From positions 84,552 to 148,551 of IMG/VR virus record IMGVR_UViG_3300028805_000056: DNA of 64,000 bases; one strand, written 5' to 3'. The DNA comes from a virus. Lineage: Duplodnaviria; Caudoviricetes. A model generated the notes under the pieces. The model was not told where the DNA came from, did no database searches, and saw only the letters and a list, made by a program, of their open reading frames with translations. This document shows, piece after piece, positions 1 through 64,000 of this stretch (positions are counted from its first letter, which is position 1; each line of letters opens with the position of its first letter). The position numbers and the translations under genes were made by a program.

Positions 1-1
1 T

Positions 2-298
2 GATAAACTTGGCGAAACATGGATAAAGCAGAATTCATATCTAATGAAAGATGGACCATGGACAGCAGAAGATGCAAGAAAGGCCAATCAGATGGAATGG
101 AATTTCAAGGCCAATAATTGGAAATATCAATGGGGTGGGGATAACGGGACAACCCATTATTATAATATGAATATTGATATGGATAATAAGTGGGAAATAT
201 CTGGCGGAAATACATACGAATACCTCATATTTGATTTGATTCATATATTGAAGATATTTGATTGGGAAAATAACATATTAATGTGTATCGGGGGATAA
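2..298 (+). CDS. hypothetical protein, 5' partial
   Basis: Frame open from position 2 to TAA at 298; ORF track gives 44..298. Confidence 0.6.
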   Translation, partial: DKLGETWIKQNSYLMKDGPWTAEDARKANQMEWNFKANNWKYQWGGDNGTTHYYNMNIDMDNKWEISGGNTYEYLIFDLIHILKIFDWENNILMCIGG

Positions 299-302
299 TG
301 TT

Positions 303-677
303 ATGACACAAGAAGAAAAAGAACTATTACTGAGGTACCTCTGTATGGCATTGCCTTATAGAATGGCTATAAAAGATGATTATGGAGATACAATTTTCCT
401 AGATTACAACGATGTTCACATTCAAAATTATTTTGAGGCAATTGTGGATGGTGTTGTCAAACCATATCTCCGTCCAATGTCAAGTATGACTGATGAAGAA
501 GCAACGGAATATGCAAATTGTGGTAGTATTATAGCAATCTCTCATCAAAATGATTATTTAATTCCTAATCCTAAATCTATTCAATACCTTCTTGAAAATC
601 ATTTTGATTTTATGGGTTTAATTCCAAAAGGCGTTGCTATTGAAGTAACTGAAAGTAATAATCCTTATAAAGAATAA
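303..677 (+). CDS. paralog family A protein
   Basis: MTQEEKELLL.YLCMALPY / KPYLRPMSSMT / NHFDFMGLIPK..AIEVTE.NNPYKE anchors shared with five copies at 36-51 kb. Confidence 0.9.
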   Translation: MTQEEKELLLRYLCMALPYRMAIKDDYGDTIFLDYNDVHIQNYFEAIVDGVVKPYLRPMSSMTDEEATEYANCGSIIAISHQNDYLIPNPKSIQYLLENHFDFMGLIPKGVAIEVTESNNPYKE

Positions 678-681
678 AATT

Positions 682-1104
682 ATGACACAAGAAGAATTAG
701 ACAAGAAGGCATTGGAGTTGTATCCGATTAAGACATATCCGATACAGTGTAAGGATTTCAATCGGGTGGAAACCGTTGATTTGAATGAGGTGGCGAGAAA
801 GGCGTACATGTCAGGATATGAAGACTGTATGATGGAATTGTTGGAAACCACAAAGAAAACAGGGAAGGATTATTTTGAAAGTGGTAGGAATATTGGAAAG
901 ATGGAGATTTTAAAGAACCTACCGAAATGGAGAACCGCATCAGATGACATCTTTTGTGACACGTTGGACTATATCGTCAAATACAAACATGATGGTGGGG
1001 ACCATGATGATTGGGAATCACCGATTGTTACCAATAGGGTTTTGAAAGGTGAGGAATATCTTGAGATATGCGACCTCGTTAATTTAGGAAAGGAGGGAAT
1101 ATAA
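682..1104 (+). CDS. hypothetical protein
   Basis: 140-aa ORF, starts MTQEE, tightly packed. Confidence 0.75.
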   Translation: MTQEELDKKALELYPIKTYPIQCKDFNRVETVDLNEVARKAYMSGYEDCMMELLETTKKTGKDYFESGRNIGKMEILKNLPKWRTASDDIFCDTLDYIVKYKHDGGDHDDWESPIVTNRVLKGEEYLEICDLVNLGKEGI

Positions 1105-1302
1105 ATGTCAGTACTTGATAATATGGATAAAAAGAGGGTTTTATTTGAAGAGGATTTTGAAACGTGGGATGAATATAGGGAATACGTGGAGAAAGAATTA
1201 AAGGACGATGTTCTCGATTTTATGTCTATATATAGGATTGGAATAGGTTCATCATTTTTCGCCACTATTTTGCGAAAGGTCGCAGATTACGTGGATGATT
1301 GA
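1105..1302 (+). CDS. hypothetical protein
   Basis: 65-aa ORF abutting upstream stop. Confidence 0.6.
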   Translation: MSVLDNMDKKRVLFEEDFETWDEYREYVEKELKDDVLDFMSIYRIGIGSSFFATILRKVADYVDD

Positions 1303-1370
1303 ATTTTTTTAGGTGTTGGAAGGTATTTATAGAGGACGCCAAAATAATAAAAGATAAAAACATTAAAACT

Positions 1371-1505
1371 ATGAAAACTTTTCTTTTAATTATTCTAATT
1401 GGGGTGTTTCTCTTTAGAATCTACACGTGCAAACATTCAAGAGATTGTGCTAAGAAAATGTGCAATTTCTTTAAGGAAAAAATGAAAAAGATGACGGAAG
1501 AATAA
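1371..1505 (+). CDS. small membrane protein
   Basis: MKTFLLIILIGVFLFRIY hydrophobic N-terminus; TATTTAT motif at 1324; followed by terminator. Confidence 0.5.
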   Translation: MKTFLLIILIGVFLFRIYTCKHSRDCAKKMCNFFKEKMKKMTEE

Positions 1506-1519
1506 GAGAGAAAGTTTAG

Positions 1520-1545
1520 TGCCACACATTGTGTGGCATTTTTTT
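1520..1545 (+). terminator. intrinsic terminator
   Basis: TGCCACAC/GTGTGGCA stem followed by T-run. Confidence 0.8.
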
Positions 1546-1570
1546 ATTAACATTTTTTAACATCAAAAAT

Positions 1571-1601
1571 TTTGTGGTTTCAAAAAATTGTTGTACCTTT
1601 G
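1571..1601 (+). promoter_or_regulatory. Bacteroidota sigma-A type promoter (class I)
   Basis: TTTG(1571)-N19-TACCTTTG(1594); near-identical to the 31998 copy. Confidence 0.85.
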
Positions 1602-1633
1602 CAGCGCAAATAAGAAATAAAAACTTTAAAATT

Positions 1634-1867
1634 ATGACCAACGAAGAATTAGACAAGTGGTTTGACAACCTGAGTTATGAAGACAAATGTGTGGCTATTT
1701 TCTGTTTAGCAGATGACACGTATTCAGTAAAAAAACTGAAGAAAATGTATAGTACACCTGAGGACATGTTAGAAGACACGTATGGAAGACGTACATTTGA
1801 GCCAAATCATTGGTATGACAGCGATTTAGAAGATAAACAATATGTTTATGATTTCTTTAAGAAGTAA
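1634..1867 (+). CDS. hypothetical protein
   Basis: ATG (MTNEEL) downstream of class I promoter. Confidence 0.7.
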   Translation: MTNEELDKWFDNLSYEDKCVAIFCLADDTYSVKKLKKMYSTPEDMLEDTYGRRTFEPNHWYDSDLEDKQYVYDFFKK

Positions 1868-1870
1868 AAA

Positions 1871-1904
1871 AATAAACCCGAGTAGAAAATCACTCGGGTT
1901 TATT
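1871..1904. terminator. bidirectional terminator
   Basis: AATAAACCCGAGT/ACTCGGGTTTATT inverted repeat between convergent genes. Confidence 0.85.
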
Positions 1905-1913
1905 AAATATTCT

Positions 1914-3029
1914 TTATTGTCTGTTATGTATCCTATCTGACATTTTATAAACTGTAGGTTCTATAACACCAAGTGTAAATGCAATAATGTTGGTTACACC
2001 CAGTTGTTTTAACTTTAGACAGAAATCATCTAACGTAGCACCGCTTGATATGTTGTCGTCAAAAACTACAACCGATTTACCTGACAGTTTATGTTGCATT
2101 TCAAGATATTGTGGATTTATATCAAACAGTCCTTCAATTGCCCTACGGTTTTTATCATCCAAAGATTTGATTTGCCAACTCTTAACATTACCATTTGCAT
2201 CAACTGTAGAATCTCTGCCGCGTTTTCCCTTTCTTAGGATTCCTATTTGATCTTGGTAATTTTTAAGTAAGTCTTGTTTCTTTGTAAATTCTAAAGATGG
2301 TCTACCCCGTTTTCTTGTTGCAATAATTTGGTTTATTTCATTTTCTAGACTTGCAATTTTTCTTCTTAAATCTCTAATATCCTCATCACTGTGCCATTTT
2401 TCGACTTGTCTCTGTAATGTATGGATTTCTGAATCGGTCATTCCAATTTCCTTTGCTACATCCGTATTCACATATATTCCTCTAACATTCTTTACTAACA
2501 TATCAGGTTTTAATTGTATACCAGATGACGATGGAAAATATTTCATTATTGCGTTTAGCATCAATTTATTAAATCCCGAAGATGATTGTGGGCAAGTGAA
2601 ATAATCAACAGGAGAATTACCAATGAGAGCCTTTATATATAATGCGCTTCTATCAATGAAGTAATTTATTGACTCTGAGTATTTATCTTCACCCTGATTC
2701 CATACTACATCGTTGCCTTCAAGGTCTTTATGATGTTTTAGTGCTTTATTTACCTTCATTGTTTTACCTAAGTCATACAGATTATAGGACATTACGTTAC
2801 TTTTTGGTAATAGTTTTTCAGTTACTTTAAATGTTTTGTCGGCATTAAAAATTTCTGTGTTGGCTAATCTGTCAGTGTTTGGCTTGAAACTGAAAACACC
2901 ATTTCTCATACCAAACCCTTCGTTTTCCGGATTTTCCAACATACCGGATTCAGAAATCACATTCCTTCCATTAACAATTCTTTCGTATAGTTCCTTATAT
3001 TGTTTCTCACTGATAATAATACGCCTCAT
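1914..3029 (-). CDS. type I phosphoribosyltransferase-domain protein with N-terminal propeptide-like motif
   Basis: PRPP-binding loop VVVFDDNISSGAT; N-terminus MRRIIISEKQYKELYERI; KRGRP motif. Confidence 0.8.
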   Translation of the reverse strand: MRRIIISEKQYKELYERIVNGRNVISESGMLENPENEGFGMRNGVFSFKPNTDRLANTEIFNADKTFKVTEKLLPKSNVMSYNLYDLGKTMKVNKALKHHKDLEGNDVVWNQGEDKYSESINYFIDRSALYIKALIGNSPVDYFTCPQSSSGFNKLMLNAIMKYFPSSSGIQLKPDMLVKNVRGIYVNTDVAKEIGMTDSEIHTLQRQVEKWHSDEDIRDLRRKIASLENEINQIIATRKRGRPSLEFTKKQDLLKNYQDQIGILRKGKRGRDSTVDANGNVKSWQIKSLDDKNRRAIEGLFDINPQYLEMQHKLSGKSVVVFDDNISSGATLDDFCLKLKQLGVTNIIAFTLGVIEPTVYKMSDRIHNRQ

Positions 3030-3047
3030 ATGTTAAAATCTTACTTT

Positions 3048-3055
3048 TATAAATA
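3048..3055 (-). promoter_or_regulatory. putative late promoter (class III, TATTTATA)
   Basis: TATTTATA on minus strand 18 nt before PRTase ATG; motif recurs before other putative late genes. Confidence 0.55.
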
Positions 3056-3078
3056 CTTTACTATATTGGAAAATATTG

Positions 3079-3086
3079 TATATTTG
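3079..3086 (+). promoter_or_regulatory. class II promoter element TATATTTG
   Basis: One of 11 TATATTTG copies at gene boundaries (3079, 4533, 12200, 15969, 18656, 22870, 25984, 29398, 46033, 57855, 59608). Confidence 0.65.
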
Positions 3087-3094
3087 TTATGTAA

Positions 3095-4225
3095 ATGAAG
3101 ACAGAGAAACTTACAAACGATGAGTTTATATCCAAGGCCAAGGAAATACACGGTGACAAGTACGATTATTCTAATACATTGTATAAGGACAATCGCAGCT
3201 ATATCCGTATCATTTGTCCTGAGCATGGGGAATTTAAGTTGAAGCCGAAGGACCACCTTAATGGTGTCGGTTGTCCTGAATGTGCAAAGGAACCGACAAC
3301 AGAGGACTTTATTGAAAGGGCAAGGAAGATACACGGCGACAAATATGACTACTCCAAGGTTGATTATAAGAAACCATTCATAAATGTGATAATAACCTGC
3401 CCGATACATGGGGACTTCAAACAAAGACCTGCTGTCCACCTAAGCGGTAGGGGATGTGCGGAATGTTTTAATGACTCAAAAAATAGATTGGCATATTGTC
3501 CGAATGAATTCTATAATAAGGATAATGTAAGCGTCGGCGAATTTAAGACCATTGAGGAGATGATGAATTTCCCGATAAAAGATGTGTGGGATATAAATAG
3601 GACAAAATCTAACAAGTTCAATCTGTATAGATCAAATGGTATGAGATTCTTCATCCTGTGTAATTGGTGTAAAAAAATGCGGGATCCGGAAAAATACATA
3701 TTGATAATGAAATACAAAAGCGGAAAGATCAAATGTCTTGATACCAATAATAATGAAATAGAAAAAAATACAATGGATAGAAGAAATTTTTTAAGAAAAT
3801 TTGGCATTGGATTAGGTGCATTAACACTTCCAAATAATGCAAAATCACAAGAAACTAAGAAACTGACATATAGTTTTGATGAGATATTTTACCGTCCTTA
3901 TGAAGGTAATCAAAATTTAATATATGTTAAGGACAATAGCATCCTTGCTGATAAGATATATGCAACTGGTAGAGTAGATAAAAATTACAAATCGGAATAT
4001 AGTGTCGGAATGTATTTCCCTGTTCGTGACATTTTTCTTGAATTAAAAGATGAATATTATGAACAAGATTTTGCCGGTATTATATTTTATTTAAAAAACA
4101 AGGATCCTCATATTTTTAGATTCATACCATTTGATAATTGGAAGAGTGGGAGAAGTCCTATGAGATTTATATTAAATAAAGAAGGTTATATGCAATCAGA
4201 ATTTTTATCAAAAAGTTATTTTTAA
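3095..4225 (+). CDS. DUF723-like zinc-ribbon repeat protein fused to a Tat-signal-bearing domain
   Basis: Two EFI..A..IHGDKYDYS...CP.HG.F..P..HL.G.GC.EC repeats; internal MDRRNFLRKFGIGLGAL at 3773. Confidence 0.75.
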   Translation: MKTEKLTNDEFISKAKEIHGDKYDYSNTLYKDNRSYIRIICPEHGEFKLKPKDHLNGVGCPECAKEPTTEDFIERARKIHGDKYDYSKVDYKKPFINVIITCPIHGDFKQRPAVHLSGRGCAECFNDSKNRLAYCPNEFYNKDNVSVGEFKTIEEMMNFPIKDVWDINRTKSNKFNLYRSNGMRFFILCNWCKKMRDPEKYILIMKYKSGKIKCLDTNNNEIEKNTMDRRNFLRKFGIGLGALTLPNNAKSQETKKLTYSFDEIFYRPYEGNQNLIYVKDNSILADKIYATGRVDKNYKSEYSVGMYFPVRDIFLELKDEYYEQDFAGIIFYLKNKDPHIFRFIPFDNWKSGRSPMRFILNKEGYMQSEFLSKSYF

Positions 4226-4230
4226 GAAAT

Positions 4231-4521
4231 ATGGAAAATGCAAGTAAATGTCGTGAATTAACAAACAATCGTAGCCTGTTCTATACGATTATGTACGAAA
4301 AGGACCACCCAGTTATTATGGGGAGAATAGAGTCTGCAATTATGACCGCAGTTGAAAACGGTCAATACATCGTCTCAATAGAGATGCATAACCTGTCGTC
4401 TTATGACATTAAAATGATCACAAGAGTGCTGGAATATTACGAATTCTCAGCAGATTGGCACCCAATACAGAATGATGACGAATCCTGTCAAACCATATCT
4501 TTGGTAATTCATTGGGCATAA
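4231..4521 (+). CDS. hypothetical protein
   Basis: 96-aa ORF in operon. Confidence 0.7.
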   Translation: MENASKCRELTNNRSLFYTIMYEKDHPVIMGRIESAIMTAVENGQYIVSIEMHNLSSYDIKMITRVLEYYEFSADWHPIQNDDESCQTISLVIHWA

Positions 4522-4544
4522 AATATTTTTTGTATATTTGAAAT

Positions 4545-5219
4545 ATGAGAGTAGTAGTTCTATCTGATTTACACGGAAACCTTATCAAGGTTAAGGAACC
4601 GTTTGATCTTATGATAATTTGCGGAGATGTGTGCCCCGTAACTGATCACAGAAACCAATTCCAACGGGAATGGATTAATAACGAATTTTCAGAATGGATA
4701 AAGGAACTTCCATACATTGACGACGAAAGTAAGGTCGTAATGATTCCCGGTAATCACGATTTCGTGTTCGAGAGTATATCAAAAAAGAGATTAAACGAGT
4801 TCCTGTCAAAGACAGACGGAAGACTTGTATATCTTGACAATGAGGAATATTGGTTCAAGGGACTGCACATCTTCGGATGCCCGTACTGTAAACCATTACC
4901 CGGTTGGGCATTCTGTAGGGATAATCTTGACAAGTACTATTCATATATCCCAAATAACCTTGACATACTGATTACACACGATGCCGCAGATTTTGACAAA
5001 CTCGGAACAACAACAGAAGGACATAATGCGGGTAGGAACTTCGGAAACAAACTTCTTGGTGAATATATCCTGAAAACAAAACCCCGCTACTACTTCTGCG
5101 GACATATCCACACAGGTACACACGGTTTACATAAATATGAGGGAATAAGGGTGGCTAATACCTCAATACTTAACGAAGACTATCAAGTAACCTATGAACC
5201 ACTGCTTGTCATAATATAA
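4545..5219 (+). CDS. calcineurin-like metallophosphoesterase
   Basis: SDLHG, GD, GNHD, TH, GHIH motifs. Confidence 0.9.
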   Translation: MRVVVLSDLHGNLIKVKEPFDLMIICGDVCPVTDHRNQFQREWINNEFSEWIKELPYIDDESKVVMIPGNHDFVFESISKKRLNEFLSKTDGRLVYLDNEEYWFKGLHIFGCPYCKPLPGWAFCRDNLDKYYSYIPNNLDILITHDAADFDKLGTTTEGHNAGRNFGNKLLGEYILKTKPRYYFCGHIHTGTHGLHKYEGIRVANTSILNEDYQVTYEPLLVII

Positions 5220-5250
5220 AATAATAAGATAAAAAAAAAAATATAAAATT

Positions 5251-5613
5251 ATGGGAGATAAAGTTTTAACTTTTGATTATTCAGATATACAGCCATATAC
5301 GTTTAATAGTAGTGCTGCTATATCTTCAGATTCAAGCAGTTGTCTTACTTACAAAGCGGATTATTTAACCACAAAAGTAAACACAAGTACGGATTGGAAC
5401 ACAAGTATCACAACAGATGAATTTTGGCCAAATTACACTTTCCAAAACTATTTTACATATAATAAATCCGATGTTGAAAAAGAAATTACCGACGAAATTA
5501 ATAGGTTACTTTGTGAGGGATTGGAACACAAATACTTTATTAAGACCACTCCAAAAGACCGATTGAAGATTAAGAAAGTGAAAATAAATAAATGTTACCT
5601 AATAAATTTTTAA
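5251..5613 (+). CDS. hypothetical protein
   Basis: 120-aa ORF. Confidence 0.65.
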   Translation: MGDKVLTFDYSDIQPYTFNSSAAISSDSSSCLTYKADYLTTKVNTSTDWNTSITTDEFWPNYTFQNYFTYNKSDVEKEITDEINRLLCEGLEHKYFIKTTPKDRLKIKKVKINKCYLINF

Positions 5614-5619
5614 ATCACT

Positions 5620-5952
5620 ATGAAGAGAATCGATTACATTATTCGAAACAAGAAGGGTGTCCTTAAGGACGACTATCAGTTCAGAGAAAAGAAGGTTAGA
5701 AGAACCCTCGAAGATGCTATTGACTACGCCGAAGAACAAGCGTTTGATTCAAAGCGAAAGGCCGTTGACATTATCAACTCCGTGAAAGATGTTGCAGATG
5801 ACAAGGAGAAGATTACAACAAAACTCAACGAGTATATCACGGAAAAGGAAAATGCCGAAGGATACTTGCGTACAAAGAAGTACCTTGAAGAGGTTAAGAC
5901 ACTGTTAGAAGAGGAAGTTGACTTCGAGGAAGATGAGGATGAAAAGAAGTAA
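5620..5952 (+). CDS. hypothetical coiled-coil protein
   Basis: 110-aa charged helical ORF followed by terminator. Confidence 0.75.
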   Translation: MKRIDYIIRNKKGVLKDDYQFREKKVRRTLEDAIDYAEEQAFDSKRKAVDIINSVKDVADDKEKITTKLNEYITEKENAEGYLRTKKYLEEVKTLLEEEVDFEEDEDEKK

Positions 5953-5985
5953 TTTCTGTTTCATAGATTTTTAATTTTTTTTTAG

Positions 5986-6012
5986 AAAAGCAGGTATTTC
6001 ACCTGCTTTTTT
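5986..6012 (+). terminator. intrinsic terminator
   Basis: AAAAGCAGGT/ACCTGCTTTT stem plus T-run. Confidence 0.8.
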
Positions 6013-6073
6013 GTTTTTAATAATGTAAAGTTTCCTATATTTATTATAGAATATAATTCTATAGGGAAAAGTT

Positions 6074-9000
6074 ATGCCAAACGTTTTTATTAAAGTAGAC
6101 GGTGAATATACACAATCCGCCAATTTTTATAGAAAAATAAATGGAGAATGGTCGAGTATCACACAGGAAGAACTTATCTCTTATGTTGGTACAACAGTTT
6201 TCAATTATGGTGGAAATGTTAACAATACAAGGTTTGAAATTGCAGGACCAAGCAATGTTACGGCTGAAACCTGTTCCTGTGTTGCCATTCTTAATGGACA
6301 AACAGTCTCCAACGGCGTTTCATGGAGTATAACAAGTGGCGTACAATACGCAACAATTGATACCGGTGGTACTGTTACAATACTATCAACGGCAGATGAA
6401 TCAGAAATTGTGGTAACAGCCCAATATAACAGATATACTGCAAGCCTTACAATGAATATAACATTCCTGTCAGGCTCTACATCAGAAACAACAGTCGAAA
6501 CTGTAACTGACTCAAGTGGTAATACTACTACAACAACCACAACCACAACTGAAAACGAGGATGGCTCATCAACAGAAACCACCACAACAGTCATTACTGA
6601 TGAAAGCGGCAATACCATCGGAAGTACGGAAGTTAGTACTGAAACCAATGCTGATGGTTCTTACACTGGTACAACCACGAACTATGACTCTGAAGGTAAT
6701 GCAGTCGATGGTACTAATGTTGTCGGTGATTCAAGCGGTAACGTAAGTACACAAGATGTTGAATATGATGAAAGCGGTAATACTGTGGTAACATCATACA
6801 CAATTGATACAAGCGGTAATCCTAATGGTGAGAAAAACTTCAATGGTGACGGTATTAACACTGAGTACTATGCATTTGATATGACACACGGATTCGTTGT
6901 CGAACTTAACTTTACCATTGACTTTTCAAATCAACCGGCAGGACAGAATGAAAACCACCACCAGATACTTTCTGCAAAGAGAGCAACACCAACGCCTTGG
7001 TATGGTTTCCAAATAAGACAGTCAGGTACTAACAAGTACATACAACTCGGTACACAGTTTGCAACTGGTAGTAATACCAATACAACAATCAGTGCACAAA
7101 CAATTACGAACAATGTTGCTGAATACAATATTACTATAACATATAATCCAACAGCAAGTACAAATACATTTGTATGTTATGACAATATTAAAGACAGTGT
7201 TGTTTACAGAAGCAATAATGTCTTCCCTGACATCGATGACTTGAAATACCTTAAGGTGACTCTCGGTCATGGTATGGACGAAAATGGTGACCCATACAGA
7301 TATTCAAACATTGATGTTAAAAACTTTGTAATTAAAAGACTTAATAACGTGGCGGATCCTGCTATCACTTGCGATGGTATGGAAGTTACTATTACTTGTG
7401 CTACACAAGGTGCAGATATCTACTACAGATTAGGCAATGCGGGTCTGTATTCTACCTATACCGCTCCTATTTCGATAAGTGCGGATACTGTTGTATATTC
7501 ATATGCTGAATTAAACGGTGACAAGAGTAATACTATATCTCAACTCTGCGTATATGACAATGGTATTGAGAATCCCGTCATCACTTGCGATGGTATGGAA
7601 GTTACAATTACCTGTGTAACACAAGGCACAACTATATACTACAAAAGAGAACAAGAGGCTTCCTATTCTACATATAATGCACCATTTTCCATAAGTGCTG
7701 ATACAGTCGTCTATGCATATGCAGAATATAGCGGGCTTACAAGTAGCGTAGTGTCAGCAACTTGCGTTTATGACAACGGCATTGAAGCACCAGTTATATA
7801 CTGCGATGGAGAAAATGTTACCATTACTTGTAACACACCAAGTGTTGACCTTTATTATAAATTGAATCAGGAAACGGGATATACCGTATATGATGATGCA
7901 ATTACAATAAGCGCGGACACTGTTGTTTATGCATATGCTGAATTGAATGGTGCAACGAGTAATGTTGTATCAGCAACTTGTGTATACAGCCCAATAGTAT
8001 TGGTAAGTCCTGTTATTACTTGCGACGGTGAATTTGTAACAATCACTTGTGAAACACAAAATTCAACAATATTATATAAAATAGGACAGGAAGGTACATA
8101 TGCCGCATATACAGTTGCATTCCCAATAAGTGCGGATACTACAGTTTACGCATACTCACAGTACAATGGACAGACAAGTACCGTTGTTTCAGAGAATTGC
8201 ATATACAATCCTGTTCACGATTACAGTAAGGATTACCTCACATTCAGAATAACGAGTGGTGGCACTATCTGTTGGAAATCAGTCGGAAGCGGTTATGCTA
8301 AAACAATAGAATACAGTCTTAATGGCGGGGAATGGACATCTATAACCGCCGCATCCACACCACCATCAATTTCAGTGGCTGAAGGCGACGTTATAATGTT
8401 TAGAGGAACTAATCAAACATATGCAGGAAATAAATCAAATTATTCGTCATTCGGTCACGATACCAGTGGTAGCACAGACGTGGGTTCAACCGCACATTTC
8501 ACTATTGAAGGTAATATAATGAGTCTTATCTATGGTGATAACTTTAGTGGACATACAACATTCAATGGAGGAACATATAATTTATGTTCAATATTCAAAC
8601 GTACAAATGTAGAATCTGCTGAAAATCTTGTATTACCTGCAACTACATTAACAAATTACTGTTATCGTGCAATGTTCAGCTGGTGTACTTCATTAATGAC
8701 ACCACCACAATTACCTGCAACTACATTGGCTCAAGGCTGTTATTGGTATATGTTTGAGCAATGTCCGATGACTACGGCACCTGACCTTCTTGCTGAGACA
8801 TTGATACGAGAGTGCTACGGATATATGTTCACAGGTTGTGGAAACCTTAATTATATCAAATGTCTTGCAACAAATGTTGCATCCCCGCCAGCTTCAGCAT
8901 TAACGGGATGGGTTAGCAATGTGGCTGCTACAGGTACATTCGTAAAGGATACAGACACAACTTGGTCAACAGGTAACAACGGTATTCCAAACGGATGGAC

Positions 9001-11188
9001 AATATATGATAATACAGCAGTAGCCTCACCGGTAATAACATATGACGGATTTAATACTGTATCAATATCTTGTGCGACACAAGGTGCTGACATATATTAT
9101 AATGTGAATCATCTTAGAAGTTATACATTATATACCGCTCCGTTTACGATAAGCGATGATTCATATGTTGAAGCATATGCCATACTTGGCGGACAGAGTA
9201 GTAACACATTGACTCAGAACTGTGTTTATGTCAGTGATGTACCGGTAGAAGCATCGAACAGAGACATTAAATATTGGACAAATAACGGACAAACAATTAC
9301 AACGCCTTATTCAGTTAATGCAATTGACGGACACTCGTCAAGTTATTCAAGGGGTACATTTAACTTTGAATCGAGTTTTGCACTAAGACAAGCACAACCC
9401 GCATACTTATGGTTCCAACACGCAGACCAATCAGCATCTGTATATATAGACGATACATTGGTTGAGAAGCATTGGGGTGGCTATACCGCATTCTTTGTTG
9501 ATATATCCAATTATGTTCATAGCGGAACAAATAATGTAAAGGTGGCATTGAAGAACAACGAAGGTAATAACCTTGCACCGGCAGGTGGTGACTTTAACTT
9601 CAACGCAACACTCGGTAATGTGAAGTTACTGACAAGCCCGTGTTTACCCGCAATGAAATACGGCTATGACGGTTTCCACATCACATCTGATGTTGCCACT
9701 TCATCTGCAACAATATATGTGAGAACCACAGTTCCTACAGGTGCAACGTTAGTATGTACGATAAGCGGTACAAACTGTAATTACACTTCGACAAGTGCAA
9801 GTACGGGAGAAGAAATGACATTCAGCACAACTATTTCAAACCCCCATCTTTGGGGCGGTACAGCTGACCCATACCTGTATGATGTCAAACTCGAAATCTA
9901 CAACAACAATGTGCTATATCATTCATTTGAAAGACCTTATGGACTTAGGTTCTATGAATATGTCTTCAATGAAACGATTAACGGAAACCCATATACAGGC
10001 TTCCTGCTCAATGGTTCACCATATCTCTTGAGAGGTGTATGTATGCACGATGATATAGACGGTAAGGCCAATGCATTATCAGCAAGTGACTATGAACAGG
10101 AGTTCAACATTATACAGGAACTTGGTTGTAATTTCATCCGTCTTGCACACTATCCTCATCCAAAGGAAGTATATGACAATTGTGATAGGTTAGGTATTGT
10201 AGTACAGACGGAGGCTCCTTGTGTAAATAAACTCCAATCTACTATGCCATCCGATTACTATACACACCTTGAAGGACAATATACGGATATGGTAAATCAG
10301 CATTATAACCATCCTTGTATATTCTTTTGGGGTCTTAGTAACGAGACAACAACTGATGATAAGGACTTCGGTAAGACAAAGATAGAGGGATACACAACCC
10401 TTATCAGAAGTCTTGACTCAGAACGTATGATTGGTTATGTGATGTCACACAGTTGGGAAAACCCAAGTGCATATTATAACAATCCTGATGTTGACTGGTT
10501 CGGCTGTAATATCTACACAGGTTGGTATATTGATCAAAATTCAAATAACCCGTCAAATCGCCTTAACACACGTATAAACAATATCATAACCACCTTACAG
10601 AAGCCAATGGCATATTCTGAGTATGGTTGTGGTGGTACACAGCGATGTCACTCAGATAACTTTATGTCGACGACCACAAGGGGTAATAATGAGAGACACG
10701 ATATTGAATATCAAATGTGGCTGCATGAGGGTCATATTGCTACAATAAAGAATTATCCACAATTAATGTTTACCGCACAATGGCAGTTGTTTGACATTGC
10801 GGTTGCAAACAGAAACGAGGGTTATACGGTATGTCTTGACGGTGAGAATGCAACTACGGATGACAACCTCAGGAGATTGAACAACAAGGGTCTTGTTGAG
10901 AGAGACCACATCACGAAGAAGGATACGTTCTATCTCTATAAGGCATGGTGGAATCCGACACCATTCGTCCACATCTGCGGTAAGGATTATACAAAAACAA
11001 CAGACAGAGTGATCAAGTGTTATACGAATGATGGTGCTTCATTGTCAATGTATGTGAACAACACGTTTGTTGAAACGGTTAATGTAACTGACAACATTGC
11101 CACATTTACGGCAACGAACTTTAGTAATGGTGATGTTGTAAGGGTTGAGGGTACAAACACAAATGACACATTAACATTTGGTTCATAG
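6074..11188 (+). CDS. large multidomain protein: Ig-like + Thr-rich linker + chitobiase/FN3-like repeats + LRR-like repeats + C-terminal GH2 glycosidase
   Basis: GH2 motifs FLLNG.P..LRGV.MH, NFIRLAHYPH, CDRLGI, NHPCIFFWGLSNE, SEYG; P.ITCDG..VTITC.T repeats; LPATTL..CY..MF repeats; TATTTAT at 6038. Confidence 0.88.
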   Translation: MPNVFIKVDGEYTQSANFYRKINGEWSSITQEELISYVGTTVFNYGGNVNNTRFEIAGPSNVTAETCSCVAILNGQTVSNGVSWSITSGVQYATIDTGGTVTILSTADESEIVVTAQYNRYTASLTMNITFLSGSTSETTVETVTDSSGNTTTTTTTTTENEDGSSTETTTTVITDESGNTIGSTEVSTETNADGSYTGTTTNYDSEGNAVDGTNVVGDSSGNVSTQDVEYDESGNTVVTSYTIDTSGNPNGEKNFNGDGINTEYYAFDMTHGFVVELNFTIDFSNQPAGQNENHHQILSAKRATPTPWYGFQIRQSGTNKYIQLGTQFATGSNTNTTISAQTITNNVAEYNITITYNPTASTNTFVCYDNIKDSVVYRSNNVFPDIDDLKYLKVTLGHGMDENGDPYRYSNIDVKNFVIKRLNNVADPAITCDGMEVTITCATQGADIYYRLGNAGLYSTYTAPISISADTVVYSYAELNGDKSNTISQLCVYDNGIENPVITCDGMEVTITCVTQGTTIYYKREQEASYSTYNAPFSISADTVVYAYAEYSGLTSSVVSATCVYDNGIEAPVIYCDGENVTITCNTPSVDLYYKLNQETGYTVYDDAITISADTVVYAYAELNGATSNVVSATCVYSPIVLVSPVITCDGEFVTITCETQNSTILYKIGQEGTYAAYTVAFPISADTTVYAYSQYNGQTSTVVSENCIYNPVHDYSKDYLTFRITSGGTICWKSVGSGYAKTIEYSLNGGEWTSITAASTPPSISVAEGDVIMFRGTNQTYAGNKSNYSSFGHDTSGSTDVGSTAHFTIEGNIMSLIYGDNFSGHTTFNGGTYNLCSIFKRTNVESAENLVLPATTLTNYCYRAMFSWCTSLMTPPQLPATTLAQGCYWYMFEQCPMTTAPDLLAETLIRECYGYMFTGCGNLNYIKCLATNVASPPASALTGWVSNVAATGTFVKDTDTTWSTGNNGIPNGWTIYDNTAVASPVITYDGFNTVSISCATQGADIYYNVNHLRSYTLYTAPFTISDDSYVEAYAILGGQSSNTLTQNCVYVSDVPVEASNRDIKYWTNNGQTITTPYSVNAIDGHSSSYSRGTFNFESSFALRQAQPAYLWFQHADQSASVYIDDTLVEKHWGGYTAFFVDISNYVHSGTNNVKVALKNNEGNNLAPAGGDFNFNATLGNVKLLTSPCLPAMKYGYDGFHITSDVATSSATIYVRTTVPTGATLVCTISGTNCNYTSTSASTGEEMTFSTTISNPHLWGGTADPYLYDVKLEIYNNNVLYHSFERPYGLRFYEYVFNETINGNPYTGFLLNGSPYLLRGVCMHDDIDGKANALSASDYEQEFNIIQELGCNFIRLAHYPHPKEVYDNCDRLGIVVQTEAPCVNKLQSTMPSDYYTHLEGQYTDMVNQHYNHPCIFFWGLSNETTTDDKDFGKTKIEGYTTLIRSLDSERMIGYVMSHSWENPSAYYNNPDVDWFGCNIYTGWYIDQNSNNPSNRLNTRINNIITTLQKPMAYSEYGCGGTQRCHSDNFMSTTTRGNNERHDIEYQMWLHEGHIATIKNYPQLMFTAQWQLFDIAVANRNEGYTVCLDGENATTDDNLRRLNNKGLVERDHITKKDTFYLYKAWWNPTPFVHICGKDYTKTTDRVIKCYTNDGASLSMYVNNTFVETVNVTDNIATFTATNFSNGDVVRVEGTNTNDTLTFGS
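7357..8210 (+). repeat. four tandem ~72-aa coding repeats (fifth copy near 9026)
   Basis: P.ITCDG..VTITC.T....IYY....Y..P..ISADTVVYAY; ATCACTTGCGATGGTATGGAAGTTAC identical in copies 1 and 2. Confidence 0.85.
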
Positions 11189-11210
11189 GTATAATAAGAA
11201 TAAGAATTTG

Positions 11211-11253
11211 AAAACGGACAGGTCATTTTTTTTTGGCTTGTCCGTTTTTTTTT
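11211..11253 (+). terminator. intrinsic terminator
   Basis: AAAACGGACA/TGTCCGTTTT stem plus T-run. Confidence 0.75.
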
Positions 11254-11272
11254 GAAAAAAGTTGGCAAAAAA

Positions 11273-11304
11273 TTTGGTCATTTCAAAAAATTGTCTTACC
11301 TTTG
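11273..11304 (+). promoter_or_regulatory. class I sigma-A promoter
   Basis: TTTG-N20-TACCTTTG followed by CAGCAGAAAACAAAA. Confidence 0.85.
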
Positions 11305-11321
11305 CAGCAGAAAACAAAATA

Positions 11322-11621
11322 ATGGATATGGATAGTAGTACTTATTTACCAATTAACATTTTTGAGGAGTTCGACATTTTAAGTCAGTCGAGGGCGCCCA
11401 AGTCAATAGTGTATGATTCTGAAATATATGAACTTGTTGTCAGACCGTATAAGTTTCCGTACCTGTATGGTGATGAAACAATGTTAGAAATGGGGTATTA
11501 TTCCGTCGGTGTGGACGAGGATGGTGACCATTATTTCCTGTGGTATGTGACAGGAAAGACGGTGGAGGAATGTGACAAGCAGATATTTGAAGGTTTGAAC
11601 AAGTGGAAAATTGAATATTAA
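11322..11621 (+). CDS. hypothetical protein
   Basis: First ATG after promoter. Confidence 0.7.
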   Translation: MDMDSSTYLPINIFEEFDILSQSRAPKSIVYDSEIYELVVRPYKFPYLYGDETMLEMGYYSVGVDEDGDHYFLWYVTGKTVEECDKQIFEGLNKWKIEY

Positions 11622-11633
11622 ATAATAAAAAAA

Positions 11634-12194
11634 ATGGAAAAGAAGTTATTTTATATTGACGGTTCTCTCGTGTCAAAGGCATTTAGAAAGCACAATCCTT
11701 ATTATATGTTAGTGAAGGTTGTGGAGCATCTTAATTTTGGCAAGGCTAAGGTTGAATGCTATTGGTTTGACATACCTTGTGCTTATTATCCTGTAAGTTT
11801 CTTGGGATATGATGTGGTTGAGGAAAAGGACATAAAGGAACTGAATTGGTATAATCTTCTCAATGACATAAACAAAGATTGTTATGAAAGAAAATATTGG
11901 TATTGGAATTTTTTGAGGACACAATATCCATATAGTTCTTTTTATGACAATCACAATTCCAATGAACTAACAATAACATATAATTATGAAGTTATTGCGA
12001 AGATAGACACAAATGTTCTTCCCGATTGGTGTAAGGGTCAATCTGTATTGGAAGAAATTGACATTGTTCTTGATGATATGATCAATCGTGGAATTGAATG
12101 TGAGAATTGTAAGAAGTTGAAGGAACTTATCAGAACCGACGAAGTCACAATGACAACGGAAGAGTACCTGAGAATAAAAGGATATATTGAATAA
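11634..12194 (+). CDS. hypothetical protein
   Basis: 186-aa ORF. Confidence 0.75.
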   Translation: MEKKLFYIDGSLVSKAFRKHNPYYMLVKVVEHLNFGKAKVECYWFDIPCAYYPVSFLGYDVVEEKDIKELNWYNLLNDINKDCYERKYWYWNFLRTQYPYSSFYDNHNSNELTITYNYEVIAKIDTNVLPDWCKGQSVLEEIDIVLDDMINRGIECENCKKLKELIRTDEVTMTTEEYLRIKGYIE

Positions 12195-12237
12195 TATTGT
12201 ATATTTGAAAAAGAAAACTTTAATTTAAAAAAAAAAT

Positions 12238-12666
12238 ATGGGATACGAGATTAATTCAACGTGGACGAGACTTCGTCAGAAAAGCATTGAGAAATTGAAC
12301 GAGATAATTGATGATGAGTATTGCAGGGAATTGGAAATCGGCAGAAAACTCAACATCATGGAAAAAATTACGGATGAGTTTGAAAAAGAAATAAATTCGC
12401 TCAATTGGGATAACATAACCAAATATATGAAAGAACATGATTGGACTTGGTATATGGGTGGAAATTTTGATAATTGTTACACCCCAACAAAGGAAGAAAT
12501 GATTGAAAGGCTTAGAAAAGATTTTCTTAAACATGGTCTTTATGAAATCATTGAACTTGGTAAGGACAGATTTTCGACATTTTCTGGTGGTTTTAACCTC
12601 GAAATTGGGTATAATGGAAATTCATATTGGGTTCATATCTGTTTTGATATTGCACATTTTGCTTGA
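12238..12666 (+). CDS. hypothetical protein
   Basis: 142-aa ORF after TATATTTG at 12200. Confidence 0.75.
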   Translation: MGYEINSTWTRLRQKSIEKLNEIIDDEYCRELEIGRKLNIMEKITDEFEKEINSLNWDNITKYMKEHDWTWYMGGNFDNCYTPTKEEMIERLRKDFLKHGLYEIIELGKDRFSTFSGGFNLEIGYNGNSYWVHICFDIAHFA

Positions 12667-12670
12667 AACA

Positions 12671-12985
12671 ATGAGTAGTATAGTTTGTAAATACAAGATA
12701 GTATATGATGGGGGTGATGGTTACACCCACGACAAATACATTTACTGCAAGTTTGAGAATGTTTGGGACGGTCAGTTATGGAGGAATGAGGACGGAACGC
12801 CTGTCGACTTCTTTTGTCTCTCGGATAGTCAGGCGCTTGTAACTGCACATTGTATCGCGAACATCCCAACTAATAATGAACATTACTATTGGAAAGAGAT
12901 AAAAGATTTTGAACTTCCGGATATTGTATGGGAGTCTTTTAAATCTTATAAAAGAAAAGAAGACAATGGAAATGAAAATACTTGA
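12671..12985 (+). CDS. hypothetical protein
   Basis: ATG 4 nt after upstream stop. Confidence 0.65.
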   Translation: MSSIVCKYKIVYDGGDGYTHDKYIYCKFENVWDGQLWRNEDGTPVDFFCLSDSQALVTAHCIANIPTNNEHYYWKEIKDFELPDIVWESFKSYKRKEDNGNENT

Positions 12986-13295
12986 TCTTCCTCTTAAGAA
13001 GGAATGGTATGAAATGATTGAGAGCGGGATTAAAGCCGAAGAATATAGGGAAATAAAGCCCTATTGGGTGAAAAGATTTCTTGGACTTGATCAACCGATA
13101 TTATTCTCAAAAAGATACGGGTATGAAACCTGTAATGTTAAGGGATATACCCACATCCGTTTTAGATACGGATATACAAAGAGGACCATGTTGTTCGAAT
13201 TGGATGACATAAGAATCGGACAAGGAAAAACCGAGTGGGGCGCACCGAAAGATCAAAAAGTGTTCATACTAAAGTTAGGAAATAGAAAAGAATAA
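12966..13295 (+). CDS. ASCH/PUA-like domain protein
   Basis: LDLPLKKEWYEMIESGIK.EEYREIKPYW (GxKxxExR) motif. Confidence 0.75.
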   Translation: MEMKILDLPLKKEWYEMIESGIKAEEYREIKPYWVKRFLGLDQPILFSKRYGYETCNVKGYTHIRFRYGYTKRTMLFELDDIRIGQGKTEWGAPKDQKVFILKLGNRKE

Positions 13296-13311
13296 AAAAA
13301 ACTTTGAAAAA

Positions 13312-13343
13312 TTTGGCCAATTCAAAAAAAAGCTGTACCTTTG
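13312..13343 (+). promoter_or_regulatory. class I sigma-A promoter
   Basis: TTTG-N20-TACCTTTG followed by CAGCAGAAAACAAAAA. Confidence 0.85.
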
Positions 13344-13403
13344 CAGCAGAAAACAAAAAGAAACAACAAAATTAATTAAATAACATTATTTAAATTTATT
13401 ATT

Positions 13404-14750
13404 ATGAGTACATCAGTTTTAAACGGAAAAATGAACATTGTCGAGAAGCACGTAACAATTAAGGAGTTCGTAGAGGGCTACCTCAACAATGAGAACGAAG
13501 AAGTCGGTGGCGTAACAACAATGAACGGAAATGTAATTATACGTCCCAAGTACCAACGTTCTTACATTCGTGCTAATGACACAAAGTGGAAGCGCAACCT
13601 CATCTTAAGTATCATCAATGGTTATCCTATCAGTCTTTTCTATTGGGGTGCTAACGAAGATGGTACGTTCGATATGATTGACGGGCAACAACGTAGTATC
13701 ACAATCTGTGATTTCATCAATGGTGGTTATTCTATCATTTATGACGAAAAAGAAAGATATTTCCACAATCTCCCACAAGAAGTGAAAGAGGATATACTTA
13801 ATTATAAATTGCGTGTGAATGTTTGTGTTGGTAGTCAGAGTAGCAAGTTGAAGTGGTTCGAAATCATCAATCAGCCTATCTCCGAACTGACAAAGCAAGA
13901 ACTCCGCAATGCGTCTTATAGTGGCGAATGGCTCGAAATGGTAAAGAAAATCTTTTCCGCCCCAAGCGCAGGTGCTCTCAAAGAAGTAACAGACAAAGAA
14001 AGCAAATATACCGCTCTCCGCTATACTGAAAAGCCAAAGATTGAACGCCAAGAAATTCTCGAAATGGTTTTGGATTGGGCATCTTATAATGAGTTTCCAA
14101 ACATCAAGACAAAGGACGAGCGCATCGAAAAGTATATGGCCGCTCATCAGCACGACACAGAAATGACCGAGTTGGATTTTTATCACAAGGTTATTGATTG
14201 GATTTGGGCAACGTTCCTTGACCTCGAAGAAAACATCCACGAATGTAGGGGTGTAAAGGGTACACCTCACTCTATGGTCGGTGCAGATTGGGGACGTTTG
14301 TACTATCAATTCCACAACAAAGAATTTGACACGAAGTACATTTCAAAACGTGTCATAGAACTTCTCAAAGATACCGACATCGTTAAATACAACGGAATTT
14401 ATGAGTATCTGCTTACTGGTGAGCAAGACCAAAAGTTACTGCAAATTCGCTCTTTCTCAAAGGACGACATCCGAAAGATGTATATCTACCAAGATGGTAT
14501 TGACCCCGTTAGTGGCGAAAAGCACCCAATCGAAGATTTTGAAGCACATCACATTGTGGCTTGGACTGATGGCGGCAAGACCGAAATCGGTAACCTCGTT
14601 CTTCTCACAAAGGAAAGTCACCACAAGTTCCACAATCAATATATTTCTCGTGATGAGATTGTTGCGAAACGTGATGAACTTTGGAAAGCAAACAACCCCA
14701 AAGATTTCCAAAAGTATTCAATGCTGAAAACCCTCAACGAAAGTTTCTAA
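13404..14750 (+). CDS. DUF262 (GmrSD-like) + HNH endonuclease
   Basis: RPKYQR, IDGQQR, FEIIN motifs; C-terminal EAHHIVAW..GGKT.IGNL..L...H. Confidence 0.85.
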   Translation: MSTSVLNGKMNIVEKHVTIKEFVEGYLNNENEEVGGVTTMNGNVIIRPKYQRSYIRANDTKWKRNLILSIINGYPISLFYWGANEDGTFDMIDGQQRSITICDFINGGYSIIYDEKERYFHNLPQEVKEDILNYKLRVNVCVGSQSSKLKWFEIINQPISELTKQELRNASYSGEWLEMVKKIFSAPSAGALKEVTDKESKYTALRYTEKPKIERQEILEMVLDWASYNEFPNIKTKDERIEKYMAAHQHDTEMTELDFYHKVIDWIWATFLDLEENIHECRGVKGTPHSMVGADWGRLYYQFHNKEFDTKYISKRVIELLKDTDIVKYNGIYEYLLTGEQDQKLLQIRSFSKDDIRKMYIYQDGIDPVSGEKHPIEDFEAHHIVAWTDGGKTEIGNLVLLTKESHHKFHNQYISRDEIVAKRDELWKANNPKDFQKYSMLKTLNESF

Positions 14751-14799
14751 AAAAGAGATAGTTAAAGGTATTTATTAATAGTTAAAAAGATAGAAAATT

Positions 14800-15762
14800 A
14801 TGGCTAAAACAAATAATACAAATCTGCATAGTGCAAAGAGAGAAAAGAACGATGAGTTTTACACACTTCTCGAAGATGTTGAGGATGAGTTGAAGTACTA
14901 CAAGGACTACTTTAAAGGCAAGGTAGTGTATTGTAACTGCGACAACGTGACAAAAGACCAACGCAGCAACTTCTTCAGGTACTTTGCTCTCAACTATGAG
15001 TTTCTCGGACTTAAAGGGCTTGTCTGCACAGCCTACAACCCAAACGGCAAGGGAAAGAAGTACGAATATTTTGGTGACCTCAATGGCAACAACTACCCCG
15101 ATGAGGAAGAAATCGAAACGACTGAAATGGACGGGGATGGTGACTTCCGTAGCCAAGAGTGTATCGAAATTCTCAAAAAGGCAGATGTTGTGGTAACAAA
15201 TCCCCCGTTCTCCCTTTTCCGTGAATATGTTGCACAATTAATGGAGCACGGCAAAAAATTCTTGATTGTCGGTGAACTGAACGTAGTTACCTACAAGGAA
15301 ATATTCCCTCTTATCAAGGAAAATAAAGTTTGGCTTGGCGTTAAAAACGTAAACACTGATATGGTGTTTAAAGTTCCATCTTATTACGAGGCAAAAACAA
15401 CTCGATATTGGCAAGATGAGAACGGACAAAAGTGGCGCAGTCTTGGAAATGCTTGTTGGCTCACCAATCTTGACCACAAGAAACGCCACGAAGAAATGAC
15501 ACTTTATAAAAAGTACAATGCGGAGAACTATCCGAAGTACGACAACTACGATGCAATCGAAGTGGGCAAGGTAACCGACATCCCTTGTGACTATGACGGA
15601 ATTATGGGTGTGCCTATCACATTTCTTGGCAAATACAATCCAAGTCAATTCGAAATAATTGGAATTGCAAATTCCGCTCGTTGGATAGGTGATTTCCCTT
15701 GTTATACAATTATAAATGGGAAGAAAATCTACAATCGCATATTAATCAAGCGAGTTTTCTAA
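14800..15762 (+). CDS. adenine-specific DNA methyltransferase, EcoRI family
   Basis: KNDEFYT, VYCNCD, GDGDFRS, VTNPPFSLFREY, YDNYDAI, MGVPITFL. Confidence 0.88.
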   Translation: MAKTNNTNLHSAKREKNDEFYTLLEDVEDELKYYKDYFKGKVVYCNCDNVTKDQRSNFFRYFALNYEFLGLKGLVCTAYNPNGKGKKYEYFGDLNGNNYPDEEEIETTEMDGDGDFRSQECIEILKKADVVVTNPPFSLFREYVAQLMEHGKKFLIVGELNVVTYKEIFPLIKENKVWLGVKNVNTDMVFKVPSYYEAKTTRYWQDENGQKWRSLGNACWLTNLDHKKRHEEMTLYKKYNAENYPKYDNYDAIEVGKVTDIPCDYDGIMGVPITFLGKYNPSQFEIIGIANSARWIGDFPCYTIINGKKIYNRILIKRVF

Positions 15763-15904
15763 TCAAAATTCTAAAATAAGGGCATTTGCCATTGACTGAT
15801 AAGTCTTTTTCATCATTGCCCTTTCTAAATTTGATTATTTCGAATTGACTAATAGATTAGACCAAAAAAATACAACAATAGTTTAAAACTATGTACTTAA
15901 TTTC

Positions 15905-15939
15905 AATGCACTTGCTCGTGAGAGTGGGTGCATTTTTTT
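15905..15939 (+). terminator. intrinsic terminator
   Basis: AATGCACTTGCTC/GAGTGGGTGCATT stem with G-U pairs plus T-run. Confidence 0.75.
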
Positions 15940-16007
15940 CCATTTTATTTGGTATATGGATTTTTTTGTATATTTGTTTTGTAAGTTTTTAATGTAATAT
16001 AAAATTT

Positions 16008-17114
16008 ATGGGAAAAATACAAGAAATTGGTTATAGTTTAAAGGACGTTAGTATCGTTCCATCCAAGATTACTTATATTGATCATCGTAGTGATGTTGAT
16101 CCGTTTATCCAAATATGCGGTAGAAAATCATATCCCATTTTTGTTGCACCAATGGGTGCTGTCACTGATGAAAACAACTATGAAACGTGGATTGAGAACA
16201 ATTTGACACCCGTAATTCCAAGAAGTGTCAGTACAAGACTGACATTTGAAGAACGACTTAAACTATCAGAAAAGACATTCGTCTCCTTTTCATTGAGCGA
16301 ATTTAGTGACTTTGTCGGAAGAACACCATATAACGAGAAAGACCCCGTCAGATACATATGTGTTGATTTGGCTAATGGGCATATGTTCAAATTGTTGAAA
16401 AAGTGTGAGATAGCAAAGTTGCGATATGGAAATAAAATAGTCCTTATGACGGGGAACATTGCAAACCCGAATACTTATGATGAATATTGTAGGGTTGGAA
16501 TTGATTATGTCCGTGTCGGTATCGGTGGAGGAAGCAGGTGCACAACCTCCGCAAATGGTGGGGTACACTATCCAATGGCCACTCTTCTTGACAAAATATG
16601 CAAAAAAAGGAACACTTATAAGGATTGGGAAAGATCCTATACCAAAATCGTCGCCGACGGTGGAATATATAATTTCGACGACATCAACAAGTGTCTTGCA
16701 ATCGGTGCAGATGCGGTTATGATAGGACGTGTGTTTGCCGAGTGTGAAGAGGCGTGTGGCGAAGTGTTATATGCAATGAACGAGAAGATGCTTAATGCGG
16801 GAATTGCCTATACTAAAGAAGATTACGATTGTCTCTGCGGACTTTTGAAGGATAACTTAAAGCCATATAGGGAATATTATGGAATGAGCACAAAACAGGC
16901 ACAGAAGGAAACCGGCGGAAAGGGCGACAAGACAGCAGAGGGCATTTCAAAACCGGTACTTGTAAAGTATCCTGTTGCTAAGTGGGTTGACAATATGCAG
17001 TCTTATCTTAGAAGCAGTATGGCATATTCGGATAGTAAGAACATAGAGGAGTTCAATGAAAATGCGGAGATAATCATTCTCGGAGGAAGCGGAGACTACA
17101 GCTATCGAAAATAA
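16008..17114 (+). CDS. IMP dehydrogenase / GMP reductase family protein (no CBS domain)
   Basis: APM, D.ANGH, GNIA, RVGIGGGSRCTT (catalytic Cys), IVADGGI, YYGMS, EG. Confidence 0.88.
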   Translation: MGKIQEIGYSLKDVSIVPSKITYIDHRSDVDPFIQICGRKSYPIFVAPMGAVTDENNYETWIENNLTPVIPRSVSTRLTFEERLKLSEKTFVSFSLSEFSDFVGRTPYNEKDPVRYICVDLANGHMFKLLKKCEIAKLRYGNKIVLMTGNIANPNTYDEYCRVGIDYVRVGIGGGSRCTTSANGGVHYPMATLLDKICKKRNTYKDWERSYTKIVADGGIYNFDDINKCLAIGADAVMIGRVFAECEEACGEVLYAMNEKMLNAGIAYTKEDYDCLCGLLKDNLKPYREYYGMSTKQAQKETGGKGDKTAEGISKPVLVKYPVAKWVDNMQSYLRSSMAYSDSKNIEEFNENAEIIILGGSGDYSYRK

Positions 17115-17140
17115 GAGAAAAAAAGCAATATTATGACTTA

Positions 17141-18169
17141 ATGGAATTAAACAGAATTTACAATTGTGATTGTGTAGACGGACTGAAAGAATTAGAGGAT
17201 AATTCAATTGACTTGGTTGTGACATCCCCACCATATGATGACCTTAGGACATATGGTCAGGACAAGTCAACGTGGAACTTTGAGACCTTTAAGAAGGTCG
17301 CCAATGAACTGTATCGTGTTATGAAACCGGGACGTGTTGTTGTGTGGGTTGTTGGTGATCAAGTTAAAAACGGAGGGGAAACCGGTACATCATTCAGGCA
17401 AGCCCTGTATTTTCAAGAGATTGGTTTCAAGATTCACGACACAATGATTTATGAGAAGAATTCATCATCATTTCCTGCAAGAAGAGATTCTAAAAGATAC
17501 ACACAGATTTTCGAATATATGTTTGTATTTGTGAAGGGAAAGATTCGTGATGACATAAAACTGATTGCGGACAAACGTAATAAGTGGTCAGGGTGGACGT
17601 CTTGGGGTAAACAGACACAATATAGTGACAAGGGTAAGATTGAGGTTGAGAAGACAATTATGCCCGTACCTGAGTTCAGTCTAAGGAACAATATATGGAA
17701 ATTCAGTGGGGCATTGAACGACAAGACAAAACACCCTGCGGTATTCCCTGAAAAACTTGCGGGAGACCACATCCTGTCTTGGACCGTTGAGGGTGATGTA
17801 GTGCTTGACCCATTCATGGGTAGTGGAACAAGTGCAAAAATGTCACTTCTTTACAATCGGCAATATATCGGTTTCGAACTAAATACCGAATATTATGAGG
17901 AATCGTTAAAGAGAGTTGAGAAGTATGTCGGAAAGGATTTGACTGGCGAGAATGAGACAATATCATTCAATGACGGTGACGATGACCTTATAGTAAGGAA
18001 AGAGGATGAAAAGGAACTGCAACAGAAGACAGAACTGTTCAACAAACTTGTTGAAGACCTCAACACATATTTTAATGAGCAATCACTAAGTATTCTGAAG
18101 ACATTAAAGTTGTCATTTGAGACAAAGACAAATAACAGACGAGTGGAAGAAAGATTGAAAAATAATTAA
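17141..18169 (+). CDS. beta-class amino DNA methyltransferase (m4C/m6A)
   Basis: VTSPPY precedes HPAVFP and VLDPFMGSGT. Confidence 0.9.
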   Translation: MELNRIYNCDCVDGLKELEDNSIDLVVTSPPYDDLRTYGQDKSTWNFETFKKVANELYRVMKPGRVVVWVVGDQVKNGGETGTSFRQALYFQEIGFKIHDTMIYEKNSSSFPARRDSKRYTQIFEYMFVFVKGKIRDDIKLIADKRNKWSGWTSWGKQTQYSDKGKIEVEKTIMPVPEFSLRNNIWKFSGALNDKTKHPAVFPEKLAGDHILSWTVEGDVVLDPFMGSGTSAKMSLLYNRQYIGFELNTEYYEESLKRVEKYVGKDLTGENETISFNDGDDDLIVRKEDEKELQQKTELFNKLVEDLNTYFNEQSLSILKTLKLSFETKTNNRRVEERLKNN

Positions 18170-18172
18170 AAA

Positions 18173-18640
18173 ATGGTACCATATTATATTATAATAGCAT
18201 TGGTAATCACATTGATTACCGTATTGAAGGAATTCATCATTGGGACGAGAATTTACGACTATGCAATAAATGCTGCGTTTATATTAGGTTGGATAGGCAC
18301 AATGTTCCCAACCAATATCTATTATACCATTTCATTGGCAATCGTCATTGTCTTGTTCATTTTGTCACATGTATTTTGGGGCAGGCCAACGGTGAATGGA
18401 GGGAATGAGGCATTTACATTTTCCGAAGCCAATGCGGATGAGAATGGTATTGTTCCGTTTATGCAAGGATATACAGGTAAGGTTGTTTCCGAAATGCAAG
18501 GCGGTTATCTTGGTACTACAATAAAAGACGGCTCACCTGTTGAAATTATCGTACATAGTGATGAGGAACTGCAACCGGGTGATGAATTTGAAATACTTGG
18601 TGCCTCAGGAACAAAAATAATTGCAAAAAAAACGAAATAA
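18173..18640 (+). CDS. membrane protein, NfeD-like
   Basis: Three N-terminal hydrophobic segments plus C-terminal OB-like GKVV...PGDEFEIL. Confidence 0.55.
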   Translation: MVPYYIIIALVITLITVLKEFIIGTRIYDYAINAAFILGWIGTMFPTNIYYTISLAIVIVLFILSHVFWGRPTVNGGNEAFTFSEANADENGIVPFMQGYTGKVVSEMQGGYLGTTIKDGSPVEIIVHSDEELQPGDEFEILGASGTKIIAKKTK

Positions 18641-18712
18641 TTAAAAAATTATTTGTATATTTGTGAAAATAAAAGGAAAAATAATGTTTTAAAACAAATT
18701 TTAATATAATCT

Positions 18713-20599
18713 ATGAGTAAAATTATTGGAATTGACCTTGGCACAACTAACAGTTGTGTGTCAGTTATGGAAGGAAACCAACCTACAGTAATCGTAAACA
18801 GCGAGGGTAAGAGAACTACACCGTCTGTTGTCGGTTTTGTCGAGGGTGGTGAAAGAAGAGTTGGTGACCCCGCAAAGCGTCAGGCCATTACTAATCCTAA
18901 TAATACCGTTTTCTCCATCAAGCGATTTATGGGAGAACGTTATGATGAGGTAAAGGACGAAATCAACCGTGTATCGTATAAGGTTGCTAAAGGTAAGAAC
19001 AACACTGCCCGTGTTGATATCAATGGCAAACTCTATACACCACAGGAAATTTCATCAATGATTCTTCAGAAGATGAAGGCAACGGCTGAAGACTATCTCG
19101 GTGAAGAGGTTAAGGAAGCGGTAATCACTGTTCCCGCTTATTTCTCCGACTCTCAGCGTCAAGCCACAAAGGAGGCAGGACAGATTGCAGGTCTTGAAGT
19201 CAAGAGAATCATCAACGAGCCTACAGCAGCAGCACTCGCATATGGTCTCGACAAGAAGGGTGGTAATGAGAAGATTGCAGTGTATGACTACGGTGGCGGT
19301 ACGTTCGATATCTCCATCCTTGAACTTGGCGGTGGCGTATTCGAGGTATTGAGCACTAATGGTAATACACATCTCGGCGGTGATGATTTTGATCAAGTAA
19401 TCATTGATTGGCTTGCTGAAGAGTTCCTTAAGGATGAGAATGTTGACCTCAGAAAGGACCCAATGGCACTGCAACGCCTTAAAGAGGCTGCTGAGAAGGC
19501 TAAGATTGAACTGTCATCCAACAGTACTGCGGAAATCAACCTTCCTTATATTACTGCGGTAGACAATGTTCCTAAGCATCTTGTCAAGACTCTTACGCGA
19601 GCGAACTTTGAGAAGATGACCGCAGAACTCGTCGAGAAGAGTATCGAACCTTGCCGTAAGGCTCTTGAGGATGCAAATCTTAAGCCAAGCGATATTGACG
19701 AGGTTATTCTTGTTGGCGGTTCAACACGTATCCCCGCTATTCAGGAGGCAGTAAAGAAGTTCTTCGGTAAGGAACCTAACAAGGGTGTTAATCCTGACGA
19801 GGTTGTTGCTATCGGCGCAGCAATTCAGGGCGGTGTTCTCGCGGGTGATGTAAAGGACGTGTTGCTTCTTGATGTGACACCACTTAATCTCGGTATTGAG
19901 ACGATGGGTGCGGTTATGACAACATTGATTGAGGCTAACACTACAATTCCTACGAAGAAGTCTCAAGTGTTCTCAACGGCAATGGATAATCAACCTGCGG
20001 TTTCCATCAATGTTCTTCAAGGTAATCGTCCTATGGCTTCACAGAACAAGCAAATCGGTATGTTCAACCTCGAAGGCATTGCTCCCGCACCAAGAGGTAT
20101 TCCTCAGATTGAGGTGACATTTGACATCGACGCCAACGGTATTCTCAATGTATCTGCTGTTGATAAGGCAACCGGTAAGGAGCAGAAGATTCGCATTGAA
20201 TCCAACTCAGGTCTCTCTGAAGATGAAATCAAGCGTATGCAGGAAGAGGCTAAGGCAAACGAGGAAGAGGACAAGAAGAAGAAGGAGGAAATTGACAAGA
20301 TTAATGAAGCCGATTCATTTGTCTACCACGTTGAGAAGACCCTTTCAGAGATGGAGTCCAAGTTTGAAGAAAACGAGAAGAAGGAGATTACTGATCTTAT
20401 CGAGAAACTCAAGAAAGCCGTTGAGGAACGGAACATTGAGGACATTGACAAGTACAACAGTGAACTTCAGGGAAAGTGGAATGCCTTTATTACGAAGGTT
20501 TATCAGGAAAACAACACTACGCCCAATATGGACGACATCATCAAGGATGCTGCAAAACCTAAGGATGACGAACCTGTGGAAGCGGAAACGGTTGAATAA
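18713..20599 (+). CDS. dnaK: molecular chaperone DnaK (Hsp70)
   Basis: [55 protein letters not shown]. Confidence 0.98.
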
Positions 20600-20621
20600 T
20601 TGTGGTTTTCTAGACAGTATT

Positions 20622-20649
20622 AAATGCGGGATCAACTCCCGCATTTTTT
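20622..20649 (+). terminator. intrinsic terminator
   Basis: AAATGCGGGA/TCCCGCATTT stem plus T-run. Confidence 0.8.
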
Positions 20650-20689
20650 GTTTTATAGATATTTATATGTATAATATAAATTATCCAAG

Positions 20690-22813
20690 ATGAGCGGTTT
20701 AAAGACAATTAAGGACTTTATAAAGGAGAACAAGGCACCGAGGGGCGCCAAATATATTGGTGTGTTTAAGGATGGTGAAAAAAACACACAGAAAAGGGTT
20801 GATATAAGATATACGAATCTTGTCAACAATGAAGAGGACATGCCACTTTTCCGTTTTGGAGTGTTATCTGATGTACACGTGAATGCTATGGCAAATTTAA
20901 GAAACGAAGACAGAGGGGAAAGAATGTGTGAATGTAAATATGATTTCTTGAATGCAATGAGGTATTTTCAAGAGAATGGTGCAAAATTCGTATGTATTTC
21001 AGGCGACCTTGTATTAAGTGGAGAGGAAAAAAATAAGAAAAATAATGGTATGCGGGACTGGGAACTTGTGAAGGACATAATGAATATGTACCAAATAAGT
21101 GGCAGTACAACATCTGAACCAATTCCCATATTCTCCTGTTTTGGAAACCATGATACATATGATGCTTTAGAAACCTTTGTCGGAAGTGATGGTAATTACA
21201 GACTATATCAGTCATTAGACGTAAATACTAATAAATACCCGAGAATTTTTGGCACTAATATTTATTACAGCGCCGGAACTTTCTATCGGCTTGATTCATC
21301 TAAGACAGAAAGTATTGAAGATTATATCACATGGGATGGTAATACGGCTGTGGTTGATGATTTCAAACGTGCTGATGACAAGATAATGAATTGGATAGAT
21401 AAGTGGAAGGACTATACGTTTGAAACTAATAATATGGATAAAGTCAGCGGAGTGACTAACGGTAAGGTTGTTTTCCAAATATTCGAAGGTCAGACGGTTG
21501 ATGAGTCCGAAAAGAGTCTTGAGGTTAAGTTCGGGGATGACGTAATCGGTATAAACACATTCGACGGTAGCGGAAATTTCAAGGACCTGAAAACCAAGAC
21601 CACAGGAAGTTTCTTTTTTGAATATAGTATAAATGGGGAAACATATGTCTTCATCTTTTTCAGTGTTTATAATGGCATTGACTTTGAAAGTTATAAGAAC
21701 GATTGTGATCGGGTATATCCAAACATCGAGTGGTTAAGAAAGGTGTTGGAACATTATAGAAACGAACACTGTTTTGTTTTCATTCACCCGCCATTTAGGA
21801 CCAAGTCCGGATTGTGGGGTGAAGATCTGAATGGAGAGGGACTATATTCTTATGTTTTGAAAGAAGAGGAGGCAGGTCCCGATAAATACTCACGTGGTCG
21901 ATATTCAACACAAAGAACAAGAGAATTTCTCCGTCTGAACGAATTGAATAATCACTACAAAAATTCAGTTTGGTTCTTTGGACACACTCACTTTAAGACC
22001 TTATATCAGAAATATTTCAAGAGAGCAAACATAACAACTGATGATCCTGTTAGTTCATACAACCAATCAGCATTAAACATACATGTTCCATCCTGTGCAT
22101 ATCCGAGATACGTAATTGGTGTCACCGAGACCTTTTCGGGTAATAGTATTTCAAATGACTTTGACGACTCGGAGGGCTTGATCATTGATGTGTTTACCGA
22201 TAGGATTGAGGTTAAAACCGTGTGGTTCAAGAAGGGTGTTGACTACGATGATGACGATAACATATACACAAGCGGTATAACCCTTGATGACACCGTTCCA
22301 TTGCCATATTCGGGACATGAGGAATATGGAAAGTATATGAATAAGATATCCCCGATGGCGTTCTATTCGTTAGACACTACGAAGGTTCAAATTGCCGCAG
22401 ATTCGGGGAACACACTGTTCGATACGGAAAATATAAGGAAGAAAATAGAGGAGAACTGCGGGAAACAGGTCGGTTTTGTCAAATGGGTAGGGAAAAATAG
22501 AGAAGACCTGGAAGTTTGCTATATCAGTGGGACAACCGGATATGAAGTAAAGAATAACATAGTGAACAAACTCGGTGAAGTAATGAGTACCGGCACCACC
22601 GGTATAACTGTAAGTGCTTTCTGTGACAACGATGAATATAATCTTGAAAACGTAGATACGGACCATTCGGGAGATATAAGGGACAATTCTGTATATTTGT
22701 TAGAGGGAAGTACCACCGGCAATACGGAAGTTCAAAAAATTGAGATTATAAAAAACAATTTGAGGAAGGTTCCGTTGAATATGATAAAATACATCACAAT
22801 AAAATACCAATAA
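20690..22813 (+). CDS. large metallophosphoesterase (putative late protein)
   Basis: SDVH, SGD, GNHD, FIH, GHTH motifs; TATTTAT at 20660. Confidence 0.82.
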   Translation: MSGLKTIKDFIKENKAPRGAKYIGVFKDGEKNTQKRVDIRYTNLVNNEEDMPLFRFGVLSDVHVNAMANLRNEDRGERMCECKYDFLNAMRYFQENGAKFVCISGDLVLSGEEKNKKNNGMRDWELVKDIMNMYQISGSTTSEPIPIFSCFGNHDTYDALETFVGSDGNYRLYQSLDVNTNKYPRIFGTNIYYSAGTFYRLDSSKTESIEDYITWDGNTAVVDDFKRADDKIMNWIDKWKDYTFETNNMDKVSGVTNGKVVFQIFEGQTVDESEKSLEVKFGDDVIGINTFDGSGNFKDLKTKTTGSFFFEYSINGETYVFIFFSVYNGIDFESYKNDCDRVYPNIEWLRKVLEHYRNEHCFVFIHPPFRTKSGLWGEDLNGEGLYSYVLKEEEAGPDKYSRGRYSTQRTREFLRLNELNNHYKNSVWFFGHTHFKTLYQKYFKRANITTDDPVSSYNQSALNIHVPSCAYPRYVIGVTETFSGNSISNDFDDSEGLIIDVFTDRIEVKTVWFKKGVDYDDDDNIYTSGITLDDTVPLPYSGHEEYGKYMNKISPMAFYSLDTTKVQIAADSGNTLFDTENIRKKIEENCGKQVGFVKWVGKNREDLEVCYISGTTGYEVKNNIVNKLGEVMSTGTTGITVSAFCDNDEYNLENVDTDHSGDIRDNSVYLLEGSTTGNTEVQKIEIIKNNLRKVPLNMIKYITIKYQ

Positions 22814-22834
22814 CAAAATTCTTCATTTAGAATG

Positions 22835-22868
22835 ACCGACGAAAAAACACTTTCGTCGGTTTTTTTTT
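22835..22868 (+). terminator. intrinsic terminator
   Basis: ACCGACGAAA/TTTCGTCGGT stem plus T-run. Confidence 0.8.
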
Positions 22869-22909
22869 ATATATTTGCAACAGATAAACTAAAAAATATT
22901 TTAATTGTT

Positions 22910-23950
22910 ATGGATGAATTTACACCCGTTCGTATGGATGAATACGATTGCTGTTGTAACGAAATGGACGAAAGTGTGGTAACAGGTAGAGGTTTAGACT
23001 TATTTTCAAGACCTAAAACCCCTTTTATTGAAAAAGAAAATGAAAATGAGAACAAGGACCCTTACACACTTTGGACTAAGGACAGAAATGATAGAATCTG
23101 TTCCTGTGCCGGTACGTTTGATAGTCTTGAACCCGGTTATTACAAGATAGGAAACTCACCCGATATTGGTGTACACCTTAAGAGGGTTAAAGTTGAGATG
23201 AACAGACTCTACCGTCTCCCAAATTCAGCATCCGATTTACTGCTTAATGATATCAGTAAATTTTGGACATTGGAGGAAACATATAAGACATATCATAGGG
23301 TGTTTGCAAGAAACTATCTTCTATATTCTGCACCAGGTACCGGTAAAACATCATTGATCAATTTAATGTGTCAAGAACTTATTGAGAAATATGATGGTAT
23401 TGTCATTTATCTTAACTCTGCAAGTGAAATTTATGATTATAATCCTACAATAAGAATGATACGTGATGTTGAGCCGAATAGAAGAATTATCACAATCATT
23501 GAGGATATTGATGCATACATCGGAAAGGATGGGAGTGATAAGTTGGACGGGTATCTGCTTAATATATTGGACGGTAATATGAAGTTTGGTGGAATTGTTA
23601 CCATTGCCACGACAAACTACATCGAAAAGGTGTCCGAGCGATTCACAAACCGTCCGTCACGTTTTGACCGTGTAGTTGAATTCCCGCTTCCAAATGATGA
23701 AAGCAGAAGAATGTTTATCGAGAAGTCTGTTCAGCCTGAAGACCTTGAGAAAATTGACGTTGACAAGTGGGTTGAGAAGACCGATGGTTTCTCTATCGAC
23801 CATATCAACGAACTTATCTTGCTCTTTTTTGTCTTCGGACATACTGAAGAGGAGTCATTTGAAACACTTACGAGGATGTTGAAAGAAAACGATTCATTGA
23901 AGAATGTGACAAGCGTAAAGAAAAAGAGTAAAATTGGTTTTAATAATTAA
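22910..23950 (+). CDS. AAA+ ATPase
   Basis: Walker A APGTGKT, Walker B IIEDID, LLNILDG, TTN, RPSRFD, KIGF tail. Confidence 0.9.
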   Translation: MDEFTPVRMDEYDCCCNEMDESVVTGRGLDLFSRPKTPFIEKENENENKDPYTLWTKDRNDRICSCAGTFDSLEPGYYKIGNSPDIGVHLKRVKVEMNRLYRLPNSASDLLLNDISKFWTLEETYKTYHRVFARNYLLYSAPGTGKTSLINLMCQELIEKYDGIVIYLNSASEIYDYNPTIRMIRDVEPNRRIITIIEDIDAYIGKDGSDKLDGYLLNILDGNMKFGGIVTIATTNYIEKVSERFTNRPSRFDRVVEFPLPNDESRRMFIEKSVQPEDLEKIDVDKWVEKTDGFSIDHINELILLFFVFGHTEEESFETLTRMLKENDSLKNVTSVKKKSKIGFNN

Positions 23951-23955
23951 AAAAT

Positions 23956-24858
23956 ATGGCAATAACATTTGATTATAAAAAGTTTAAGAACGGAAATCAA
24001 CTTGGCAAAGTCGAGTATTACACAGAGAGTAACGGACAGGTTGTATTTCAACTGAAAGAAGGTGAAGACGAGTGTGAGCAGGAAGAGGAGGAAGAAACCT
24101 CGAGTGATTTTAACAACTCGAACATCATAAGGAATATCTCTTATGATCAGAAGGAAATCCTGTGGAACATAATGCAGATGCATAATGACGGTAATCCGTT
24201 TGACTGTGATATGACCGCATCCACACTAAAGTTCTATGAACAGAAGAAGAGTGACAAGTATGTGATTCCCGAACCCGAGATACTCTTTGATGTCTTCCCA
24301 TTACAAGAGAAGATTAAGAAGATTGAGCCACTTGGTCCATTACCGCTTGAGGATAATTCGATAGGTTCCATCGTAATTGACCTTCCGTTTGTGGTTTCAC
24401 CACCGAATTGTCCCTCGGCTAAGGCAAACAAGGAGGGCGCCAATATGATTATGAACAGGTTTGCATCCTATTATCCTGTCGATGACCTTTATGAATCGTA
24501 TTTCCATTGGATTTCTGAGGCATATCGTGTTTTGAAGGAAGGTGGAACATGTGTATTCAAGTGTCAATCGACCATTTCAGGTGGCATACAGCATAACATT
24601 GAGGAGTGGAGTTTTATGTGTGCGCAGAAGGTCGGATTCACTGCGGAGGACAAGTTCATCCTTGCGGCAAAGGCGCGTCTCATTGCATCTTCAAAATACA
24701 AGAAACAGTATCATGCGAGGAAATACACAAGTATCTTCTGGGTATTCAAGAAAGATTCAAGGAAGAGAAGCAAGAAGTTTAACTATTTTGACATAATTGA
24801 AAAATATTCATTGGAGGAAAATAACAGAAAAGATGAAAATATGACAAAAAATGATTAG
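23956..24858 (+). CDS. putative DNA methyltransferase (atypical DLPF motif IV)
   Basis: LPLEDNSIGSIVIDLPF, EAYRVLKEGG..VFKCQ, QYHARK. Confidence 0.7.
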   Translation: MAITFDYKKFKNGNQLGKVEYYTESNGQVVFQLKEGEDECEQEEEEETSSDFNNSNIIRNISYDQKEILWNIMQMHNDGNPFDCDMTASTLKFYEQKKSDKYVIPEPEILFDVFPLQEKIKKIEPLGPLPLEDNSIGSIVIDLPFVVSPPNCPSAKANKEGANMIMNRFASYYPVDDLYESYFHWISEAYRVLKEGGTCVFKCQSTISGGIQHNIEEWSFMCAQKVGFTAEDKFILAAKARLIASSKYKKQYHARKYTSIFWVFKKDSRKRSKKFNYFDIIEKYSLEENNRKDENMTKND

Positions 24859-25645
24859 TGACAAATTAAAGTCAATTGACTATTACGAGAAAAACAAGAG
24901 GAAATTCAACAGAAAATATAATGACATATGGAAAAAAATTGCCGGTTGGAATTATATTGGAAAGTGTTCGTATCTTTTCCAAATGTTCTATAAGGAATGG
25001 AAGAAGGATGGACATACTGAAGACCCTACGCCAAATGACTTTGCAAAGTATTATTTCTCCCATACGAACCCAAATGATGATGAGGGGTTAAGAAAAGAAA
25101 AATCACAGGAATATGGAAGAAGCGTGGAGGATTTAAAGAAATTGGCGGAACACTATCAAGAGGCGTGCAACAATTACAATATACCCCTTGAAGAGTATTT
25201 TGACGATATTGTTAATCACGCCATTGTGGAAACGACATCCGGACAGTTAATGGAATTAAAACTGTTTGATGAATATGAAAAGAACGGTTTTACTGTAGAA
25301 CACACAAACAACCATTGGGATAAGAATCTCGGTGTTGACCTTATAGTTAAGAAAGACGGAATCATACGGGACTACATTCAATGCAAACCCATAAGTACGT
25401 TTAGGGGTGACGGTAATAATAGTCTTATTAGTGACAGAAAAATGTTTTTCAAGAAGGAACTTGATAAAAAGAAGGAATGCGAAAAGGAAAACTTGCCCTA
25501 TACTCCGACAAAGTTCATATTATATGACAAAAATCAACCGGGTAAATGGTGCTATATCGGGAAAAGGAGAGGATTCTTGCTTGAGGAACTGTGTGATAGA
25601 AACGGTAAGGTAATAATTGATGTAAACAAAGTCCATTATGAATGA
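24851..25645 (+). CDS. putative PD-(D/E)xK restriction endonuclease
   Basis: G.LME...WDKNLGVDLIV......YIQCKP; overlaps upstream MTase. Confidence 0.55.
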   Translation: MISDKLKSIDYYEKNKRKFNRKYNDIWKKIAGWNYIGKCSYLFQMFYKEWKKDGHTEDPTPNDFAKYYFSHTNPNDDEGLRKEKSQEYGRSVEDLKKLAEHYQEACNNYNIPLEEYFDDIVNHAIVETTSGQLMELKLFDEYEKNGFTVEHTNNHWDKNLGVDLIVKKDGIIRDYIQCKPISTFRGDGNNSLISDRKMFFKKELDKKKECEKENLPYTPTKFILYDKNQPGKWCYIGKRRGFLLEELCDRNGKVIIDVNKVHYE

Positions 25646-25974
25646 TATACTTTTATCGCTTTATATGGATAATTTGTGTGCCATTCATTAAAGCCTACTA
25701 TATCATAAAGGGATATATCAGGTTGAAAACCGCCTTCAGAGTCGGGGACATATATTATGTGTCGGAAACAAATGTATATTATAAGTATCTCGGAGACAGA
25801 CTCTTCAAGGAAGGAAACAAAATGGTGGATACCGGGTTCATGGCAATAGAGGTTCCCGGACACACGAAGATACTGTCATATCTTCAAATTGGGATGATGC
25901 ACTTTATGTTTATAAGGAAAGAAACATCAAACTTAACAACCAAAAGAATTTGGCTTAAAAGAAAAAAGAAATAA
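25642..25974 (+). CDS. hypothetical protein
   Basis: ATGA overlap with upstream gene. Confidence 0.6.
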   Translation: MIYFYRFIWIICVPFIKAYYIIKGYIRLKTAFRVGDIYYVSETNVYYKYLGDRLFKEGNKMVDTGFMAIEVPGHTKILSYLQIGMMHFMFIRKETSNLTTKRIWLKRKKK

Positions 25975-26024
25975 AAAAAATTGTATATTTGTAATATAAA
26001 AAAACATTAAAAATTTAAAAAGCT

Positions 26025-26591
26025 ATGTCTATTTCAGAAAATTTCAAAACTTATCAGGAAACCCTTATCGACATGCTCGGTGAGGATGTAGTTAACAATC
26101 TGTTCGAATCACTTGGCGGTGAGGAGAAGATTAGCAAGGCCGTTTTTGGCAGTACAGTGGATAGCGGCGTTGCCTATGACGGAAGTATGATTGCATGTTC
26201 GTTAGCCATTGGGACCTATGCCAAGAAGATTAACGAACTGTTTCCGTCTTCAAAACGGGCGGATGAAGAAAGTATTGTTAAGGTTGCATTACTGTCCCAC
26301 ATTGCAAAAGTGCTGATGTTCTCGGAGAATGACAATTCTTGGGAGAAGACCAATCGTGGCATCATCTACAAGTTTGAAAGTCTTGACGGTGCTTTGAGGT
26401 GTGGTGAGCGTTCAATCCTTCTTGCAATGAATGCGGGCGTCAAGTTCACACCTGAGGAATATGAGGCTATGAGGATTATGGACAAGTCAGGTGACGACGA
26501 CAATTACACGAAGTATTTCTCAAGTACATTGTCAACTGTAATCCGTCAGGCAAACGAAATAATCACGTTGATCAAACACATTAAGAAGTGA
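26025..26591 (+). CDS. degenerate HD-domain-like protein
   Basis: AYDGSM, VALLSHIAKV, GERSI, EEYEAM resemble phage HD folds but lack the HD dyad. Confidence 0.4.
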   Translation: MSISENFKTYQETLIDMLGEDVVNNLFESLGGEEKISKAVFGSTVDSGVAYDGSMIACSLAIGTYAKKINELFPSSKRADEESIVKVALLSHIAKVLMFSENDNSWEKTNRGIIYKFESLDGALRCGERSILLAMNAGVKFTPEEYEAMRIMDKSGDDDNYTKYFSSTLSTVIRQANEIITLIKHIKK

Positions 26592-27412
26592 AGAATGGTG
26601 GAAAGATAATTTTGGCGGTAATCTGCAAAAACGAAGAAGATTATATCGAAGAGTTTGTGGATTACCACCTTAATATTGGTTTTGACAAGATTATAATCGG
26701 AGATAACAATGATATCAATGGTGAACTGTATCAGCCGTTATTAAAAGACTATATCAAGTCTAAACAAGTCAAGATTGTAAATCTTAGGGGGAAGAAGGGT
26801 CAACAGAAACCTTTCTACAATAGTATTATAAAGAATGAAGATTATGAATGGTGTGCGTTCATTGATGCGGATGAATTCATCACGTTTGGTAGATATGCCG
26901 ATTTTTCTGACATAAGGGACTTCTTGGAGTCAAATGACAACATCAAGGCATATAAACTGAATTGGCGTTGTTATGGAGATAATGACAACATCGAAATGGA
27001 AGACCGTGATGTGATTGAGCGTTTTCCCGAATCGAAACCAATGATGTTCACGTTCACCTATAATTTCCCCGAGAACCTGCATACAAAGTCAATACTGCAT
27101 AAGTCAGTTCAGAACACATTTATAAGTTCTCCGCACACGGTTGATGGTTATAACGGTTACTATACGCCAAGCGGGTTTAAGACAAGTTCAAGCCCAATTG
27201 GTAATGTAATTGATTGGGATATGCTTTATGTAAGGCACTATTATACAAAGTCATTGGAGGAATGGGTTAATAACAAGATGGGACGCGGTTATGCTGATTA
27301 TCCTGTTGTGCCCAATGAAGAAACATATGGACTTGACCAATTCTTCAAATACAATAAAAAAACACCAGGAAAAATAAACTATCTTAAAAGTATTGGTATA
27401 GACTATGAATGA
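26588..27412 (+). CDS. glycosyltransferase (GT2/GT92-like)
   Basis: KNEEDYIEEFVDYHL..GFD.III.DN, WCAFIDADEF, HYYTKS. Confidence 0.85.
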   Translation: MKNGGKIILAVICKNEEDYIEEFVDYHLNIGFDKIIIGDNNDINGELYQPLLKDYIKSKQVKIVNLRGKKGQQKPFYNSIIKNEDYEWCAFIDADEFITFGRYADFSDIRDFLESNDNIKAYKLNWRCYGDNDNIEMEDRDVIERFPESKPMMFTFTYNFPENLHTKSILHKSVQNTFISSPHTVDGYNGYYTPSGFKTSSSPIGNVIDWDMLYVRHYYTKSLEEWVNNKMGRGYADYPVVPNEETYGLDQFFKYNKKTPGKINYLKSIGIDYE

Positions 27413-28190
27413 AAATGTAGATATTTTCATATACACACACAAACCGTTTAAACAACTTGTATATAATAATGTATATAAGGTGTTGACTTGTTCACATGAG
27501 GATTTCCAATCCACACTCCCCGTATATAGGGATTATGAGGGGGACAACATCAGTGACAAGAATCTGATGTATAATGAGTATAGTGGTTTCTATTGGCTAT
27601 GGAAGAACTATGACCTCAAGAAATACATCGGTATGAACCACTACCGCAGATATTATGAGTGGTTGGATAATGTGCCGGACATTGAGCAGTTGTTCAAATA
27701 TTTTGGCATTATCCTTAATAAGCCGATTCCGTTGAATTGTCCCGATGACGGACATGTAATGAACAATCGGACGTGGTACGGTTGGTGGCATAACGTCGAG
27801 GATTTCGACATTCTTGAACAGATGTATCACGAGCGTTTCCCGGAATATATTGATGGTTTTGACAAGATGAAGAACAATGATTACATCTACAATTCATCAA
27901 TGTTCACTATGACAAAGGAGATGTTCCTTGAATACTGTGACTATATTTTCAAGGTTCTCGAAGAATACAACAAGTATCGTGGAATGTTTACCAGTGAGGA
28001 TTATATCAAACATGTGGAGGCTAATAAGGAGAAGTACATTAAGCCACATCTTCCTTATTATACTGTTGAAATTCAGGCGAGGATACTCGGATACATTGCT
28101 GAAAGGGCAATGAACACCTTTATGTTGCAGGGTGGGGACAACAGTATCGAGAAGAAAGCAGCAATAATCAATTGGATAATGCCGAGATAA
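27405..28190 (+). CDS. DUF4422 family glycosyltransferase (galactofuranosyltransferase-like)
   Basis: IYTHK, GDNISDKN..YNE....YWLWKN, IGMNHYRRY, R..GYIAER. Confidence 0.85.
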   Translation: MNENVDIFIYTHKPFKQLVYNNVYKVLTCSHEDFQSTLPVYRDYEGDNISDKNLMYNEYSGFYWLWKNYDLKKYIGMNHYRRYYEWLDNVPDIEQLFKYFGIILNKPIPLNCPDDGHVMNNRTWYGWWHNVEDFDILEQMYHERFPEYIDGFDKMKNNDYIYNSSMFTMTKEMFLEYCDYIFKVLEEYNKYRGMFTSEDYIKHVEANKEKYIKPHLPYYTVEIQARILGYIAERAMNTFMLQGGDNSIEKKAAIINWIMPR

Positions 28191-28275
28191 ACTATGAATA
28201 CATTAATTGTAATAGGTGCTGTGGTGGCTTTCTTTGCCATTTGCTTAATAATGACGAAGTTAACGCCAAAGGACA

Positions 28276-29397
28276 ATGTTCGGAAGGAAGAAGTATGATT
28301 ATCTTATAGTCGGATCAGGCATTTTCGGGTCGACATTTGCATATCTTGCGAAGCAGAAGGGTAAGAAGTGTCTTGTATTGGAGAAGAGGGACGTTGTTGG
28401 TGGAAACTGTTATACAAAGAATGTTGACGGAATAAACGTACACGTATATGGTCCACACATATTCCACACGAATAACAAGGAAGTATGGAATTTTGTCAAT
28501 TCGCTTGTGGAGTTCAATAATTTCAAATTGAATGTATTGGCCAACTACAACAATCAACTTTATCATCTTCCGTTCAATATGAACACATTTTACGAACTTC
28601 GTAACATTATCAATCCGGAAGATGCAAAGAGATATATTGAGGTTGCAACAAGGAACGGAGTTAAGAATCCAAAGAACCTTGAGGAACAGGCAATTGGTCT
28701 TGTTGGTAATGAGATATACACCACATTGATCAAGGGTTATACAGAGAAGCAATGGGGTCGGGATTGCAAGGAGTTACCACCAAGCATAATAAAGAGGCTA
28801 CCGATAAGATACACATTTGACAACAACTATTTCAAGGAGGGCAAATATCAGGGGATACCGGTTAACGGATATACTGAGTTGTTTGATAAGTTATTGGAGG
28901 GTATTGAGGTACAATGCGGAGTGGATTACCTGAAGAACAAGAAGTATTTTGATTCGCTTGCAAATAAAGTGGTCTATACGGGTAAGATAGACGAGTATTT
29001 CAATTATTGCTATGGTGAGTTGGAATACAGAACAGTTAGGTGGGATACTGAGCATATTGACATTCCGAATTATCAGGGAACGGCGGTTATCAACTACACG
29101 AACAAGGATGTTCCGTTCACAAGGATAATCGAGCACAAGCATTTCGACACGTTTGGGGATGATGTGTATAAGATACCGAAGACAATCATAAGCAGGGAAT
29201 ATTCTGTTGAGTGGAAACACGGTATGGATGGCTACTATCCGATTAAGGATGAGAGGAACACTGAATTATATAATAGGTATAGAGATTTGGCTGATAAGGA
29301 AAAGAACGTGATATTTGGTGGAAGGCTTGCGGAATACGAATATTATGATATGAACAACATAATCGAGAAATTATTGAACAGTAAAGATTCAATTTAG
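28276..29397 (+). CDS. glf: UDP-galactopyranose mutase
   Basis: IVGSG..G, GGNCY, HVYGPHIFHT, YTEKQWG, RIIEHKHF, GGRLAEY.YYDM. Confidence 0.96.
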   Translation: MFGRKKYDYLIVGSGIFGSTFAYLAKQKGKKCLVLEKRDVVGGNCYTKNVDGINVHVYGPHIFHTNNKEVWNFVNSLVEFNNFKLNVLANYNNQLYHLPFNMNTFYELRNIINPEDAKRYIEVATRNGVKNPKNLEEQAIGLVGNEIYTTLIKGYTEKQWGRDCKELPPSIIKRLPIRYTFDNNYFKEGKYQGIPVNGYTELFDKLLEGIEVQCGVDYLKNKKYFDSLANKVVYTGKIDEYFNYCYGELEYRTVRWDTEHIDIPNYQGTAVINYTNKDVPFTRIIEHKHFDTFGDDVYKIPKTIISREYSVEWKHGMDGYYPIKDERNTELYNRYRDLADKEKNVIFGGRLAEYEYYDMNNIIEKLLNSKDSI

Positions 29398-29424
29398 TAT
29401 ATTTGCACAAAGAAGAAATTTGTT

Positions 29425-29670
29425 ATGAAGTTATTTGCGATTGGAAATTATGACAAGTATAATGTTTATGCGTTAGTCATTGCTGAAACGGAAGAGCAAG
29501 CCCTTGAAAAAATCAAGAATCTTAAAGAAGGTGATAGTGTTGGGGGCTTTGGTGATGCTGATTATCCTCTTGATGAATTTGACCTTGAGGATGGGGCATC
29601 CATAAGTGACTTGAAAGAAACTAAAAGGGTAACTGAAATTACGAGCGGTATATATTTTATGGAAAATTAA
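29425..29670 (+). CDS. hypothetical protein
   Basis: 81-aa ORF between TATATTTG and terminator. Confidence 0.65.
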   Translation: MKLFAIGNYDKYNVYALVIAETEEQALEKIKNLKEGDSVGGFGDADYPLDEFDLEDGASISDLKETKRVTEITSGIYFMEN

Positions 29671-29680
29671 TAACATAACT

Positions 29681-29715
29681 AATGAGCAACCGAAATAGGC
29701 TGTTCATTTTTTTTT
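29681..29715 (+). terminator. intrinsic terminator
   Basis: AATGAGCA..CC/GG..TGTTCATT imperfect stem plus T-run. Confidence 0.6.
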
Positions 29716-29744
29716 GTACTTTTTCAAAAAAAGTTGGTGAAAAA

Positions 29745-29776
29745 TTTGGCCAATTGGGAAAATTGTCTTACCTTTG
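29745..29776 (+). promoter_or_regulatory. class I sigma-A promoter
   Basis: TTTG-N20-TACCTTTG. Confidence 0.85.
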
Positions 29777-29789
29777 CAGCCGAAATGAG

Positions 29790-29823
29790 AATGAAGGCTG
29801 CGTTTGTCAGCCGAAAACAAAAA
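29790..29823 (+). repeat. 34-nt leader hairpin element, copy 1
   Basis: AATGAAGGCTGCGTTTGTCAGCCGAAAACAAAAA; 33/34 identical to 46423..46456. Confidence 0.85.
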
Positions 29824-29880
29824 ACGTTGCGAAAAAAGTCGTTACGAAAAAAGTCGCATAACATTAATTTAATAGACACA

Positions 29881-30546
29881 ATGAAGGAAAAGATTAGTAA
29901 TTTGATCAAGCCACTTAAGAAGAGTTTGGTTGCAGTGTTCTGTTTTGCACTTGGTGCATTGGTTTACAAGTACATTAGTGAATACGTTGAGGAACAGCGT
30001 CTCCTGAATTATCCGTTTGTAGTAATGAAGCATGAGGCTGAACTATTCTACAATGAGTTTAAGTGTGAACTTGTCAAGGTAACCAAGGCGTACATTGACA
30101 GTGTTGCACCGACGAGCAGTCTTAACGGTTATGCAGTAGTTGATCTTTGTGAACAGTATGACCTTGATATTAGATTTGTTCTTGCACAAGGTCAGGTTGA
30201 GTCACACTTCGGGACCAAGGGTATGGCAGCAAAGACAAACAGTGTGTTCAATGTCGGTGCATTTGATGGTGACACGTATGAACAGATTCAGGGAAGATAC
30301 AAGTACAAGCACCCGGACTATTCAATTGAACCCTATATCCGACTATTATATAAGGATTATATTGGGGGTAAGAGAACCGAATTGGACCTTTTGGCTAAAT
30401 ATGTGAACAAGAATGGTAAACGATACGCAAGCGGTCCTGATTATGAGAACAAATTGTTAGCCCTTTTTAAGAAGATTGATGAGACCACAAATATCAATTA
30501 TTTGCAGGGAGAAATGCGCAGATATAAGATAATTTGCGGAAAATAA
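29881..30546 (+). CDS. GH73-like glucosaminidase / peptidoglycan hydrolase with N-terminal membrane anchor
   Basis: LAQGQVESHFG, NSVFNVG, RYAS..DYE.KL; hydrophobic LVAVFCFALGALVY. Confidence 0.75.
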   Translation: MKEKISNLIKPLKKSLVAVFCFALGALVYKYISEYVEEQRLLNYPFVVMKHEAELFYNEFKCELVKVTKAYIDSVAPTSSLNGYAVVDLCEQYDLDIRFVLAQGQVESHFGTKGMAAKTNSVFNVGAFDGDTYEQIQGRYKYKHPDYSIEPYIRLLYKDYIGGKRTELDLLAKYVNKNGKRYASGPDYENKLLALFKKIDETTNINYLQGEMRRYKIICGK

Positions 30547-30565
30547 TAAAAAAACCCTCAAAAAA

Positions 30566-30597
30566 TTTGGCCGATTCAAAATTTTTTCGTACCTTTG
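30566..30597 (+). promoter_or_regulatory. class I sigma-A promoter
   Basis: TTTG-N20-TACCTTTG. Confidence 0.85.
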
Positions 30598-30624
30598 CAA
30601 AAGAAAACTAAAACAGAGAAAGAT

Positions 30625-31965
30625 ATGAGTACATTGAACGAGATTTTCAACGTGAAGTTGACTGAGAACGGTGACAAGAGTTTTAACTCTACTATGAACC
30701 CACTTTTGGACTTGCTTTTCATGTCCGAATACTACCAAAATCATTTGGATGAGGTCCGTATCGGAAATTCCGAAAAGGAACAGTTGTTCGCAATGTTTAT
30801 GCGTGACCCAAGGTATGGTGTCGGGCGCAGGGACTATGGCCGCGAACTGATGAAGCAATCCGGTGTTCCAATGGAGGGTGTCATCCTTGCGGGACGTTTT
30901 GACGACCTCTTTTATAAGTGGGAGGAAATGCCCGAGGATGAGTTTAATACCCTCGCAAAGTTCCTCTACCGTGAGATTTATAACGGTAATGAACTGGTCA
31001 AGAAGTGGATGCCTAGATACTCTTCCAAGAATCTGCTTCTTGCTAGGAAGTTTGCCAAGGCTTTTGGTATGAACAAGCAGCAATACGGTCACTTTGTCAA
31101 GTGTGACACGGTTGAGAACAAGTTGTCGAGAAAGGATACCGACAGCATTGTGTTCGAGCACGTACCGTCCCTGGCAATGCTGAAGTACTTCCAACGTTTC
31201 ATGCGGAAGAATGACACGCATGACCGTTTCAACGAGTATCTTGAGAGTGTGAAGTCCGGGAATAAGGAAATCAAGGTGACAACGACGAATGTTTATGACA
31301 TTTACAGAAATCGTCAGAATATTGATCCTGACGTATTCTTTGAGGCTCTCCCAAAGACAAAGGGAAACTGGCTGCCAATCATTGATACATCGGGTTCAAT
31401 GGTATGTGGTGATGCTATGGGCAAGGCTCTCGCTATCGGTCACTATCTTGCCAAGACATCCACCTATGCCCCTGACACGGCAATAAGTTTCTCGTCTCAC
31501 CCACAGTTAATAAAACTTGGGCAAGATAAAACGCGGGTTTATTACGATTATGAATGTCCGGTTCGTGATGCGGGTGACAGCAAATACCTTAAGGAGATAA
31601 AGTCCTTATATACCGGTGATTGTTCGAATACGGATTTCGGTGCTGTTATGGACCTGCTTAAGGACCTTACAGATGTTCCCGAGTATCTTGTTGTCCTTTC
31701 CGATATGGAGTTTGATCGCGGTAGTAATCAGTCCAAGGAAGAACTTGAAGCGTTGTGGAAGGAGAGGGGTTATAGGACCAAGATAGTTTGGTGGAACCTG
31801 AATGACCGTAATAAGACCGTTCCTGAGATTGACAAGAACGGAAACATCTATATGAGCGGTTATTCTCCGCAGCTTCTCCAATATCTTGAGAGTGGCTTCG
31901 ATGGGAATGCATTCCTCGAAAACTTGCTCACTGAGTACGCAAAGAAGATAACCGCGGACCAATAA
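30625..31965 (+). CDS. DUF2828 (TROVE-like + vWA) protein
   Basis: TENGD, LLDL.F, RDPR.G.G.R, KWMPR, MIDAS DTSGSM, SDMEFD, SGYSP. Confidence 0.85.
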   Translation: MSTLNEIFNVKLTENGDKSFNSTMNPLLDLLFMSEYYQNHLDEVRIGNSEKEQLFAMFMRDPRYGVGRRDYGRELMKQSGVPMEGVILAGRFDDLFYKWEEMPEDEFNTLAKFLYREIYNGNELVKKWMPRYSSKNLLLARKFAKAFGMNKQQYGHFVKCDTVENKLSRKDTDSIVFEHVPSLAMLKYFQRFMRKNDTHDRFNEYLESVKSGNKEIKVTTTNVYDIYRNRQNIDPDVFFEALPKTKGNWLPIIDTSGSMVCGDAMGKALAIGHYLAKTSTYAPDTAISFSSHPQLIKLGQDKTRVYYDYECPVRDAGDSKYLKEIKSLYTGDCSNTDFGAVMDLLKDLTDVPEYLVVLSDMEFDRGSNQSKEELEALWKERGYRTKIVWWNLNDRNKTVPEIDKNGNIYMSGYSPQLLQYLESGFDGNAFLENLLTEYAKKITADQ

Positions 31966-31997
31966 GTCCGTGGTTAACTTATTTTAACATCAAAAAT

Positions 31998-32028
31998 TTT
32001 GTAGTTTCCAAAAATTGTTGTACCTTTG
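31998..32028 (+). promoter_or_regulatory. class I sigma-A promoter heading the mosaic array
   Basis: TTTG-N19-TACCTTTG; preceded by hairpin 31950..31975. Confidence 0.85.
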
Positions 32029-32051
32029 CAGCAGAAACGGAGAATAAAGTT

Positions 32052-32285
32052 ATGAAAGCACCTGACAAGATTTATCGTACAACAACTTATCTTGACAATG
32101 ATAAAGGTAAAACGTTGTGGAAAGAGGCTCCGGCTAAAGGGGCAGAAAATATTGAATATACACGAACTGATACCTTTATTGATAAGGCTGTTAATTTTTT
32201 TATTCCATACATTCGAGATAATAGTGGTGGATATGAGAGAGCAGCCGTTATTGAAGATTTCAAAAACTATATGAAAAGTGAATAA
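32052..32285 (+). CDS. paralog family B protein
   Basis: APDKIY / IEYTRTD.FI.KA / IEDFKNYMK.E. Confidence 0.85.
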   Translation: MKAPDKIYRTTTYLDNDKGKTLWKEAPAKGAENIEYTRTDTFIDKAVNFFIPYIRDNSGGYERAAVIEDFKNYMKSE

Positions 32286-32287
32286 CT

Positions 32288-32761
32288 ATGGAAAAGGAAA
32301 TTAACATTATAGCCCCAGAAGGCTACGAAATTGACAAAGAAAATAGTACACTTGAGTGTATTAAGTTCAAAGCAATCCAAAAGAAGAAAAGGTGGAGAGA
32401 TAAAGATGCCGTAATAGGAGGATATTATATAAATGACTCCTCTGAAATTATATTTGCTAAATGTCATAATACGCTTGCTAATTGTAATGTTTTCGCAACT
32501 AAAAAACAAGCCAAATCAGCACTTGCTATGGCAAGAATTAGTCAGATTATGGCTAATGATGAAAGATTTGGTGGTGTTGTAACTGATGAAGAGTGGGCTG
32601 ACGATGATTTATTCAAGTTTGCTATCACAAGAAAAAATAATCACATTGAGACAGCAATTTATGGTAGTTATTATGATTTCCTCGCCTTCCACACAAAAGA
32701 ACAAAGAGATTTATTTCTTAAAGAGAATGAGGATTTAGTAAAAGATTATTTAATGCTTTGA
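32288..32761 (+). CDS. hypothetical phage protein
   Basis: 157-aa ORF in array. Confidence 0.75.
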   Translation: MEKEINIIAPEGYEIDKENSTLECIKFKAIQKKKRWRDKDAVIGGYYINDSSEIIFAKCHNTLANCNVFATKKQAKSALAMARISQIMANDERFGGVVTDEEWADDDLFKFAITRKNNHIETAIYGSYYDFLAFHTKEQRDLFLKENEDLVKDYLML

Positions 32762-32767
32762 TTTAAT

Positions 32768-33832
32768 ATGGACTACGAAAAGAGATATGAAAAACTTGTT
32801 GATGCAGTAAAAGTGCTGCGAGATAACAATCCATCTGACGAAGGTATTCAGAATTGGGTTAATGACAATGTGCCCGAACTCAAAGAGAGTGAGGGCGAAA
32901 AAATAAGGAAATGGCTTATCGCTCAACTTGAACTTAAATCAGATATTAATAACCAACGTGATTTAGAATTGATGATTCTAAAAGCTATTGCTTGGCTTGA
33001 AAAACAGGGTGAAGTAGATAACCCACACAACTATCTATATGGTGAGCGGAAGTCGGTTGATAAAGTTAAGCCAAAGTTCAAGGTTGGTGATTGGGTAGTA
33101 GATGATTACGGTTTAATATGGAAAATAGGAGGAATCCTAAAACAATTTTATCTCTTAGAAGGTGTAGGAGGGGGTGAATCACGTCCTACAATAGAACGGG
33201 TTGATAAGACCTATCATCTTTGGTCATTGAAGGATGCAAAGGATGGTGATGTGCTTGTTGCTTCTGATGATTCTGTCTTTATTTATGCAGGTTCAACAGA
33301 TATACATGCACAATTTTATATAGCATTAACTAAATATGGTGATTTCAATACTAAAGGCGGCAATTGGGAAGACAAAAATTGTGTCAAACCTGCAACCAAA
33401 GAGCAACGTGACCTCTTATTCCAAAAGATGAAGGAAGCGGGTTATGAATGGGATGCTAAAAATAAAGAATTGAATAAGATTGAAGATGAGCCTGTTACTA
33501 TAATTCCAAAATTTAAAGTTGGAGATATTATCAGGCATAAGAAACAAGGTTTTACATGTAAAATAACTGCCGTTGATACGGAATATAGATTATCTGAATG
33601 TAATGGAACTCATTTGCCTTTTGACTGTCAAGATTATTATGAACTTGTAGATGAAAATCCTGCTTGGAGTGAAGAAGATGAAGAAAATCTTAATCAATTA
33701 CATAAACTTATTGTAAAAAAAGCGTATGAGGAATATGAAATTGATACTGAAGATGAAACTCTTTGGGGCAAACATGCTATTTTAGATAATTGGCTCAAAT
33801 CTTTGAAAGAAAGAATAAAAGGAGGACATTAA
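32768..33832 (+). CDS. paralog family E modular protein
   Basis: IAWLEKQ, PKFKVGD x2, HLWSLKDAKDGDVL, PATKEQRDLLFQKM.EAGY.WD, WSEEDE, NWLKSLK. Confidence 0.9.
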   Translation: MDYEKRYEKLVDAVKVLRDNNPSDEGIQNWVNDNVPELKESEGEKIRKWLIAQLELKSDINNQRDLELMILKAIAWLEKQGEVDNPHNYLYGERKSVDKVKPKFKVGDWVVDDYGLIWKIGGILKQFYLLEGVGGGESRPTIERVDKTYHLWSLKDAKDGDVLVASDDSVFIYAGSTDIHAQFYIALTKYGDFNTKGGNWEDKNCVKPATKEQRDLLFQKMKEAGYEWDAKNKELNKIEDEPVTIIPKFKVGDIIRHKKQGFTCKITAVDTEYRLSECNGTHLPFDCQDYYELVDENPAWSEEDEENLNQLHKLIVKKAYEEYEIDTEDETLWGKHAILDNWLKSLKERIKGGH

Positions 33833-33835
33833 ATT

Positions 33836-35002
33836 ATGACTACAGAAGAAAAGGCAAAACGTTTTGATGAAGTTGTTGAAGAATTTAGAGGACTTTTAGA
33901 AGGCGTTCATGAAGATAAATGTGATATTATGGAAGAAGATATATTAAAAATTGTTCCTGAATTAAAAAGATCAGAAGATGAGAGGATAAGGAAGGAACTT
34001 TTGGAGCATTGTAAGAATCAAGCTAAACCATATATTCAGACAGGAAATAAATGTCCTCAAATTCAATCTTGGATTGCCTGGCTTGAAAAGCAAGATGAAC
34101 AAAAACCTGCTGATAAATTTGAACCAAAGTTTAAGGTTGGTGACTGGATTGTTTGGAAAGACAAGAACTATAAAGTCAATTATAATGCTTGTGGATATGA
34201 ATTGTTTGACCAAAATGGTTTAAGTACATCTTGGGCTTATAAAACTATTGAAGATAATGCCCATCTTTGGTCATTAAAAGATGCAAAGGATGGTGACGTG
34301 CTTGCTTGCAATGAAGAAATTTTACTATTCAAATCATATTCAGTACAAAACCGTATCTCTTTATACTGTTGGTATAACGGGCAAACAAATAATTTCCATG
34401 ATAAAGAAGTGACTGATACTTTAGTAACTACAAGAAATAAGATATGCCCTGCCACTAAAGAACAACGTGACCTTTTATTCCAAAAGATGCACGAAGCGGG
34501 TTATGAATGGGATGCTGAAAAGAAAGAACCGAAGAAGATTCATGTTATTGATGAAGGCAAGGCTGAAATGGACTATTGTTCTAAAATGATGAATGGTGAG
34601 AAGGTAAGTCCAACTTGGACTGAAGAGGATGAAAAGATGGTGAAGGATATAATAGCAGCTATCGATACATTATATTATCATGGAATGGTGAACTGGCTCA
34701 AATCCATCAAAGACAGAGTACAGCCACAGCCAAAGCAAGAGTGGAGTGATGAAAATAAAAACATAATTGACGGTATAATTGAATATCTTGAATGTTTTAA
34801 TGATTACGATTGTGGTGACGAGCCATATGAAGAATATTATGAAAGATTCGAAAAATACATTAAATTTATGGAGTCGCTTAAACCACAACCTCAGTGGAAA
34901 CCAAGTGAAGAGCAGATGAACGAATTAACCTGTGTTATTAGCGGGTGTTCTTATGAAACCCCAATATTGATAGAGTTATTAGAACAACTAAAAAAACTTT
35001 AA
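33836..35002 (+). CDS. paralog family E modular protein
   Basis: Same anchors plus extra QEWSDE and QWKPSEEQM modules. Confidence 0.9.
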   Translation: MTTEEKAKRFDEVVEEFRGLLEGVHEDKCDIMEEDILKIVPELKRSEDERIRKELLEHCKNQAKPYIQTGNKCPQIQSWIAWLEKQDEQKPADKFEPKFKVGDWIVWKDKNYKVNYNACGYELFDQNGLSTSWAYKTIEDNAHLWSLKDAKDGDVLACNEEILLFKSYSVQNRISLYCWYNGQTNNFHDKEVTDTLVTTRNKICPATKEQRDLLFQKMHEAGYEWDAEKKEPKKIHVIDEGKAEMDYCSKMMNGEKVSPTWTEEDEKMVKDIIAAIDTLYYHGMVNWLKSIKDRVQPQPKQEWSDENKNIIDGIIEYLECFNDYDCGDEPYEEYYERFEKYIKFMESLKPQPQWKPSEEQMNELTCVISGCSYETPILIELLEQLKKL

Positions 35003-35003
35003 T

Positions 35004-35306
35004 ATGATATTTTATCACGGAACATCACAAGAAAATTGGGAGGCTATTCAGCAAGAAGGTTTCCTTTATGGCAGAAGATATATTACTGACAATAATGGAA
35101 AGATAGTCAAGGAGGTTAATAGATGTACATATCTTGCAACTGACTTGGAGGAAGCCGAACAATATGGAGACGTAGTGCTTCAAGTTGAGTATGACCCAAA
35201 GAATTCAACACATAACAACTATATAGATGGTTGTTGGCAGTTAAGAGTATATGAACCTATACCTCTGTCTCAAATAAAATTACTTAACACAAGAAAGGAA
35301 GATTAA
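35004..35306 (+). CDS. putative ADP-ribosyltransferase-fold protein
   Basis: FYHGTS....AI..EGF, YLATDLEEAEQYG pattern of H-Y class ART folds. Confidence 0.5.
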   Translation: MIFYHGTSQENWEAIQQEGFLYGRRYITDNNGKIVKEVNRCTYLATDLEEAEQYGDVVLQVEYDPKNSTHNNYIDGCWQLRVYEPIPLSQIKLLNTRKED

Positions 35307-35307
35307 T

Positions 35308-35583
35308 ATGGAAGCACCAGAGAAGATTTATATGCCAAATGAATTGCTATTAGAAGAATGGCAAAGACACATTGAAGGAGAGGATATTGAGTATGTTCGC
35401 ACTGATTCATTTTTTGAGAAGGCAAAAGATTGGTTCATAACGCATGTCAATATTCCACAAGATGTTGCAACTAATGAGGATGGAGAGCCATTAGCAGACA
35501 GTTATATCAAGTATGCGAAAGCAAGATTCAATGCAGCAAATGAAATGTTTGAAAACTTCAAAAACTATATGAAAGGAGAATAA
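35308..35583 (+). CDS. paralog family B protein
   Basis: APEKIY / IEYVRTD / FKNYMKGE. Confidence 0.85.
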   Translation: MEAPEKIYMPNELLLEEWQRHIEGEDIEYVRTDSFFEKAKDWFITHVNIPQDVATNEDGEPLADSYIKYAKARFNAANEMFENFKNYMKGE

Positions 35584-35584
35584 T

Positions 35585-35854
35585 ATGAAAGACAGCGAAA
35601 TAATTTATAGTATTTATGAATTCATGTCAGACAACGTTTTTGGCTTGTCATTAATATCAATCTGTATTTTTTCTATTTATTTAATGTTTTTTTGGGAAAA
35701 TAAAGTGAGATGGTGGCTTAGATTACCAATTATAAACTTATTGCTTTTTGTCCTTTTAATTATTGGAGGGACTATAGAAGAAATCTATCTTACCTTTCAC
35801 CCGAAAGAACGAACAAAGTACATCAAAACAAGCATTTTTGATAGATTTTTTTAA
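35585..35854 (+). CDS. small membrane protein
   Basis: Two hydrophobic segments. Confidence 0.65.
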   Translation: MKDSEIIYSIYEFMSDNVFGLSLISICIFSIYLMFFWENKVRWWLRLPIINLLLFVLLIIGGTIEEIYLTFHPKERTKYIKTSIFDRFF

Positions 35855-35856
35855 AT

Positions 35857-36075
35857 ATGGAAGCACCTGACAAGATTTACTTGGAAAAAGTATATCCAGA
35901 TAACGGGATTTTGCCTAATGGACTTAATTATAATCAAAGTCCAAATGATATTGAATACACCCGAACTGATGCCTTTATTGAGAAGACTTGCAAGTTTCTT
36001 TTTGAAAATTATCACGGAGAGAAACTATCATTAAGAATGATTGAGGACTTCAAAAATTATATGAAAGGAGAATAA
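35857..36075 (+). CDS. paralog family B protein
   Basis: APDKIY / IEYTRTDAFIEK / IEDFKNYMKGE. Confidence 0.85.
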   Translation: MEAPDKIYLEKVYPDNGILPNGLNYNQSPNDIEYTRTDAFIEKTCKFLFENYHGEKLSLRMIEDFKNYMKGE

Positions 36076-36078
36076 ACT

Positions 36079-36234
36079 ATGACAAAAGAAGAATTAGTAC
36101 AGTTTTTGAAAGATAACTTAAAAATAAAAATTGTTGCAGACAAATATTGTGACAATGGCTATGACATAATAGTAAAGGTATTATTGGGTGATGATTGTAT
36201 TTCAGAATGTTCCGATTATATTATAGTAAGATAA
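36079..36234 (+). CDS. small hypothetical protein (51 aa)
   Basis: MTKEELVQFLKDNL...; fills the gap between array genes exactly. Confidence 0.6.
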   Translation: MTKEELVQFLKDNLKIKIVADKYCDNGYDIIVKVLLGDDCISECSDYIIVR

Positions 36235-36237
36235 ATT

Positions 36238-36675
36238 ATGACACAAGAAGAAAAAGAGCTGTTAGTGAAGTATCTCTGTATGGCATTGCCTTATAATGTG
36301 AAATGCAATGTTCCAACTTATAATTTTGCAATGACACTTACAGGCAAAAGATTAAACTATTTCTGCTTTCATAAAAATGAGTGGGGTATTGATTATAGCC
36401 ATGAGATTGAAGCAGTGTTAGACCCGTTGAATGACCAAAATAATGATTATGTTGTCAAGCCCTATCTCCGCCAGATGTCAAGTATGACTGAGGAAGAAAT
36501 AAATGAATATAATGAGTATCTTTTTTATGGTTCTTCAATAGGGTTGTCGTCAAATACAGTAACCGCCTATGAACTTATTAATTGGCTCCTCAAAAATCAT
36601 TTTGACTTCTTGGGTTTGATCTCTAAAGGATTGGCTATTGAAGTAACAGAAGAGAATAATCCTTATAAAGAATAA
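36238..36675 (+). CDS. paralog family A protein
   Basis: Family A anchors. Confidence 0.9.
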   Translation: MTQEEKELLVKYLCMALPYNVKCNVPTYNFAMTLTGKRLNYFCFHKNEWGIDYSHEIEAVLDPLNDQNNDYVVKPYLRQMSSMTEEEINEYNEYLFYGSSIGLSSNTVTAYELINWLLKNHFDFLGLISKGLAIEVTEENNPYKE

Positions 36676-36678
36676 ATT

Positions 36679-36939
36679 ATGAAAGCAAACGAAGTACCGG
36701 AGAAAATTTATGTAACAGAAGGTATGTTGTTTATGACAAATCCTGAAATAACTTTACGGGGAAATGGTAATAAAATTGAGTACACTCGAACTGATGCCTT
36801 TATTGAGAAGGCTTGCAATTTTATTAGAATCAATGCATATAAATATCGCAAATTAAAGTTTGTTAAAAATAAACCAACTTTTGACTTTCGTACAGATTGG
36901 CTTATTGAGGATTTAAGAAATTATATGAAAGGAGAATAA
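36679..36939 (+). CDS. paralog family B protein
   Basis: PEKIY / IEYTRTDAFIEKAC / IEDLRNYMKGE. Confidence 0.85.
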   Translation: MKANEVPEKIYVTEGMLFMTNPEITLRGNGNKIEYTRTDAFIEKACNFIRINAYKYRKLKFVKNKPTFDFRTDWLIEDLRNYMKGE

Positions 36940-36942
36940 ACT

Positions 36943-37077
36943 ATGAAACTGATTATACACGATTTGGACAACAATGTCGTAGATGTGATAATTTGTAAAA
37001 CACCAATTTCCAAAGGTATTAAGGAAGCTAAAAAGAAATATCCGCCAGGAAAATATACAGCAACTTTAACATTTTAA
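36943..37077 (+). CDS. small hypothetical protein (44 aa)
   Basis: Starts ATGAAACTGAT like family C but unrelated body. Confidence 0.5.
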   Translation: MKLIIHDLDNNVVDVIICKTPISKGIKEAKKKYPPGKYTATLTF

Positions 37078-37082
37078 AATAT

Positions 37083-37466
37083 ATGAGCCTGATAGACAAA
37101 GACGCTTTAAAGGTGGAGATAGAGAAAGAGATAAAAGACATTTATGCAGGTAGAGAATATGTCGGCATCCCTTCTTGGGAGGAAAGAGAAATTGACGGAT
37201 TAGAAAAAGCAATAGAAATCTTGAACACCCTTGAAGTGAAAGGGGTGGACTTAGAGAAGGAAATAACTTTATGGGCAAATGCAAATCCAGAAATACGACT
37301 TGATGACGTTGAAAGACTTGCAAAGCATTTCTTTGAATTAGGCATTAAAGTAAGTAGGATGACCGCTGTTTTAGATAGTGGAATTGCGGAGGAATTTATA
37401 TTAGACCTTAAAAGGCTTGAAAACGACTATAAGCGGCTGATGAAAAAGATACAGAAAGGAGAATAA
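37083..37466 (+). CDS. paralog family C protein with 33-aa insertion in tail
   Basis: LIDKD / NTLEVK.VDLEKE / AKHFFELGIKV-[insert]-QKGE. Confidence 0.85.
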   Translation: MSLIDKDALKVEIEKEIKDIYAGREYVGIPSWEEREIDGLEKAIEILNTLEVKGVDLEKEITLWANANPEIRLDDVERLAKHFFELGIKVSRMTAVLDSGIAEEFILDLKRLENDYKRLMKKIQKGE

Positions 37467-37508
37467 ATAGCCACCAAATGTTAAAATTATGTTAAAAACA
37501 TGAATTTC

Positions 37509-37540
37509 CTTGGTCAATTTAAAAAATTGTAGTACATTTG
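37509..37540 (+). promoter_or_regulatory. class I sigma-A promoter
   Basis: CTTG-N20-TACATTTG followed by CAGCAGAAAACAAAAA. Confidence 0.75.
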
Positions 37541-37711
37541 CAGCAGAAAACAAAAAACAAAGATAAGAAACTATGACAATCAGAGAAAGAATACAACGCA
37601 TTGCTACAAAGGCAAACGTACCATATGGAACAATAAGCATTTTGGTGAACAGTTTCTATGGGAAGGGAAGCATTCCTTTTGAGGACAGAATTGAATTACT
37701 TGAAAAACAAT

Positions 37712-37915
37712 ATGAAATACATGGGAATAACAGTCGGACGAATTGTTGAAGGGTTTTGTATCCTCCCTTCTATTAATTTAACTTGGGCAACATTAAAAGT
37801 AAAAGATAAACTGCCTGGTAATTATGCTACATATTATGACCTGCAATTTGCATGGCTATTTTGGTATTTTACTATTGGACAGATTAAAAACAAGTTAAAG
37901 GAACAAGGGTATTAA
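37712..37915 (+). CDS. hypothetical protein
   Basis: ORF in array. Confidence 0.55.
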   Translation: MKYMGITVGRIVEGFCILPSINLTWATLKVKDKLPGNYATYYDLQFAWLFWYFTIGQIKNKLKEQGY

Positions 37916-38259
37916 ATGAAAAATTGTGAATAAACTATGAGAATTAATTATGCAGAACTCTATGGCGTAGCAGATAATGAATCAGATTTCAGTGGTGCTA
38001 TTAAGAGGTCACTTAATATGGGGATGATGCATCTTGGGGAGAATTTTATAGAGACCATAAATAAAATTAGAAAAAAAGGGGAGTAGACTATGACACAAGA
38101 AGATAAAGAAAACATCATCTATTGGTTTGAACATATTGCACAAATTGCAGATGACAGGAAAACTGCCAATGGTGTAGTTATGGAAGATTGGGCTGCCCTT
38201 GATGAAATTAGGGCAATTGCCAAAGACAGTATATATTATATCAAAAATCATTGTAATTT

Positions 38260-38655
38260 ATGACAAAAGAAAATAAAGAACTATTAATGAAATACCTCTG
38301 TATGGCATCGCCATATGATGTTATAGTTGATTACGAGAATCATATCTATATACTTAATGAGGTTAACCCAGCTTGTAAGGATATGGACTATATTACTGTT
38401 CTCATACAAGATGTAGAAAGATTAATGTGTGCTGAAAACGAAATGATAGAAGACATTAAGCCATATCTCCGTCCAATGTCAAGTATGACTGAGGAAGAAT
38501 TAAAAGAATTTCAAGAATTTAGAAACATTACTCCATTAGATTGGCTTCCTCTTGCACTTGATTGGCTTCTTGAATATCATTTTGACTTTATGGGTTTAAT
38601 TCCCAAAGATTTGGCTATTGAAGTAACTGAAGAAAACAATCCGTATGAAAATTAG
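38260..38655 (+). CDS. paralog family A protein
   Basis: Family A anchors. Confidence 0.9.
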   Translation: MTKENKELLMKYLCMASPYDVIVDYENHIYILNEVNPACKDMDYITVLIQDVERLMCAENEMIEDIKPYLRPMSSMTEEELKEFQEFRNITPLDWLPLALDWLLEYHFDFMGLIPKDLAIEVTEENNPYEN

Positions 38656-38887
38656 AGTTGGATTCGGCACAAACGGTGACATATATGCAGACTTAGAGAA
38701 AGTGAAAGCCTGTAATTTTTGTACGCATTTCAAAGGTTATGGTCTCCATGCTTGTACTGGGCACTGTTTTAAACTTGAAAAAGACATAGACGGAGGCTAT
38801 ATAGGAAATTATAGTAAAGTAGCTCAAGAATGTGATGTTTTCAATGTTAGACCCGAACTAATTGAAAATAATCCATATAAAGAATAA
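38645..38887 (+). CDS. Cys-rich protein carrying the family A tail
   Basis: CNFCTH..C..HC; ends ENNPYKE. Confidence 0.7.
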   Translation: MKIRVGFGTNGDIYADLEKVKACNFCTHFKGYGLHACTGHCFKLEKDIDGGYIGNYSKVAQECDVFNVRPELIENNPYKE

Positions 38888-38891
38888 AGTT

Positions 38892-39362
38892 ATGACACAA
38901 GAAGAAAAAGAACTATTACTGAAGTACCTTTGTATGGCATTGCCTTATGGGGTAATCGTTGACTACAAGGAAAATGAATTTGAATTACCACATTGGAAAA
39001 TAACAACCATTCATCCAGAAACATTGAGTGGTTGGATTGGTTATGACAAGAGAGTCGGAGCAGGTTCTGAAAGTGGTAGCAGACATTTTAAGATTGGGGA
39101 TGTGAAACCCTATCTCCGTCCAATGTCAAGTATGACTGAGGAAGAGAAGGAGGAAATGCACAATCTATTATCTCCTGAAGGAACCGCAATTTATGGCTAT
39201 GATGGAATTAGTATGCCAATGAATCATTATGGTGAGTTTGTTTCTTATGAGTTTATGAATCGCATCATTCAATATCTTCTTAAAAATCACTTCGACTTCA
39301 TGGGTTTAATCCCTAAAGATTTGGCTATTGAAGTAACTGAAAGTAATAATCCCTATAAGTAA
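38892..39362 (+). CDS. paralog family A protein
   Basis: Family A anchors; ATG at 38892. Confidence 0.9.
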   Translation: MTQEEKELLLKYLCMALPYGVIVDYKENEFELPHWKITTIHPETLSGWIGYDKRVGAGSESGSRHFKIGDVKPYLRPMSSMTEEEKEEMHNLLSPEGTAIYGYDGISMPMNHYGEFVSYEFMNRIIQYLLKNHFDFMGLIPKDLAIEVTESNNPYK

Positions 39363-39366
39363 AGTT

Positions 39367-39561
39367 ATGACATATATACCTGAAAGTAAAATAAAATCAT
39401 ACATAGAATATTGTAAAGATAAAACATTTAATGTAGTATGTGATTGCGGAGATATAGTAGAGGTAAGTCTTACACCGTATTTCTATGATGAGAAAGAAAA
39501 TGATGTATATTTCGCATCATTGTGCCCTAAATGTGGAAAATTGATAATTACTAAAGAATAA
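39367..39561 (+). CDS. small zinc-ribbon protein
   Basis: CDCG ... CPKCG. Confidence 0.7.
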   Translation: MTYIPESKIKSYIEYCKDKTFNVVCDCGDIVEVSLTPYFYDEKENDVYFASLCPKCGKLIITKE

Positions 39562-39749
39562 AGTTATGTCAAAGATTAAATGTATATTATGTGACGGACG
39601 CAAAGAAGCAACGGAGGCTTTAAATGAGTTAAAGGAAAAAGGTCACAATTTATCAATGAATTTGCTATCAATCACACAAGATGGAATGTGTTATACCATA
39701 TTCTATAACGATGTGTTTGACGGAAGAGGTAATGGAAATTTATAAAATT

Positions 39750-40151
39750 ATGAACAAGATTTGTACCTCATTAGAACAATCCAAGAAACTCATAGAGTTA
39801 GGAATTGATGTTAAAACTGCTGATATGTGTTGGACTAATCATTTATTCAATGCATTTCTTTCAAGTTGGAGAATTGAAAGTACTCCACCACAAGAATATA
39901 AGAATCTTTTAGATAGGTTTGTAGTAAGAGGTTATCTTATAGAACCCGCATGGAGTCTTACGGCATTAGAACAATTGATGCCCAAAATTGGAGCACACGA
40001 ACCAATGCTGCGTAAGCTGTATTACATAAGTGAACCAACAGAGAGATATATTTGCCAATATAGTTTAACTGACATGACGAGTGAATACGACAATCCTGTT
40101 GATGCTTGTTATGAAATGGTTTGTTTTTTAAAAGAAAACGGAAAGATATGA
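39750..40151 (+). CDS. paralog family D protein
   Basis: KICT..EQSKKL.ELGID..TADM / PAWSL.AL / DA..EMV..LKENGKI. Confidence 0.85.
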   Translation: MNKICTSLEQSKKLIELGIDVKTADMCWTNHLFNAFLSSWRIESTPPQEYKNLLDRFVVRGYLIEPAWSLTALEQLMPKIGAHEPMLRKLYYISEPTERYICQYSLTDMTSEYDNPVDACYEMVCFLKENGKI

Positions 40152-40486
40152 AACTGATTGACAAAGATAGAGTAATGACAATACTATCAAATAAGATAGC
40201 AGATATAGAACTTGACATGAAGTGTGGCTTTCTTAAGAAAAGGAAAGGAGTTAATAATATACTTGTCCTTAAACATATTATTTCTCTCATTGATACAATT
40301 GAGGTGAAAGATGTTGACTTAGGGGATATTATAGACACATATATAAATAACCATTATAGTGAAGGATGTGATAAAGGTATGATAAGTGACGCAAATAGGG
40401 ATATAGGCGGTGTTACTTATTTTGATCTTATGGACATTGCCAAACATTTCTTTGAATTAGGCATTAAAGCACAGAAAGGAGAATAA
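40148..40486 (+). CDS. paralog family C protein
   Basis: MKLIDKD / DTIEVKDVDL / AKHFFELGIKAQKGE. Confidence 0.85.
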   Translation: MKLIDKDRVMTILSNKIADIELDMKCGFLKKRKGVNNILVLKHIISLIDTIEVKDVDLGDIIDTYINNHYSEGCDKGMISDANRDIGGVTYFDLMDIAKHFFELGIKAQKGE

Positions 40487-40487
40487 T

Positions 40488-40799
40488 ATGAAGGTACATT
40501 ATACATCGGATGGAATATTAGCAAATACAAAGTGTCCTTATGGGCATAAATCTGGCTTGATCACTACAAAGGTTGGTTCAATTGATTGCCACCGCCATTG
40601 CAAATTTTACCGTTCTACAAATTATAAGGAAAAGTATGTAGTTTGTATGGGTGATTGCTCTTCACAACTTGAAGAAATCCTTGACAAGATAGACGTTATT
40701 ATAGCAAATGATAAGTTTGATGATATATGCTTTGAGGATTTTCTTGCAGAAATTAGAGAAGATATTGCATCAGTATTGGATAATATCGAAAATAAATAG
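40488..40799 (+). CDS. Cys-rich hypothetical protein
   Basis: CPYG, KVGS.DC...CKFY. Confidence 0.65.
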   Translation: MKVHYTSDGILANTKCPYGHKSGLITTKVGSIDCHRHCKFYRSTNYKEKYVVCMGDCSSQLEEILDKIDVIIANDKFDDICFEDFLAEIREDIASVLDNIENK

Positions 40800-40803
40800 A
40801 GTT

Positions 40804-41055
40804 ATGGAAACGCACTATATAGACAAATCCGCTATAAAACAAAAAGTTCAAGAAAAGTTACTTGATGCTTGTACAAGACATTATGAGGCAGAAATGGCGT
40901 TATGTGAAATCGCCGCGCCACAATCATGGAAAGATGAAGCAAAGGCGGCATGGGAGGAATTTGTTTGGAGATATCAAGACTATGAGTTAGTTTTTAAATA
41001 TGATATGGATATAACGAAAGATGACTTAAATTATGACGATTATGAAACTGATTGA
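40804..41055 (+). CDS. hypothetical protein
   Basis: METHYIDK... Confidence 0.6.
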   Translation: METHYIDKSAIKQKVQEKLLDACTRHYEAEMALCEIAAPQSWKDEAKAAWEEFVWRYQDYELVFKYDMDITKDDLNYDDYETD

Positions 41056-41440
41056 TAAAGATGCTTTAAGAACGGAAATAGAGAGAAGAATTTCAACATA
41101 TAAACGTCACTATGAAGAGTTAGTACGTTATGAAGTATGGAATGATGCTAAAAAAATAGAACCAAAGATTAATGAATTGGAAAATTTACTTTCTTTTATT
41201 AACACCATTGAAGTAAAAGAGGTGGAAACTTGGCATTTACAAGAAAAAGAAGATATATATGATGCAGTTAAAGATTGGGGTCTTTACAAATTTGTATGTA
41301 TAATGAAAGATGGAACTATCCAAAGATTTAATGGATGCCTTGATGAAGATTGTGAAGGGCATATTAATGTACATATAAATGGAATTAATGATGATTATGA
41401 TGATGTTGATGACATTGTAAAATGGATAGAAATCACTTAA
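41042..41440 (+). CDS. chimeric family C protein
   Basis: Family C N-half to INTIEVKEV, unrelated C-half; out-of-frame family C tail follows the stop. Confidence 0.8.
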   Translation: MKLIDKDALRTEIERRISTYKRHYEELVRYEVWNDAKKIEPKINELENLLSFINTIEVKEVETWHLQEKEDIYDAVKDWGLYKFVCIMKDGTIQRFNGCLDEDCEGHINVHINGINDDYDDVDDIVKWIEIT

Positions 41441-41563
41441 AGTACAAAAAGGAGAATAGTATTATGGAAAAATATAATAAAAATGATGACAATTGGGTGG
41501 TTGATTATCGATTTTATCCTGAACAAGGATATTGTAGAAGTTGGCTAACTAATAAAAAGGAAA

Positions 41564-41722
41564 ATGAATACAGATAAACTTTTAGAAATATTGCTCGAAG
41601 CAATAGATTATTCCTTTCTTCAAACTAATGGTGATTATGACAAGTCTTTGACTTATCCTGTTATCGACAAAGTTAAGTATATAAAAGAGAAACTAAAAAA
41701 CAAGGAAGTAAAAGGAGAATAA
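41564..41722 (+). CDS. small hypothetical protein (52 aa) ending KGE
   Basis: MNTDKLLEILLEAID...KEVKGE. Confidence 0.55.
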   Translation: MNTDKLLEILLEAIDYSFLQTNGDYDKSLTYPVIDKVKYIKEKLKNKEVKGE

Positions 41723-41726
41723 AATT

Positions 41727-43031
41727 ATGACACAAAGAGAAGAAATACCCAAAACAAATGTAGAAATTAAGGTAGGTGGTCTCATTAAGAATGAACTAAA
41801 ACCAAGCAATCCTTTGTCCAAGGAGTTGTTTAAGGATATGAAATCCATTGGTATCAACTACGTCATTACAAGTTATATCCAAGACAGAAAAGGTTCCGAT
41901 AACCTTAACAGCCTACTTGAAACCTTAAGTAATGCGGACGAGGTTGGAATTGACGTTATTACAAGTTTCAGAGTTCTATCTAAGACCGAAAGCGACAAGG
42001 ATGTAATCAGAAATAGGGAAAAGGAATATTGGTGGTATGCCGATAATTTTTCTGAGGATAAACTCAAATTGGCAATAGAACATCCGTCATTCAAGGGTGT
42101 GTTCATCGACGAACCGAACGACAAGGATGAAACATATGAAAATCTTAAGAATTTATATGATATCTTCAAGAAATATAATGTTAAGGTGGACATAAACCTG
42201 TTCCCTAATTATACCAGTATGTTCACCGCAGACAACAACAAGTGGAATACAGGTAGGAATTTCAAGGAATATGTCGAGAGATATGCCCAAATAAGCGATA
42301 CAATCGGTGTTGATTTTTATCCTATCAATTATTCCACCGATTACTACATTGCAGGTTCAAAACTAAAGGCTTGGGCTGAGTGTCTTGAAACACTCTTGCA
42401 ATTGCATCACAAATACCCAGAGAAAGACTACAAGGTGTTTATACAGACAAGCAAACACACATCTTATGGGGCATTGACCGACACATCATACCTAATTCAA
42501 ACGTATGGCGACCTAATAGGCGGTTGCCGTGATGTGAGGTATTTTTGTCTGACAGACAATGATGTCAAGGAGGGTATTGCTGCTTTCGAATGTTCCCCTT
42601 ATACAAGTGACCATACGGGATACCAACATGGTGAAACCTATAACATCGTGAAACTGATAAATCAGTCAACTGATTTTAAGACATTCAGAGATAATATCGG
42701 GAAAAGATATATTGATCACGTCGACATTTACAAGGAAGACGCGCCGATATTGGGAACAATCACAAACTTCACTGAATTGGTTAGGACAAGCACCGGCAAC
42801 ATAATGGTTTCTGTCGGCTATGATAAGGAGAATACATATTGTCATATCCTGAACATAGACCCAAATAGGGAAGCAGTAATTACGGACTTCTATGGCACAA
42901 CGGAAACATTGCTGCCCGGTATGAGAATGACCGTAACGAAAAAGATTGGCGGGAATGATAGTGAAGAAACACAAAAGAAACCGAATATTTTCAAGAGAAT
43001 TTGGAATTGGATTAAAAACATTTTTAAATAA
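41727..43031 (+). CDS. putative TIM-barrel glycoside hydrolase-like protein
   Basis: HPSFKGVFIDEP, INLFP, VDFYP; paralog of 53978..55471; C-terminal amphipathic IFKRIWNWIKNIFK. Confidence 0.6.
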   Translation: MTQREEIPKTNVEIKVGGLIKNELKPSNPLSKELFKDMKSIGINYVITSYIQDRKGSDNLNSLLETLSNADEVGIDVITSFRVLSKTESDKDVIRNREKEYWWYADNFSEDKLKLAIEHPSFKGVFIDEPNDKDETYENLKNLYDIFKKYNVKVDINLFPNYTSMFTADNNKWNTGRNFKEYVERYAQISDTIGVDFYPINYSTDYYIAGSKLKAWAECLETLLQLHHKYPEKDYKVFIQTSKHTSYGALTDTSYLIQTYGDLIGGCRDVRYFCLTDNDVKEGIAAFECSPYTSDHTGYQHGETYNIVKLINQSTDFKTFRDNIGKRYIDHVDIYKEDAPILGTITNFTELVRTSTGNIMVSVGYDKENTYCHILNIDPNREAVITDFYGTTETLLPGMRMTVTKKIGGNDSEETQKKPNIFKRIWNWIKNIFK

Positions 43032-43042
43032 AAAAAAAAGAT

Positions 43043-43279
43043 ATGGATATACTATTATTTTGGATTTTTGGATGGGTTTTGTTTTTTGTCGGATATATCA
43101 TCTATAACAAATATATAGACGGACATAATGAGCCAATTACGAAGTTGATGGTCTATGAAGGAATAAAATATGGAATGTGGTCATGGATTGGCATTGTAAT
43201 AATGGTCGTATTCTTTATCATTATGCTCATTACCGCAATTGACGAATGGTTAACCGAAAAACTTAGTAAAAATAAATGA
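43043..43279 (+). CDS. small membrane protein
   Basis: Two TM segments. Confidence 0.7.
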   Translation: MDILLFWIFGWVLFFVGYIIYNKYIDGHNEPITKLMVYEGIKYGMWSWIGIVIMVVFFIIMLITAIDEWLTEKLSKNK

Positions 43280-43284
43280 GAGAT

Positions 43285-43560
43285 ATGAAGAAACTGTTTT
43301 TTATTTTAATGGCTTTTATAGCCATTGCACTCGTATCTTGTTGTGCGCCTGAAAATATGGATGAGAATTGTGATGATGTCACAATTATCCGTCGTAATAG
43401 CGACAATGTTGAATATGTTCTGATTAAAGACTGGTTCGATTTTAAATATGAAAAGATTGTAATAGAGGGACACGACTATTATTTCAGGGGATGGTGCACA
43501 AGAGGCGGACATGGTTCAGATTTGGTTCACAATCCAAACTGTAGACAATGCAAGAAATGA
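43285..43560 (+). CDS. putative lipoprotein
   Basis: MKKLFFILMAFIAIALVSC lipobox; HNPNC..C tail. Confidence 0.65.
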   Translation: MKKLFFILMAFIAIALVSCCAPENMDENCDDVTIIRRNSDNVEYVLIKDWFDFKYEKIVIEGHDYYFRGWCTRGGHGSDLVHNPNCRQCKK

Positions 43561-43565
43561 TTTGT

Positions 43566-44351
43566 TTAGAGAATGTCCTTGAACACCTCATTGACATTAA
43601 TTGAATTATTTTGGTATCCCCTATAGTTTTCCCTATTTGATTGTTCGGACAATAGATATTCACATCCGCGACAGCACTTTCTGTTCTCTTCGGACAATCT
43701 TTGACCGAAAATCTTCCGTCTTTCAACAAAATAATCCTCACACAAACCCTTGTTTATATGGAATTCGATTATCTTGTCTGAAATGTATACTGATGAATTT
43801 GGCTTTGGGTGACAAGTGTGGGCACCCATTCCAAAATCAATTTCATCGATATTGTTTGGATCAAATAGAAGAAACTTGCCATAATCCCTGTAATCAAAAA
43901 AGTAGTTGATGAGTTGTTTGTAAAACTTATCACCTTGAGTATGCAGGAGTTTATTCGGGTCATAAGAAGGTCTCTTGTCAAAACACAACATATACCAAGG
44001 ACAAACCATTGTGTTGTAGTTATTATTCTTCATATAGGACAACTCCTCTTCAAGATAGTTTGAGAAAATAATCTCATCCATGTCACAGACGATTACCCAA
44101 TCAGCCTTACCCTTTGATTCCTTCCATGCGTTGTTCTTTATGTCAAGGTATGCCAAATCGTCAATCTCACCACCGGTGTCATAATGCCTCACCTCAATCC
44201 AATCATATTGGCTAAGGAACTCTATGCTGCCATCAGTTGAGCCGTTGTCATAAACAACGGCTCGTGCTATATTCAATCTCTTCCAATAATCGATTACAAA
44301 CGGAAGAATGTCGATTTCATTCCAACATAAAGTATATAAATGTATCGTCAT
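43566..44351 (-). CDS. glycosyltransferase family 2
   Basis: LCWNE..ILPF, YDNGSTDGS, WVIVCDMDE. Confidence 0.85.
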   Translation of the reverse strand: MTIHLYTLCWNEIDILPFVIDYWKRLNIARAVVYDNGSTDGSIEFLSQYDWIEVRHYDTGGEIDDLAYLDIKNNAWKESKGKADWVIVCDMDEIIFSNYLEEELSYMKNNNYNTMVCPWYMLCFDKRPSYDPNKLLHTQGDKFYKQLINYFFDYRDYGKFLLFDPNNIDEIDFGMGAHTCHPKPNSSVYISDKIIEFHINKGLCEDYFVERRKIFGQRLSEENRKCCRGCEYLLSEQSNRENYRGYQNNSINVNEVFKDIL

Positions 44352-44358
44352 ATTTCTT

Positions 44359-45279
44359 TTACCTGTCTCTTTCAGGAACGTAGAACATACAAACAACACC
44401 GCTTTCATTATCGCCACCTAAGCCAACGTAATGGTATTTCGGCTGTGTAAGTACGCCTCTCTCTATGAATTTGTTTAAGTATGTTATTTTTGTTAATTCC
44501 CCTGCTTGAATTAGGAAATTTATTAGATATTTTGACGGCACTTTCTGAATTGCAACACTTGGTTTTACTCCAAATTGTGGACTTTTAATGTCTTTTGTCA
44601 GTTTATTTACCATTTGCATATTCATCTTTGCAGGAAGGTATATTTCACCGTTCTCAGTAAAAGGTATGAGATTATCATAACAAGTTTGGCTTAGTTTTTG
44701 ATACTCCTCCTCGTTCTTGTCTTCAGGAGTAAGAGTGATATGTGGAAGTTTTCCTTCAGGATCACCATTGGCGATGATATCCTTTAATGAATCTTTGAAC
44801 AGTTTATCTTGGGCTTCGTAACCTTCCTTCCTGTCAATTTCTTCCTTTGCCTCTTTGCCTACAACACCGCGTTTCTTGTGTGCGGCTGCTGTCTCATCCG
44901 GTTTTTTCAGGAGAAAACCTTTGCCTTGTTCTTTCATACGTTTAGCAATTTTACCTCCTTGTGATCCAACAAGTTTGGATATTGCATTATTTATTAAGAA
45001 TTTTGGTGTAATGCCGGGATATTCGTTCTCGATTTCCTCATATGTCATTGGAGTATCGATATCGATGTTATAACCATTGGCAAATTGATCAAGGTACAAT
45101 TCTCTCATTGTACACTCCTCACCACTATCAATCCAATCTTCAATCTTTTCCTTCAATTCATCTTTTGTGATTTCAGGTGCGTTTGCAACGGGCTTATTGA
45201 ATTGCATACCTTCACTTATGAGCATACTCTTTACATATTGTTTGAACTGACCCTCGGTCAATATGATATTTTTTCCCAT
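44359..45279 (-). CDS. hypothetical protein with N-terminal propeptide-like motif
   Basis: MGKNIILTEGQFKQYVKSMLISE; TATTTATA on minus strand at 45302..45309. Confidence 0.75.
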   Translation of the reverse strand: MGKNIILTEGQFKQYVKSMLISEGMQFNKPVANAPEITKDELKEKIEDWIDSGEECTMRELYLDQFANGYNIDIDTPMTYEEIENEYPGITPKFLINNAISKLVGSQGGKIAKRMKEQGKGFLLKKPDETAAAHKKRGVVGKEAKEEIDRKEGYEAQDKLFKDSLKDIIANGDPEGKLPHITLTPEDKNEEEYQKLSQTCYDNLIPFTENGEIYLPAKMNMQMVNKLTKDIKSPQFGVKPSVAIQKVPSKYLINFLIQAGELTKITYLNKFIERGVLTQPKYHYVGLGGDNESGVVCMFYVPERDR

Positions 45280-45460
45280 AATTTTCATTTAAATTATATA
45301 CTATAAATATAAGCATATCTATCAAAATATCAAGGAAAAACCAATAAAATGCGGGGGTTTAATCAATTATTGATTGTGTTTTTAAAATGAACAAAACGAT
45401 TTGGTCCGGTATTTATGTATAGTGTGGACCTCATAACGATTTAAATAAATACTAGCGAGT

Positions 45461-45991
45461 ATGGTAGATAAATCAAAGCAAAAGAAACATTATTACAAAC
45501 ACATCAGGGATGAGAAACCCAAGAAAAAGTCTCACAAAGAAAGAAAGGAGAATGAAATAACAGAGAAGCAGAAGGAAGAAATCATCAGGAAGAATCTAAG
45601 GTACTTCAAGGTTTACACCGCAGAGAACATAGATGAAGCCAAGTCGGAAGAAGTCAAGGAGACCTTCAAGAAACTAACGGATATGGCAAACGACCTGCTT
45701 AAAAGCCCGACAAGGGGTGAGGAACAGATGAAGGAGATACTTGAAAGCAAGAACATTGAATTCATACAGCAATATCCGATAGTTGACACTCACAAACACA
45801 GGTACATAATTGACTTCTATTTACCGAAACACAAGAAATACATAGAGATAGACGGCGGGTATCACGATAAACCCGAACAAATAAAGAGAGACAAGAAAAA
45901 GGAGAATATACTTAATGCTACAGGGAGAAAACTTATAAGATATACAAATGACGAGGTAAGGAAAATGTATCTCGAACTTTTGGGGAGTTAA
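45461..45991 (+). CDS. Vsr/DUF559-like endonuclease
   Basis: PTRGE, F.QQYPI, YIIDFY, IEIDGGYH, D..K, IRYTN. Confidence 0.85.
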   Translation: MVDKSKQKKHYYKHIRDEKPKKKSHKERKENEITEKQKEEIIRKNLRYFKVYTAENIDEAKSEEVKETFKKLTDMANDLLKSPTRGEEQMKEILESKNIEFIQQYPIVDTHKHRYIIDFYLPKHKKYIEIDGGYHDKPEQIKRDKKKENILNATGRKLIRYTNDEVRKMYLELLGS

Positions 45992-46002
45992 AAATAATTT
46001 GG

Positions 46003-46031
46003 AATGCGGTTAGAAATAGCCGCATTTTTTT
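46003..46031 (+). terminator. intrinsic terminator
   Basis: AATGCGGTTA/TAGCCGCATT stem plus T-run. Confidence 0.75.
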
Positions 46032-46057
46032 GTATATTTGTAAAAAACGTATTGGAA

Positions 46058-46375
46058 ATGTTAACTACAGATGAATTGTTGAAGAAACTGCCTTCACATA
46101 TTGGAAGAAACCAACTGAAGGATGAAAATGGGGAAACCATTGCTTATGTGTCCGACAATAAGGACGGTGGTGACATTGGTTGGCTATATCTGCATAATGA
46201 CGGAAGGGATTGGCGTGCCTCCTACGGAATAGAGGGGAAGTTTGTTTGTATGAACCCAGATGTTGAAGAACCGCCATACGACAATGCATTTGCTTATGGT
46301 AATACACCAAATGAGGCTTTGCAGAAATTATATGATTGGTGTGTTGATCACAATTTTATAAAAAAAGATGGTTAA
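46058..46375 (+). CDS. hypothetical protein
   Basis: ATG after TATATTTG at 46033. Confidence 0.7.
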   Translation: MLTTDELLKKLPSHIGRNQLKDENGETIAYVSDNKDGGDIGWLYLHNDGRDWRASYGIEGKFVCMNPDVEEPPYDNAFAYGNTPNEALQKLYDWCVDHNFIKKDG

Positions 46376-46378
46376 AAA

Positions 46379-46410
46379 TTTGGCCAATTGGAAAAATTGT
46401 CGTACCTTTG
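46379..46410 (+). promoter_or_regulatory. class I sigma-A promoter
   Basis: TTTG-N20-TACCTTTG. Confidence 0.85.
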
Positions 46411-46422
46411 CATCGTGAATGA

Positions 46423-46456
46423 AATGAAGGCTGTGTTTGTCAGCCGAAAACAAAAA
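46423..46456 (+). repeat. 34-nt leader hairpin element, copy 2
   Basis: AATGAAGGCTGTGTTTGTCAGCCGAAAACAAAAA. Confidence 0.85.
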
Positions 46457-46467
46457 GAATAAAAGAT

Positions 46468-46656
46468 ATGGCATACATTAAGAATAATACTTATGAAATT
46501 GGAGATTGGGTACTTACAACAAGAGTTCATGAATCAATGGTTGGTAAATTTACAAGGGGAAGTCTGGTAAAAATCACTGATATAGACCCAATTCGAGGAT
46601 ATACCATTGAAGATGAGGATGGGAATAGAGTTTGTGAAATTGGTTGGATAATTTAA
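46468..46656 (+). CDS. small SH3/KOW-like hypothetical protein
   Basis: YEIGDWV...G..VKI pattern. Confidence 0.55.
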   Translation: MAYIKNNTYEIGDWVLTTRVHESMVGKFTRGSLVKITDIDPIRGYTIEDEDGNRVCEIGWII

Positions 46657-46671
46657 ATTAAAAAATAAGTT

Positions 46672-47106
46672 ATGAATAAGATTTGCACGGACATAGAACA
46701 ATCCAAGAAACTATTAGAACTTGGGATTGATGTAAATACTGCTGATATGTTTTATTTAAGGGCAGATATTGCACTTGGAGAAATTGAATGTTATCCCAAT
46801 GTCTTGCATCGTGAAGAGGTTGGTGATGATATTCCTGCTTGGAGTCTTTCTGCTTTATTGAAATTTATAAAAAGTGAGATTTATGGGGAAACTATCTATG
46901 GTGATACCATAACATACGAGGTTGATTTCCGCAAATACAAATTAACAGATGATGTTGACTTGTATCAAATTGCATATGGCAGCATAAAATTTGACGTAGA
47001 TGGTCAGCATTCATTTAAGGATATGGTTAATACCGGTCAGAAAGAAAACCCTATTGATGCGGCTTTTCAAATGGTAGTTTGGCTAAAAGAAAATGGAAAG
47101 ATATGA
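46672..47106 (+). CDS. paralog family D protein
   Basis: Family D anchors. Confidence 0.88.
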   Translation: MNKICTDIEQSKKLLELGIDVNTADMFYLRADIALGEIECYPNVLHREEVGDDIPAWSLSALLKFIKSEIYGETIYGDTITYEVDFRKYKLTDDVDLYQIAYGSIKFDVDGQHSFKDMVNTGQKENPIDAAFQMVVWLKENGKI

Positions 47107-47253
47107 CACAAGAAGAAGCAATAAAGGAATTTTGCGAACTACATTTGAATACAGATTGGTCTGGTACACATGTAGAAACCAAATATAAATGTGAAAGTGT
47201 AGATGAATTTGTAAATAAACTTTTGAATTATATTGAAGAACATGAATAAAACT

Positions 47254-47655
47254 ATGACAGAATCATTTATTCAAAAATTAGCAGAAGAAAGGGCAGATTG
47301 TATTTTTCAGCCTGAATATTATAAGCATGTAACTGATTCTTGGTATCTTGATGAAAAGTTCCGATTTGAAGACTTGAAAGTTGGACCTGAAGGAAGAAAA
47401 CCAACTAAGAAAGAAGCAGATGTTTATATGGGATATTTGTCTGATTTATTTGAAAAATATAGAGATAAATGGTATGGTGATGTATTGGCTCAAGATTATT
47501 ATGCTAAGTGTATTGGTTTCTTTCATCAGATATTTGATACTATAGAAATTGGCAATAAGACATATTCTCAATTCAATATAGATGAAGAAACAATTAAAAA
47601 GTTAAAAGAAATTGCTAATATATTTGTAACTAAACATAACGAATTTTGTATATGA
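47254..47655 (+). CDS. hypothetical protein
   Basis: ORF in array. Confidence 0.65.
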   Translation: MTESFIQKLAEERADCIFQPEYYKHVTDSWYLDEKFRFEDLKVGPEGRKPTKKEADVYMGYLSDLFEKYRDKWYGDVLAQDYYAKCIGFFHQIFDTIEIGNKTYSQFNIDEETIKKLKEIANIFVTKHNEFCI

Positions 47656-47987
47656 AAAATGTTTTAGTACTTTTGGGTATTTTCATTGTCTTATTTAGTG
47701 GTGCAATGTATTACCAAACAACAGATGAGTTTGATGCCAAGGTCTATTCAATAAATGTACAACAAAAAATTAATGGTCTTGAATCTGGTGTTAATACAAC
47801 CTATTCATACATTGTTGGTACAGATAGAGGGGTTTATAATATTTCCCCGGATGGAATATTTGCATCAAAACATTTTGGAACCCTTGAAAAAGATAGCACA
47901 TATCATTTTTTTACAAGAGGTATATCTATCCCACTTATCGGGGTTTATCCCTATATCATAACAGCACATTCTAAGAAAGGAAAATAA
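47652..47987 (+). CDS. membrane-anchored hypothetical protein
   Basis: N-terminal TM; G..IP.IG.YP.I motif. Confidence 0.65.
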   Translation: MKNVLVLLGIFIVLFSGAMYYQTTDEFDAKVYSINVQQKINGLESGVNTTYSYIVGTDRGVYNISPDGIFASKHFGTLEKDSTYHFFTRGISIPLIGVYPYIITAHSKKGK

Positions 47988-48002
47988 CTAACGAAACAAA
48001 AT

Positions 48003-48410
48003 ATGTGCAACATTGGTCCAAGAGGGAGGCAAGGAGGCGTCCCGGAGAACATTTCCAAAATGGCGGAAAAATACCAGAAAGGCATTAAGCCGCCCTACGA
48101 CAAGGATGATATAATTTCCGCCTTTGAATGCGGCTATATGAAAGCACAATCACAAAAACCCCTAACAGATATGACAAGAAGAGAAGAGATAATACAAGCC
48201 GCTAATAATTATAAAACTCATTTTCCTGACGGTTTTATAAATGAGTTCATTTATATTGATGGTGCAGAATGGGCAGATAAAACTATGCTTGATAAGGTTT
48301 GTGAGTGGCTTAAATCATACAGACAAGATACCAATGACGGCACAGGTTACATTGCAGGTATTGTGAATGATAAGACTATTGAAGATCTTCGTAAAGCAAT
48401 GGAGGAATAA
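48003..48410 (+). CDS. paralog family F protein
   Basis: MLDKVCEWL...IEDLRKAMEE shared with 61960..62154. Confidence 0.75.
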   Translation: MCNIGPRGRQGGVPENISKMAEKYQKGIKPPYDKDDIISAFECGYMKAQSQKPLTDMTRREEIIQAANNYKTHFPDGFINEFIYIDGAEWADKTMLDKVCEWLKSYRQDTNDGTGYIAGIVNDKTIEDLRKAMEE

Positions 48411-48413
48411 GTT

Positions 48414-49523
48414 ATGGACTACGAAAAACAATTAAAAGAAGCATTGTCGGATGTAAATACACCTTATGTAATTACTTCTTGGATAGAGGAAAACTTTCCC
48501 CAACTCAAAGAATCAAAAGATGAGGGGATAAGAAAGGCGATACTCACAGGTCTTATTGATTGTAGAGACGCACCAGATTTGTGGTGGTCTGATTTTGGCG
48601 GAATCCCTATTGATGATTGTATCGCTTGGCTTGAAAAACAAGGTGAGCAGAATCCTTATAGCGGTACATCATTTGAATACAATGGTCATACTTGGGGTAT
48701 GTGTGCAAGAGACAACGGTGTGGAAATTCTCTTTGATGGAGAACTTAAAGCATTTCTTTCAACAGAAAAATCATTCATCTATCCCATTCATCCTCAACCA
48801 GACCTTACACCTAAAAATGCAATGGAAGCAATCAAGGAAGAAAAGGTTGACAATGCTAATAAGGTTGAACCAAAGTTCAAGGTTGATGATTTTATTAAAC
48901 ACAACAAGGCAAACATTATCTGCAAAGTCATTGCGGTTAATAGTAATGACAATTCTTATTATGTAGAAAATATTGGGATAGATGGTAGTCGAATTGAACT
49001 TTCCAATGCAGAACAAAATTTTCACCTTTGGACTATCCAAGACGCAAAGGAAGGTGATGTGCTTGTAACAGATAATGGTAATACTTTTATATATCACAAA
49101 CATGATAGTAATTATGTATACTATCATTGTTCAATTAACTATTTTGATAACATTACTATAAATTCAAGTTGGAATGTTTTAAGGATTAAGCCAGCGACCA
49201 AAGAACAATGTGACCTCTTATTCCAAAAGATGAAAGAAGCAGGTTATAACTGGGATGCTGAGAAGAAAAAGTTGGGAAAACGTGTGATTGATGAAGGCAA
49301 ATCTGAAATGGACTATTGTTTCACTAAGATGATGAATGGTGGAAAGATAAATCCTGCTTGGAGTGATGTTGATGAGTATACATTATATGAAACAATTAAA
49401 CACCTTGAAGAACTTATTATAATTGATAAATCAAAACATTGCGGTGTTGATGTGCAGTATTATCAAAGAGATATTGATTGGCTCAAAACTTTAAAAGACA
49501 GAATGAAAGGAGGACAATTATGA
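48414..49523 (+). CDS. paralog family E modular protein
   Basis: MDYEK, IAWLEKQ, EPKFKV, HLWTIQDAK.GDVL, PATKEQ.DLLFQKMKEAGY, IDEGK.EMDYC. Confidence 0.9.
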   Translation: MDYEKQLKEALSDVNTPYVITSWIEENFPQLKESKDEGIRKAILTGLIDCRDAPDLWWSDFGGIPIDDCIAWLEKQGEQNPYSGTSFEYNGHTWGMCARDNGVEILFDGELKAFLSTEKSFIYPIHPQPDLTPKNAMEAIKEEKVDNANKVEPKFKVDDFIKHNKANIICKVIAVNSNDNSYYVENIGIDGSRIELSNAEQNFHLWTIQDAKEGDVLVTDNGNTFIYHKHDSNYVYYHCSINYFDNITINSSWNVLRIKPATKEQCDLLFQKMKEAGYNWDAEKKKLGKRVIDEGKSEMDYCFTKMMNGGKINPAWSDVDEYTLYETIKHLEELIIIDKSKHCGVDVQYYQRDIDWLKTLKDRMKGGQL

Positions 49524-49810
49524 AACGTGAAAATTTAAAAGAAGCAGAAACCATTATAAAAAGAATTACAAGGTTTGAGGAAATGATAAAATGGTACGAG
49601 CGGTTTAGTGTGGTAGAAAATTCTCCATATAGCGTATTTGTTAATTTAATAAAATTGGTTTGTGGGAAAAAGAAACGTGCTGAATTAGAAGTGGCGTATA
49701 ATTATGACACTGATTATTCTGTAGGTTTATCCGATGAACAACAGAAAGAACTAATTGAATTAGTCAATAAATGGTTAGCGGAAGATAAGAAAAAGTTGGA
49801 GGAGTTATAA
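49520..49810 (+). CDS. hypothetical protein
   Basis: ATGA overlap. Confidence 0.65.
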   Translation: MKRENLKEAETIIKRITRFEEMIKWYERFSVVENSPYSVFVNLIKLVCGKKKRAELEVAYNYDTDYSVGLSDEQQKELIELVNKWLAEDKKKLEEL

Positions 49811-49812
49811 CT

Positions 49813-50334
49813 ATGATTACACAAGAAGAAAAAGAACTATTACTGAAAGACCTTTGTGCAAGGTTGCCGTATGGTGTTGTGGTCAATTATAATGGGTTAG
49901 CACAACCCCTGTTTAGCGTTGCACCAACACAGCATTTTCAAATCACACTTGATAATGCGTTGGACGGCAAACACAACGGTTTGGCGTATGTCAGCCTTGA
50001 TGTTGATGGTGAAGAACCAAAACCTTATCTTCGTCCAATGTCAAGTATGACAGAGGAAGAAAAAGAAGAATTGCAAAAAATAACCAATAATAAATTTTAT
50101 GCACATTACAATTACATATCAAATTCTAAACCGTCTACAGATAGCGAATGGCATACTCCACACAATAATTTTGTAACAAGTGTTGAATGCAACAAGACCA
50201 TCTCGTGGTTGGATGAAAAATATTTTGACCATAGAACTGATGAAGAAGGAAAAACATTAATTGAAAAAGGTCTTGCATTGGAAGCACCTGAAGGAATGTA
50301 CAATAAAAAGAGCAGTTATGAAACAAGAAGATAA
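49813..50334 (+). CDS. paralog family A protein
   Basis: TQEEKELLLKDLCARLPYG / KPYLRPMSSMTEEE / LIEKGLALE. Confidence 0.88.
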   Translation: MITQEEKELLLKDLCARLPYGVVVNYNGLAQPLFSVAPTQHFQITLDNALDGKHNGLAYVSLDVDGEEPKPYLRPMSSMTEEEKEELQKITNNKFYAHYNYISNSKPSTDSEWHTPHNNFVTSVECNKTISWLDEKYFDHRTDEEGKTLIEKGLALEAPEGMYNKKSSYETRR

Positions 50335-50767
50335 AGAACTACTGTTAAAAGACCTCTGTTCGAGGTTGCCTTATGGGGTAAAATGTATATTATCAGAATA
50401 TCACATAGAAGAATTTCCGTACAATGGAACATATTGTGATAAAGTCCTTAATTTGGGGATAAACGGTTCTACAATAAATTTATTAAACCATATAGAAAAA
50501 TATGGTGTTAAACCATATCTCCGTCCAATGTCAAGTATGACTGAGGAAGAAAAAAGAGAAATTTACAATTGGCTTGTGGAAAATGATGTTGATTGGTTTG
50601 ATTTTAGCAAACTCAGACTTGATGAAATACTAATATCATTTGACAGTTCTTGGTTGCTTGTAAATTGGCTTAACGCTCATCATTTCGACTATCGAGGACT
50701 GATTGAGAAAGGCTTGGCTATTGAAGTAACAGAAGATAATAATCCGTATGAACAGAACAAATCCTAA
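50318..50767 (+). CDS. paralog family A protein
   Basis: MKQEDKELLLKDLCSRLPYG / KPYLRPMSSMTEEE / HFDYRGLIEKGLAIEVTEDNNPY. Confidence 0.88.
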   Translation: MKQEDKELLLKDLCSRLPYGVKCILSEYHIEEFPYNGTYCDKVLNLGINGSTINLLNHIEKYGVKPYLRPMSSMTEEEKREIYNWLVENDVDWFDFSKLRLDEILISFDSSWLLVNWLNAHHFDYRGLIEKGLAIEVTEDNNPYEQNKS

Positions 50768-50879
50768 TTGTGAAGGTTGTATCCATATGGGAATAAGTGG
50801 ATGCTGTAGATATTGCAATACAGAAAAAGAATGTAAGAATAATAGTAATTATGAAAACAAAAATTTGTACAACTATTGA
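50748..50879 (+). CDS. small Cys-rich protein (43 aa)
   Basis: MNRTNPNCEGCIH...CCRYC; ATG embedded in family A tail as at 38645. Confidence 0.5.
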   Translation: MNRTNPNCEGCIHMGISGCCRYCNTEKECKNNSNYENKNLYNY

Positions 50880-51249
50880 ACAATCCAAGAAACTACTAGA
50901 ACTTGGGATTGATATTAATACTGCTGATATGCACTATTCTACTTGGACAATTTTGAATGGAGAATATATTTTATCTCCAAATCAAGGAGAAACAATAGAA
51001 GAACTACAAGAAGATTATGGAAATCAGGTTATTCCTGCTTGGAGTCTTGCTGCATTACTGAGTATTATACCAAAGCATATTGGTGATTCAGTATTTAGAA
51101 TGGATATGGGTGAAACTGATATTGCTTTATGGTTTGATGATTTATCATCTGGTACAGTAGACGAAAATTTACCGGATATTACAGAAGAAAATTTTGTTGA
51201 TGCCGCATTTGAAGTGATATTGAAGTTAAAGGAGAAAGGCTTACTATGA
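50851..51249 (+). CDS. paralog family D protein
   Basis: Family D anchors. Confidence 0.88.
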   Translation: MKTKICTTIEQSKKLLELGIDINTADMHYSTWTILNGEYILSPNQGETIEELQEDYGNQVIPAWSLAALLSIIPKHIGDSVFRMDMGETDIALWFDDLSSGTVDENLPDITEENFVDAAFEVILKLKEKGLL

Positions 51250-51312
51250 GTGATGATGTTATATTAGGAGAAGAAGCACTAATAGAATTATATAGTAAAA
51301 TCAACTAATATT

Positions 51313-51633
51313 ATGACAAAGGAAGAACTTAATCAGTTAATGCAAGGAAAAGACGAAGTTGAGGTTATTCTTTATACTGCTTCTTCACCCGTTGGTTTAT
51401 GCTATAAATTTGATACTTTTGGAGAATTCGTAGAGTTAATTAAAAATCAAAATGAAGAGAAAACAAATGAATTATCCGAAGAAGATATAAAGAATTTAAA
51501 TAGAATATCAACGATTCTTTATGAAGCTGGTCAAGTACAAAATTGGTGGAAAGAAGAGAGATTAATTCCAAGAGAAGAGTCAGATTATTTATGTAATTGG
51601 CTTAAATCATTATATAATAAATTAAAGTTATGA
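51313..51633 (+). CDS. chimeric protein with family E C-terminal module
   Basis: LSEED..NLN....NWLKSL on unrelated N-half. Confidence 0.7.
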   Translation: MTKEELNQLMQGKDEVEVILYTASSPVGLCYKFDTFGEFVELIKNQNEEKTNELSEEDIKNLNRISTILYEAGQVQNWWKEERLIPREESDYLCNWLKSLYNKLKL

Positions 51634-51908
51634 AACTGATAGACAAAGACGCTTTAGTAGCAGAGATAGATAAACAAAAGATTGGTTATAATACAGATGG
51701 TAATCATTCCGTAGAGTATGATACAACAAGAAAGATTCTTGACATCATCAACACCCTTTCAGTGAAAGAGGTGGACTTGGAGAAAGAGGTTAAAGATTAT
51801 ATCTACACACTTCCACATTCACGTACAGGTATTCCTGGAGGTTGGAAATGCTCTTGGCCAGAGGAAGAAGTAATAAAAATTGTAAAACATTTTTTGGACT
51901 TGGATTAA
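51630..51908 (+). CDS. paralog family C protein, frameshifted tail
   Basis: MKLIDKDAL / NTLSVKEVDLEKE; tail continues in another frame. Confidence 0.8.
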   Translation: MKLIDKDALVAEIDKQKIGYNTDGNHSVEYDTTRKILDIINTLSVKEVDLEKEVKDYIYTLPHSRTGIPGGWKCSWPEEEVIKIVKHFLDLD

Positions 51909-52053
51909 AAGCAAAGAAAGGAGAGGGAAATGAATAACTACATAAACGCAATGTATTACATGTATTATAATTACGGAGGCTATAATTTTTATACAAATAA
52001 AATAAAAAGAATACATAACAAAAGAAAACTTAAATCACAAAAAGAAGAATATT

Positions 52054-52350
52054 ATGAAACTGATTGACAAAGACAAAATTGTGGCGGAGATAGAAAGAAT
52101 TACAGATGTTCTTGAAAAGAATAGCGGTTATTATGGAATTTTTGGTGACGCTCAGATGTCAATTTGTGAAAAAATTCTTTCTTTCCTTGACACCCTTTCA
52201 GTGAAAGAGGTGGACTTGGAGAAGTATTATCACGACTTTTTACAAAAGGAATGGTTTGATAAAAATTGTAATAGAACAATGTCGGAAATGATGGCTTTTA
52301 CCGCAAAACATTTCTTTGAATTAGGCATTAAAGTACAGAAAGGAGAATAA
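52054..52350 (+). CDS. paralog family C protein
   Basis: MKLIDKD / DTLSVKEVDLEK / AKHFFELGIKVQKGE. Confidence 0.88.
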   Translation: MKLIDKDKIVAEIERITDVLEKNSGYYGIFGDAQMSICEKILSFLDTLSVKEVDLEKYYHDFLQKEWFDKNCNRTMSEMMAFTAKHFFELGIKVQKGE

Positions 52351-52351
52351 T

Positions 52352-52552
52352 ATGAAGGTCAGAAATTTGATAAAGTTCTTAATGGACTTTGATATGGATG
52401 CGGAAATTGTTGTTAGTACTGACAACACTTTTGATGATTACGAAGAAATGGATATATCATGGGGAGGACCAAATTATGGTGACGGTGCGGGTAAAGAAGA
52501 TGCAGAGTTTATCTACATTAATAATTTAATAGATAACAGACCAGAAACATGA
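52352..52552 (+). CDS. hypothetical protein
   Basis: MKVRNLIKFLMDFDMDAEIV. Confidence 0.65.
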   Translation: MKVRNLIKFLMDFDMDAEIVVSTDNTFDDYEEMDISWGGPNYGDGAGKEDAEFIYINNLIDNRPET

Positions 52553-52759
52553 AAGGAGAATAAAGTTATGATAAAGAAGTTTCTCAACAGACTATTTTGT
52601 AATCATTGTTACGTATATAGACAAGATATAATTAAAACATTTCATGAGGCGGATTTTTCTGATTTTGGGTATAATACGTGGTCAGAAAGATATGAAGTAT
52701 ATGAGTGTATAAAATGTGGGAAAAAGAAATATAAACACATTGATTGAAAATGGTAAGAT

Positions 52760-52972
52760 ATGACACAAGAAATAATTGATAAAGCAAACAAACTTAAGCA
52801 CGATATTGATCGTTATGAAATTGTTATTAGGTATACTCACACAAATTGTCTAAGATTTGATGGTATGATTGGAATAGGTGATGTTAGTGACGATAAAGAA
52901 CTTGCTAAACTTATCCATGACCACTGCAAGAAAAAACAAAGAGAATTAAAGGAAGAATATGATAACCTATGA
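52760..52972 (+). CDS. hypothetical protein
   Basis: MTQE start. Confidence 0.65.
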   Translation: MTQEIIDKANKLKHDIDRYEIVIRYTHTNCLRFDGMIGIGDVSDDKELAKLIHDHCKKKQRELKEEYDNL

Positions 52973-53002
52973 CACGAGAAGAAAAAGAAAAACATTGAAA
53001 TA

Positions 53003-53410
53003 ATGGCTAAATTTAAGAATAAACAAAAAGTAAATTATCCATATCATAAGTATTCTTTTGATAAAAATATTGCAAATGAATGGAATTATGAGTCATATAG
53101 ATATTGGTTAATTTGCGATGAAGGAAGACCAAAACCTCCGGCACAGCGTGAAACTAATTTTTTCTTTAAGTATGGATTGAAAAATAAAATTACAGGAAGA
53201 AGTGTATTGTCATACCTATCTAAAGAACAAGTTAAATTTGTTGAAAAATGGGTGGCATTTACGAAATCTGAACGTAAACAAGTACTTAAGGAAATACCTG
53301 ATGTTTTACATATAATCAATAAAACAATGTATCAGGCAAAAATTCAGTATTGGTATGACATATATAAAGCAAAAGGATTGATTAATGAACAAAATGAAAA
53401 AGTGGTTTAG
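53003..53410 (+). CDS. hypothetical protein
   Basis: 135-aa ORF. Confidence 0.65.
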   Translation: MAKFKNKQKVNYPYHKYSFDKNIANEWNYESYRYWLICDEGRPKPPAQRETNFFFKYGLKNKITGRSVLSYLSKEQVKFVEKWVAFTKSERKQVLKEIPDVLHIINKTMYQAKIQYWYDIYKAKGLINEQNEKVV

Positions 53411-53636
53411 ATTTAGCATATATAGAGATAAAGAAAAAAAGAAATTAGTAATTCATTGGAATTGGCATGTACCTCATATTCCACTTGAAGATATTGAATA
53501 TTCTAAATCCCCTAATATGCATCAATTAGTATTTTGTGTAACCGACAAACTATATTGGGTGTTTGCTAAAACTTGGGAAGGAAAATATGAATTCTTCCGT
53601 AAGACAACGAATGACCATTGTGCTTGTGGAGGATAA
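53385..53636 (+). CDS. hypothetical protein
   Basis: ORF overlapping upstream stop. Confidence 0.55.
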   Translation: MNKMKKWFRFSIYRDKEKKKLVIHWNWHVPHIPLEDIEYSKSPNMHQLVFCVTDKLYWVFAKTWEGKYEFFRKTTNDHCACGG

Positions 53637-53639
53637 GTT

Positions 53640-53933
53640 ATGGAAAAACATTGTAGAATTTGTGCAGAATGTAAGTATTGGGAAACGGGTGACTTTTGGG
53701 GCAGCGGTTCCGGAAAGCATGGCTTGCTCATAGAAAGTAAGGGTTGGTGCGTCGCAAAAAAGAACAAACGTAAACGTTGGAATTATTGCCCGTCGTGTAA
53801 ACTTTTTGAAAAAGAGCCGAAAAGAGGATTCATTTATGAAGGCGGCGGAGGTAAAACCATTGAGGAGGATTTATGTAACATTGCAGGATTAATGAGTGAA
53901 TTAGTGGAAGATAATATGACAGTTTCGGACTAA
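53640..53933 (+). CDS. Cys-rich hypothetical protein
   Basis: CRICAECKYW, GWC, CPSCKLF. Confidence 0.65.
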   Translation: MEKHCRICAECKYWETGDFWGSGSGKHGLLIESKGWCVAKKNKRKRWNYCPSCKLFEKEPKRGFIYEGGGGKTIEEDLCNIAGLMSELVEDNMTVSD

Positions 53934-53977
53934 TTTATATTTATATATAAATAACGCTATTCACTAAATAGACTACA

Positions 53978-55471
53978 ATGGGCATTTTCAAAAGAATTAA
54001 AAAGACCTTTTCAGAATTGTTTACAAAATTTAAAACATTTCTAAGTATCGGAAATAAGGTAGATACAACTGATACTGTTGTCACTGTTAAACCAACAACA
54101 ACTGAGATGAAGACAAAGGACATAAACGAACCATATGATAAAGAAAATATCAAAAATGGTGAGATTGGCGCCTATATAATTTTTGACAAAAGCAAGGGCG
54201 CCGTTATTACAGATGATTTCATTAAAAACCTCAAAGAACTTGGCGTAAACATTGTCTATTTCAACACACCAAGAAATAAATCGGTACCGGAGACATATCT
54301 ATCCTATGACGAATGGTTTAATATTTTTGAACAATTCAAAAGCAGTGGTATAAAACTGATGCTTTACATATATGAGACAATGGATAAAAAGGATGCCGAG
54401 GGAAATGTCATCTACAAAAGTTGGACTGAGACACAGATAAAAACTATCTCCACAAATGAATCCTTCTACGGATGGATAGCAGAAGATGAAGTGGGATATA
54501 CTCAGTTTAAGTTGTCCAAGGCTTGGATAACCAAGTTTCATTCCCAAAAGTTTAAAGACGGGACAAGGAAGTGGCCAAATATGTCAATATGTTTCTTCCC
54601 TAAAACACCAAGATTGGTAAATCAGGGCGCAATTGGTGGTGACTATGATAGATATCTCGAAACATATGCCAATTCCGCCGACATATTCTTTGCTGATATG
54701 TACCCCACATCTTCAGTATGGACAAGTAAGGAGGTCTATGATATATCGGGAAACGGTAAAACGGTTTATAGTGATACGGAAGGCGGTAAAAATTGGTGCA
54801 GTTATCTACAGTCACAAATGATGTTTACCAACAACCATCCCGAGTCAGTACACAGACTGTATATGCATGTTTGTAAACACGTCACAAAAGATGATAATGG
54901 CGAGTTGTTTGTGGCAAGATATAAGCCAACGGAAATCACAGTAAAGGTACAATCATATGCAAACCTAATGGCGGGTTCAAATGGATTAATGCTCTTCGTG
55001 GTTGTTGATATACCCGGTTCGGAAGAATACGCCGGTTTTACTGAGGCGGCATTCAGTGTAGACCTTAAACCAAACAAATACACATACAATCTTCTAAAGG
55101 ACTTCTATAACAGTGCAAAGTTCAAGAACTTCAAGAAGATTATGGTTAATCTTCATCCCGATAAAATAACCTACTACAATAGGGAAAATGTCTTTAATGA
55201 AGGGGAAAAGAATGAATTCATTGAGGCTTTCGAAAATGGTTCTGAGGTATTTGTTTCATATGCACATAACAAAAACACAAAGTATTGCATAATCCTAAAT
55301 GCCTCATTGGAAAACAAGACAAGTGTCAAGATTAAAAAGGGTAACTACCTCTTGGACCTTGAAAAGGAAACCAAGAGAGAAACCGAAATCGAGAAACTAA
55401 TAATTGTACCAGGAGAAATCATTGTGATTAAAAAACCAACATCACTATTTGAAAAAAATCCTGTCATTTAA
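53978..55471 (+). CDS. putative TIM-barrel glycoside hydrolase-like protein
   Basis: FYGWIAEDEV, ADMYP, QSYANLMAG; paralog of 41727; TATTTAT at 53938; N-terminal amphipathic helix. Confidence 0.6.
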   Translation: MGIFKRIKKTFSELFTKFKTFLSIGNKVDTTDTVVTVKPTTTEMKTKDINEPYDKENIKNGEIGAYIIFDKSKGAVITDDFIKNLKELGVNIVYFNTPRNKSVPETYLSYDEWFNIFEQFKSSGIKLMLYIYETMDKKDAEGNVIYKSWTETQIKTISTNESFYGWIAEDEVGYTQFKLSKAWITKFHSQKFKDGTRKWPNMSICFFPKTPRLVNQGAIGGDYDRYLETYANSADIFFADMYPTSSVWTSKEVYDISGNGKTVYSDTEGGKNWCSYLQSQMMFTNNHPESVHRLYMHVCKHVTKDDNGELFVARYKPTEITVKVQSYANLMAGSNGLMLFVVVDIPGSEEYAGFTEAAFSVDLKPNKYTYNLLKDFYNSAKFKNFKKIMVNLHPDKITYYNRENVFNEGEKNEFIEAFENGSEVFVSYAHNKNTKYCIILNASLENKTSVKIKKGNYLLDLEKETKRETEIEKLIIVPGEIIVIKKPTSLFEKNPVI

Positions 55472-55491
55472 CATAATTTAACATAAATTGT

Positions 55492-55522
55492 TTTGTTTTT
55501 TACGTAAAAAACCGTACCTTTG
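55492..55522 (+). promoter_or_regulatory. class I sigma-A promoter
   Basis: TTTG-N19-TACCTTTG. Confidence 0.8.
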
Positions 55523-55546
55523 CACTGTCAAACAAAAAGATAAAAT

Positions 55547-55750
55547 ATGAGAAACAAACACTACGTCGAAGTTATTTCGGTTCCCGAAATGCATTCCTAT
55601 GACACTACTGTCGGAAAATGTACACTGCATAAAATGCTATACCTCGTTACAAAACGCAGGTGGTATTGGAAGGATAAGGTGGTTACCATTTATGACGACC
55701 CAGTTGTTGCACTCGATTACTGCAATAATCTGAATAAAGGAATACTCTAA
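55547..55750 (+). CDS. hypothetical protein
   Basis: First ORF after promoter. Confidence 0.6.
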   Translation: MRNKHYVEVISVPEMHSYDTTVGKCTLHKMLYLVTKRRWYWKDKVVTIYDDPVVALDYCNNLNKGIL

Positions 55751-55765
55751 ACTATTTATAAACAT

Positions 55766-55993
55766 ATGAAACTGTCAAAACCAACAAAGAGCAATGATCA
55801 GGCGGTCATCATAAAGATGATTAGCCGAAACGAGGAATTGGAACGGAATCAGGGAAAGTTCGTTTCAAAAAACAGGGCACACCTGAACAAGAAGAAATAT
55901 CATAGACACCTACAAAAAAATGGCTTGAGAAAAGAACTCTCAAGCCATTTTCATTTTGGTAAATATGCCGAAATTCTCATTCCTTGCCTTTGA
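55766..55993 (+). CDS. small basic hypothetical protein
   Basis: 75-aa ORF. Confidence 0.5.
   Translation: MKLSKPTKSNDQAVIIKMISRNEELERNQGKFVSKNRAHLNKKKYHRHLQKNGLRKELSSHFHFGKYAEILIPCL
55917..55951. terminator. bidirectional terminator-like hairpin
   Basis: AAAATGGCTTGAGA/TCTCAAGCCATTTT near the junction of convergent units. Confidence 0.7.
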
Positions 55994-56888
55994 AATCGTA
56001 TCCGTAGATATTGTTGTTCTCGTCGAACGTGTAGCTCTCGTATCTCTTAAAATACTCGTCTTGTTCTTCCTGAGGATAATCCGTCAGTTTCTCTCTGTCC
56101 CTTTTTTCAAGAGCGCCCCTGTCAATCCAGGAACCCAATCCATAATGGATACAGATACACTCCCAGTTTTTATCTTCATGCCTGTGATAATTGGCATCAC
56201 ATAAAAACTGTGTATTTAATACATACACTGATTTTTCTGAATTTGGGTCTTTAAGGAACTTCTTGTAATTCTCCAAATCATCCACAAGATATCTCTTATA
56301 ACCATTTTTCACTAAAACATCAGTTATTTTGTGCTCAATGTAGTCTTCAGTGAAATTGTCTGCACAATATGATTTGTCATGTATAAAGTAATCGTCTTCA
56401 ATGAAATTACTGTTATCATAAAAATCCAAAATCAACTTCAATATCGGACTGTGTTTCTCAAAACCGAATACACCACCGTCAAATGTACAGCCATAGTCAC
56501 CATAAATGCCCGTAATGTGCGGGTATCTCTTCCCCGGGTCCTTTTCCTGATCACCCCATGTTATATATTTTGCGCCACAAAAATAAGGGAGGTCCAATAA
56601 CTCATCAAATGGCTTGATGACTTCAACGTCACCATCCATATATATCCCTCCGTAATTGTACAGTGTCCAAATCCTTATGTAATCCGTCGCATATGCCCAC
56701 TTCTTCAGGGCATAAGCCTGTAAAAGAAACTTCGATATCGAACAATCAAAGTTCTTCGCATTATACGTCCTTATTTCATAACCGTAGTCCTTTAGTTTCT
56801 CCTGTGAATAAAAACACTGCCCAATCTTACTGTCCTTGTCCGGTAGTTCATCAGACATCCAAACCCTATGTACAATCTTAGGTATCAT
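55977..56888 (-). CDS. glycosyltransferase, GT32 / DXD sugar-binding family
   Basis: MIPKIVH.VW, DYIR...LY.YGGIYMDGDVE. Confidence 0.88.
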   Translation of the reverse strand: MIPKIVHRVWMSDELPDKDSKIGQCFYSQEKLKDYGYEIRTYNAKNFDCSISKFLLQAYALKKWAYATDYIRIWTLYNYGGIYMDGDVEVIKPFDELLDLPYFCGAKYITWGDQEKDPGKRYPHITGIYGDYGCTFDGGVFGFEKHSPILKLILDFYDNSNFIEDDYFIHDKSYCADNFTEDYIEHKITDVLVKNGYKRYLVDDLENYKKFLKDPNSEKSVYVLNTQFLCDANYHRHEDKNWECICIHYGLGSWIDRGALEKRDREKLTDYPQEEQDEYFKRYESYTFDENNNIYGYDFKGKE

Positions 56889-56896
56889 AATGAAAT

Positions 56897-57562
56897 TTAA
56901 TTTTCATCTATATTATTTTTTTTACGATATAACCATATATTCCAATATTCCCCAATCCGCTTGGCCAATCTCGTATATAATGTGAAATCATAATTGAACG
57001 GCTCCTTGTCCAAATGCAGATTGTAATTCAAAAATTCCTTTGAATTCATTAAAACATTTTCATCATTAGAATCAACGTTTATGTTCTCGTTCATATCATC
57101 AGTCAATGACGAATCCAACACCAATATGTATTTGAATGACATCTTACTGATGATATTGTCCAATATTTCCTTTATCTTCTCATTGTCCAAATGCTGAAGC
57201 ACCTCCTTGAATATTATGAGATCAACCGCAGGAAAATTGTATGACTCGTCATTTAAAATGAACTGATGCCTCTCATCACCATACTTCCCCTGATTATAAT
57301 CAATTAGTTCCTTGACAACATCCGTACCATAATACATATCAACGTCTATTTTAGAACCAATGTTGAAATCACCACAGCCAAAATCCAATACGGACTTGAT
57401 ATTCCTGTCCTTTATGAAACCATTGATAAAATCAATTGACCTCCTTACACAACCATATTCATGAGAACCGTAACCCGAATAAAACTTGAAATCCCCATCA
57501 CCGCCCCAACAATTATCTCTGTAAATTTTAGTGAACATTTCAGTATACTTTTTTTCGCCCAT
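56897..57562 (-). CDS. class I SAM-dependent methyltransferase
   Basis: F.KIY..N.WG, SG.GS, VLDFGCGD, EVLQHL. Confidence 0.85.
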   Translation of the reverse strand: MGEKKYTEMFTKIYRDNCWGGDGDFKFYSGYGSHEYGCVRRSIDFINGFIKDRNIKSVLDFGCGDFNIGSKIDVDMYYGTDVVKELIDYNQGKYGDERHQFILNDESYNFPAVDLIIFKEVLQHLDNEKIKEILDNIISKMSFKYILVLDSSLTDDMNENINVDSNDENVLMNSKEFLNYNLHLDKEPFNYDFTLYTRLAKRIGEYWNIWLYRKKNNIDEN

Positions 57563-57882
57563 AATAAAAACATCTTTTATTAAAAAATACTCCTAACTAT
57601 AGAAAAATCAATATTTAAACCATCTTTTTTTATGAAAAATATATTGCATAAAAATGCATATTGACCGGGTAAGGTAAATGATGTATTTTTTTATTGAAAG
57701 TCCCTATCTCATTAATAATTAAATACATACACTAATTATCTGAAACACAGTGAGTTATCTCTTATGTCCTCATTTTCAGTTTTTTACAACGAAAATGGGT
57801 CATTTTTTAACATTTTTTAGGAATTTAAAGATACACCATACCCAAAACATTTTATATATTTGTAATAAAGGAAAATGATAAT

Positions 57883-58353
57883 ATGAAAACTTGGTGGAGA
57901 GACAGAAAATACTTCAAATTTCCGGGTGTCACTTTTTACTTTGTGAAGAATTATGTTCCGTTTGTATATCACAAGTGGAATGAGGGCAAGGATATCTTAA
58001 GCAGGATAATCTTCATACAGTATGTTCCGCTTCAATGGAAGATCAAGAACGAGTTAAACTGTTTCGAACAGGAACCGTTCATTGACATTGAACTATTCAG
58101 GCGATGGCATTTCGGTGTTAGGTTCAGTAATGGGAAGTACAATTTGGATGCATATTGGGAGGCGATATTGGAACATCTGTATGACGGAAAGTCATTGAGC
58201 GATAGTGTTTCGGACAACTCATGGAAAAGAACAAACGGTGAAATTGAGAATGCATATACGCAGCGTATGCTGACGTTAAGGGGAATGATGGTATACGAAA
58301 ACGAAATATTATATGAAAATCACAAAAGACAACTACAAGGAAATTGTTCCTGA
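57883..58353 (+). CDS. hypothetical protein
   Basis: 156-aa ORF after TATATTTG at 57855. Confidence 0.7.
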   Translation: MKTWWRDRKYFKFPGVTFYFVKNYVPFVYHKWNEGKDILSRIIFIQYVPLQWKIKNELNCFEQEPFIDIELFRRWHFGVRFSNGKYNLDAYWEAILEHLYDGKSLSDSVSDNSWKRTNGEIENAYTQRMLTLRGMMVYENEILYENHKRQLQGNCS

Positions 58354-58639
58354 GAAAGATCAAAGACTGATTGCGGCTCTGTTGGTTGACATCGGGGATA
58401 TCAATGAGAAACTGGATGGGGATGTTGAATTGCACATTAGTATACAGGATTGGCACAACGAATACTCCTGTGAGCGCACAGATCCCTGCCCCGATTATTA
58501 CGGGTATTATACAATATGCACAACGAATGGCGATACTATCGGTGATGAAATGGACATTGAGACACTTGACAACGCAATGTTCATCATAAGTGATTTTTTG
58601 GATTATGTTATAAAATTAAAAAAAAAGGATAAAAAATGA
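58313..58639 (+). CDS. hypothetical protein
   Basis: 108-aa ORF. Confidence 0.7.
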   Translation: MKITKDNYKEIVPEKDQRLIAALLVDIGDINEKLDGDVELHISIQDWHNEYSCERTDPCPDYYGYYTICTTNGDTIGDEMDIETLDNAMFIISDFLDYVIKLKKKDKK

Positions 58640-59379
58640 TTGACAGAAAAGAAATTTTGAAAAAGGCATATCATGACTGCATGTGCGAAATGTATGCAAA
58701 GGCCCAACCCGCAGCAGATTGGGATAATCTTGTCGAAGAATACAGACAGGGTAAGATTGGAAAAGACGAACGTATCTACGAAAGACATTATCTGTCACAG
58801 TATGAATTCAAGTATATCTTAGAGAAATACAAGAGGGCATATAATATCAAGGAACATTGGAACTCGGATATTGAGGTGGTTGAAGACTACCTGAAAAACG
58901 GTGGTCATAAGAATGCGTGGGTAGAAGAGGAAACGGACAGTGATGGCTTTACCCATCCCGGATACCGTTCATACAAGGAAGTCCCCCCAATTAAGGAACA
59001 GATATCAAATAAACTTAATGGCTATCTAATCGGTTCGGACCGTGATAATATGTCACAGGAAATAACCGATATTGTAATGAATGCTATTTCTGACTGTAAG
59101 ACATACTATAAATTCGATTATGAAGAAAACGGATTTAGTTGTGATGTTTGTCTCGGTGCCTCGCCAACCTCAAACCCCGAAACAGTCAAGAAGTGGTGGA
59201 AGGAGAACTATGACCAAGACATTGAAATCGAGGAACGTAACCCGATTCTATTTTGGTATATGGACAATGACTATACTGACGAGGAACTTGAAGAAGAGTT
59301 TGACCGTGAGGATTGGAGAGAGTATGTTGATGAGGAGTGGAAGAAAATGACACCGGAAGAAAAACATAACTATTTTTAA
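58636..59379 (+). CDS. hypothetical protein
   Basis: 247-aa ORF. Confidence 0.8.
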   Translation: MIDRKEILKKAYHDCMCEMYAKAQPAADWDNLVEEYRQGKIGKDERIYERHYLSQYEFKYILEKYKRAYNIKEHWNSDIEVVEDYLKNGGHKNAWVEEETDSDGFTHPGYRSYKEVPPIKEQISNKLNGYLIGSDRDNMSQEITDIVMNAISDCKTYYKFDYEENGFSCDVCLGASPTSNPETVKKWWKENYDQDIEIEERNPILFWYMDNDYTDEELEEEFDREDWREYVDEEWKKMTPEEKHNYF

Positions 59380-59382
59380 ACT

Positions 59383-59601
59383 ATGGGAAATAAAAAATAT
59401 TTTGCTTGGTGCCTGTTTGGTATAACACTCGCCATAGGATGTTTCTTTCTTGCAGCATGGGGCATAATGGCCCTATGGAATTGGATTGCACCATTGTTTT
59501 GGAAGGCAGCGCCAATACTAACATTTTGGCAGACAGTGGGGGTAATAATGTTGTTGCACATTGTGTTTAACCTCATAATTTTCAGGAATGTAAAAAAATA
59601 A
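59383..59601 (+). CDS. small membrane protein
   Basis: LWNWIAP.....LTFWQ..G two-TM pattern. Confidence 0.7.
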   Translation: MGNKKYFAWCLFGITLAIGCFFLAAWGIMALWNWIAPLFWKAAPILTFWQTVGVIMLLHIVFNLIIFRNVKK

Positions 59602-59620
59602 AATTTGTATATTTGGGTAT

Positions 59621-60547
59621 ATGAAAGTAATAATTGATACAAAAACAGGTGAAGTAAAAGTAAATGGTAAATCTCTTAAAGATGCACCTGAACATTACAA
59701 GACTATCGCTGAGTTCTCATTGAGGTTGGCATACCAAGACAATTTTCCAATGACCGATTATGAGGAAGATTGTTTGTGGATGTCTTATCGCTATTGTATA
59801 GGGAGACACACAATCGCTTCTCACATGCATGCTAATGATATATGGAGAAACTGTAGGGGGCGTATGCCAAAGGACCGTGAATTATTTACCGCTTATGATA
59901 TTAACCGTGAAATTGAAGATTGTATGAGATTCGGTTCCGGACCACAGTGGAGATTTCCAAACACTCCTTTAAATGTAATATACAAACCCGCAATTGACTT
60001 ATTCTGTGAATTTCTTGAAGAATATGAAATTAAGTCAAAGGAAGACTATCTGAAATATTATAGTATAGATGTCATTCTTACCGACAATGAACGCGGGTAT
60101 AAGTTTGAAACAACTACATGGGATGAAGAAATAACATCAATGATTCCTGTGTTTAAAGAATTATATTATATCGAAGCCATTGAAGATATTGTTAAGTTAA
60201 TTAAAGAATTACGTCAAAAAAGCACTGATGATGTAGACTCAAGACTTCGTTGGATTGTTAGAAACTATCCAAATCCCGAATATTTCTATTTAGACAATAT
60301 AGAGGATTTGTTTGTTTGGAATGACCTTGTACATTGTTTTGATCACGAGCATCATCATAAATCCATTCTTACTGACGGAACGGAATGCGAATGGTTTTGG
60401 TCTTGGAGACACAAGTACGAAGAGGGAAAAGATGGATATCTTTACAGAACATTTGGCTATGAGAAAATCAGGGTTCCTGTATACGAATGGAACGGAAGTA
60501 TATCTACATGGATTCCCGATGAATCAATAAAGGAGGATTTATATTAA
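59621..60547 (+). CDS. hypothetical protein
   Basis: 308-aa ORF with SYRYCIGRHT motif. Confidence 0.8.
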   Translation: MKVIIDTKTGEVKVNGKSLKDAPEHYKTIAEFSLRLAYQDNFPMTDYEEDCLWMSYRYCIGRHTIASHMHANDIWRNCRGRMPKDRELFTAYDINREIEDCMRFGSGPQWRFPNTPLNVIYKPAIDLFCEFLEEYEIKSKEDYLKYYSIDVILTDNERGYKFETTTWDEEITSMIPVFKELYYIEAIEDIVKLIKELRQKSTDDVDSRLRWIVRNYPNPEYFYLDNIEDLFVWNDLVHCFDHEHHHKSILTDGTECEWFWSWRHKYEEGKDGYLYRTFGYEKIRVPVYEWNGSISTWIPDESIKEDLY

Positions 60548-60552
60548 AAAAA

Positions 60553-60750
60553 ATGAATAGGAAAAATAACTGTGTATTTGCCACCATCGTATTGAAAATG
60601 TCAAAGGCGGGAATACATGCTATTTGTAATGACATTGGTGAGGATGTGTTTTGTATCGGTGGAGATATAAAACCTCTTATTGAATTGATAAACAAGGCTG
60701 AAATTGAATGTGGTGCAATAAATAACAGAACAAAAACAAACAACCAATAA
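60553..60750 (+). CDS. hypothetical protein
   Basis: 65-aa ORF. Confidence 0.5.
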   Translation: MNRKNNCVFATIVLKMSKAGIHAICNDIGEDVFCIGGDIKPLIELINKAEIECGAINNRTKTNNQ

Positions 60751-60751
60751 T

Positions 60752-60916
60752 ATGGCAAAATCATTTTGTAGTAGATGTAAACATTGGCAGAAATGCCCAT
60801 TAGGACCATTCTCAAAAGAATATTTTATGTATTGCGATAAGATTAACAAATATGATTTGAAAGAACGCAAAGAGATGTGTGATGGAAAATACTATGAAAG
60901 CGTAGAGGCTCAATAA
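60752..60916 (+). CDS. small Cys-rich protein (54 aa)
   Basis: MAKSFCSRCKHW... Confidence 0.5.
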   Translation: MAKSFCSRCKHWQKCPLGPFSKEYFMYCDKINKYDLKERKEMCDGKYYESVEAQ

Positions 60917-60941
60917 AGAAAAAAACAAACAATAATAAAAT

Positions 60942-61211
60942 ATGACAAAGGCAGACAAGGGCGCGGTGGAATACCGTAAGAATATAGAAAAACAATTGAG
61001 CAATAGAAACATATCACTGCTCATTGAGACCGAGTGTGCATATATTGCGGGATTTAAGGATGCGGCAGACCTCATATGCAAATGGCTTGAGGAAAACATA
61101 GAAAATGAAACATGCGTGCTGTGTAGCGGCGTATGTAACATAAATTTCAATAACGTCTTCGATAAACTAAAGAAATACGTATTTTCGGAGGAAACAGAGG
61201 AAAAGATTTAG
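60942..61211 (+). CDS. hypothetical protein (family F-like)
   Basis: AYIAGF, ICKWLEENI. Confidence 0.65.
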   Translation: MTKADKGAVEYRKNIEKQLSNRNISLLIETECAYIAGFKDAADLICKWLEENIENETCVLCSGVCNINFNNVFDKLKKYVFSEETEEKI

Positions 61212-61240
61212 GTAAAGAAAAAAAAAGAAAACAATTTGCT

Positions 61241-61735
61241 ATGAGAATAAAAAGAATAACACTATCAACAAGACTTTTAGATTTATATGGTAGAGACAAC
61301 TATCATTTACATATAGAAGAGGGACGTGAATATTGGTATTATTTTTCCGGAGAAAATAAAATATCTGAAAAATATGGTAGTGGGTGGTATAAACTTAAAG
61401 TGACCTATATTCGTAGCGGATGTATGTTTTTTATATTTCCTGATTATCCAGACATGGAAGAAGACTTTTGTGCCATACGTTGTTTTATGGCATCTGTGTT
61501 TGAATTTGCTGAAATTGATCCAATTAAAGATATAATCAAGGATGACGAAGATAATGGTTATATTAAAAAATATCGTTTCGATGACACAAGAACCGTTGTG
61601 AAGAATTGGGATAACAGTGAATACTTGGAAATAAATGAGAATGAACTGTGTGAGTCTGAAAAAATATTTTTTGATTTATATAATTTGTACGACGATGAAA
61701 AGGAAAATAGTGAAAGTGACACACAAGAACGGTGA
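61241..61735 (+). CDS. hypothetical protein
   Basis: 164-aa ORF. Confidence 0.7.
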   Translation: MRIKRITLSTRLLDLYGRDNYHLHIEEGREYWYYFSGENKISEKYGSGWYKLKVTYIRSGCMFFIFPDYPDMEEDFCAIRCFMASVFEFAEIDPIKDIIKDDEDNGYIKKYRFDDTRTVVKNWDNSEYLEINENELCESEKIFFDLYNLYDDEKENSESDTQER

Positions 61736-61946
61736 AGTTGACTACACAATCAAGAAACAGATCTTCCCGTTCATTTGGATTACTGATAGTTATGACTATT
61801 GGTATGGTCCCGGTATTTGTCAAGTAATGCTTAGAGGAATGACACTGAATGCTGCTGAAGATTATATGAGGAATTTGTGTAAAAATGAACAGGAAGCAGA
61901 AGGTGAAAAAGTAATCTACAAAGAAGACTATAAGACATATGAGTAA
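61695..61946 (+). CDS. hypothetical protein
   Basis: MKRKIVKVTHKNG... Confidence 0.6.
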   Translation: MKRKIVKVTHKNGEVDYTIKKQIFPFIWITDSYDYWYGPGICQVMLRGMTLNAAEDYMRNLCKNEQEAEGEKVIYKEDYKTYE

Positions 61947-61959
61947 TAAAGGATAAAAT

Positions 61960-62154
61960 ATGGAAATGGAAGATGGAGAAATTCGTAAAATAGACGAATA
62001 TAGTTTTAATTTAGGCAAAGAAGAAATGCTTGACAAGGTTTGCGAATGGCTTGAAGATAATATATATGATTATTTGTATATCAATAGAGATTTCAATGAG
62101 GCAGATTATAAATATGGTTTTATAGAAGATTTAAGAAAAACAATGGAACAATGA
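61960..62154 (+). CDS. paralog family F protein
   Basis: MLDKVCEWL...IEDLRKTMEQ. Confidence 0.75.
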   Translation: MEMEDGEIRKIDEYSFNLGKEEMLDKVCEWLEDNIYDYLYINRDFNEADYKYGFIEDLRKTMEQ

Positions 62155-62378
62155 AGAGATTGGCATTTTTTATAACAATTTTGTTTGTTTTATCTTCTTG
62201 TACGTATACTATTTTTGATATTGGTATTGTTAAGGAGGTCAAAATTGAAGATAATTCAAAGTTTAAGTATATGATAACCGTTGATATTTCATGTTATTCG
62301 GATGTAACGGTTCAGGTTCTAACAAATACATTGTACAACCCTGGTGATACAATTAAATTTTATAAAGTGGGAAAATGA
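62151..62378 (+). CDS. putative lipoprotein
   Basis: MKRLAFFITILFVLSSC lipobox. Confidence 0.65.
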   Translation: MKRLAFFITILFVLSSCTYTIFDIGIVKEVKIEDNSKFKYMITVDISCYSDVTVQVLTNTLYNPGDTIKFYKVGK

Positions 62379-62662
62379 GTAATGAAGATTGGAAAAAAGC
62401 AGAGGAATTAACATATTCAATATTGGATTCTATTGATTTAGTACCATATATAAAGAAACATAATAACGAAAATATATATGGTTTGATTGATGAATTGGAA
62501 AATGAATATGATAATTCTGATCAAACAGATAATGAGTTAATGCAAGGTTGCCTTTTCAATGTGATTGGTCCCGAAGAGTTTATTGATTATCTTGAAAAGA
62601 GGTATGAAGGCAAGTTTACAACATATGAAGTAATTAAAAGAAATATTATTTTTAAAGAATGA
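62375..62662 (+). CDS. hypothetical protein
   Basis: ATGA-coupled ORF. Confidence 0.65.
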   Translation: MSNEDWKKAEELTYSILDSIDLVPYIKKHNNENIYGLIDELENEYDNSDQTDNELMQGCLFNVIGPEEFIDYLEKRYEGKFTTYEVIKRNIIFKE

Positions 62663-63030
62663 AAACATTAGGCGAACTTAAGGTTGGTGATACCTTTTAC
62701 ATAATCAATTGGTATGACGATAATATTGACAATAATATTATTGACTCGATTGAAAAACATGTTGTATCCAGCATCAATGAGATTAGTTATGGTAAATGCG
62801 TTAAATGGCTTGATGAATATGGGAAAATGCGTGGAACCACGGTTATTCATGGGGAATGTGGTTTATCTATATGTACTTCGTCATATCTAACATCTATATG
62901 TTCTGACAAAGAAGTTGCTAAAAATACCATTAAACAAAGCCTTAAGAAATATAAGGAAACATGCGATAAAAATTTGGAGGTATTGGATGAAGACGAATCT
63001 GTAGGAGAAATTATTAAAGTGGAGGAATAA
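62659..63030 (+). CDS. hypothetical protein
   Basis: ELKVGDTFY start, ATGA-coupled. Confidence 0.65.
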   Translation: MKTLGELKVGDTFYIINWYDDNIDNNIIDSIEKHVVSSINEISYGKCVKWLDEYGKMRGTTVIHGECGLSICTSSYLTSICSDKEVAKNTIKQSLKKYKETCDKNLEVLDEDESVGEIIKVEE

Positions 63031-63033
63031 GTT

Positions 63034-63456
63034 ATGAAGTACAATAAGAACATAAAAAATGAATTGAAATACCCATCAGACATGGACGAACAATGTATTG
63101 ACCTATATTATTTGCTCAATAGTCTTCCCGATACCGAGACTTTCGAATCTTGTTGCGGACATGAAAAAGAAGTTTATATGATGTTTTTCAGGTGTTATAG
63201 TATTGACGTATTAACAAGACTTGGCAGGGCTGTTGACAAGAACTATTCAGATGGCAATTGGGAAATTGTTGTAGACAGTACCGATGTTTCCCCTTATGGC
63301 TGTTTTTGGCTACGCACAAAAACCGTTCTTAAGAAGAATGAACTTGATGACAGCCTTAAACAACTGATTGAAAACATTGAATATTGGTTCGGCGATGAAT
63401 TTGATTGCCATTTTAAGAAATCAAATAATGAAACAGGTAAAGGAAGAAAATGTTGA
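63034..63456 (+). CDS. hypothetical protein with T..SC.GH motif
   Basis: LN.LP..ETFESCCGH. Confidence 0.7.
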   Translation: MKYNKNIKNELKYPSDMDEQCIDLYYLLNSLPDTETFESCCGHEKEVYMMFFRCYSIDVLTRLGRAVDKNYSDGNWEIVVDSTDVSPYGCFWLRTKTVLKKNELDDSLKQLIENIEYWFGDEFDCHFKKSNNETGKGRKC

Positions 63457-63461
63457 ATAAC

Positions 63462-63506
63462 AAGGTCATAACGTAAAAACAGAAACAAACGTTATGACCT
63501 TTTTTT
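63462..63506 (+). terminator. intrinsic terminator
   Basis: AAGGTCATAACGT/ACGTTATGACCTT stem plus T-run. Confidence 0.8.
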
Positions 63507-63552
63507 ATGCCATTTATGTATTTATTGTATATACAATAAATCGATTTAAGGT

Positions 63553-63939
63553 ATGAAGATAAGACTAAATGAAGATTCCCTCAGGAAAATCATCAGGGAA
63601 ACAATAAAAAACATATTTGAAAATAGCGGGGGATATGACGACCAATGGGTAATCTACAACTATGCTAAGAAATTACTGATGAACATGGGATATGAAATGT
63701 GGAGAGAGGAAGATAACCCATACGTAATTACTGTAAGGATAAAAGACCGCAGTGACATCAATAGAATTGACACCATCCTCAGAAGGGAACTCGGTGTCAA
63801 AGACTATAACGATATGTCAGTAAGACACGACAGCAACATGTTCGGTGGGGATGAAAGAGCACAAATATTACTCCCAGCTATAACACATACAGGATTTTGG
63901 GACTATGATACCAATTCTCCAAAAAACATGATTCCATAA
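63553..63939 (+). CDS. hypothetical protein with N-terminal propeptide-like motif
   Basis: MKIRLNEDSLRKIIRETIKNIFE; TATTTAT at 63519. Confidence 0.75.
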   Translation: MKIRLNEDSLRKIIRETIKNIFENSGGYDDQWVIYNYAKKLLMNMGYEMWREEDNPYVITVRIKDRSDINRIDTILRRELGVKDYNDMSVRHDSNMFGGDERAQILLPAITHTGFWDYDTNSPKNMIP

Positions 63940-64000
63940 AAACCACTGAAAAAGATAACAGAATAAAAAAATAAAAATAAATTGAAAAAAAAAAAAAAAA

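What the first reader, a model, noticed from the sequence alone, without database searches (positions are those of the whole stretch)
6074..22813. [S/T]-[G/A]-x-T motif enrichment in putative late proteins: candidate phage glycosylation sequon
Seen (hand count): the 707-aa phosphoesterase at 20690 has 9 matches (SGST, SAGT, SGVT, SGIT, SGNT, SGTT, TGTT, TGIT, TGNT) and the 1704-aa protein about 20 (SADT x4, SGNT x3, SGST x2, SAQT, SGLT, SGGT, SGHT and others), while the adjacent 628-aa DnaK has none. Both enriched genes follow TATTTAT. The window also encodes four glycosyltransferases, Glf and a GT-linked methyltransferase. Known: the host Bacteroidota O-glycosylation sequon is D-[S/T]-[AILVMT] and is periplasmic, so this motif differs. 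Inference: a phage-encoded cytoplasmic O-glycosylation system decorating virion proteins at its own sequon.
Basis: partly seen in the sequence, partly recalled or inferred. Interest (0 to 1): 0.75.

Follow-up and report, generated by a model that had tools for sequence, protein, structure and literature searches.

The report
Sequon-like Ser-Gly/Ala-x-Thr tag on phage fibres
A large gut or rumen phage writes the four-residue pattern Ser/Thr-Gly/Ala-x-Thr into its fibre-like and virion-associated proteins four to thirteen times more often than chance, while the same proteins in phages without sugar genes lack the excess, so it looks like a tag read by an enzyme, most plausibly a sugar-attachment site, though no chemistry has been shown.

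Summary
[ST][GA]xT occurs 9 times in the 707-aa phosphoesterase (0.7 expected), 21 times in the 1704-aa GH2 fibre (6.5 expected) and 0 times in DnaK. Across the whole 148.5-kb contig, all the excess sits in 8 large proteins poor in Lys and Glu (118 observed, 28.7 expected). The other 166 ORFs are at 18 observed, 18.0 expected. Reversed, permuted and Ser-ending versions of the motif are not enriched, and codons at the sites are mixed. An unbiased scan recovers S-G-x-T.

The motif is not a property of the folds. Orthologues of the virion phosphatase and LRR-giant pair in DAC16, crAss002, cr52_1 and Lak-A1 are at about 1x, a 149-member family sample falls from 3.1x to 1.3x with distance, and sites turn over and arise convergently.

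Three caveats apply. The 1621-aa LRR_5 protein's excess is largely family consensus (F-S-G-C-T-S-L). The link to glycosyltransferases is circumstantial: at least 9 GT-like genes, Glf, RmlA, RmlD, shared operons, and a GT cluster that stays next to the gene pair in relatives. A co-occurrence test limited to 10-kb flanks was not significant (p=0.38).

Verdict: this is a real, selected, lineage-specific tag, and O-glycosylation is the best but unproven reading. Other agents in this scan have reported the same motif in other jumbo phages.

The parts
6074..11188 (+). 1704-aa fibre-like protein. It has an S/T-rich N-terminal stalk, four to five Fn3_assoc/CHB_HEX_C-like repeats, an LRR-like module and a C-terminal GH2 glycosidase. 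It carries 21 [ST][GA]xT sites.
   Evidence: Pfam finds GH2 N, middle and C domains, Fn3_assoc and CHB_HEX_C_1. Counts are 21 against 6.5 expected. Nineteen sites lie in residues 1-985; the GH2 domain has 2 against 1.4 expected. There is no signal peptide.
6038..6044 (+). TATTTAT promoter-like motif 36 nt upstream of the 1704-aa gene, preceded by a hairpin and T-run.
   Evidence: The same motif sits about 30 nt upstream in 5 of 8 enriched genes (5 of 6 transcription units) against 15 of 166 other ORFs; Fisher p=5e-4.
20690..22813 (+). 707-aa calcineurin-like phosphoesterase with a C-terminal domain of unknown function. It carries 9 motif sites, 6 of them in residues 528-680.
   Evidence: Pfam Metallophos and phrog_1649. 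Counts are 9 against 0.70 expected. Homologues at 51% and 35% identity keep 7 against 0.74 and 5 against 0.50, mostly at other alignment columns. A low-confidence AF2 model places 8 of 9 sites in loops.
20660..20666 (+). TATTTAT promoter-like motif 30 nt upstream of the 707-aa gene, preceded by a hairpin and T-run.
22832..26591 (+). Tightly packed genes between the 707-aa gene and the GT genes: an AAA ATPase, a DNA-methylase-like gene and three genes of unknown function. Gaps are 0-51 nt, so this is probably one operon.
   Evidence: ORF coordinates; Pfam.
26588..27412 (+). Glycosyltransferase of type GT2_4/GT92-like, one of four paralogues on the contig.
   Evidence: Pfam PF13704 at 2.4e-13; four PF13704 copies on the contig.
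27405..28190 (+). DUF4422 GT-like protein, a probable partner of Glf.
   Evidence: Pfam PF14393 at 2.7e-36. A 52%-identical copy is present in relative G002.
28276..29397 (+). UDP-galactopyranose mutase (Glf).
   Evidence: Pfam GLF at 1.2e-75.
43566..44417 (-). Second GT2_4 glycosyltransferase in the window, downstream of a gene that has TATTTAT upstream.
55977..57562 (-). DXD glycosyltransferase (Gly_transf_sug) and the adjacent SAM methyltransferase.
   Evidence: Five viral loci with homologues of this GT show no motif excess in their flanks, so it is an unlikely reader of the motif.
18713..20599 (+). Phage DnaK, used as the negative control: 0 sites.
   Evidence: Pfam HSP70 at 1e-260; 0 observed against 0.63 expected.

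Best explanation
S-[G/A]-x-T (weaker with T at position 1; usually with a hydrophobic residue on each side) is a short recognition tag. This phage lineage has written it by point substitutions into loops and linkers of its fibre-like, host-interaction and virion-module proteins.

Proposed mechanism:
1. In late infection these proteins are made in the cytoplasm together with a large phage-encoded sugar toolkit. The toolkit comprises at least 9 GT-like genes, RmlA and a Metallophos-RmlD fusion (dTDP-rhamnose branch), Glf with DUF4422 (galactofuranose), and a methyltransferase.
2. A soluble initiating O-glycosyltransferase recognises the tag and puts the first sugar on Ser1 or Thr4. Candidates are the WcaA-like GT2 at contig 6215-7456 or one of the four GT92-like paralogues.
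3. The other GTs extend the glycan.
4. The result is a glycan coat on the outward-facing parts of the particle.

Shown here: the motif statistics, its specificity, its restriction to one protein class, its absence from orthologues in phages without GT genes, site turnover and convergent gains, the gene content, and the synteny.

For: 1. Enrichment. The 8 proteins hold 118 sites against 28.7 expected, while the other 166 ORFs hold 18 against 18.0. Without the LRR_5 protein the figure is 90 against 22.7.

2. Specificity. S-G-x-T is 7.2x and S-A-x-T 4.5x. At position 4, Thr is 6.1x and every other residue is at most 1.9x (Ser 1.25x). Reversed and permuted motifs are 0.9-1.3x. An unbiased 3-position scan ranks S-G-x-T (58 against 8.05) as the top motif without cysteine.

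3. Protein level. Ser is encoded by both AGY and TCN codons at the sites.

4. Not intrinsic to the fold. The orthologous phosphatase and LRR-giant pair gives 2/1.6 and 5/5.0 in DAC16, 0/1.5 and 4/4.0 in crAss002, 4/1.9 and 6/4.8 in cr52_1, and 4/3.0 and 3/3.5 in Lak-A1, against 23/3.6 and 10/4.5 here. In 149 family representatives, ranks 1-20 are at 3.06x, ranks 21-60 at 1.35x and the rest at 1.27x.

5. Turnover and convergence. In the 707-aa family there are 11 sites in non-homologous columns against about 1.7 expected. SGAT and SAIT arise independently at the same columns in separate lineages, and a variable linker has become four tandem copies of the motif.

6. Sugar genes.
- The 707-aa gene shares a tight operon with GT2_4, DUF4422 and Glf.
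- A collagen-like fibre gene is followed by a 5-gene GT cluster.
- RmlA and RmlD abut the LRR_5 gene.
- The GT cluster stays beside the gene pair in relatives G002, L070 and L082/83, which also carry the excess.
- The complete genomes of DAC16 and crAss002 have no PF00535, PF13704, PF00534 or PF00483 hits and no excess.

7. Precedents. SgtA, a WcaA-like GT-A enzyme, O-glycosylates Thr in Gly-Pro-Thr repeats (PMC7157674). Phage-encoded virion glycosylation is known in mycobacteriophages (Freeman 2023, as cited in PMC12619734).
Against: - No glycan has been detected and no reader enzyme identified.
- The dereplicated test of co-occurrence between motif excess and GT or sugar genes within 10 kb was not significant (18 lineages, Mann-Whitney p=0.38). 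Lineage L056 has the GT cluster but no clear excess. L033, L035 and L060 have the excess but no recognised GT in their short flanks, apart from one weak GT2-like hit in L035.
- The LRR_5 protein's excess is largely family consensus: 116 diverse LRR_5 homologues have a median of 1.85x, ranging up to 7x.
- Four of the 21 sites in the 1704-aa protein are one SADT inherited by repeated domains.
- The structure model is poor (pLDDT 58.6), so surface exposure is not established.
- The rest of the proteome shows no avoidance of the motif.
- Phage GTs can instead serve DNA hypermodification or modification of host surface glycans (PMC12619734).
Confidence: 0.5

Rival explanations
1. The tag is read by something other than a glycosyltransferase. 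Possibilities are another modification (phosphorylation, acylation or similar on Ser or Thr), an assembly or chaperone factor (the phage encodes DnaK and an AAA ATPase next to the 707-aa gene), or direct contact between the motif and a host surface ligand. On this reading the GT genes serve DNA or host-glycan modification.
For: All the statistical evidence (specificity, lineage restriction, turnover) requires a reader or a selective agent, but not a GT. The flank-limited test of association with GT genes was null. DnaK and the AAA ATPase flank the 707-aa gene. DNA glycosylation and serotype conversion are the documented roles of phage GTs (PMC12619734).
Against: No kinase or other protein-modifying enzyme was found among the genes annotated, though many ORFs remain unannotated. 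Known Hsp70 binding motifs are hydrophobic and basic, not S-G-x-T (background knowledge). The phage also encodes a GmrSD-like nuclease, a family that targets glycosylated DNA, which fits poorly with glycosylating its own DNA (inference).
Confidence: 0.27
2. The motif is purely structural, a favoured turn-plus-strand-start element, as in the BspA LRR consensus F-S-G-C-T-S-L. This lineage happens to use it often, and nothing reads it.
For: LRR_5 proteins in general carry it: median 1.85x, with SGxT at 1029 observed against 270.6 expected. Sites have hydrophobic residues at positions -1 and +5. Sites lie at the ends of secondary-structure elements in the model. SADT is part of a repeated-domain consensus.
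Against: Orthologues with the same folds and the same composition have about 1x. Sites are gained and lost at non-homologous positions while their density is kept. Thr at position 4 cannot be replaced by Ser, and Ser at position 1 is preferred threefold over Thr, Asp and Asn. The excess appears in unrelated folds (Metallophos, linkers, Fn3-like domains, and the 444-aa protein of unknown fold) with little paralogy between them.
Confidence: 0.18
3. The enrichment is an artefact of chance, post-hoc motif choice, or S/T/G-rich composition.
For: The motif was defined after looking at two proteins. The enriched proteins are rich in Ser and Thr.
Against: Proteins outside the window give 60 against 15.5, p=7.5e-18. 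Local-window shuffles keep the excess. Control motifs with the same composition are at about 1x.
Confidence: 0.01

Closest known systems
Virion O-glycosylation of mycobacteriophages by phage-encoded glycosyltransferases (Freeman et al. 2023, Cell Host Microbe). The paper is not held in the library and is known here only through PMC12619734.
   Same: Phage-encoded GTs modify the phage's own particle proteins in the host cytoplasm, and the glycans shield the virion.
   Different: In mycobacteriophages the glycans sit at the C-termini of capsid and tail-tube subunits. Here the candidate sites are a dispersed four-residue motif in fibre-like and enzyme-bearing proteins of a Bacteroidota-type jumbo phage. 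No glycan has been shown here.
SgtA with BclA3 of Clostridioides difficile, where O-GlcNAc is placed on Thr in Gly-Pro-Thr collagen-like repeats (PMC7157674)
   Same: A soluble WcaA-like GT-A enzyme, encoded next to its substrate gene, glycosylates Thr in a Gly-x-Thr context. This phage has a WcaA-like GT2 in a cluster directly after a collagen-like fibre gene, and Thr is strictly required at the last motif position.
   Different: The motif here needs Ser or Thr before the Gly or Ala and lies mostly outside collagen repeats. No TPR domain was detected in the phage GT. Homology to SgtA itself was not tested because no SgtA sequence was available from a tool.
General O-glycosylation of Bacteroidota at D-[ST]-[AILVMT] (PMC8550257, PMC10897501)
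   Same: A short O-glycosylation sequon in the presumed host phylum.
   Different: The host system acts outside the cytoplasm. The phage proteins have no signal peptides, and D-[ST]-[AILVMT] is not enriched in them (35 against 40.5).
BspA-type leucine-rich repeat (Pfam LRR_5) consensus F-S-G-C-T-S-L
   Same: It contains S-G-x-T as a structural element, and it explains much of the count in the 1621-aa protein.
   Different: It cannot explain the Metallophos proteins, the linkers, the 444-aa protein or the N-terminal modules. Only 13 of 118 sites have Phe at position -1.

Membership tests
Sequon-directed protein glycosylation system | The acceptor motif is over-represented in the substrate class beyond what composition predicts, with sequence specificity. 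| tested here: met
   118 observed against 28.7 expected; control motifs are at about 1x; Thr is strictly required at position 4.
Sequon-directed protein glycosylation system | Site density is conserved while site positions turn over among homologues. | tested here: met
   and the family gradient.
Sequon-directed protein glycosylation system | The sites are solvent-exposed. | tested here: inconclusive
   Eight of 9 sites lie in loops of an AF2 model, but its mean pLDDT is 58.6.
Sequon-directed protein glycosylation system | The motif co-occurs with a specific glycosyltransferase across genomes. | tested here: inconclusive
   The complete genomes without GT genes (DAC16, crAss002) have no excess, and the GT-rich contigs G000, G002, L070 and L082 have it. 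The test limited to 10-kb flanks gave p=0.38, with exceptions L056, L033 and L035.
Sequon-directed protein glycosylation system | A glycan is covalently attached at the motif. | not testable with these tools
   This needs mass spectrometry of virions or of co-expressed proteins.
Mycobacteriophage-type virion glycosylation | Phage-encoded GTs are expressed together with the structural genes. | tested here: met
   At least 9 GT-like genes are present. The GT clusters share operons or promoter class with the enriched genes.
Mycobacteriophage-type virion glycosylation | The targets are the C-termini of the capsid and tail-tube subunits. | not tested
   The capsid and tail-tube genes were not identified on this 41%-complete contig.
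Bacteroidota general O-glycosylation | The D-[ST]-[AILVMT] motif occurs on exported proteins. | tested here: not met
   The motif gives 35 against 40.5 in the enriched proteins, and they have no signal peptides.
BspA LRR_5 structural consensus as the source of the motif | The protein is an LRR_5 member and its sites lie in the F-x-G-C-T-x-L register. | tested here: met
   This holds for the 1621-aa protein only. Pfam LRR_5 scores 1.6e-146, about half of its 28 sites are in register, and the family baseline is a median of 1.85x. It does not hold for the other seven proteins.

The most novel reading that the evidence does not exclude
S-[G/A]-x-T is a genuine O-glycosylation sequon. It is read in the bacterial cytoplasm by a soluble phage glycosyltransferase and used by this and other jumbo-phage lineages to coat fibres and outer virion proteins with a phage-made glycan containing rhamnose and galactofuranose. 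This would be the first defined acceptor motif for virion glycosylation in tailed phages.
Probability: 0.45. Interest if true: 0.85.

Novelty: new variant of a known kind. Interest (0 to 1): 0.68.

Why it matters
If the tag is a sugar-attachment site, three things follow.
- Gut and rumen phages would be controlling their own surface chemistry with a simple, portable four-residue code. That bears on phage stability, host recognition, adherence to mucus and immune visibility.
- The code could be read directly from metagenomic sequence to predict which proteins face outwards.
- A soluble enzyme with a defined short sequon would be a useful tool for glycoengineering.

The claim is directly testable with one co-expression experiment and mass spectrometry.

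Tried and rejected
Searches that found nothing or could not run:
- Searching the phage collection with the DNA of window 6074-22813 and with the 707-aa protein found nothing.
- The search for related loci with the 707-aa protein or its alignment found nothing in viral or metagenome contigs. The LRR_5 protein and the GT92-like GT also gave no loci.
- The genome search cannot draw relatives for a virus record and cannot search metagenome records.
- The Freeman 2023 paper is not held in the library.
- Two literature searches for a described phage sequon found nothing relevant.

Explanations rejected:
- A DNA-level cause, because codons at the sites are mixed.
- Composition or low complexity.
- Paralogy inflating the counts. 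Only two pairs of the enriched proteins share any homology.
- The host D-[ST]-[AILVMT] system.
- The Gly_transf_sug GT as reader is unlikely, because loci with its homologues show no excess.

Inconclusive results:
- The AF2 model of the 707-aa protein was too poor to prove surface exposure.
- The flank-limited GT co-occurrence test.
Full report
**Setting.** The window is bases 84552-148551 of a 148,551-bp IMG/VR virus contig that CheckV estimates to be 41% complete. It is therefore a fragment of a jumbo phage. Its closest annotated relatives, for one conserved virion gene pair, are Bacteroides phages (DAC and SJC types, crAss-like) and the Prevotella Lak phages.

**Checking the observation.** The 707-aa phosphoesterase has 9 [ST][GA]xT sites, the 1704-aa protein has 21, and DnaK has 0. 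Expectations from each protein's own composition are 0.70, 6.5 and 0.63. No whole-protein shuffle and no local shuffle within 20-, 40- or 100-aa windows reached the observed numbers. TATTTAT lies 36 and 30 nt upstream of the two start codons, each after a hairpin and T-run. The four GT genes, Glf and the methyltransferase are present as stated.

**Whole contig.** I laid out the contig and called 174 non-overlapping ORFs. The motif total is 136 against 46.7 expected. All of the excess lies in eight large proteins that are rich in Ser and Thr and poor in Lys and Glu; the remaining 166 ORFs give 18 against 18.0. The eight proteins are:

| Protein | Location | Character | Observed / expected |
|---|---|---|---|
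| 1344 aa | contig 12478-16512 | Metallophos plus LTD domains | 23 / 3.6 |
| 2676 aa | contig 16521-24551 | LRR giant | 10 / 4.5 |
| 713 aa | contig 38355-40496(-) | Metallophos, paralogue of the 707-aa protein | 10 / 2.2 |
| 444 aa | contig 40503-41837(-) | unknown fold | 8 / 2.5 |
| 598 aa | contig 65870-67666 | shares a module with the 1704-aa protein | 9 / 2.7 |
| 1621 aa | contig 76590-81455(-) | LRR_5 | 28 / 6.0 |
| 1704 aa | window 6074-11188 | GH2 fibre | 21 / 6.5 |
| 707 aa | window 20690-22813 | Metallophos | 9 / 0.7 |

There is little paralogy among the eight. Only the 598/1704 pair and the 707/713 pair share segments.

**Specificity.**
- Motifs with the same composition are flat. 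The reversed motif T-x-[GA]-[ST] is 0.94x, [ST]-x-[GA]-T is 1.26x, [GA]-[ST]-x-T is 1.15x, and [ST]-[GA]-x-S is 0.83x.
- Position scans show Ser at 7.2x at position 1, with Thr, Asp, Asn and Glu at about 2.3x. At position 2, Gly is 7.2x and Ala 4.5x. At position 4, Thr is 6.1x and every other residue is at most 1.9x.
- An unbiased scan of all three-position patterns ranks S-G-x-T (58 against 8.05) third overall. It is first among patterns without cysteine. The other top patterns are the LRR consensus F-x-G-C, G-C-x-x-L and so on.
- Ser at the sites is encoded by both AGY and TCN codon families, so the signal is at the protein level.
- The flanking positions favour Ile or Phe before the motif and Val or Ile after it.

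**What is ordinary.**
- The 1621-aa protein is a BspA-type LRR_5 protein (E=1.6e-146), and the family consensus F-S-G-C-T-S-L contains the motif.
- In 116 diverse LRR_5 homologues the motif has a median of 1.85x and reaches 7x. I therefore discount this protein. About half of its 28 sites are in LRR register.
- Four of the 21 sites in the 1704-aa protein are one SADT repeated in four Fn3_assoc/CHB_HEX_C-like domains.
- Without the LRR_5 protein, the remaining seven proteins still hold 90 sites against 22.7 expected.

**The excess is not intrinsic to the folds.** The 1344-aa and 2676-aa genes form a conserved pair that lies in the structural block of crAss-like phages. In crAss002 they are gp19 'phosphatase' and gp20, downstream of the portal and major capsid genes. 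Here they follow the head maturation protease gene.

Orthologues elsewhere sit at chance:

| Phage or contig | Phosphatase | LRR giant |
|---|---|---|
| This phage | 23/3.6 | 10/4.5 |
| DAC16 | 2/1.6 | 5/5.0 |
| crAss002 | 0/1.5 | 4/4.0 |
| cr52_1 (read with TAG=Q) | 4/1.9 | 6/4.8 |
| Lak-A1 (read with TAG=Q) | 4/3.0 | 3/3.5 |
| IMG/VR contig behind L010 | 4/2.5 | 7/4.9 |

In 149 representatives of the phosphatase family, the 20 nearest clusters average 3.06x (107 against 35.0), ranks 21-60 average 1.35x, and the rest average 1.27x. The reversed motif stays near 1.0x beyond the nearest 20 clusters (1.6x within them). The excess therefore belongs to one clade and peaks in this phage.

**Turnover.**
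- In the 707-aa family, five homologues at 80-89% identity each keep 7-9 sites but at partly different columns. One loop reads STGTTGIT, SSSADTGII or SGYTGII in different members.
- The 51%-identical homologue has 7 sites, of which 3 are shared. The 35%-identical one has 5, of which none are shared.
- Sites in non-homologous columns in the three distant members number 11 against about 1.7 expected. By my arithmetic this gives a Poisson p of about 2e-6.
- In the 1344-aa family, sites are created next to a pre-existing Thr. For example, SAFT here aligns with KVYT, KAYT and EAYT elsewhere.
- SGAT and SAIT arise at the same columns in separate lineages.
- A variable linker has become four tandem copies of the motif in this phage.
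- In relatives the gene is split, and the N-terminal module of about 400-480 aa carries the strongest excess: 9/0.75 in L082, 9/0.92 in L083, 5/0.36 in L033 and 11/1.19 in L060.

**Where the sites sit.**
- Catalytic cores are spared. The GH2 domain has 2 against 1.4 expected, and the Metallophos core has few sites.
- Sites concentrate in N-terminal modules, linkers and accessory domains.
- The AF2 model of the 707-aa protein is poor (mean pLDDT 58.6). It places 8 of 9 sites in loops at the ends of secondary-structure elements. This is weak support for exposure.
- None of the eight proteins has a signal peptide. The host motif D-[ST]-[AILVMT] (PMC8550257) is not enriched.

**Sugar machinery.** The contig carries the following:
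- Four GT2_4/GT92-like genes (contig 1499, 25440(-), 111139 and 128117(-)).
- A WcaA-like GT2 (contig 6215).
- A 647-aa GT that resembles WsaF/RgpF rhamnosyltransferases plus GT4 (Atlas score 0.94, a lead only; weak PF00534 match).
- A GT6-like gene of 265 aa.
- DUF4422.
- A DXD GT (Gly_transf_sug).
- Glf, RmlA, a Metallophos-RmlD fusion and a methyltransferase.

Three gene arrangements link them to the enriched genes:
- The 707-aa gene heads a tight operon that ends in GT2_4, DUF4422 and Glf.
- A collagen-like tail fibre gene at the start of the contig is followed by a five-gene GT cluster.
- RmlA and RmlD abut the LRR_5 gene.

TATTTAT precedes 5 of 8 enriched genes against 15 of 166 others (Fisher p=5e-4). 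It also precedes the gene upstream of one GT2_4 gene.

In relative G002 (138.7 kb), homologues of the GT cluster lie directly beside the orthologous pair, which shows a moderate excess of 12/4.8 and 6/1.2. The same arrangement is seen in L070, L082 and L083. The complete genomes of DAC16 and crAss002 have no hits to PF00535, PF13704, PF00534 or PF00483 and no excess.

**Test of the link.** I fetched 80 metagenome loci holding orthologues, each with 10-kb flanks. I dereplicated them to 18 lineages and compared motif excess with the presence of homologues of this phage's sugar genes in the flanks. The result is not significant (Mann-Whitney p=0.38).
- The three large groups without visible GT genes are flat: crAss002-like (n=35), DAC-like (n=14) and TAG-recoded crAss-like (n=9).
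- L056 has the cluster but no clear excess.
- L033, L035 and L060 have the excess but no recognised GT in the short flanks. The only exception is one weak GT2-like hit in L035.

The association therefore remains suggestive only.

**Reading.**
- The statistics call for a selective agent that recognises S-[GA]-x-T in exposed parts of a particular class of phage proteins.
- A phage-encoded O-glycosyltransferase is the most economical candidate, given the sugar gene content and the operon structure.
- The SgtA-BclA3 precedent also fits: there a WcaA-like GT-A enzyme glycosylates Thr in Gly-x-Thr (PMC7157674).
- Virion glycosylation in mycobacteriophages is a further precedent (Freeman 2023, via PMC12619734).
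- I put this reading at about 0.5, another reader or modification at about 0.27, and a purely structural habit at about 0.18. Chance is excluded.
- Whether the 707-aa protein is in the virion is unknown.

**Earlier notes of this scan.** Other agents have reported the same [ST]-[GA]-x-T excess in tail proteins of several other jumbo phages. I used these notes as leads only. One of them supplied the SgtA paper, which I read myself. My LRR_5 result shows that at least one bacterial fold carries the motif on its own, and this should temper blanket statements in those notes.

Noticed in passing
window 18713-20599 and 22832-23950: The phage encodes a full-length DnaK/Hsp70 (Pfam E=1e-260) and an AAA ATPase on either side of the 707-aa gene. 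A chaperone pair next to a heavily tagged protein may be relevant to assembly.
   Followed up: no
window 13404-18169: A GmrSD_N (DUF262) plus HNH nuclease gene sits beside an EcoRI-type adenine methylase, an IMPDH/GMP-reductase-like gene and an N6/N4 DNA methylase. A phage-borne nuclease of a family known to target modified DNA is unusual.
   Followed up: no
L008:13434-16553 (contig 73433-76552, outside the window): A single 610-aa gene fuses a calcineurin-like phosphoesterase domain to RmlD (dTDP-4-dehydrorhamnose reductase), and RmlA follows it. The fusion is conserved in G002 and in several metagenome relatives.
   Followed up: partly
L004:1-7456 (contig start, outside the window): A collagen-like tail fibre, with a recurring G-T-A-S-T-L-T-G interruption and a chaperone-like C-terminus, is followed without a gap by a cluster of GT92-like, unknown, GT6-like, 647-aa GT and WcaA-like GT2 genes. 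The 272-aa unknown protein is a paralogue of residues 382-584 of the 647-aa GT.
   Followed up: partly
L005:79-4113, residues 358-373: A linker that is variable in homologues consists here of four tandem copies of the motif. A shorter double copy occurs in the LRR_5 protein at residues 871-878.
   Followed up: partly
L033, L056, L070, L072, L082, L083 and G002: In relatives the 1344-aa gene is split into an N-terminal gene of about 400-680 aa and a phosphatase gene of about 920-960 aa. The N-terminal gene carries the strongest motif excess.
   Followed up: partly
L040, L041, L042 and L066: In this lineage the phosphatase ORF is open only when TAG is read as a residue, while the neighbouring giant ORF is open under the standard code.
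   Followed up: no
window 5975-6044 and 20625-20666, and contig 12400, 41900 and 81500: A recurring arrangement of a GC-rich hairpin with a T-run, then (A/T)TATTTAT(A/T)A about 30 nt before the start codon. It looks like a terminator followed by a late-promoter cassette and recalls the T4 late promoter TATAAATA.
   Followed up: partly
window 30595-31965 and 35004-35306: A DUF2828/DUF7788 protein and a short fragment with weak similarity to a PARP catalytic domain (E=0.006).
   Followed up: no

Follow-up and report, generated by a model that had tools for sequence, protein, structure and literature searches.

The viral record examined here is a 148,551-bp linear fragment with a CheckV completeness of 41%; the window is a 64,000-nucleotide stretch of it. 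All-versus-all BLASTP of the predicted proteins from the whole 148,551-bp record recovered six families (A, B, C, D, E, and F). The original prediction of six recurring families was therefore borne out, with further members beyond the window, and all of its start coordinates were real open reading frame starts on the plus strand. Family F was the weakest, with w48003 matching w61960 at E 1.7e-4 over 46 residues. The array extends to about 53,933 in the window, and a minus-strand arm outside the window (genome 32.8–53.9 kb) carries members of each of the six families. Nine copies of family A are present in the record fragment. Gaps between array genes are mostly 1–6 nt, or the genes overlap, and promoter repeats of the array occur only at 31,971, 37,483, and 46,353. 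The array is broken by two minus-strand genes at 43,566–45,288, the first a glycosyltransferase by Pfam and the second without a Pfam match; a gene for a DUF559/Vsr-like endonuclease interrupts it as well, at 45,461.

Table 1. Array genes and promoter repeats in the window, with the evidence for each assignment
Feature	Position	Strand	Evidence
Outlying family A gene	303..677	+	BLASTP; end and junction (588-699) 97% nt identical to L006/L007
Bacteroidota-type promoter repeat (TTG ... TACCTTTGCA), array head	31971..32044	+	Repeat families D1/D4, 8-9 copies in window
Family B gene	32052..32285	+	BLASTP; N-half 91.5% nt identical to minus-arm copy g50981
157-aa gene	32288..32761	+	Pairs with minus-arm g35575, 60% aa
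Family E gene	32768..33832	+	Last 160 nt 96.9% identical to minus-arm E_g33586, including 137-nt exact match
Family E gene	33836..35002	+	BLASTP and family alignment
Family B gene, end KGE-stop	35308..35583	+	BLASTP, alignment, motif count
Family B gene, end KGE-stop	35857..36075	+	BLASTP, alignment, motif count
Family A gene, modelled member	36238..36675	+	BLASTP and alignment; AF2 pLDDT 77.5
Family B gene	36679..36939	+	BLASTP and family alignment
Family C gene	37083..37466	+	BLASTP and family alignment
Internal promoter repeat	37483..37556	+	Repeat family D1
Family A gene	38260..38655	+	BLASTP, alignment; C block 91% nt identical to minus-arm A_g32804 C block
80-aa Cys-rich singleton	38645..38887	+	Start within NNPYE end of preceding A gene; own end ENNPYKE-stop
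Family A gene	38892..39362	+	BLASTP and family alignment
Family D gene	39750..40151	+	BLASTP and family alignment
Family C gene	40148..40486	+	End, junction, and next gene's first 3 codons repeated at 52,303-52,359, 96% (D8)
Family C gene	41042..41440	+	BLASTP and family alignment
DUF559/Vsr-like (PvuRts1I-like N) endonuclease gene, inside array	45461..45991	+	Pfam E 4e-13
Internal promoter repeat	46353..46426	+	Repeat family D1
Family D gene, modelled member	46672..47106	+	Codons 50-145 91% nt identical to L006/L007 gene; AF2 pLDDT 80
Family F gene	48003..48410	+	BLASTP E 1e-14 to g47840; 1.7e-4 to w61960
Family E gene	48414..49523	+	BLASTP and family alignment
Family A gene, A2 subtype	49813..50334	+	BLASTP, alignment
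Family A gene, chimera	50318..50767	+	Codons 1-78 match minus-arm A_g32804; codons 65-141 87% identical to L023, L066 genes
Family D gene	50851..51249	+	Codons 4-68 89-92% nt identical to L014, L050 genes; second half unrelated
Family C gene	51630..51908	+	BLASTP, alignment, permutation test
Family C gene	52054..52350	+	BLASTP, alignment, permutation test
Outlying family F gene, weak member	61960..62154	+	BLASTP

Representatives of families A–F had no Pfam matches except for a weak YccV-like SH3 stretch in E_w32768 (23.8 bits), and their sole PHROGs match was a partial one to the unannotated phrog_10841 on the family A C block. The AlphaFold (AF2) model of family A matched nothing in the PDB, a helical hairpin being the only similarity (best E 3.2; best Z 4.2), and the family D model produced weak dsRBD-like rows (E 0.01–0.3) and one uncharacterised viral protein (E 6e-5). 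Look-alikes in the protein atlas were unnamed viral clusters only; Phage_ABA_S was considered for family D and rejected as too weak (15% of one cluster, score 0.76). Family A comprises over 8000 sequence clusters, all unnamed. The jumbo and huge phage papers searched contained no account of the six families. Among 50,697 GenBank phage records, neither a megablast query with the 20.6-kb array nor tblastn queries with E and A gave a match. As judged from these searches, A–F are at least six undescribed multigene families.

Per-family alignments were made, and the anchor-variable-anchor design that had been predicted was visible in every family. Constant start, middle, and end blocks flank segments that are unequal in length and not alignable; in family A, the variable segments span 21–67 and 10–56 residues and fall into discrete classes. 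In the AF2 model of the family A gene at 36,238, the blocks are confident and the first variable segment has a pLDDT below 50. For both families A and D, the constant blocks coincide with the high-pLDDT core of the models.

The blocks are also conserved in DNA, with exact identity of up to 30–137 nt. At identical residues, the same-codon fraction was 0.63–0.68 in families A–E and 0.59 in F, compared with 0.40–0.46 expected. Seven control paralog pairs from outside the arrays (31–44% identity) gave fractions of 0.41–0.52; the controls are saturated at silent sites, whereas the family blocks are unsaturated. Codon choice was skewed in the middle block of 184 family A genes from about 70 contigs, where CTC reached 56% (background 10%), CGT 70% (18%), and GAG 88% (30%). 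Coding sequence with silent sites preserved in step with recombination would be a concrete case that is testable in metagenome reads.

Self-BLASTN revealed patches of 45–235 nt at 85–98% identity between paralogs otherwise 35–50% identical in protein, the patch ends coinciding with block edges partly by construction. One chimera involves A_w50318 and A_g32804, which are about 100 kb apart and have ~185 nt in common at about 98% (3 mismatches). This stretch corresponds to the first variable segment plus the middle block, which in A_g32804 is flanked by N and C blocks that belong to the other subtype. Permutation tests were significant for a pair in each of families A to E (global P <= 0.008). 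Reassortment was analysed for families A and D across about 70 phage contigs. The 294 family A proteins contained 199 first-segment and 196 second-segment classes; 94 and 596 pairs had one segment alone in common, and 45 had both. The 120 database proteins used were top-scoring matches and hence a biased sample. Recurrent segment classes were each found with 3–6 partner classes, and one second-segment class with 29. Family D half-genes are held in common with other phages at 87–92% nucleotide identity, and the L006/L007 gene that resembles codons 50–145 of D_w46672 matches minus-arm D_g52802 in its first half instead. In family B, a single within-genome pair likewise indicates segment reassortment. 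At the level of sequence, these data show that variable cores have been swapped at the constant blocks, as anticipated for coding anchors in the original prediction: within-genome chimeras have breakpoints in blocks, segments reassort in A and D, and silent sites are unsaturated. The predicted breakpoints were placed by means of within-genome chimeras and other phage contigs rather than DNA from a relative at 80–99% ANI.

Unrelated singletons had also been proposed to borrow starts and ends from the families. The motifs were far above chance: with at most one mismatch, ATGACACAAGAA had 14 matches compared with 0.9 expected, every one at a gene start, and AAAGGAGAATAA (KGE-stop) had 14 compared with 1.2. 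For some of the shared ends there is a simple cause; YETD-stop is an out-of-frame (+1) reading of the family C start ATGAAACTGATTGAC, and GGAGAATAA is present too in the non-coding leader at 32,036. It is possible, but doubtful, that the singletons' common starts and ends (MTQE..., KGE-stop, and YETD-stop) serve expression or arise as by-products of overlap, and are not recombination handles. Candidate origins are the context of translation initiation, a Shine-Dalgarno-like GGAG embedded for coupling, and read-through into the conserved start of the next gene. The YETD-stop and leader observations fit such an origin, as do GGAG upstream of 21% of array genes compared with 3% elsewhere and a strong preference for T at -1. 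However, exact ATGACACAAGAA is confined to eight sites, all on the plus strand of the window, with none in the minus arm or the rest of the record, and shared descent fits this better than a general signal. The homology between 40,439–40,495 and 52,303–52,359 covers a family C end, the junction, and three codons and then stops, and the singleton at 38,645 has duplicated A-end sequence on both sides, bracketed by the imperfect direct repeats GAAAACAATCCGTATGAAAA and GAAAATAATCCATATAAAGAA. Such junction-limited homologies and this one anchor-flanked singleton suggest that whole cargo genes may move as cassettes; the predicted cassette swapping is upheld for cores by the A_w50318 chimera and the reassortment in A and D. 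Annotation and assembly can both be misled where genes of this kind have conserved starts and ends.

Changes of order and content among related phages were found as predicted: the same families recur, but order and copy number differ. Arrays in 70 loci were co-oriented with scrambled order, and five complete relatives of 348–413 kb had 5, 7, 20, 28, and 45 family A matches. No syntenic close relatives were found in IMG/VR with a 434-aa singleton and a TROVE-like gene just upstream as queries. Two JGI contigs from another sample were 99.93% and 100% identical to the window over 1,396 and 2,129 nt, a 157-kb ENA contig had gene sizes and order as in the window over more than 20 kb (layout compared), and exact-protein look-ups of four array proteins returned the same gene order throughout, with no alternative contexts. 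Because gene order is identical in both other assemblies of this phage (the 157-kb contig and the short contigs), shuffling is evolutionary rather than visible at high frequency, and turnover is not fast.

The best explanation as a whole, which we consider likely, combines inverted arms, constant frameworks, variable segments, and ordinary recombination between blocks. The source would be a very large gut or rumen phage with a Bacteroidota-type host, probably a jumbo phage of roughly 350 kb of which the record is a fragment. There would be two inverted arms of small genes, probably early and driven by host promoters, and the stretch would be one of them; six or more multigene families recur across both. 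In each member, two or three short constant blocks would form a framework that holds one variable segment or two, taken from a large pool in which the types are discrete. Since the blocks are conserved in DNA, including silent sites and long exact matches, homologous recombination and gene conversion would act on them; these ordinary processes, not an integron-like machine, are the most likely mechanism. Exchange partners would be copies within a single genome, some of them on opposite inverted arms, and also related phages in the same host. The middle block would be where half-genes are swapped, and end-start junctions would be where neighbouring genes are. We infer that recombination enzymes are involved and that the array genes are expressed early.

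From context, the array proteins may be binders that form a diversifying library and serve in host takeover or counter-defence. A combinatorial half-gene design is typical of arms-race proteins, which makes the families good candidates for such binders and would make them a natural scaffold-plus-loop library. Phage accessory genes are usually viewed as single ORFans, each gained or lost separately; in this case, gut and rumen jumbo phages of one large clade devote several percent of the genome to expanded families, one alone with up to 45 copies per genome, whose members are assembled combinatorially from a common pool of half-gene cassettes.

The predicted absence of an integrase, recombinase, or reverse transcriptase holds for the whole 148.5-kb record, itself 41% complete: no integrase, reverse transcriptase, recombinase, SSAP, or exonuclease family was found in it, nor a match to PF00589 (IntI-type tyrosine recombinase) or RVT_1. 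An AAA_24 match in the record was a Pif1-type helicase. It is unlikely that selection maintains the blocks as DNA because they are recombination hot spots, which a phage nuclease or recombinase (for example, the DUF559 protein or an enzyme from the unassembled 59%) may target. If this were true, jumbo Bacteroidota phages would run a programmed combinatorial cassette exchange that diversifies early host-targeting protein libraries, a phage counterpart of antigenic-variation loci. A dedicated enzyme-driven system is improbable; in it, a nuclease or recombinase would target the blocks and exchange would be programmed, much as it is in integrons or antigenic-variation loci. Since the record is incomplete, the enzyme could come from the missing 59%, or it could be the candidate DUF559 endonuclease within the array, and the family-wide rare codons in the middle block suggest selection on the DNA itself. 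This is countered by the empty integrase, reverse transcriptase, and SSAP searches, by family-specific blocks with no common site or hairpin, by gene gaps of 1–6 nt with no room for attC-like elements, by the identical order in two other assemblies, and by a RecA-like gene that is present in three of the five complete relatives and does not track copy number.

We consider it very improbable that the genes are ordinary old tandem paralogs, in which blocks are conserved solely as parts of the fold and variable segments diverged fast with no recombination past the original duplications. The coincidence of blocks with the confident core of the AF2 models fits that account, and local order common to both arms (B-157aa-E... 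and E-A) suggests segmental duplication. It is nevertheless largely refuted, on the sequences in hand, by variable segments that are unequal in length and in discrete reassorting classes, by the gene pair that is about 98% identical in one half but differs in subtype on either side of it, by unsaturated block silent sites where control paralogs are saturated, and by the permutation tests. The three outcomes named beforehand as contradicting the original prediction (cores aligning as ordinary diverged paralogs, saturated anchors, and the same order in relatives) were not what was found. Chimeric joins by a metagenome assembler at repeated blocks are hardly credible, because although the record is a metagenome assembly with exact repeats of 30–137 nt, the JGI contigs from another sample and the ENA contig agree with it and the mosaic pattern recurs in about 70 independent contigs.

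The preferred reading, ordinary recombination between blocks, can be set against known systems. The locus resembles an integron in its co-oriented, mostly promoterless small genes behind a promoter and in order and content that differ among relatives. The original description as integron-free agrees with the empty search for IntI in the 41% complete, 148.5-kb record, and the integron analogy itself fails because the 1–6 nt gaps leave no room for attC; imperfect inverted repeats of the attC type were not found between genes. The repeats that were found consist of coding blocks or of stop-start junctions, and each family has its own coding sequence as handle. A diversity-generating retroelement was rejected because there is no RVT_1 match in the 148.5-kb record and the variable segments, in discrete classes, differ in length.

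Tetart and colleagues reportedly described, in 1998, conserved glycine-rich motifs separating hypervariable segments in gp38. In T2/T6-type phages, the gp38 adhesins have a structural core of conserved glycine-rich motifs, between which lie variable segments from a restricted palette, and phages exchange these segments by recombination (Trojet et al., 2011, PMC3157838). A constant core of short motifs holding several independent, reassorting variable segments is present here too; the likeness is one of design, with no sequence or fold similarity between gp38 and these families. Unlike gp38, a single-copy virion adhesin of known role, these are six unrelated small-gene families in a non-virion context, with 5–45 copies per genome for family A in relatives. 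The hyperplastic regions of T4-type phages undergo modular shuffling by way of PeSL (promoter-early stem-loop) cassettes (Arbiol et al., 2010, PMC2839356; Comeau et al., 2014, PMC4122927), and there, as here, short repeats in early non-essential regions provide homology for the insertion, deletion, and replacement of small ORFs. PeSLs are intergenic and regulatory, whereas the handles here are mostly coding blocks or stop-start junctions and exchanges also occur within genes; flanking intergenic promoter plus stem-loop cassettes were not found, with promoter repeats at three sites and most junctions without intergenic space.

Multigene families of large DNA viruses include MGF360/505 of ASFV and the poxvirus ankyrin/host-range families. 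Lineage-specific expansion is also known in jumbo phages, as in the zinc-ribbon family of phage G with about 35 copies (Iyer et al., 2021, PMC7824862). The present families share with these their tandem, co-oriented paralog arrays in terminal or variable regions, with many paralogs per genome and a number that varies among relatives. Accounts of those families mostly concern the divergence of whole genes, and block-cassette reassortment and silent-site conservation are absent from them.

All-versus-all BLASTP of the predicted proteins of the whole record, together with family alignments, confirmed the recurrent families and the layout of constant blocks around variable segments described in the original prediction. 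Family A has nine members, a count that includes the overlapping gene A_w50318 (handles give the family and the gene start in the window, w, or in the genome record, g); families C, D, and E have six each, B has five, and F has three. In the family A alignment, an N-terminal block (MTQEEKELLLKxLCxxLPYGV), a middle block (KPYLRPMSSMTEEE), and a C-terminal block (HFDxxGLIxKxLAIEVTEENNPYK) enclose two non-aligning segments of 21–67 and 10–56 residues. The shared starts and ends were also borne out, with the start ATGACACAAGAA and the end AAAGGAGAATAA each occurring 14 times compared with approximately one expected. Genes of the plus arm mostly overlap or are separated by gaps of 1–6 nt, and their run is broken by a DUF559 endonuclease gene and two minus-strand genes, of which the first is a glycosyltransferase according to Pfam and the second has no Pfam match. 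Members of all six families are also present on a minus-strand arm outside the window; the phage therefore carries two inverted arms with the same families.

Self-BLASTN revealed many patches of 45–235 nt with 85%–98% identity between paralogs that are only 35%–50% identical in protein. A_g32804, from the minus arm, and A_w50318 have approximately 185 nt in common, with three mismatches, across the first variable segment and middle block; the N- and C-terminal blocks of A_g32804 are of the A_w38260 subtype, and those of A_w50318 are of the other subtype. This pair is the clearest case of a core that has moved from one framework into another, and both of its breakpoints fall within blocks. Likewise, the final 160 nt of E_w32768 and E_g33586 are 96.9% identical (137 nt exact), and their N-terminal halves are approximately 30% identical in protein. 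Permutation testing in the style of GENECONV, restricted to gap-free columns, found one or more pairs with global P <= 0.008 in every family from A to E. These data support the proposal that variable cores are swapped at the constant blocks.

Saturated silent sites in the blocks would have counted against the original prediction; they were not saturated. At positions where paralogs share a residue, the same codon is used in 63%–68% of cases in families A–E and 59% in F, compared with 40%–46% expected from the phage's codon usage; control paralogs outside the arrays (seven pairs, 31%–44% identity) share 41%–52%, i.e., are saturated. The family A middle block also favors codons seldom used in the background (184 genes, approximately 70 different contigs): Leu CTC (56% versus 10%), Arg CGT (70% versus 18%), Ser TCA (71% versus 24%), and Glu GAG (88% versus 30%). 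Codon use in the C-terminal block is nearer the background. The same-codon excess and the family-wide codon preference thus indicate that the blocks are conserved as DNA, which could reflect continuing homogenization by recombination, direct selection on the sequence, or both.

Related phages, which the original prediction had suggested comparing, differ in array order and copy number. In the metagenome protein database, family A comprises more than 8000 clusters, none of them named; its IMG/VR relatives number 208, most of them on contigs of 100–410 kb. HMMs of the six families matched 70 fetched loci, in which the families co-occur, co-oriented and in scrambled order, with local family A runs of up to 15 genes. 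Five near-complete relatives (348–413 kb), two of which have terminal repeats, contain 5, 7, 20, 28, and 45 family A matches. Among 294 distinct family A proteins, 94 pairs match in the first segment (>= 80%) and not in the second (below 35%), 596 share the second variable segment and not the first, and only 45 share both. The segments cluster into 199 first-segment and 196 second-segment classes, each of fixed length; recurrent first-segment classes have three to six second-segment partners each, and one second-segment class has 29 first-segment partner classes. Family D behaves alike: one gene of the related locus L006 joins the first half of D_g52802 (88%) to the second half of D_w46672 (91%). 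Genes on otherwise unrelated contigs carry halves that are 87%–92% identical in DNA to half-genes of this phage, with boundaries at the middle blocks. Partial family A copies in G002, a relative genome reached through locus L020, look like fragmented or split remnants of recombination events.

The shared ends and starts of singletons had also been read as swap handles, and a few junctions suggest this. A stretch running from the end of C_w40148 through its stop and the spacer to the third codon of the next gene recurs at 52,303–52,359 (96%), past which the downstream genes are unrelated. An 80-aa singleton at 38,645 begins within the NNPYE end of the A gene before it and has ENNPYKE-stop as its own end, so that an imperfect 20-nt direct repeat flanks it on both sides. 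These junction-confined homologies, although few, would fit gene-level swapping at junctions. Other shared ends have simple explanations: the YETD-stop end is a shifted reading of the family C start, and GGAGAATAA, which is found in a non-coding leader too, is similar to a ribosome-binding signal that is enriched in the arrays. Of array genes, 21% are preceded by GGAG, compared with 3% of genes elsewhere, which is odd given that Bacteroidota-type hosts rarely use Shine-Dalgarno sites. The GGAG junction could be a coupling signal or, as a candidate, the target of an early-mRNA nuclease like T4 RegB.

An assembly artifact was rejected because two contigs from another sample align to the window with 99.93% and 100% identity, and genes follow the same order in a 157-kb ENA contig; no shuffling was seen among these near-identical genomes. 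The record is linear, with a CheckV completeness of 41%, and therefore represents part of a phage genome of roughly 350 kb; the window is the terminal 64 kb of its 148,551 bp. A recorded contig of 241,933 bp encodes the same proteins. The reported lack of an integrase, recombinase, or reverse transcriptase extends to the whole record, which, with 59% of the genome missing, contains no integrase, reverse transcriptase, RecA/Rad51, RecT, ERF, or YqaJ gene. Of five complete relatives, three have a RecA-like gene. Because the blocks are family specific and the gaps between genes are too short for attC-like sites, general homologous recombination and gene conversion, which would act on the 30–137 nt identities between blocks, are favored over an integron-like machine.

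A Bacteroidota-type promoter motif (TTG ... TAnnTTTG, here GTACCTTTGCAGC) is repeated ahead of gene blocks, and genes for DnaK, a TROVE-like RNA-binding protein, DNA methylases, glycosyltransferases, and a Pif1 helicase lie near the arrays. The 163-nt unit is an internal protein repeat.

Positions of the arrays and other features (window coordinates unless stated)
Feature	Position	Description	Evidence
Plus arm	32,052–53,933	Approximately 55 genes	
Minus arm	Genome 32.8–53.9 kb	All six families	
DUF559/Vsr-like endonuclease, PvuRts1I-like N domain	45461–45991	Mid-array; adjoins two opposite-strand genes, one glycosyltransferase	Pfam
Promoter-type repeat GTACCTTTGCAGC	1,544; 11,247; 13,286; 29,719; 30,540; 31,971; 37,483; 46,353; 55,468		Repeat search
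GGAG junction AAAGGAGAATAA(N1-4)ATG	35572–52563	14 sites; additional site in leader, 32036–32047	
DnaK/Hsp70 gene	18713–20599	Full-length; 58%–65% identity to copies in 480–735 kb uncultured-phage (metagenomic) and other phage-labeled records	
163-nt unit	7356–8169	Four direct copies, 216–219 nt spacing, within gene of 1704-aa protein	
Tandem repeats	Genome 1–769 (record start, outside window)	Approximately 100 bp period, 80%–86% identical, overlapping first ORF of record	
Exact direct repeats	Genome 43570–43762 and 62383–62606 (outside window)	43 and 56 nt, approximately 19 kb apart	
Partial family A matches	G002:C1:79793-80947	Model positions 1–69, 95–138, 2–24, 61–138, in 15-copy run	

In the AF2 model of family A (pLDDT 77.5), the blocks form a confidently predicted core, the first variable segment scores below 50, and fold searches returned no match for the model. 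In the family D model (pLDDT 80), conserved helices surround a variable sheet, and the fold search returned only weak dsRBD-like hits. From the promoters, expansion, and design, we infer a role as diversifying early binders. GenBank phage records gave no match to array DNA or proteins, and the literature searched contained no description of families A–F, their scale, or coding handles with silent-site conservation. The design corresponds to that of gp38 adhesins, and the process to that of PeSL-mediated shuffling and viral multigene families.
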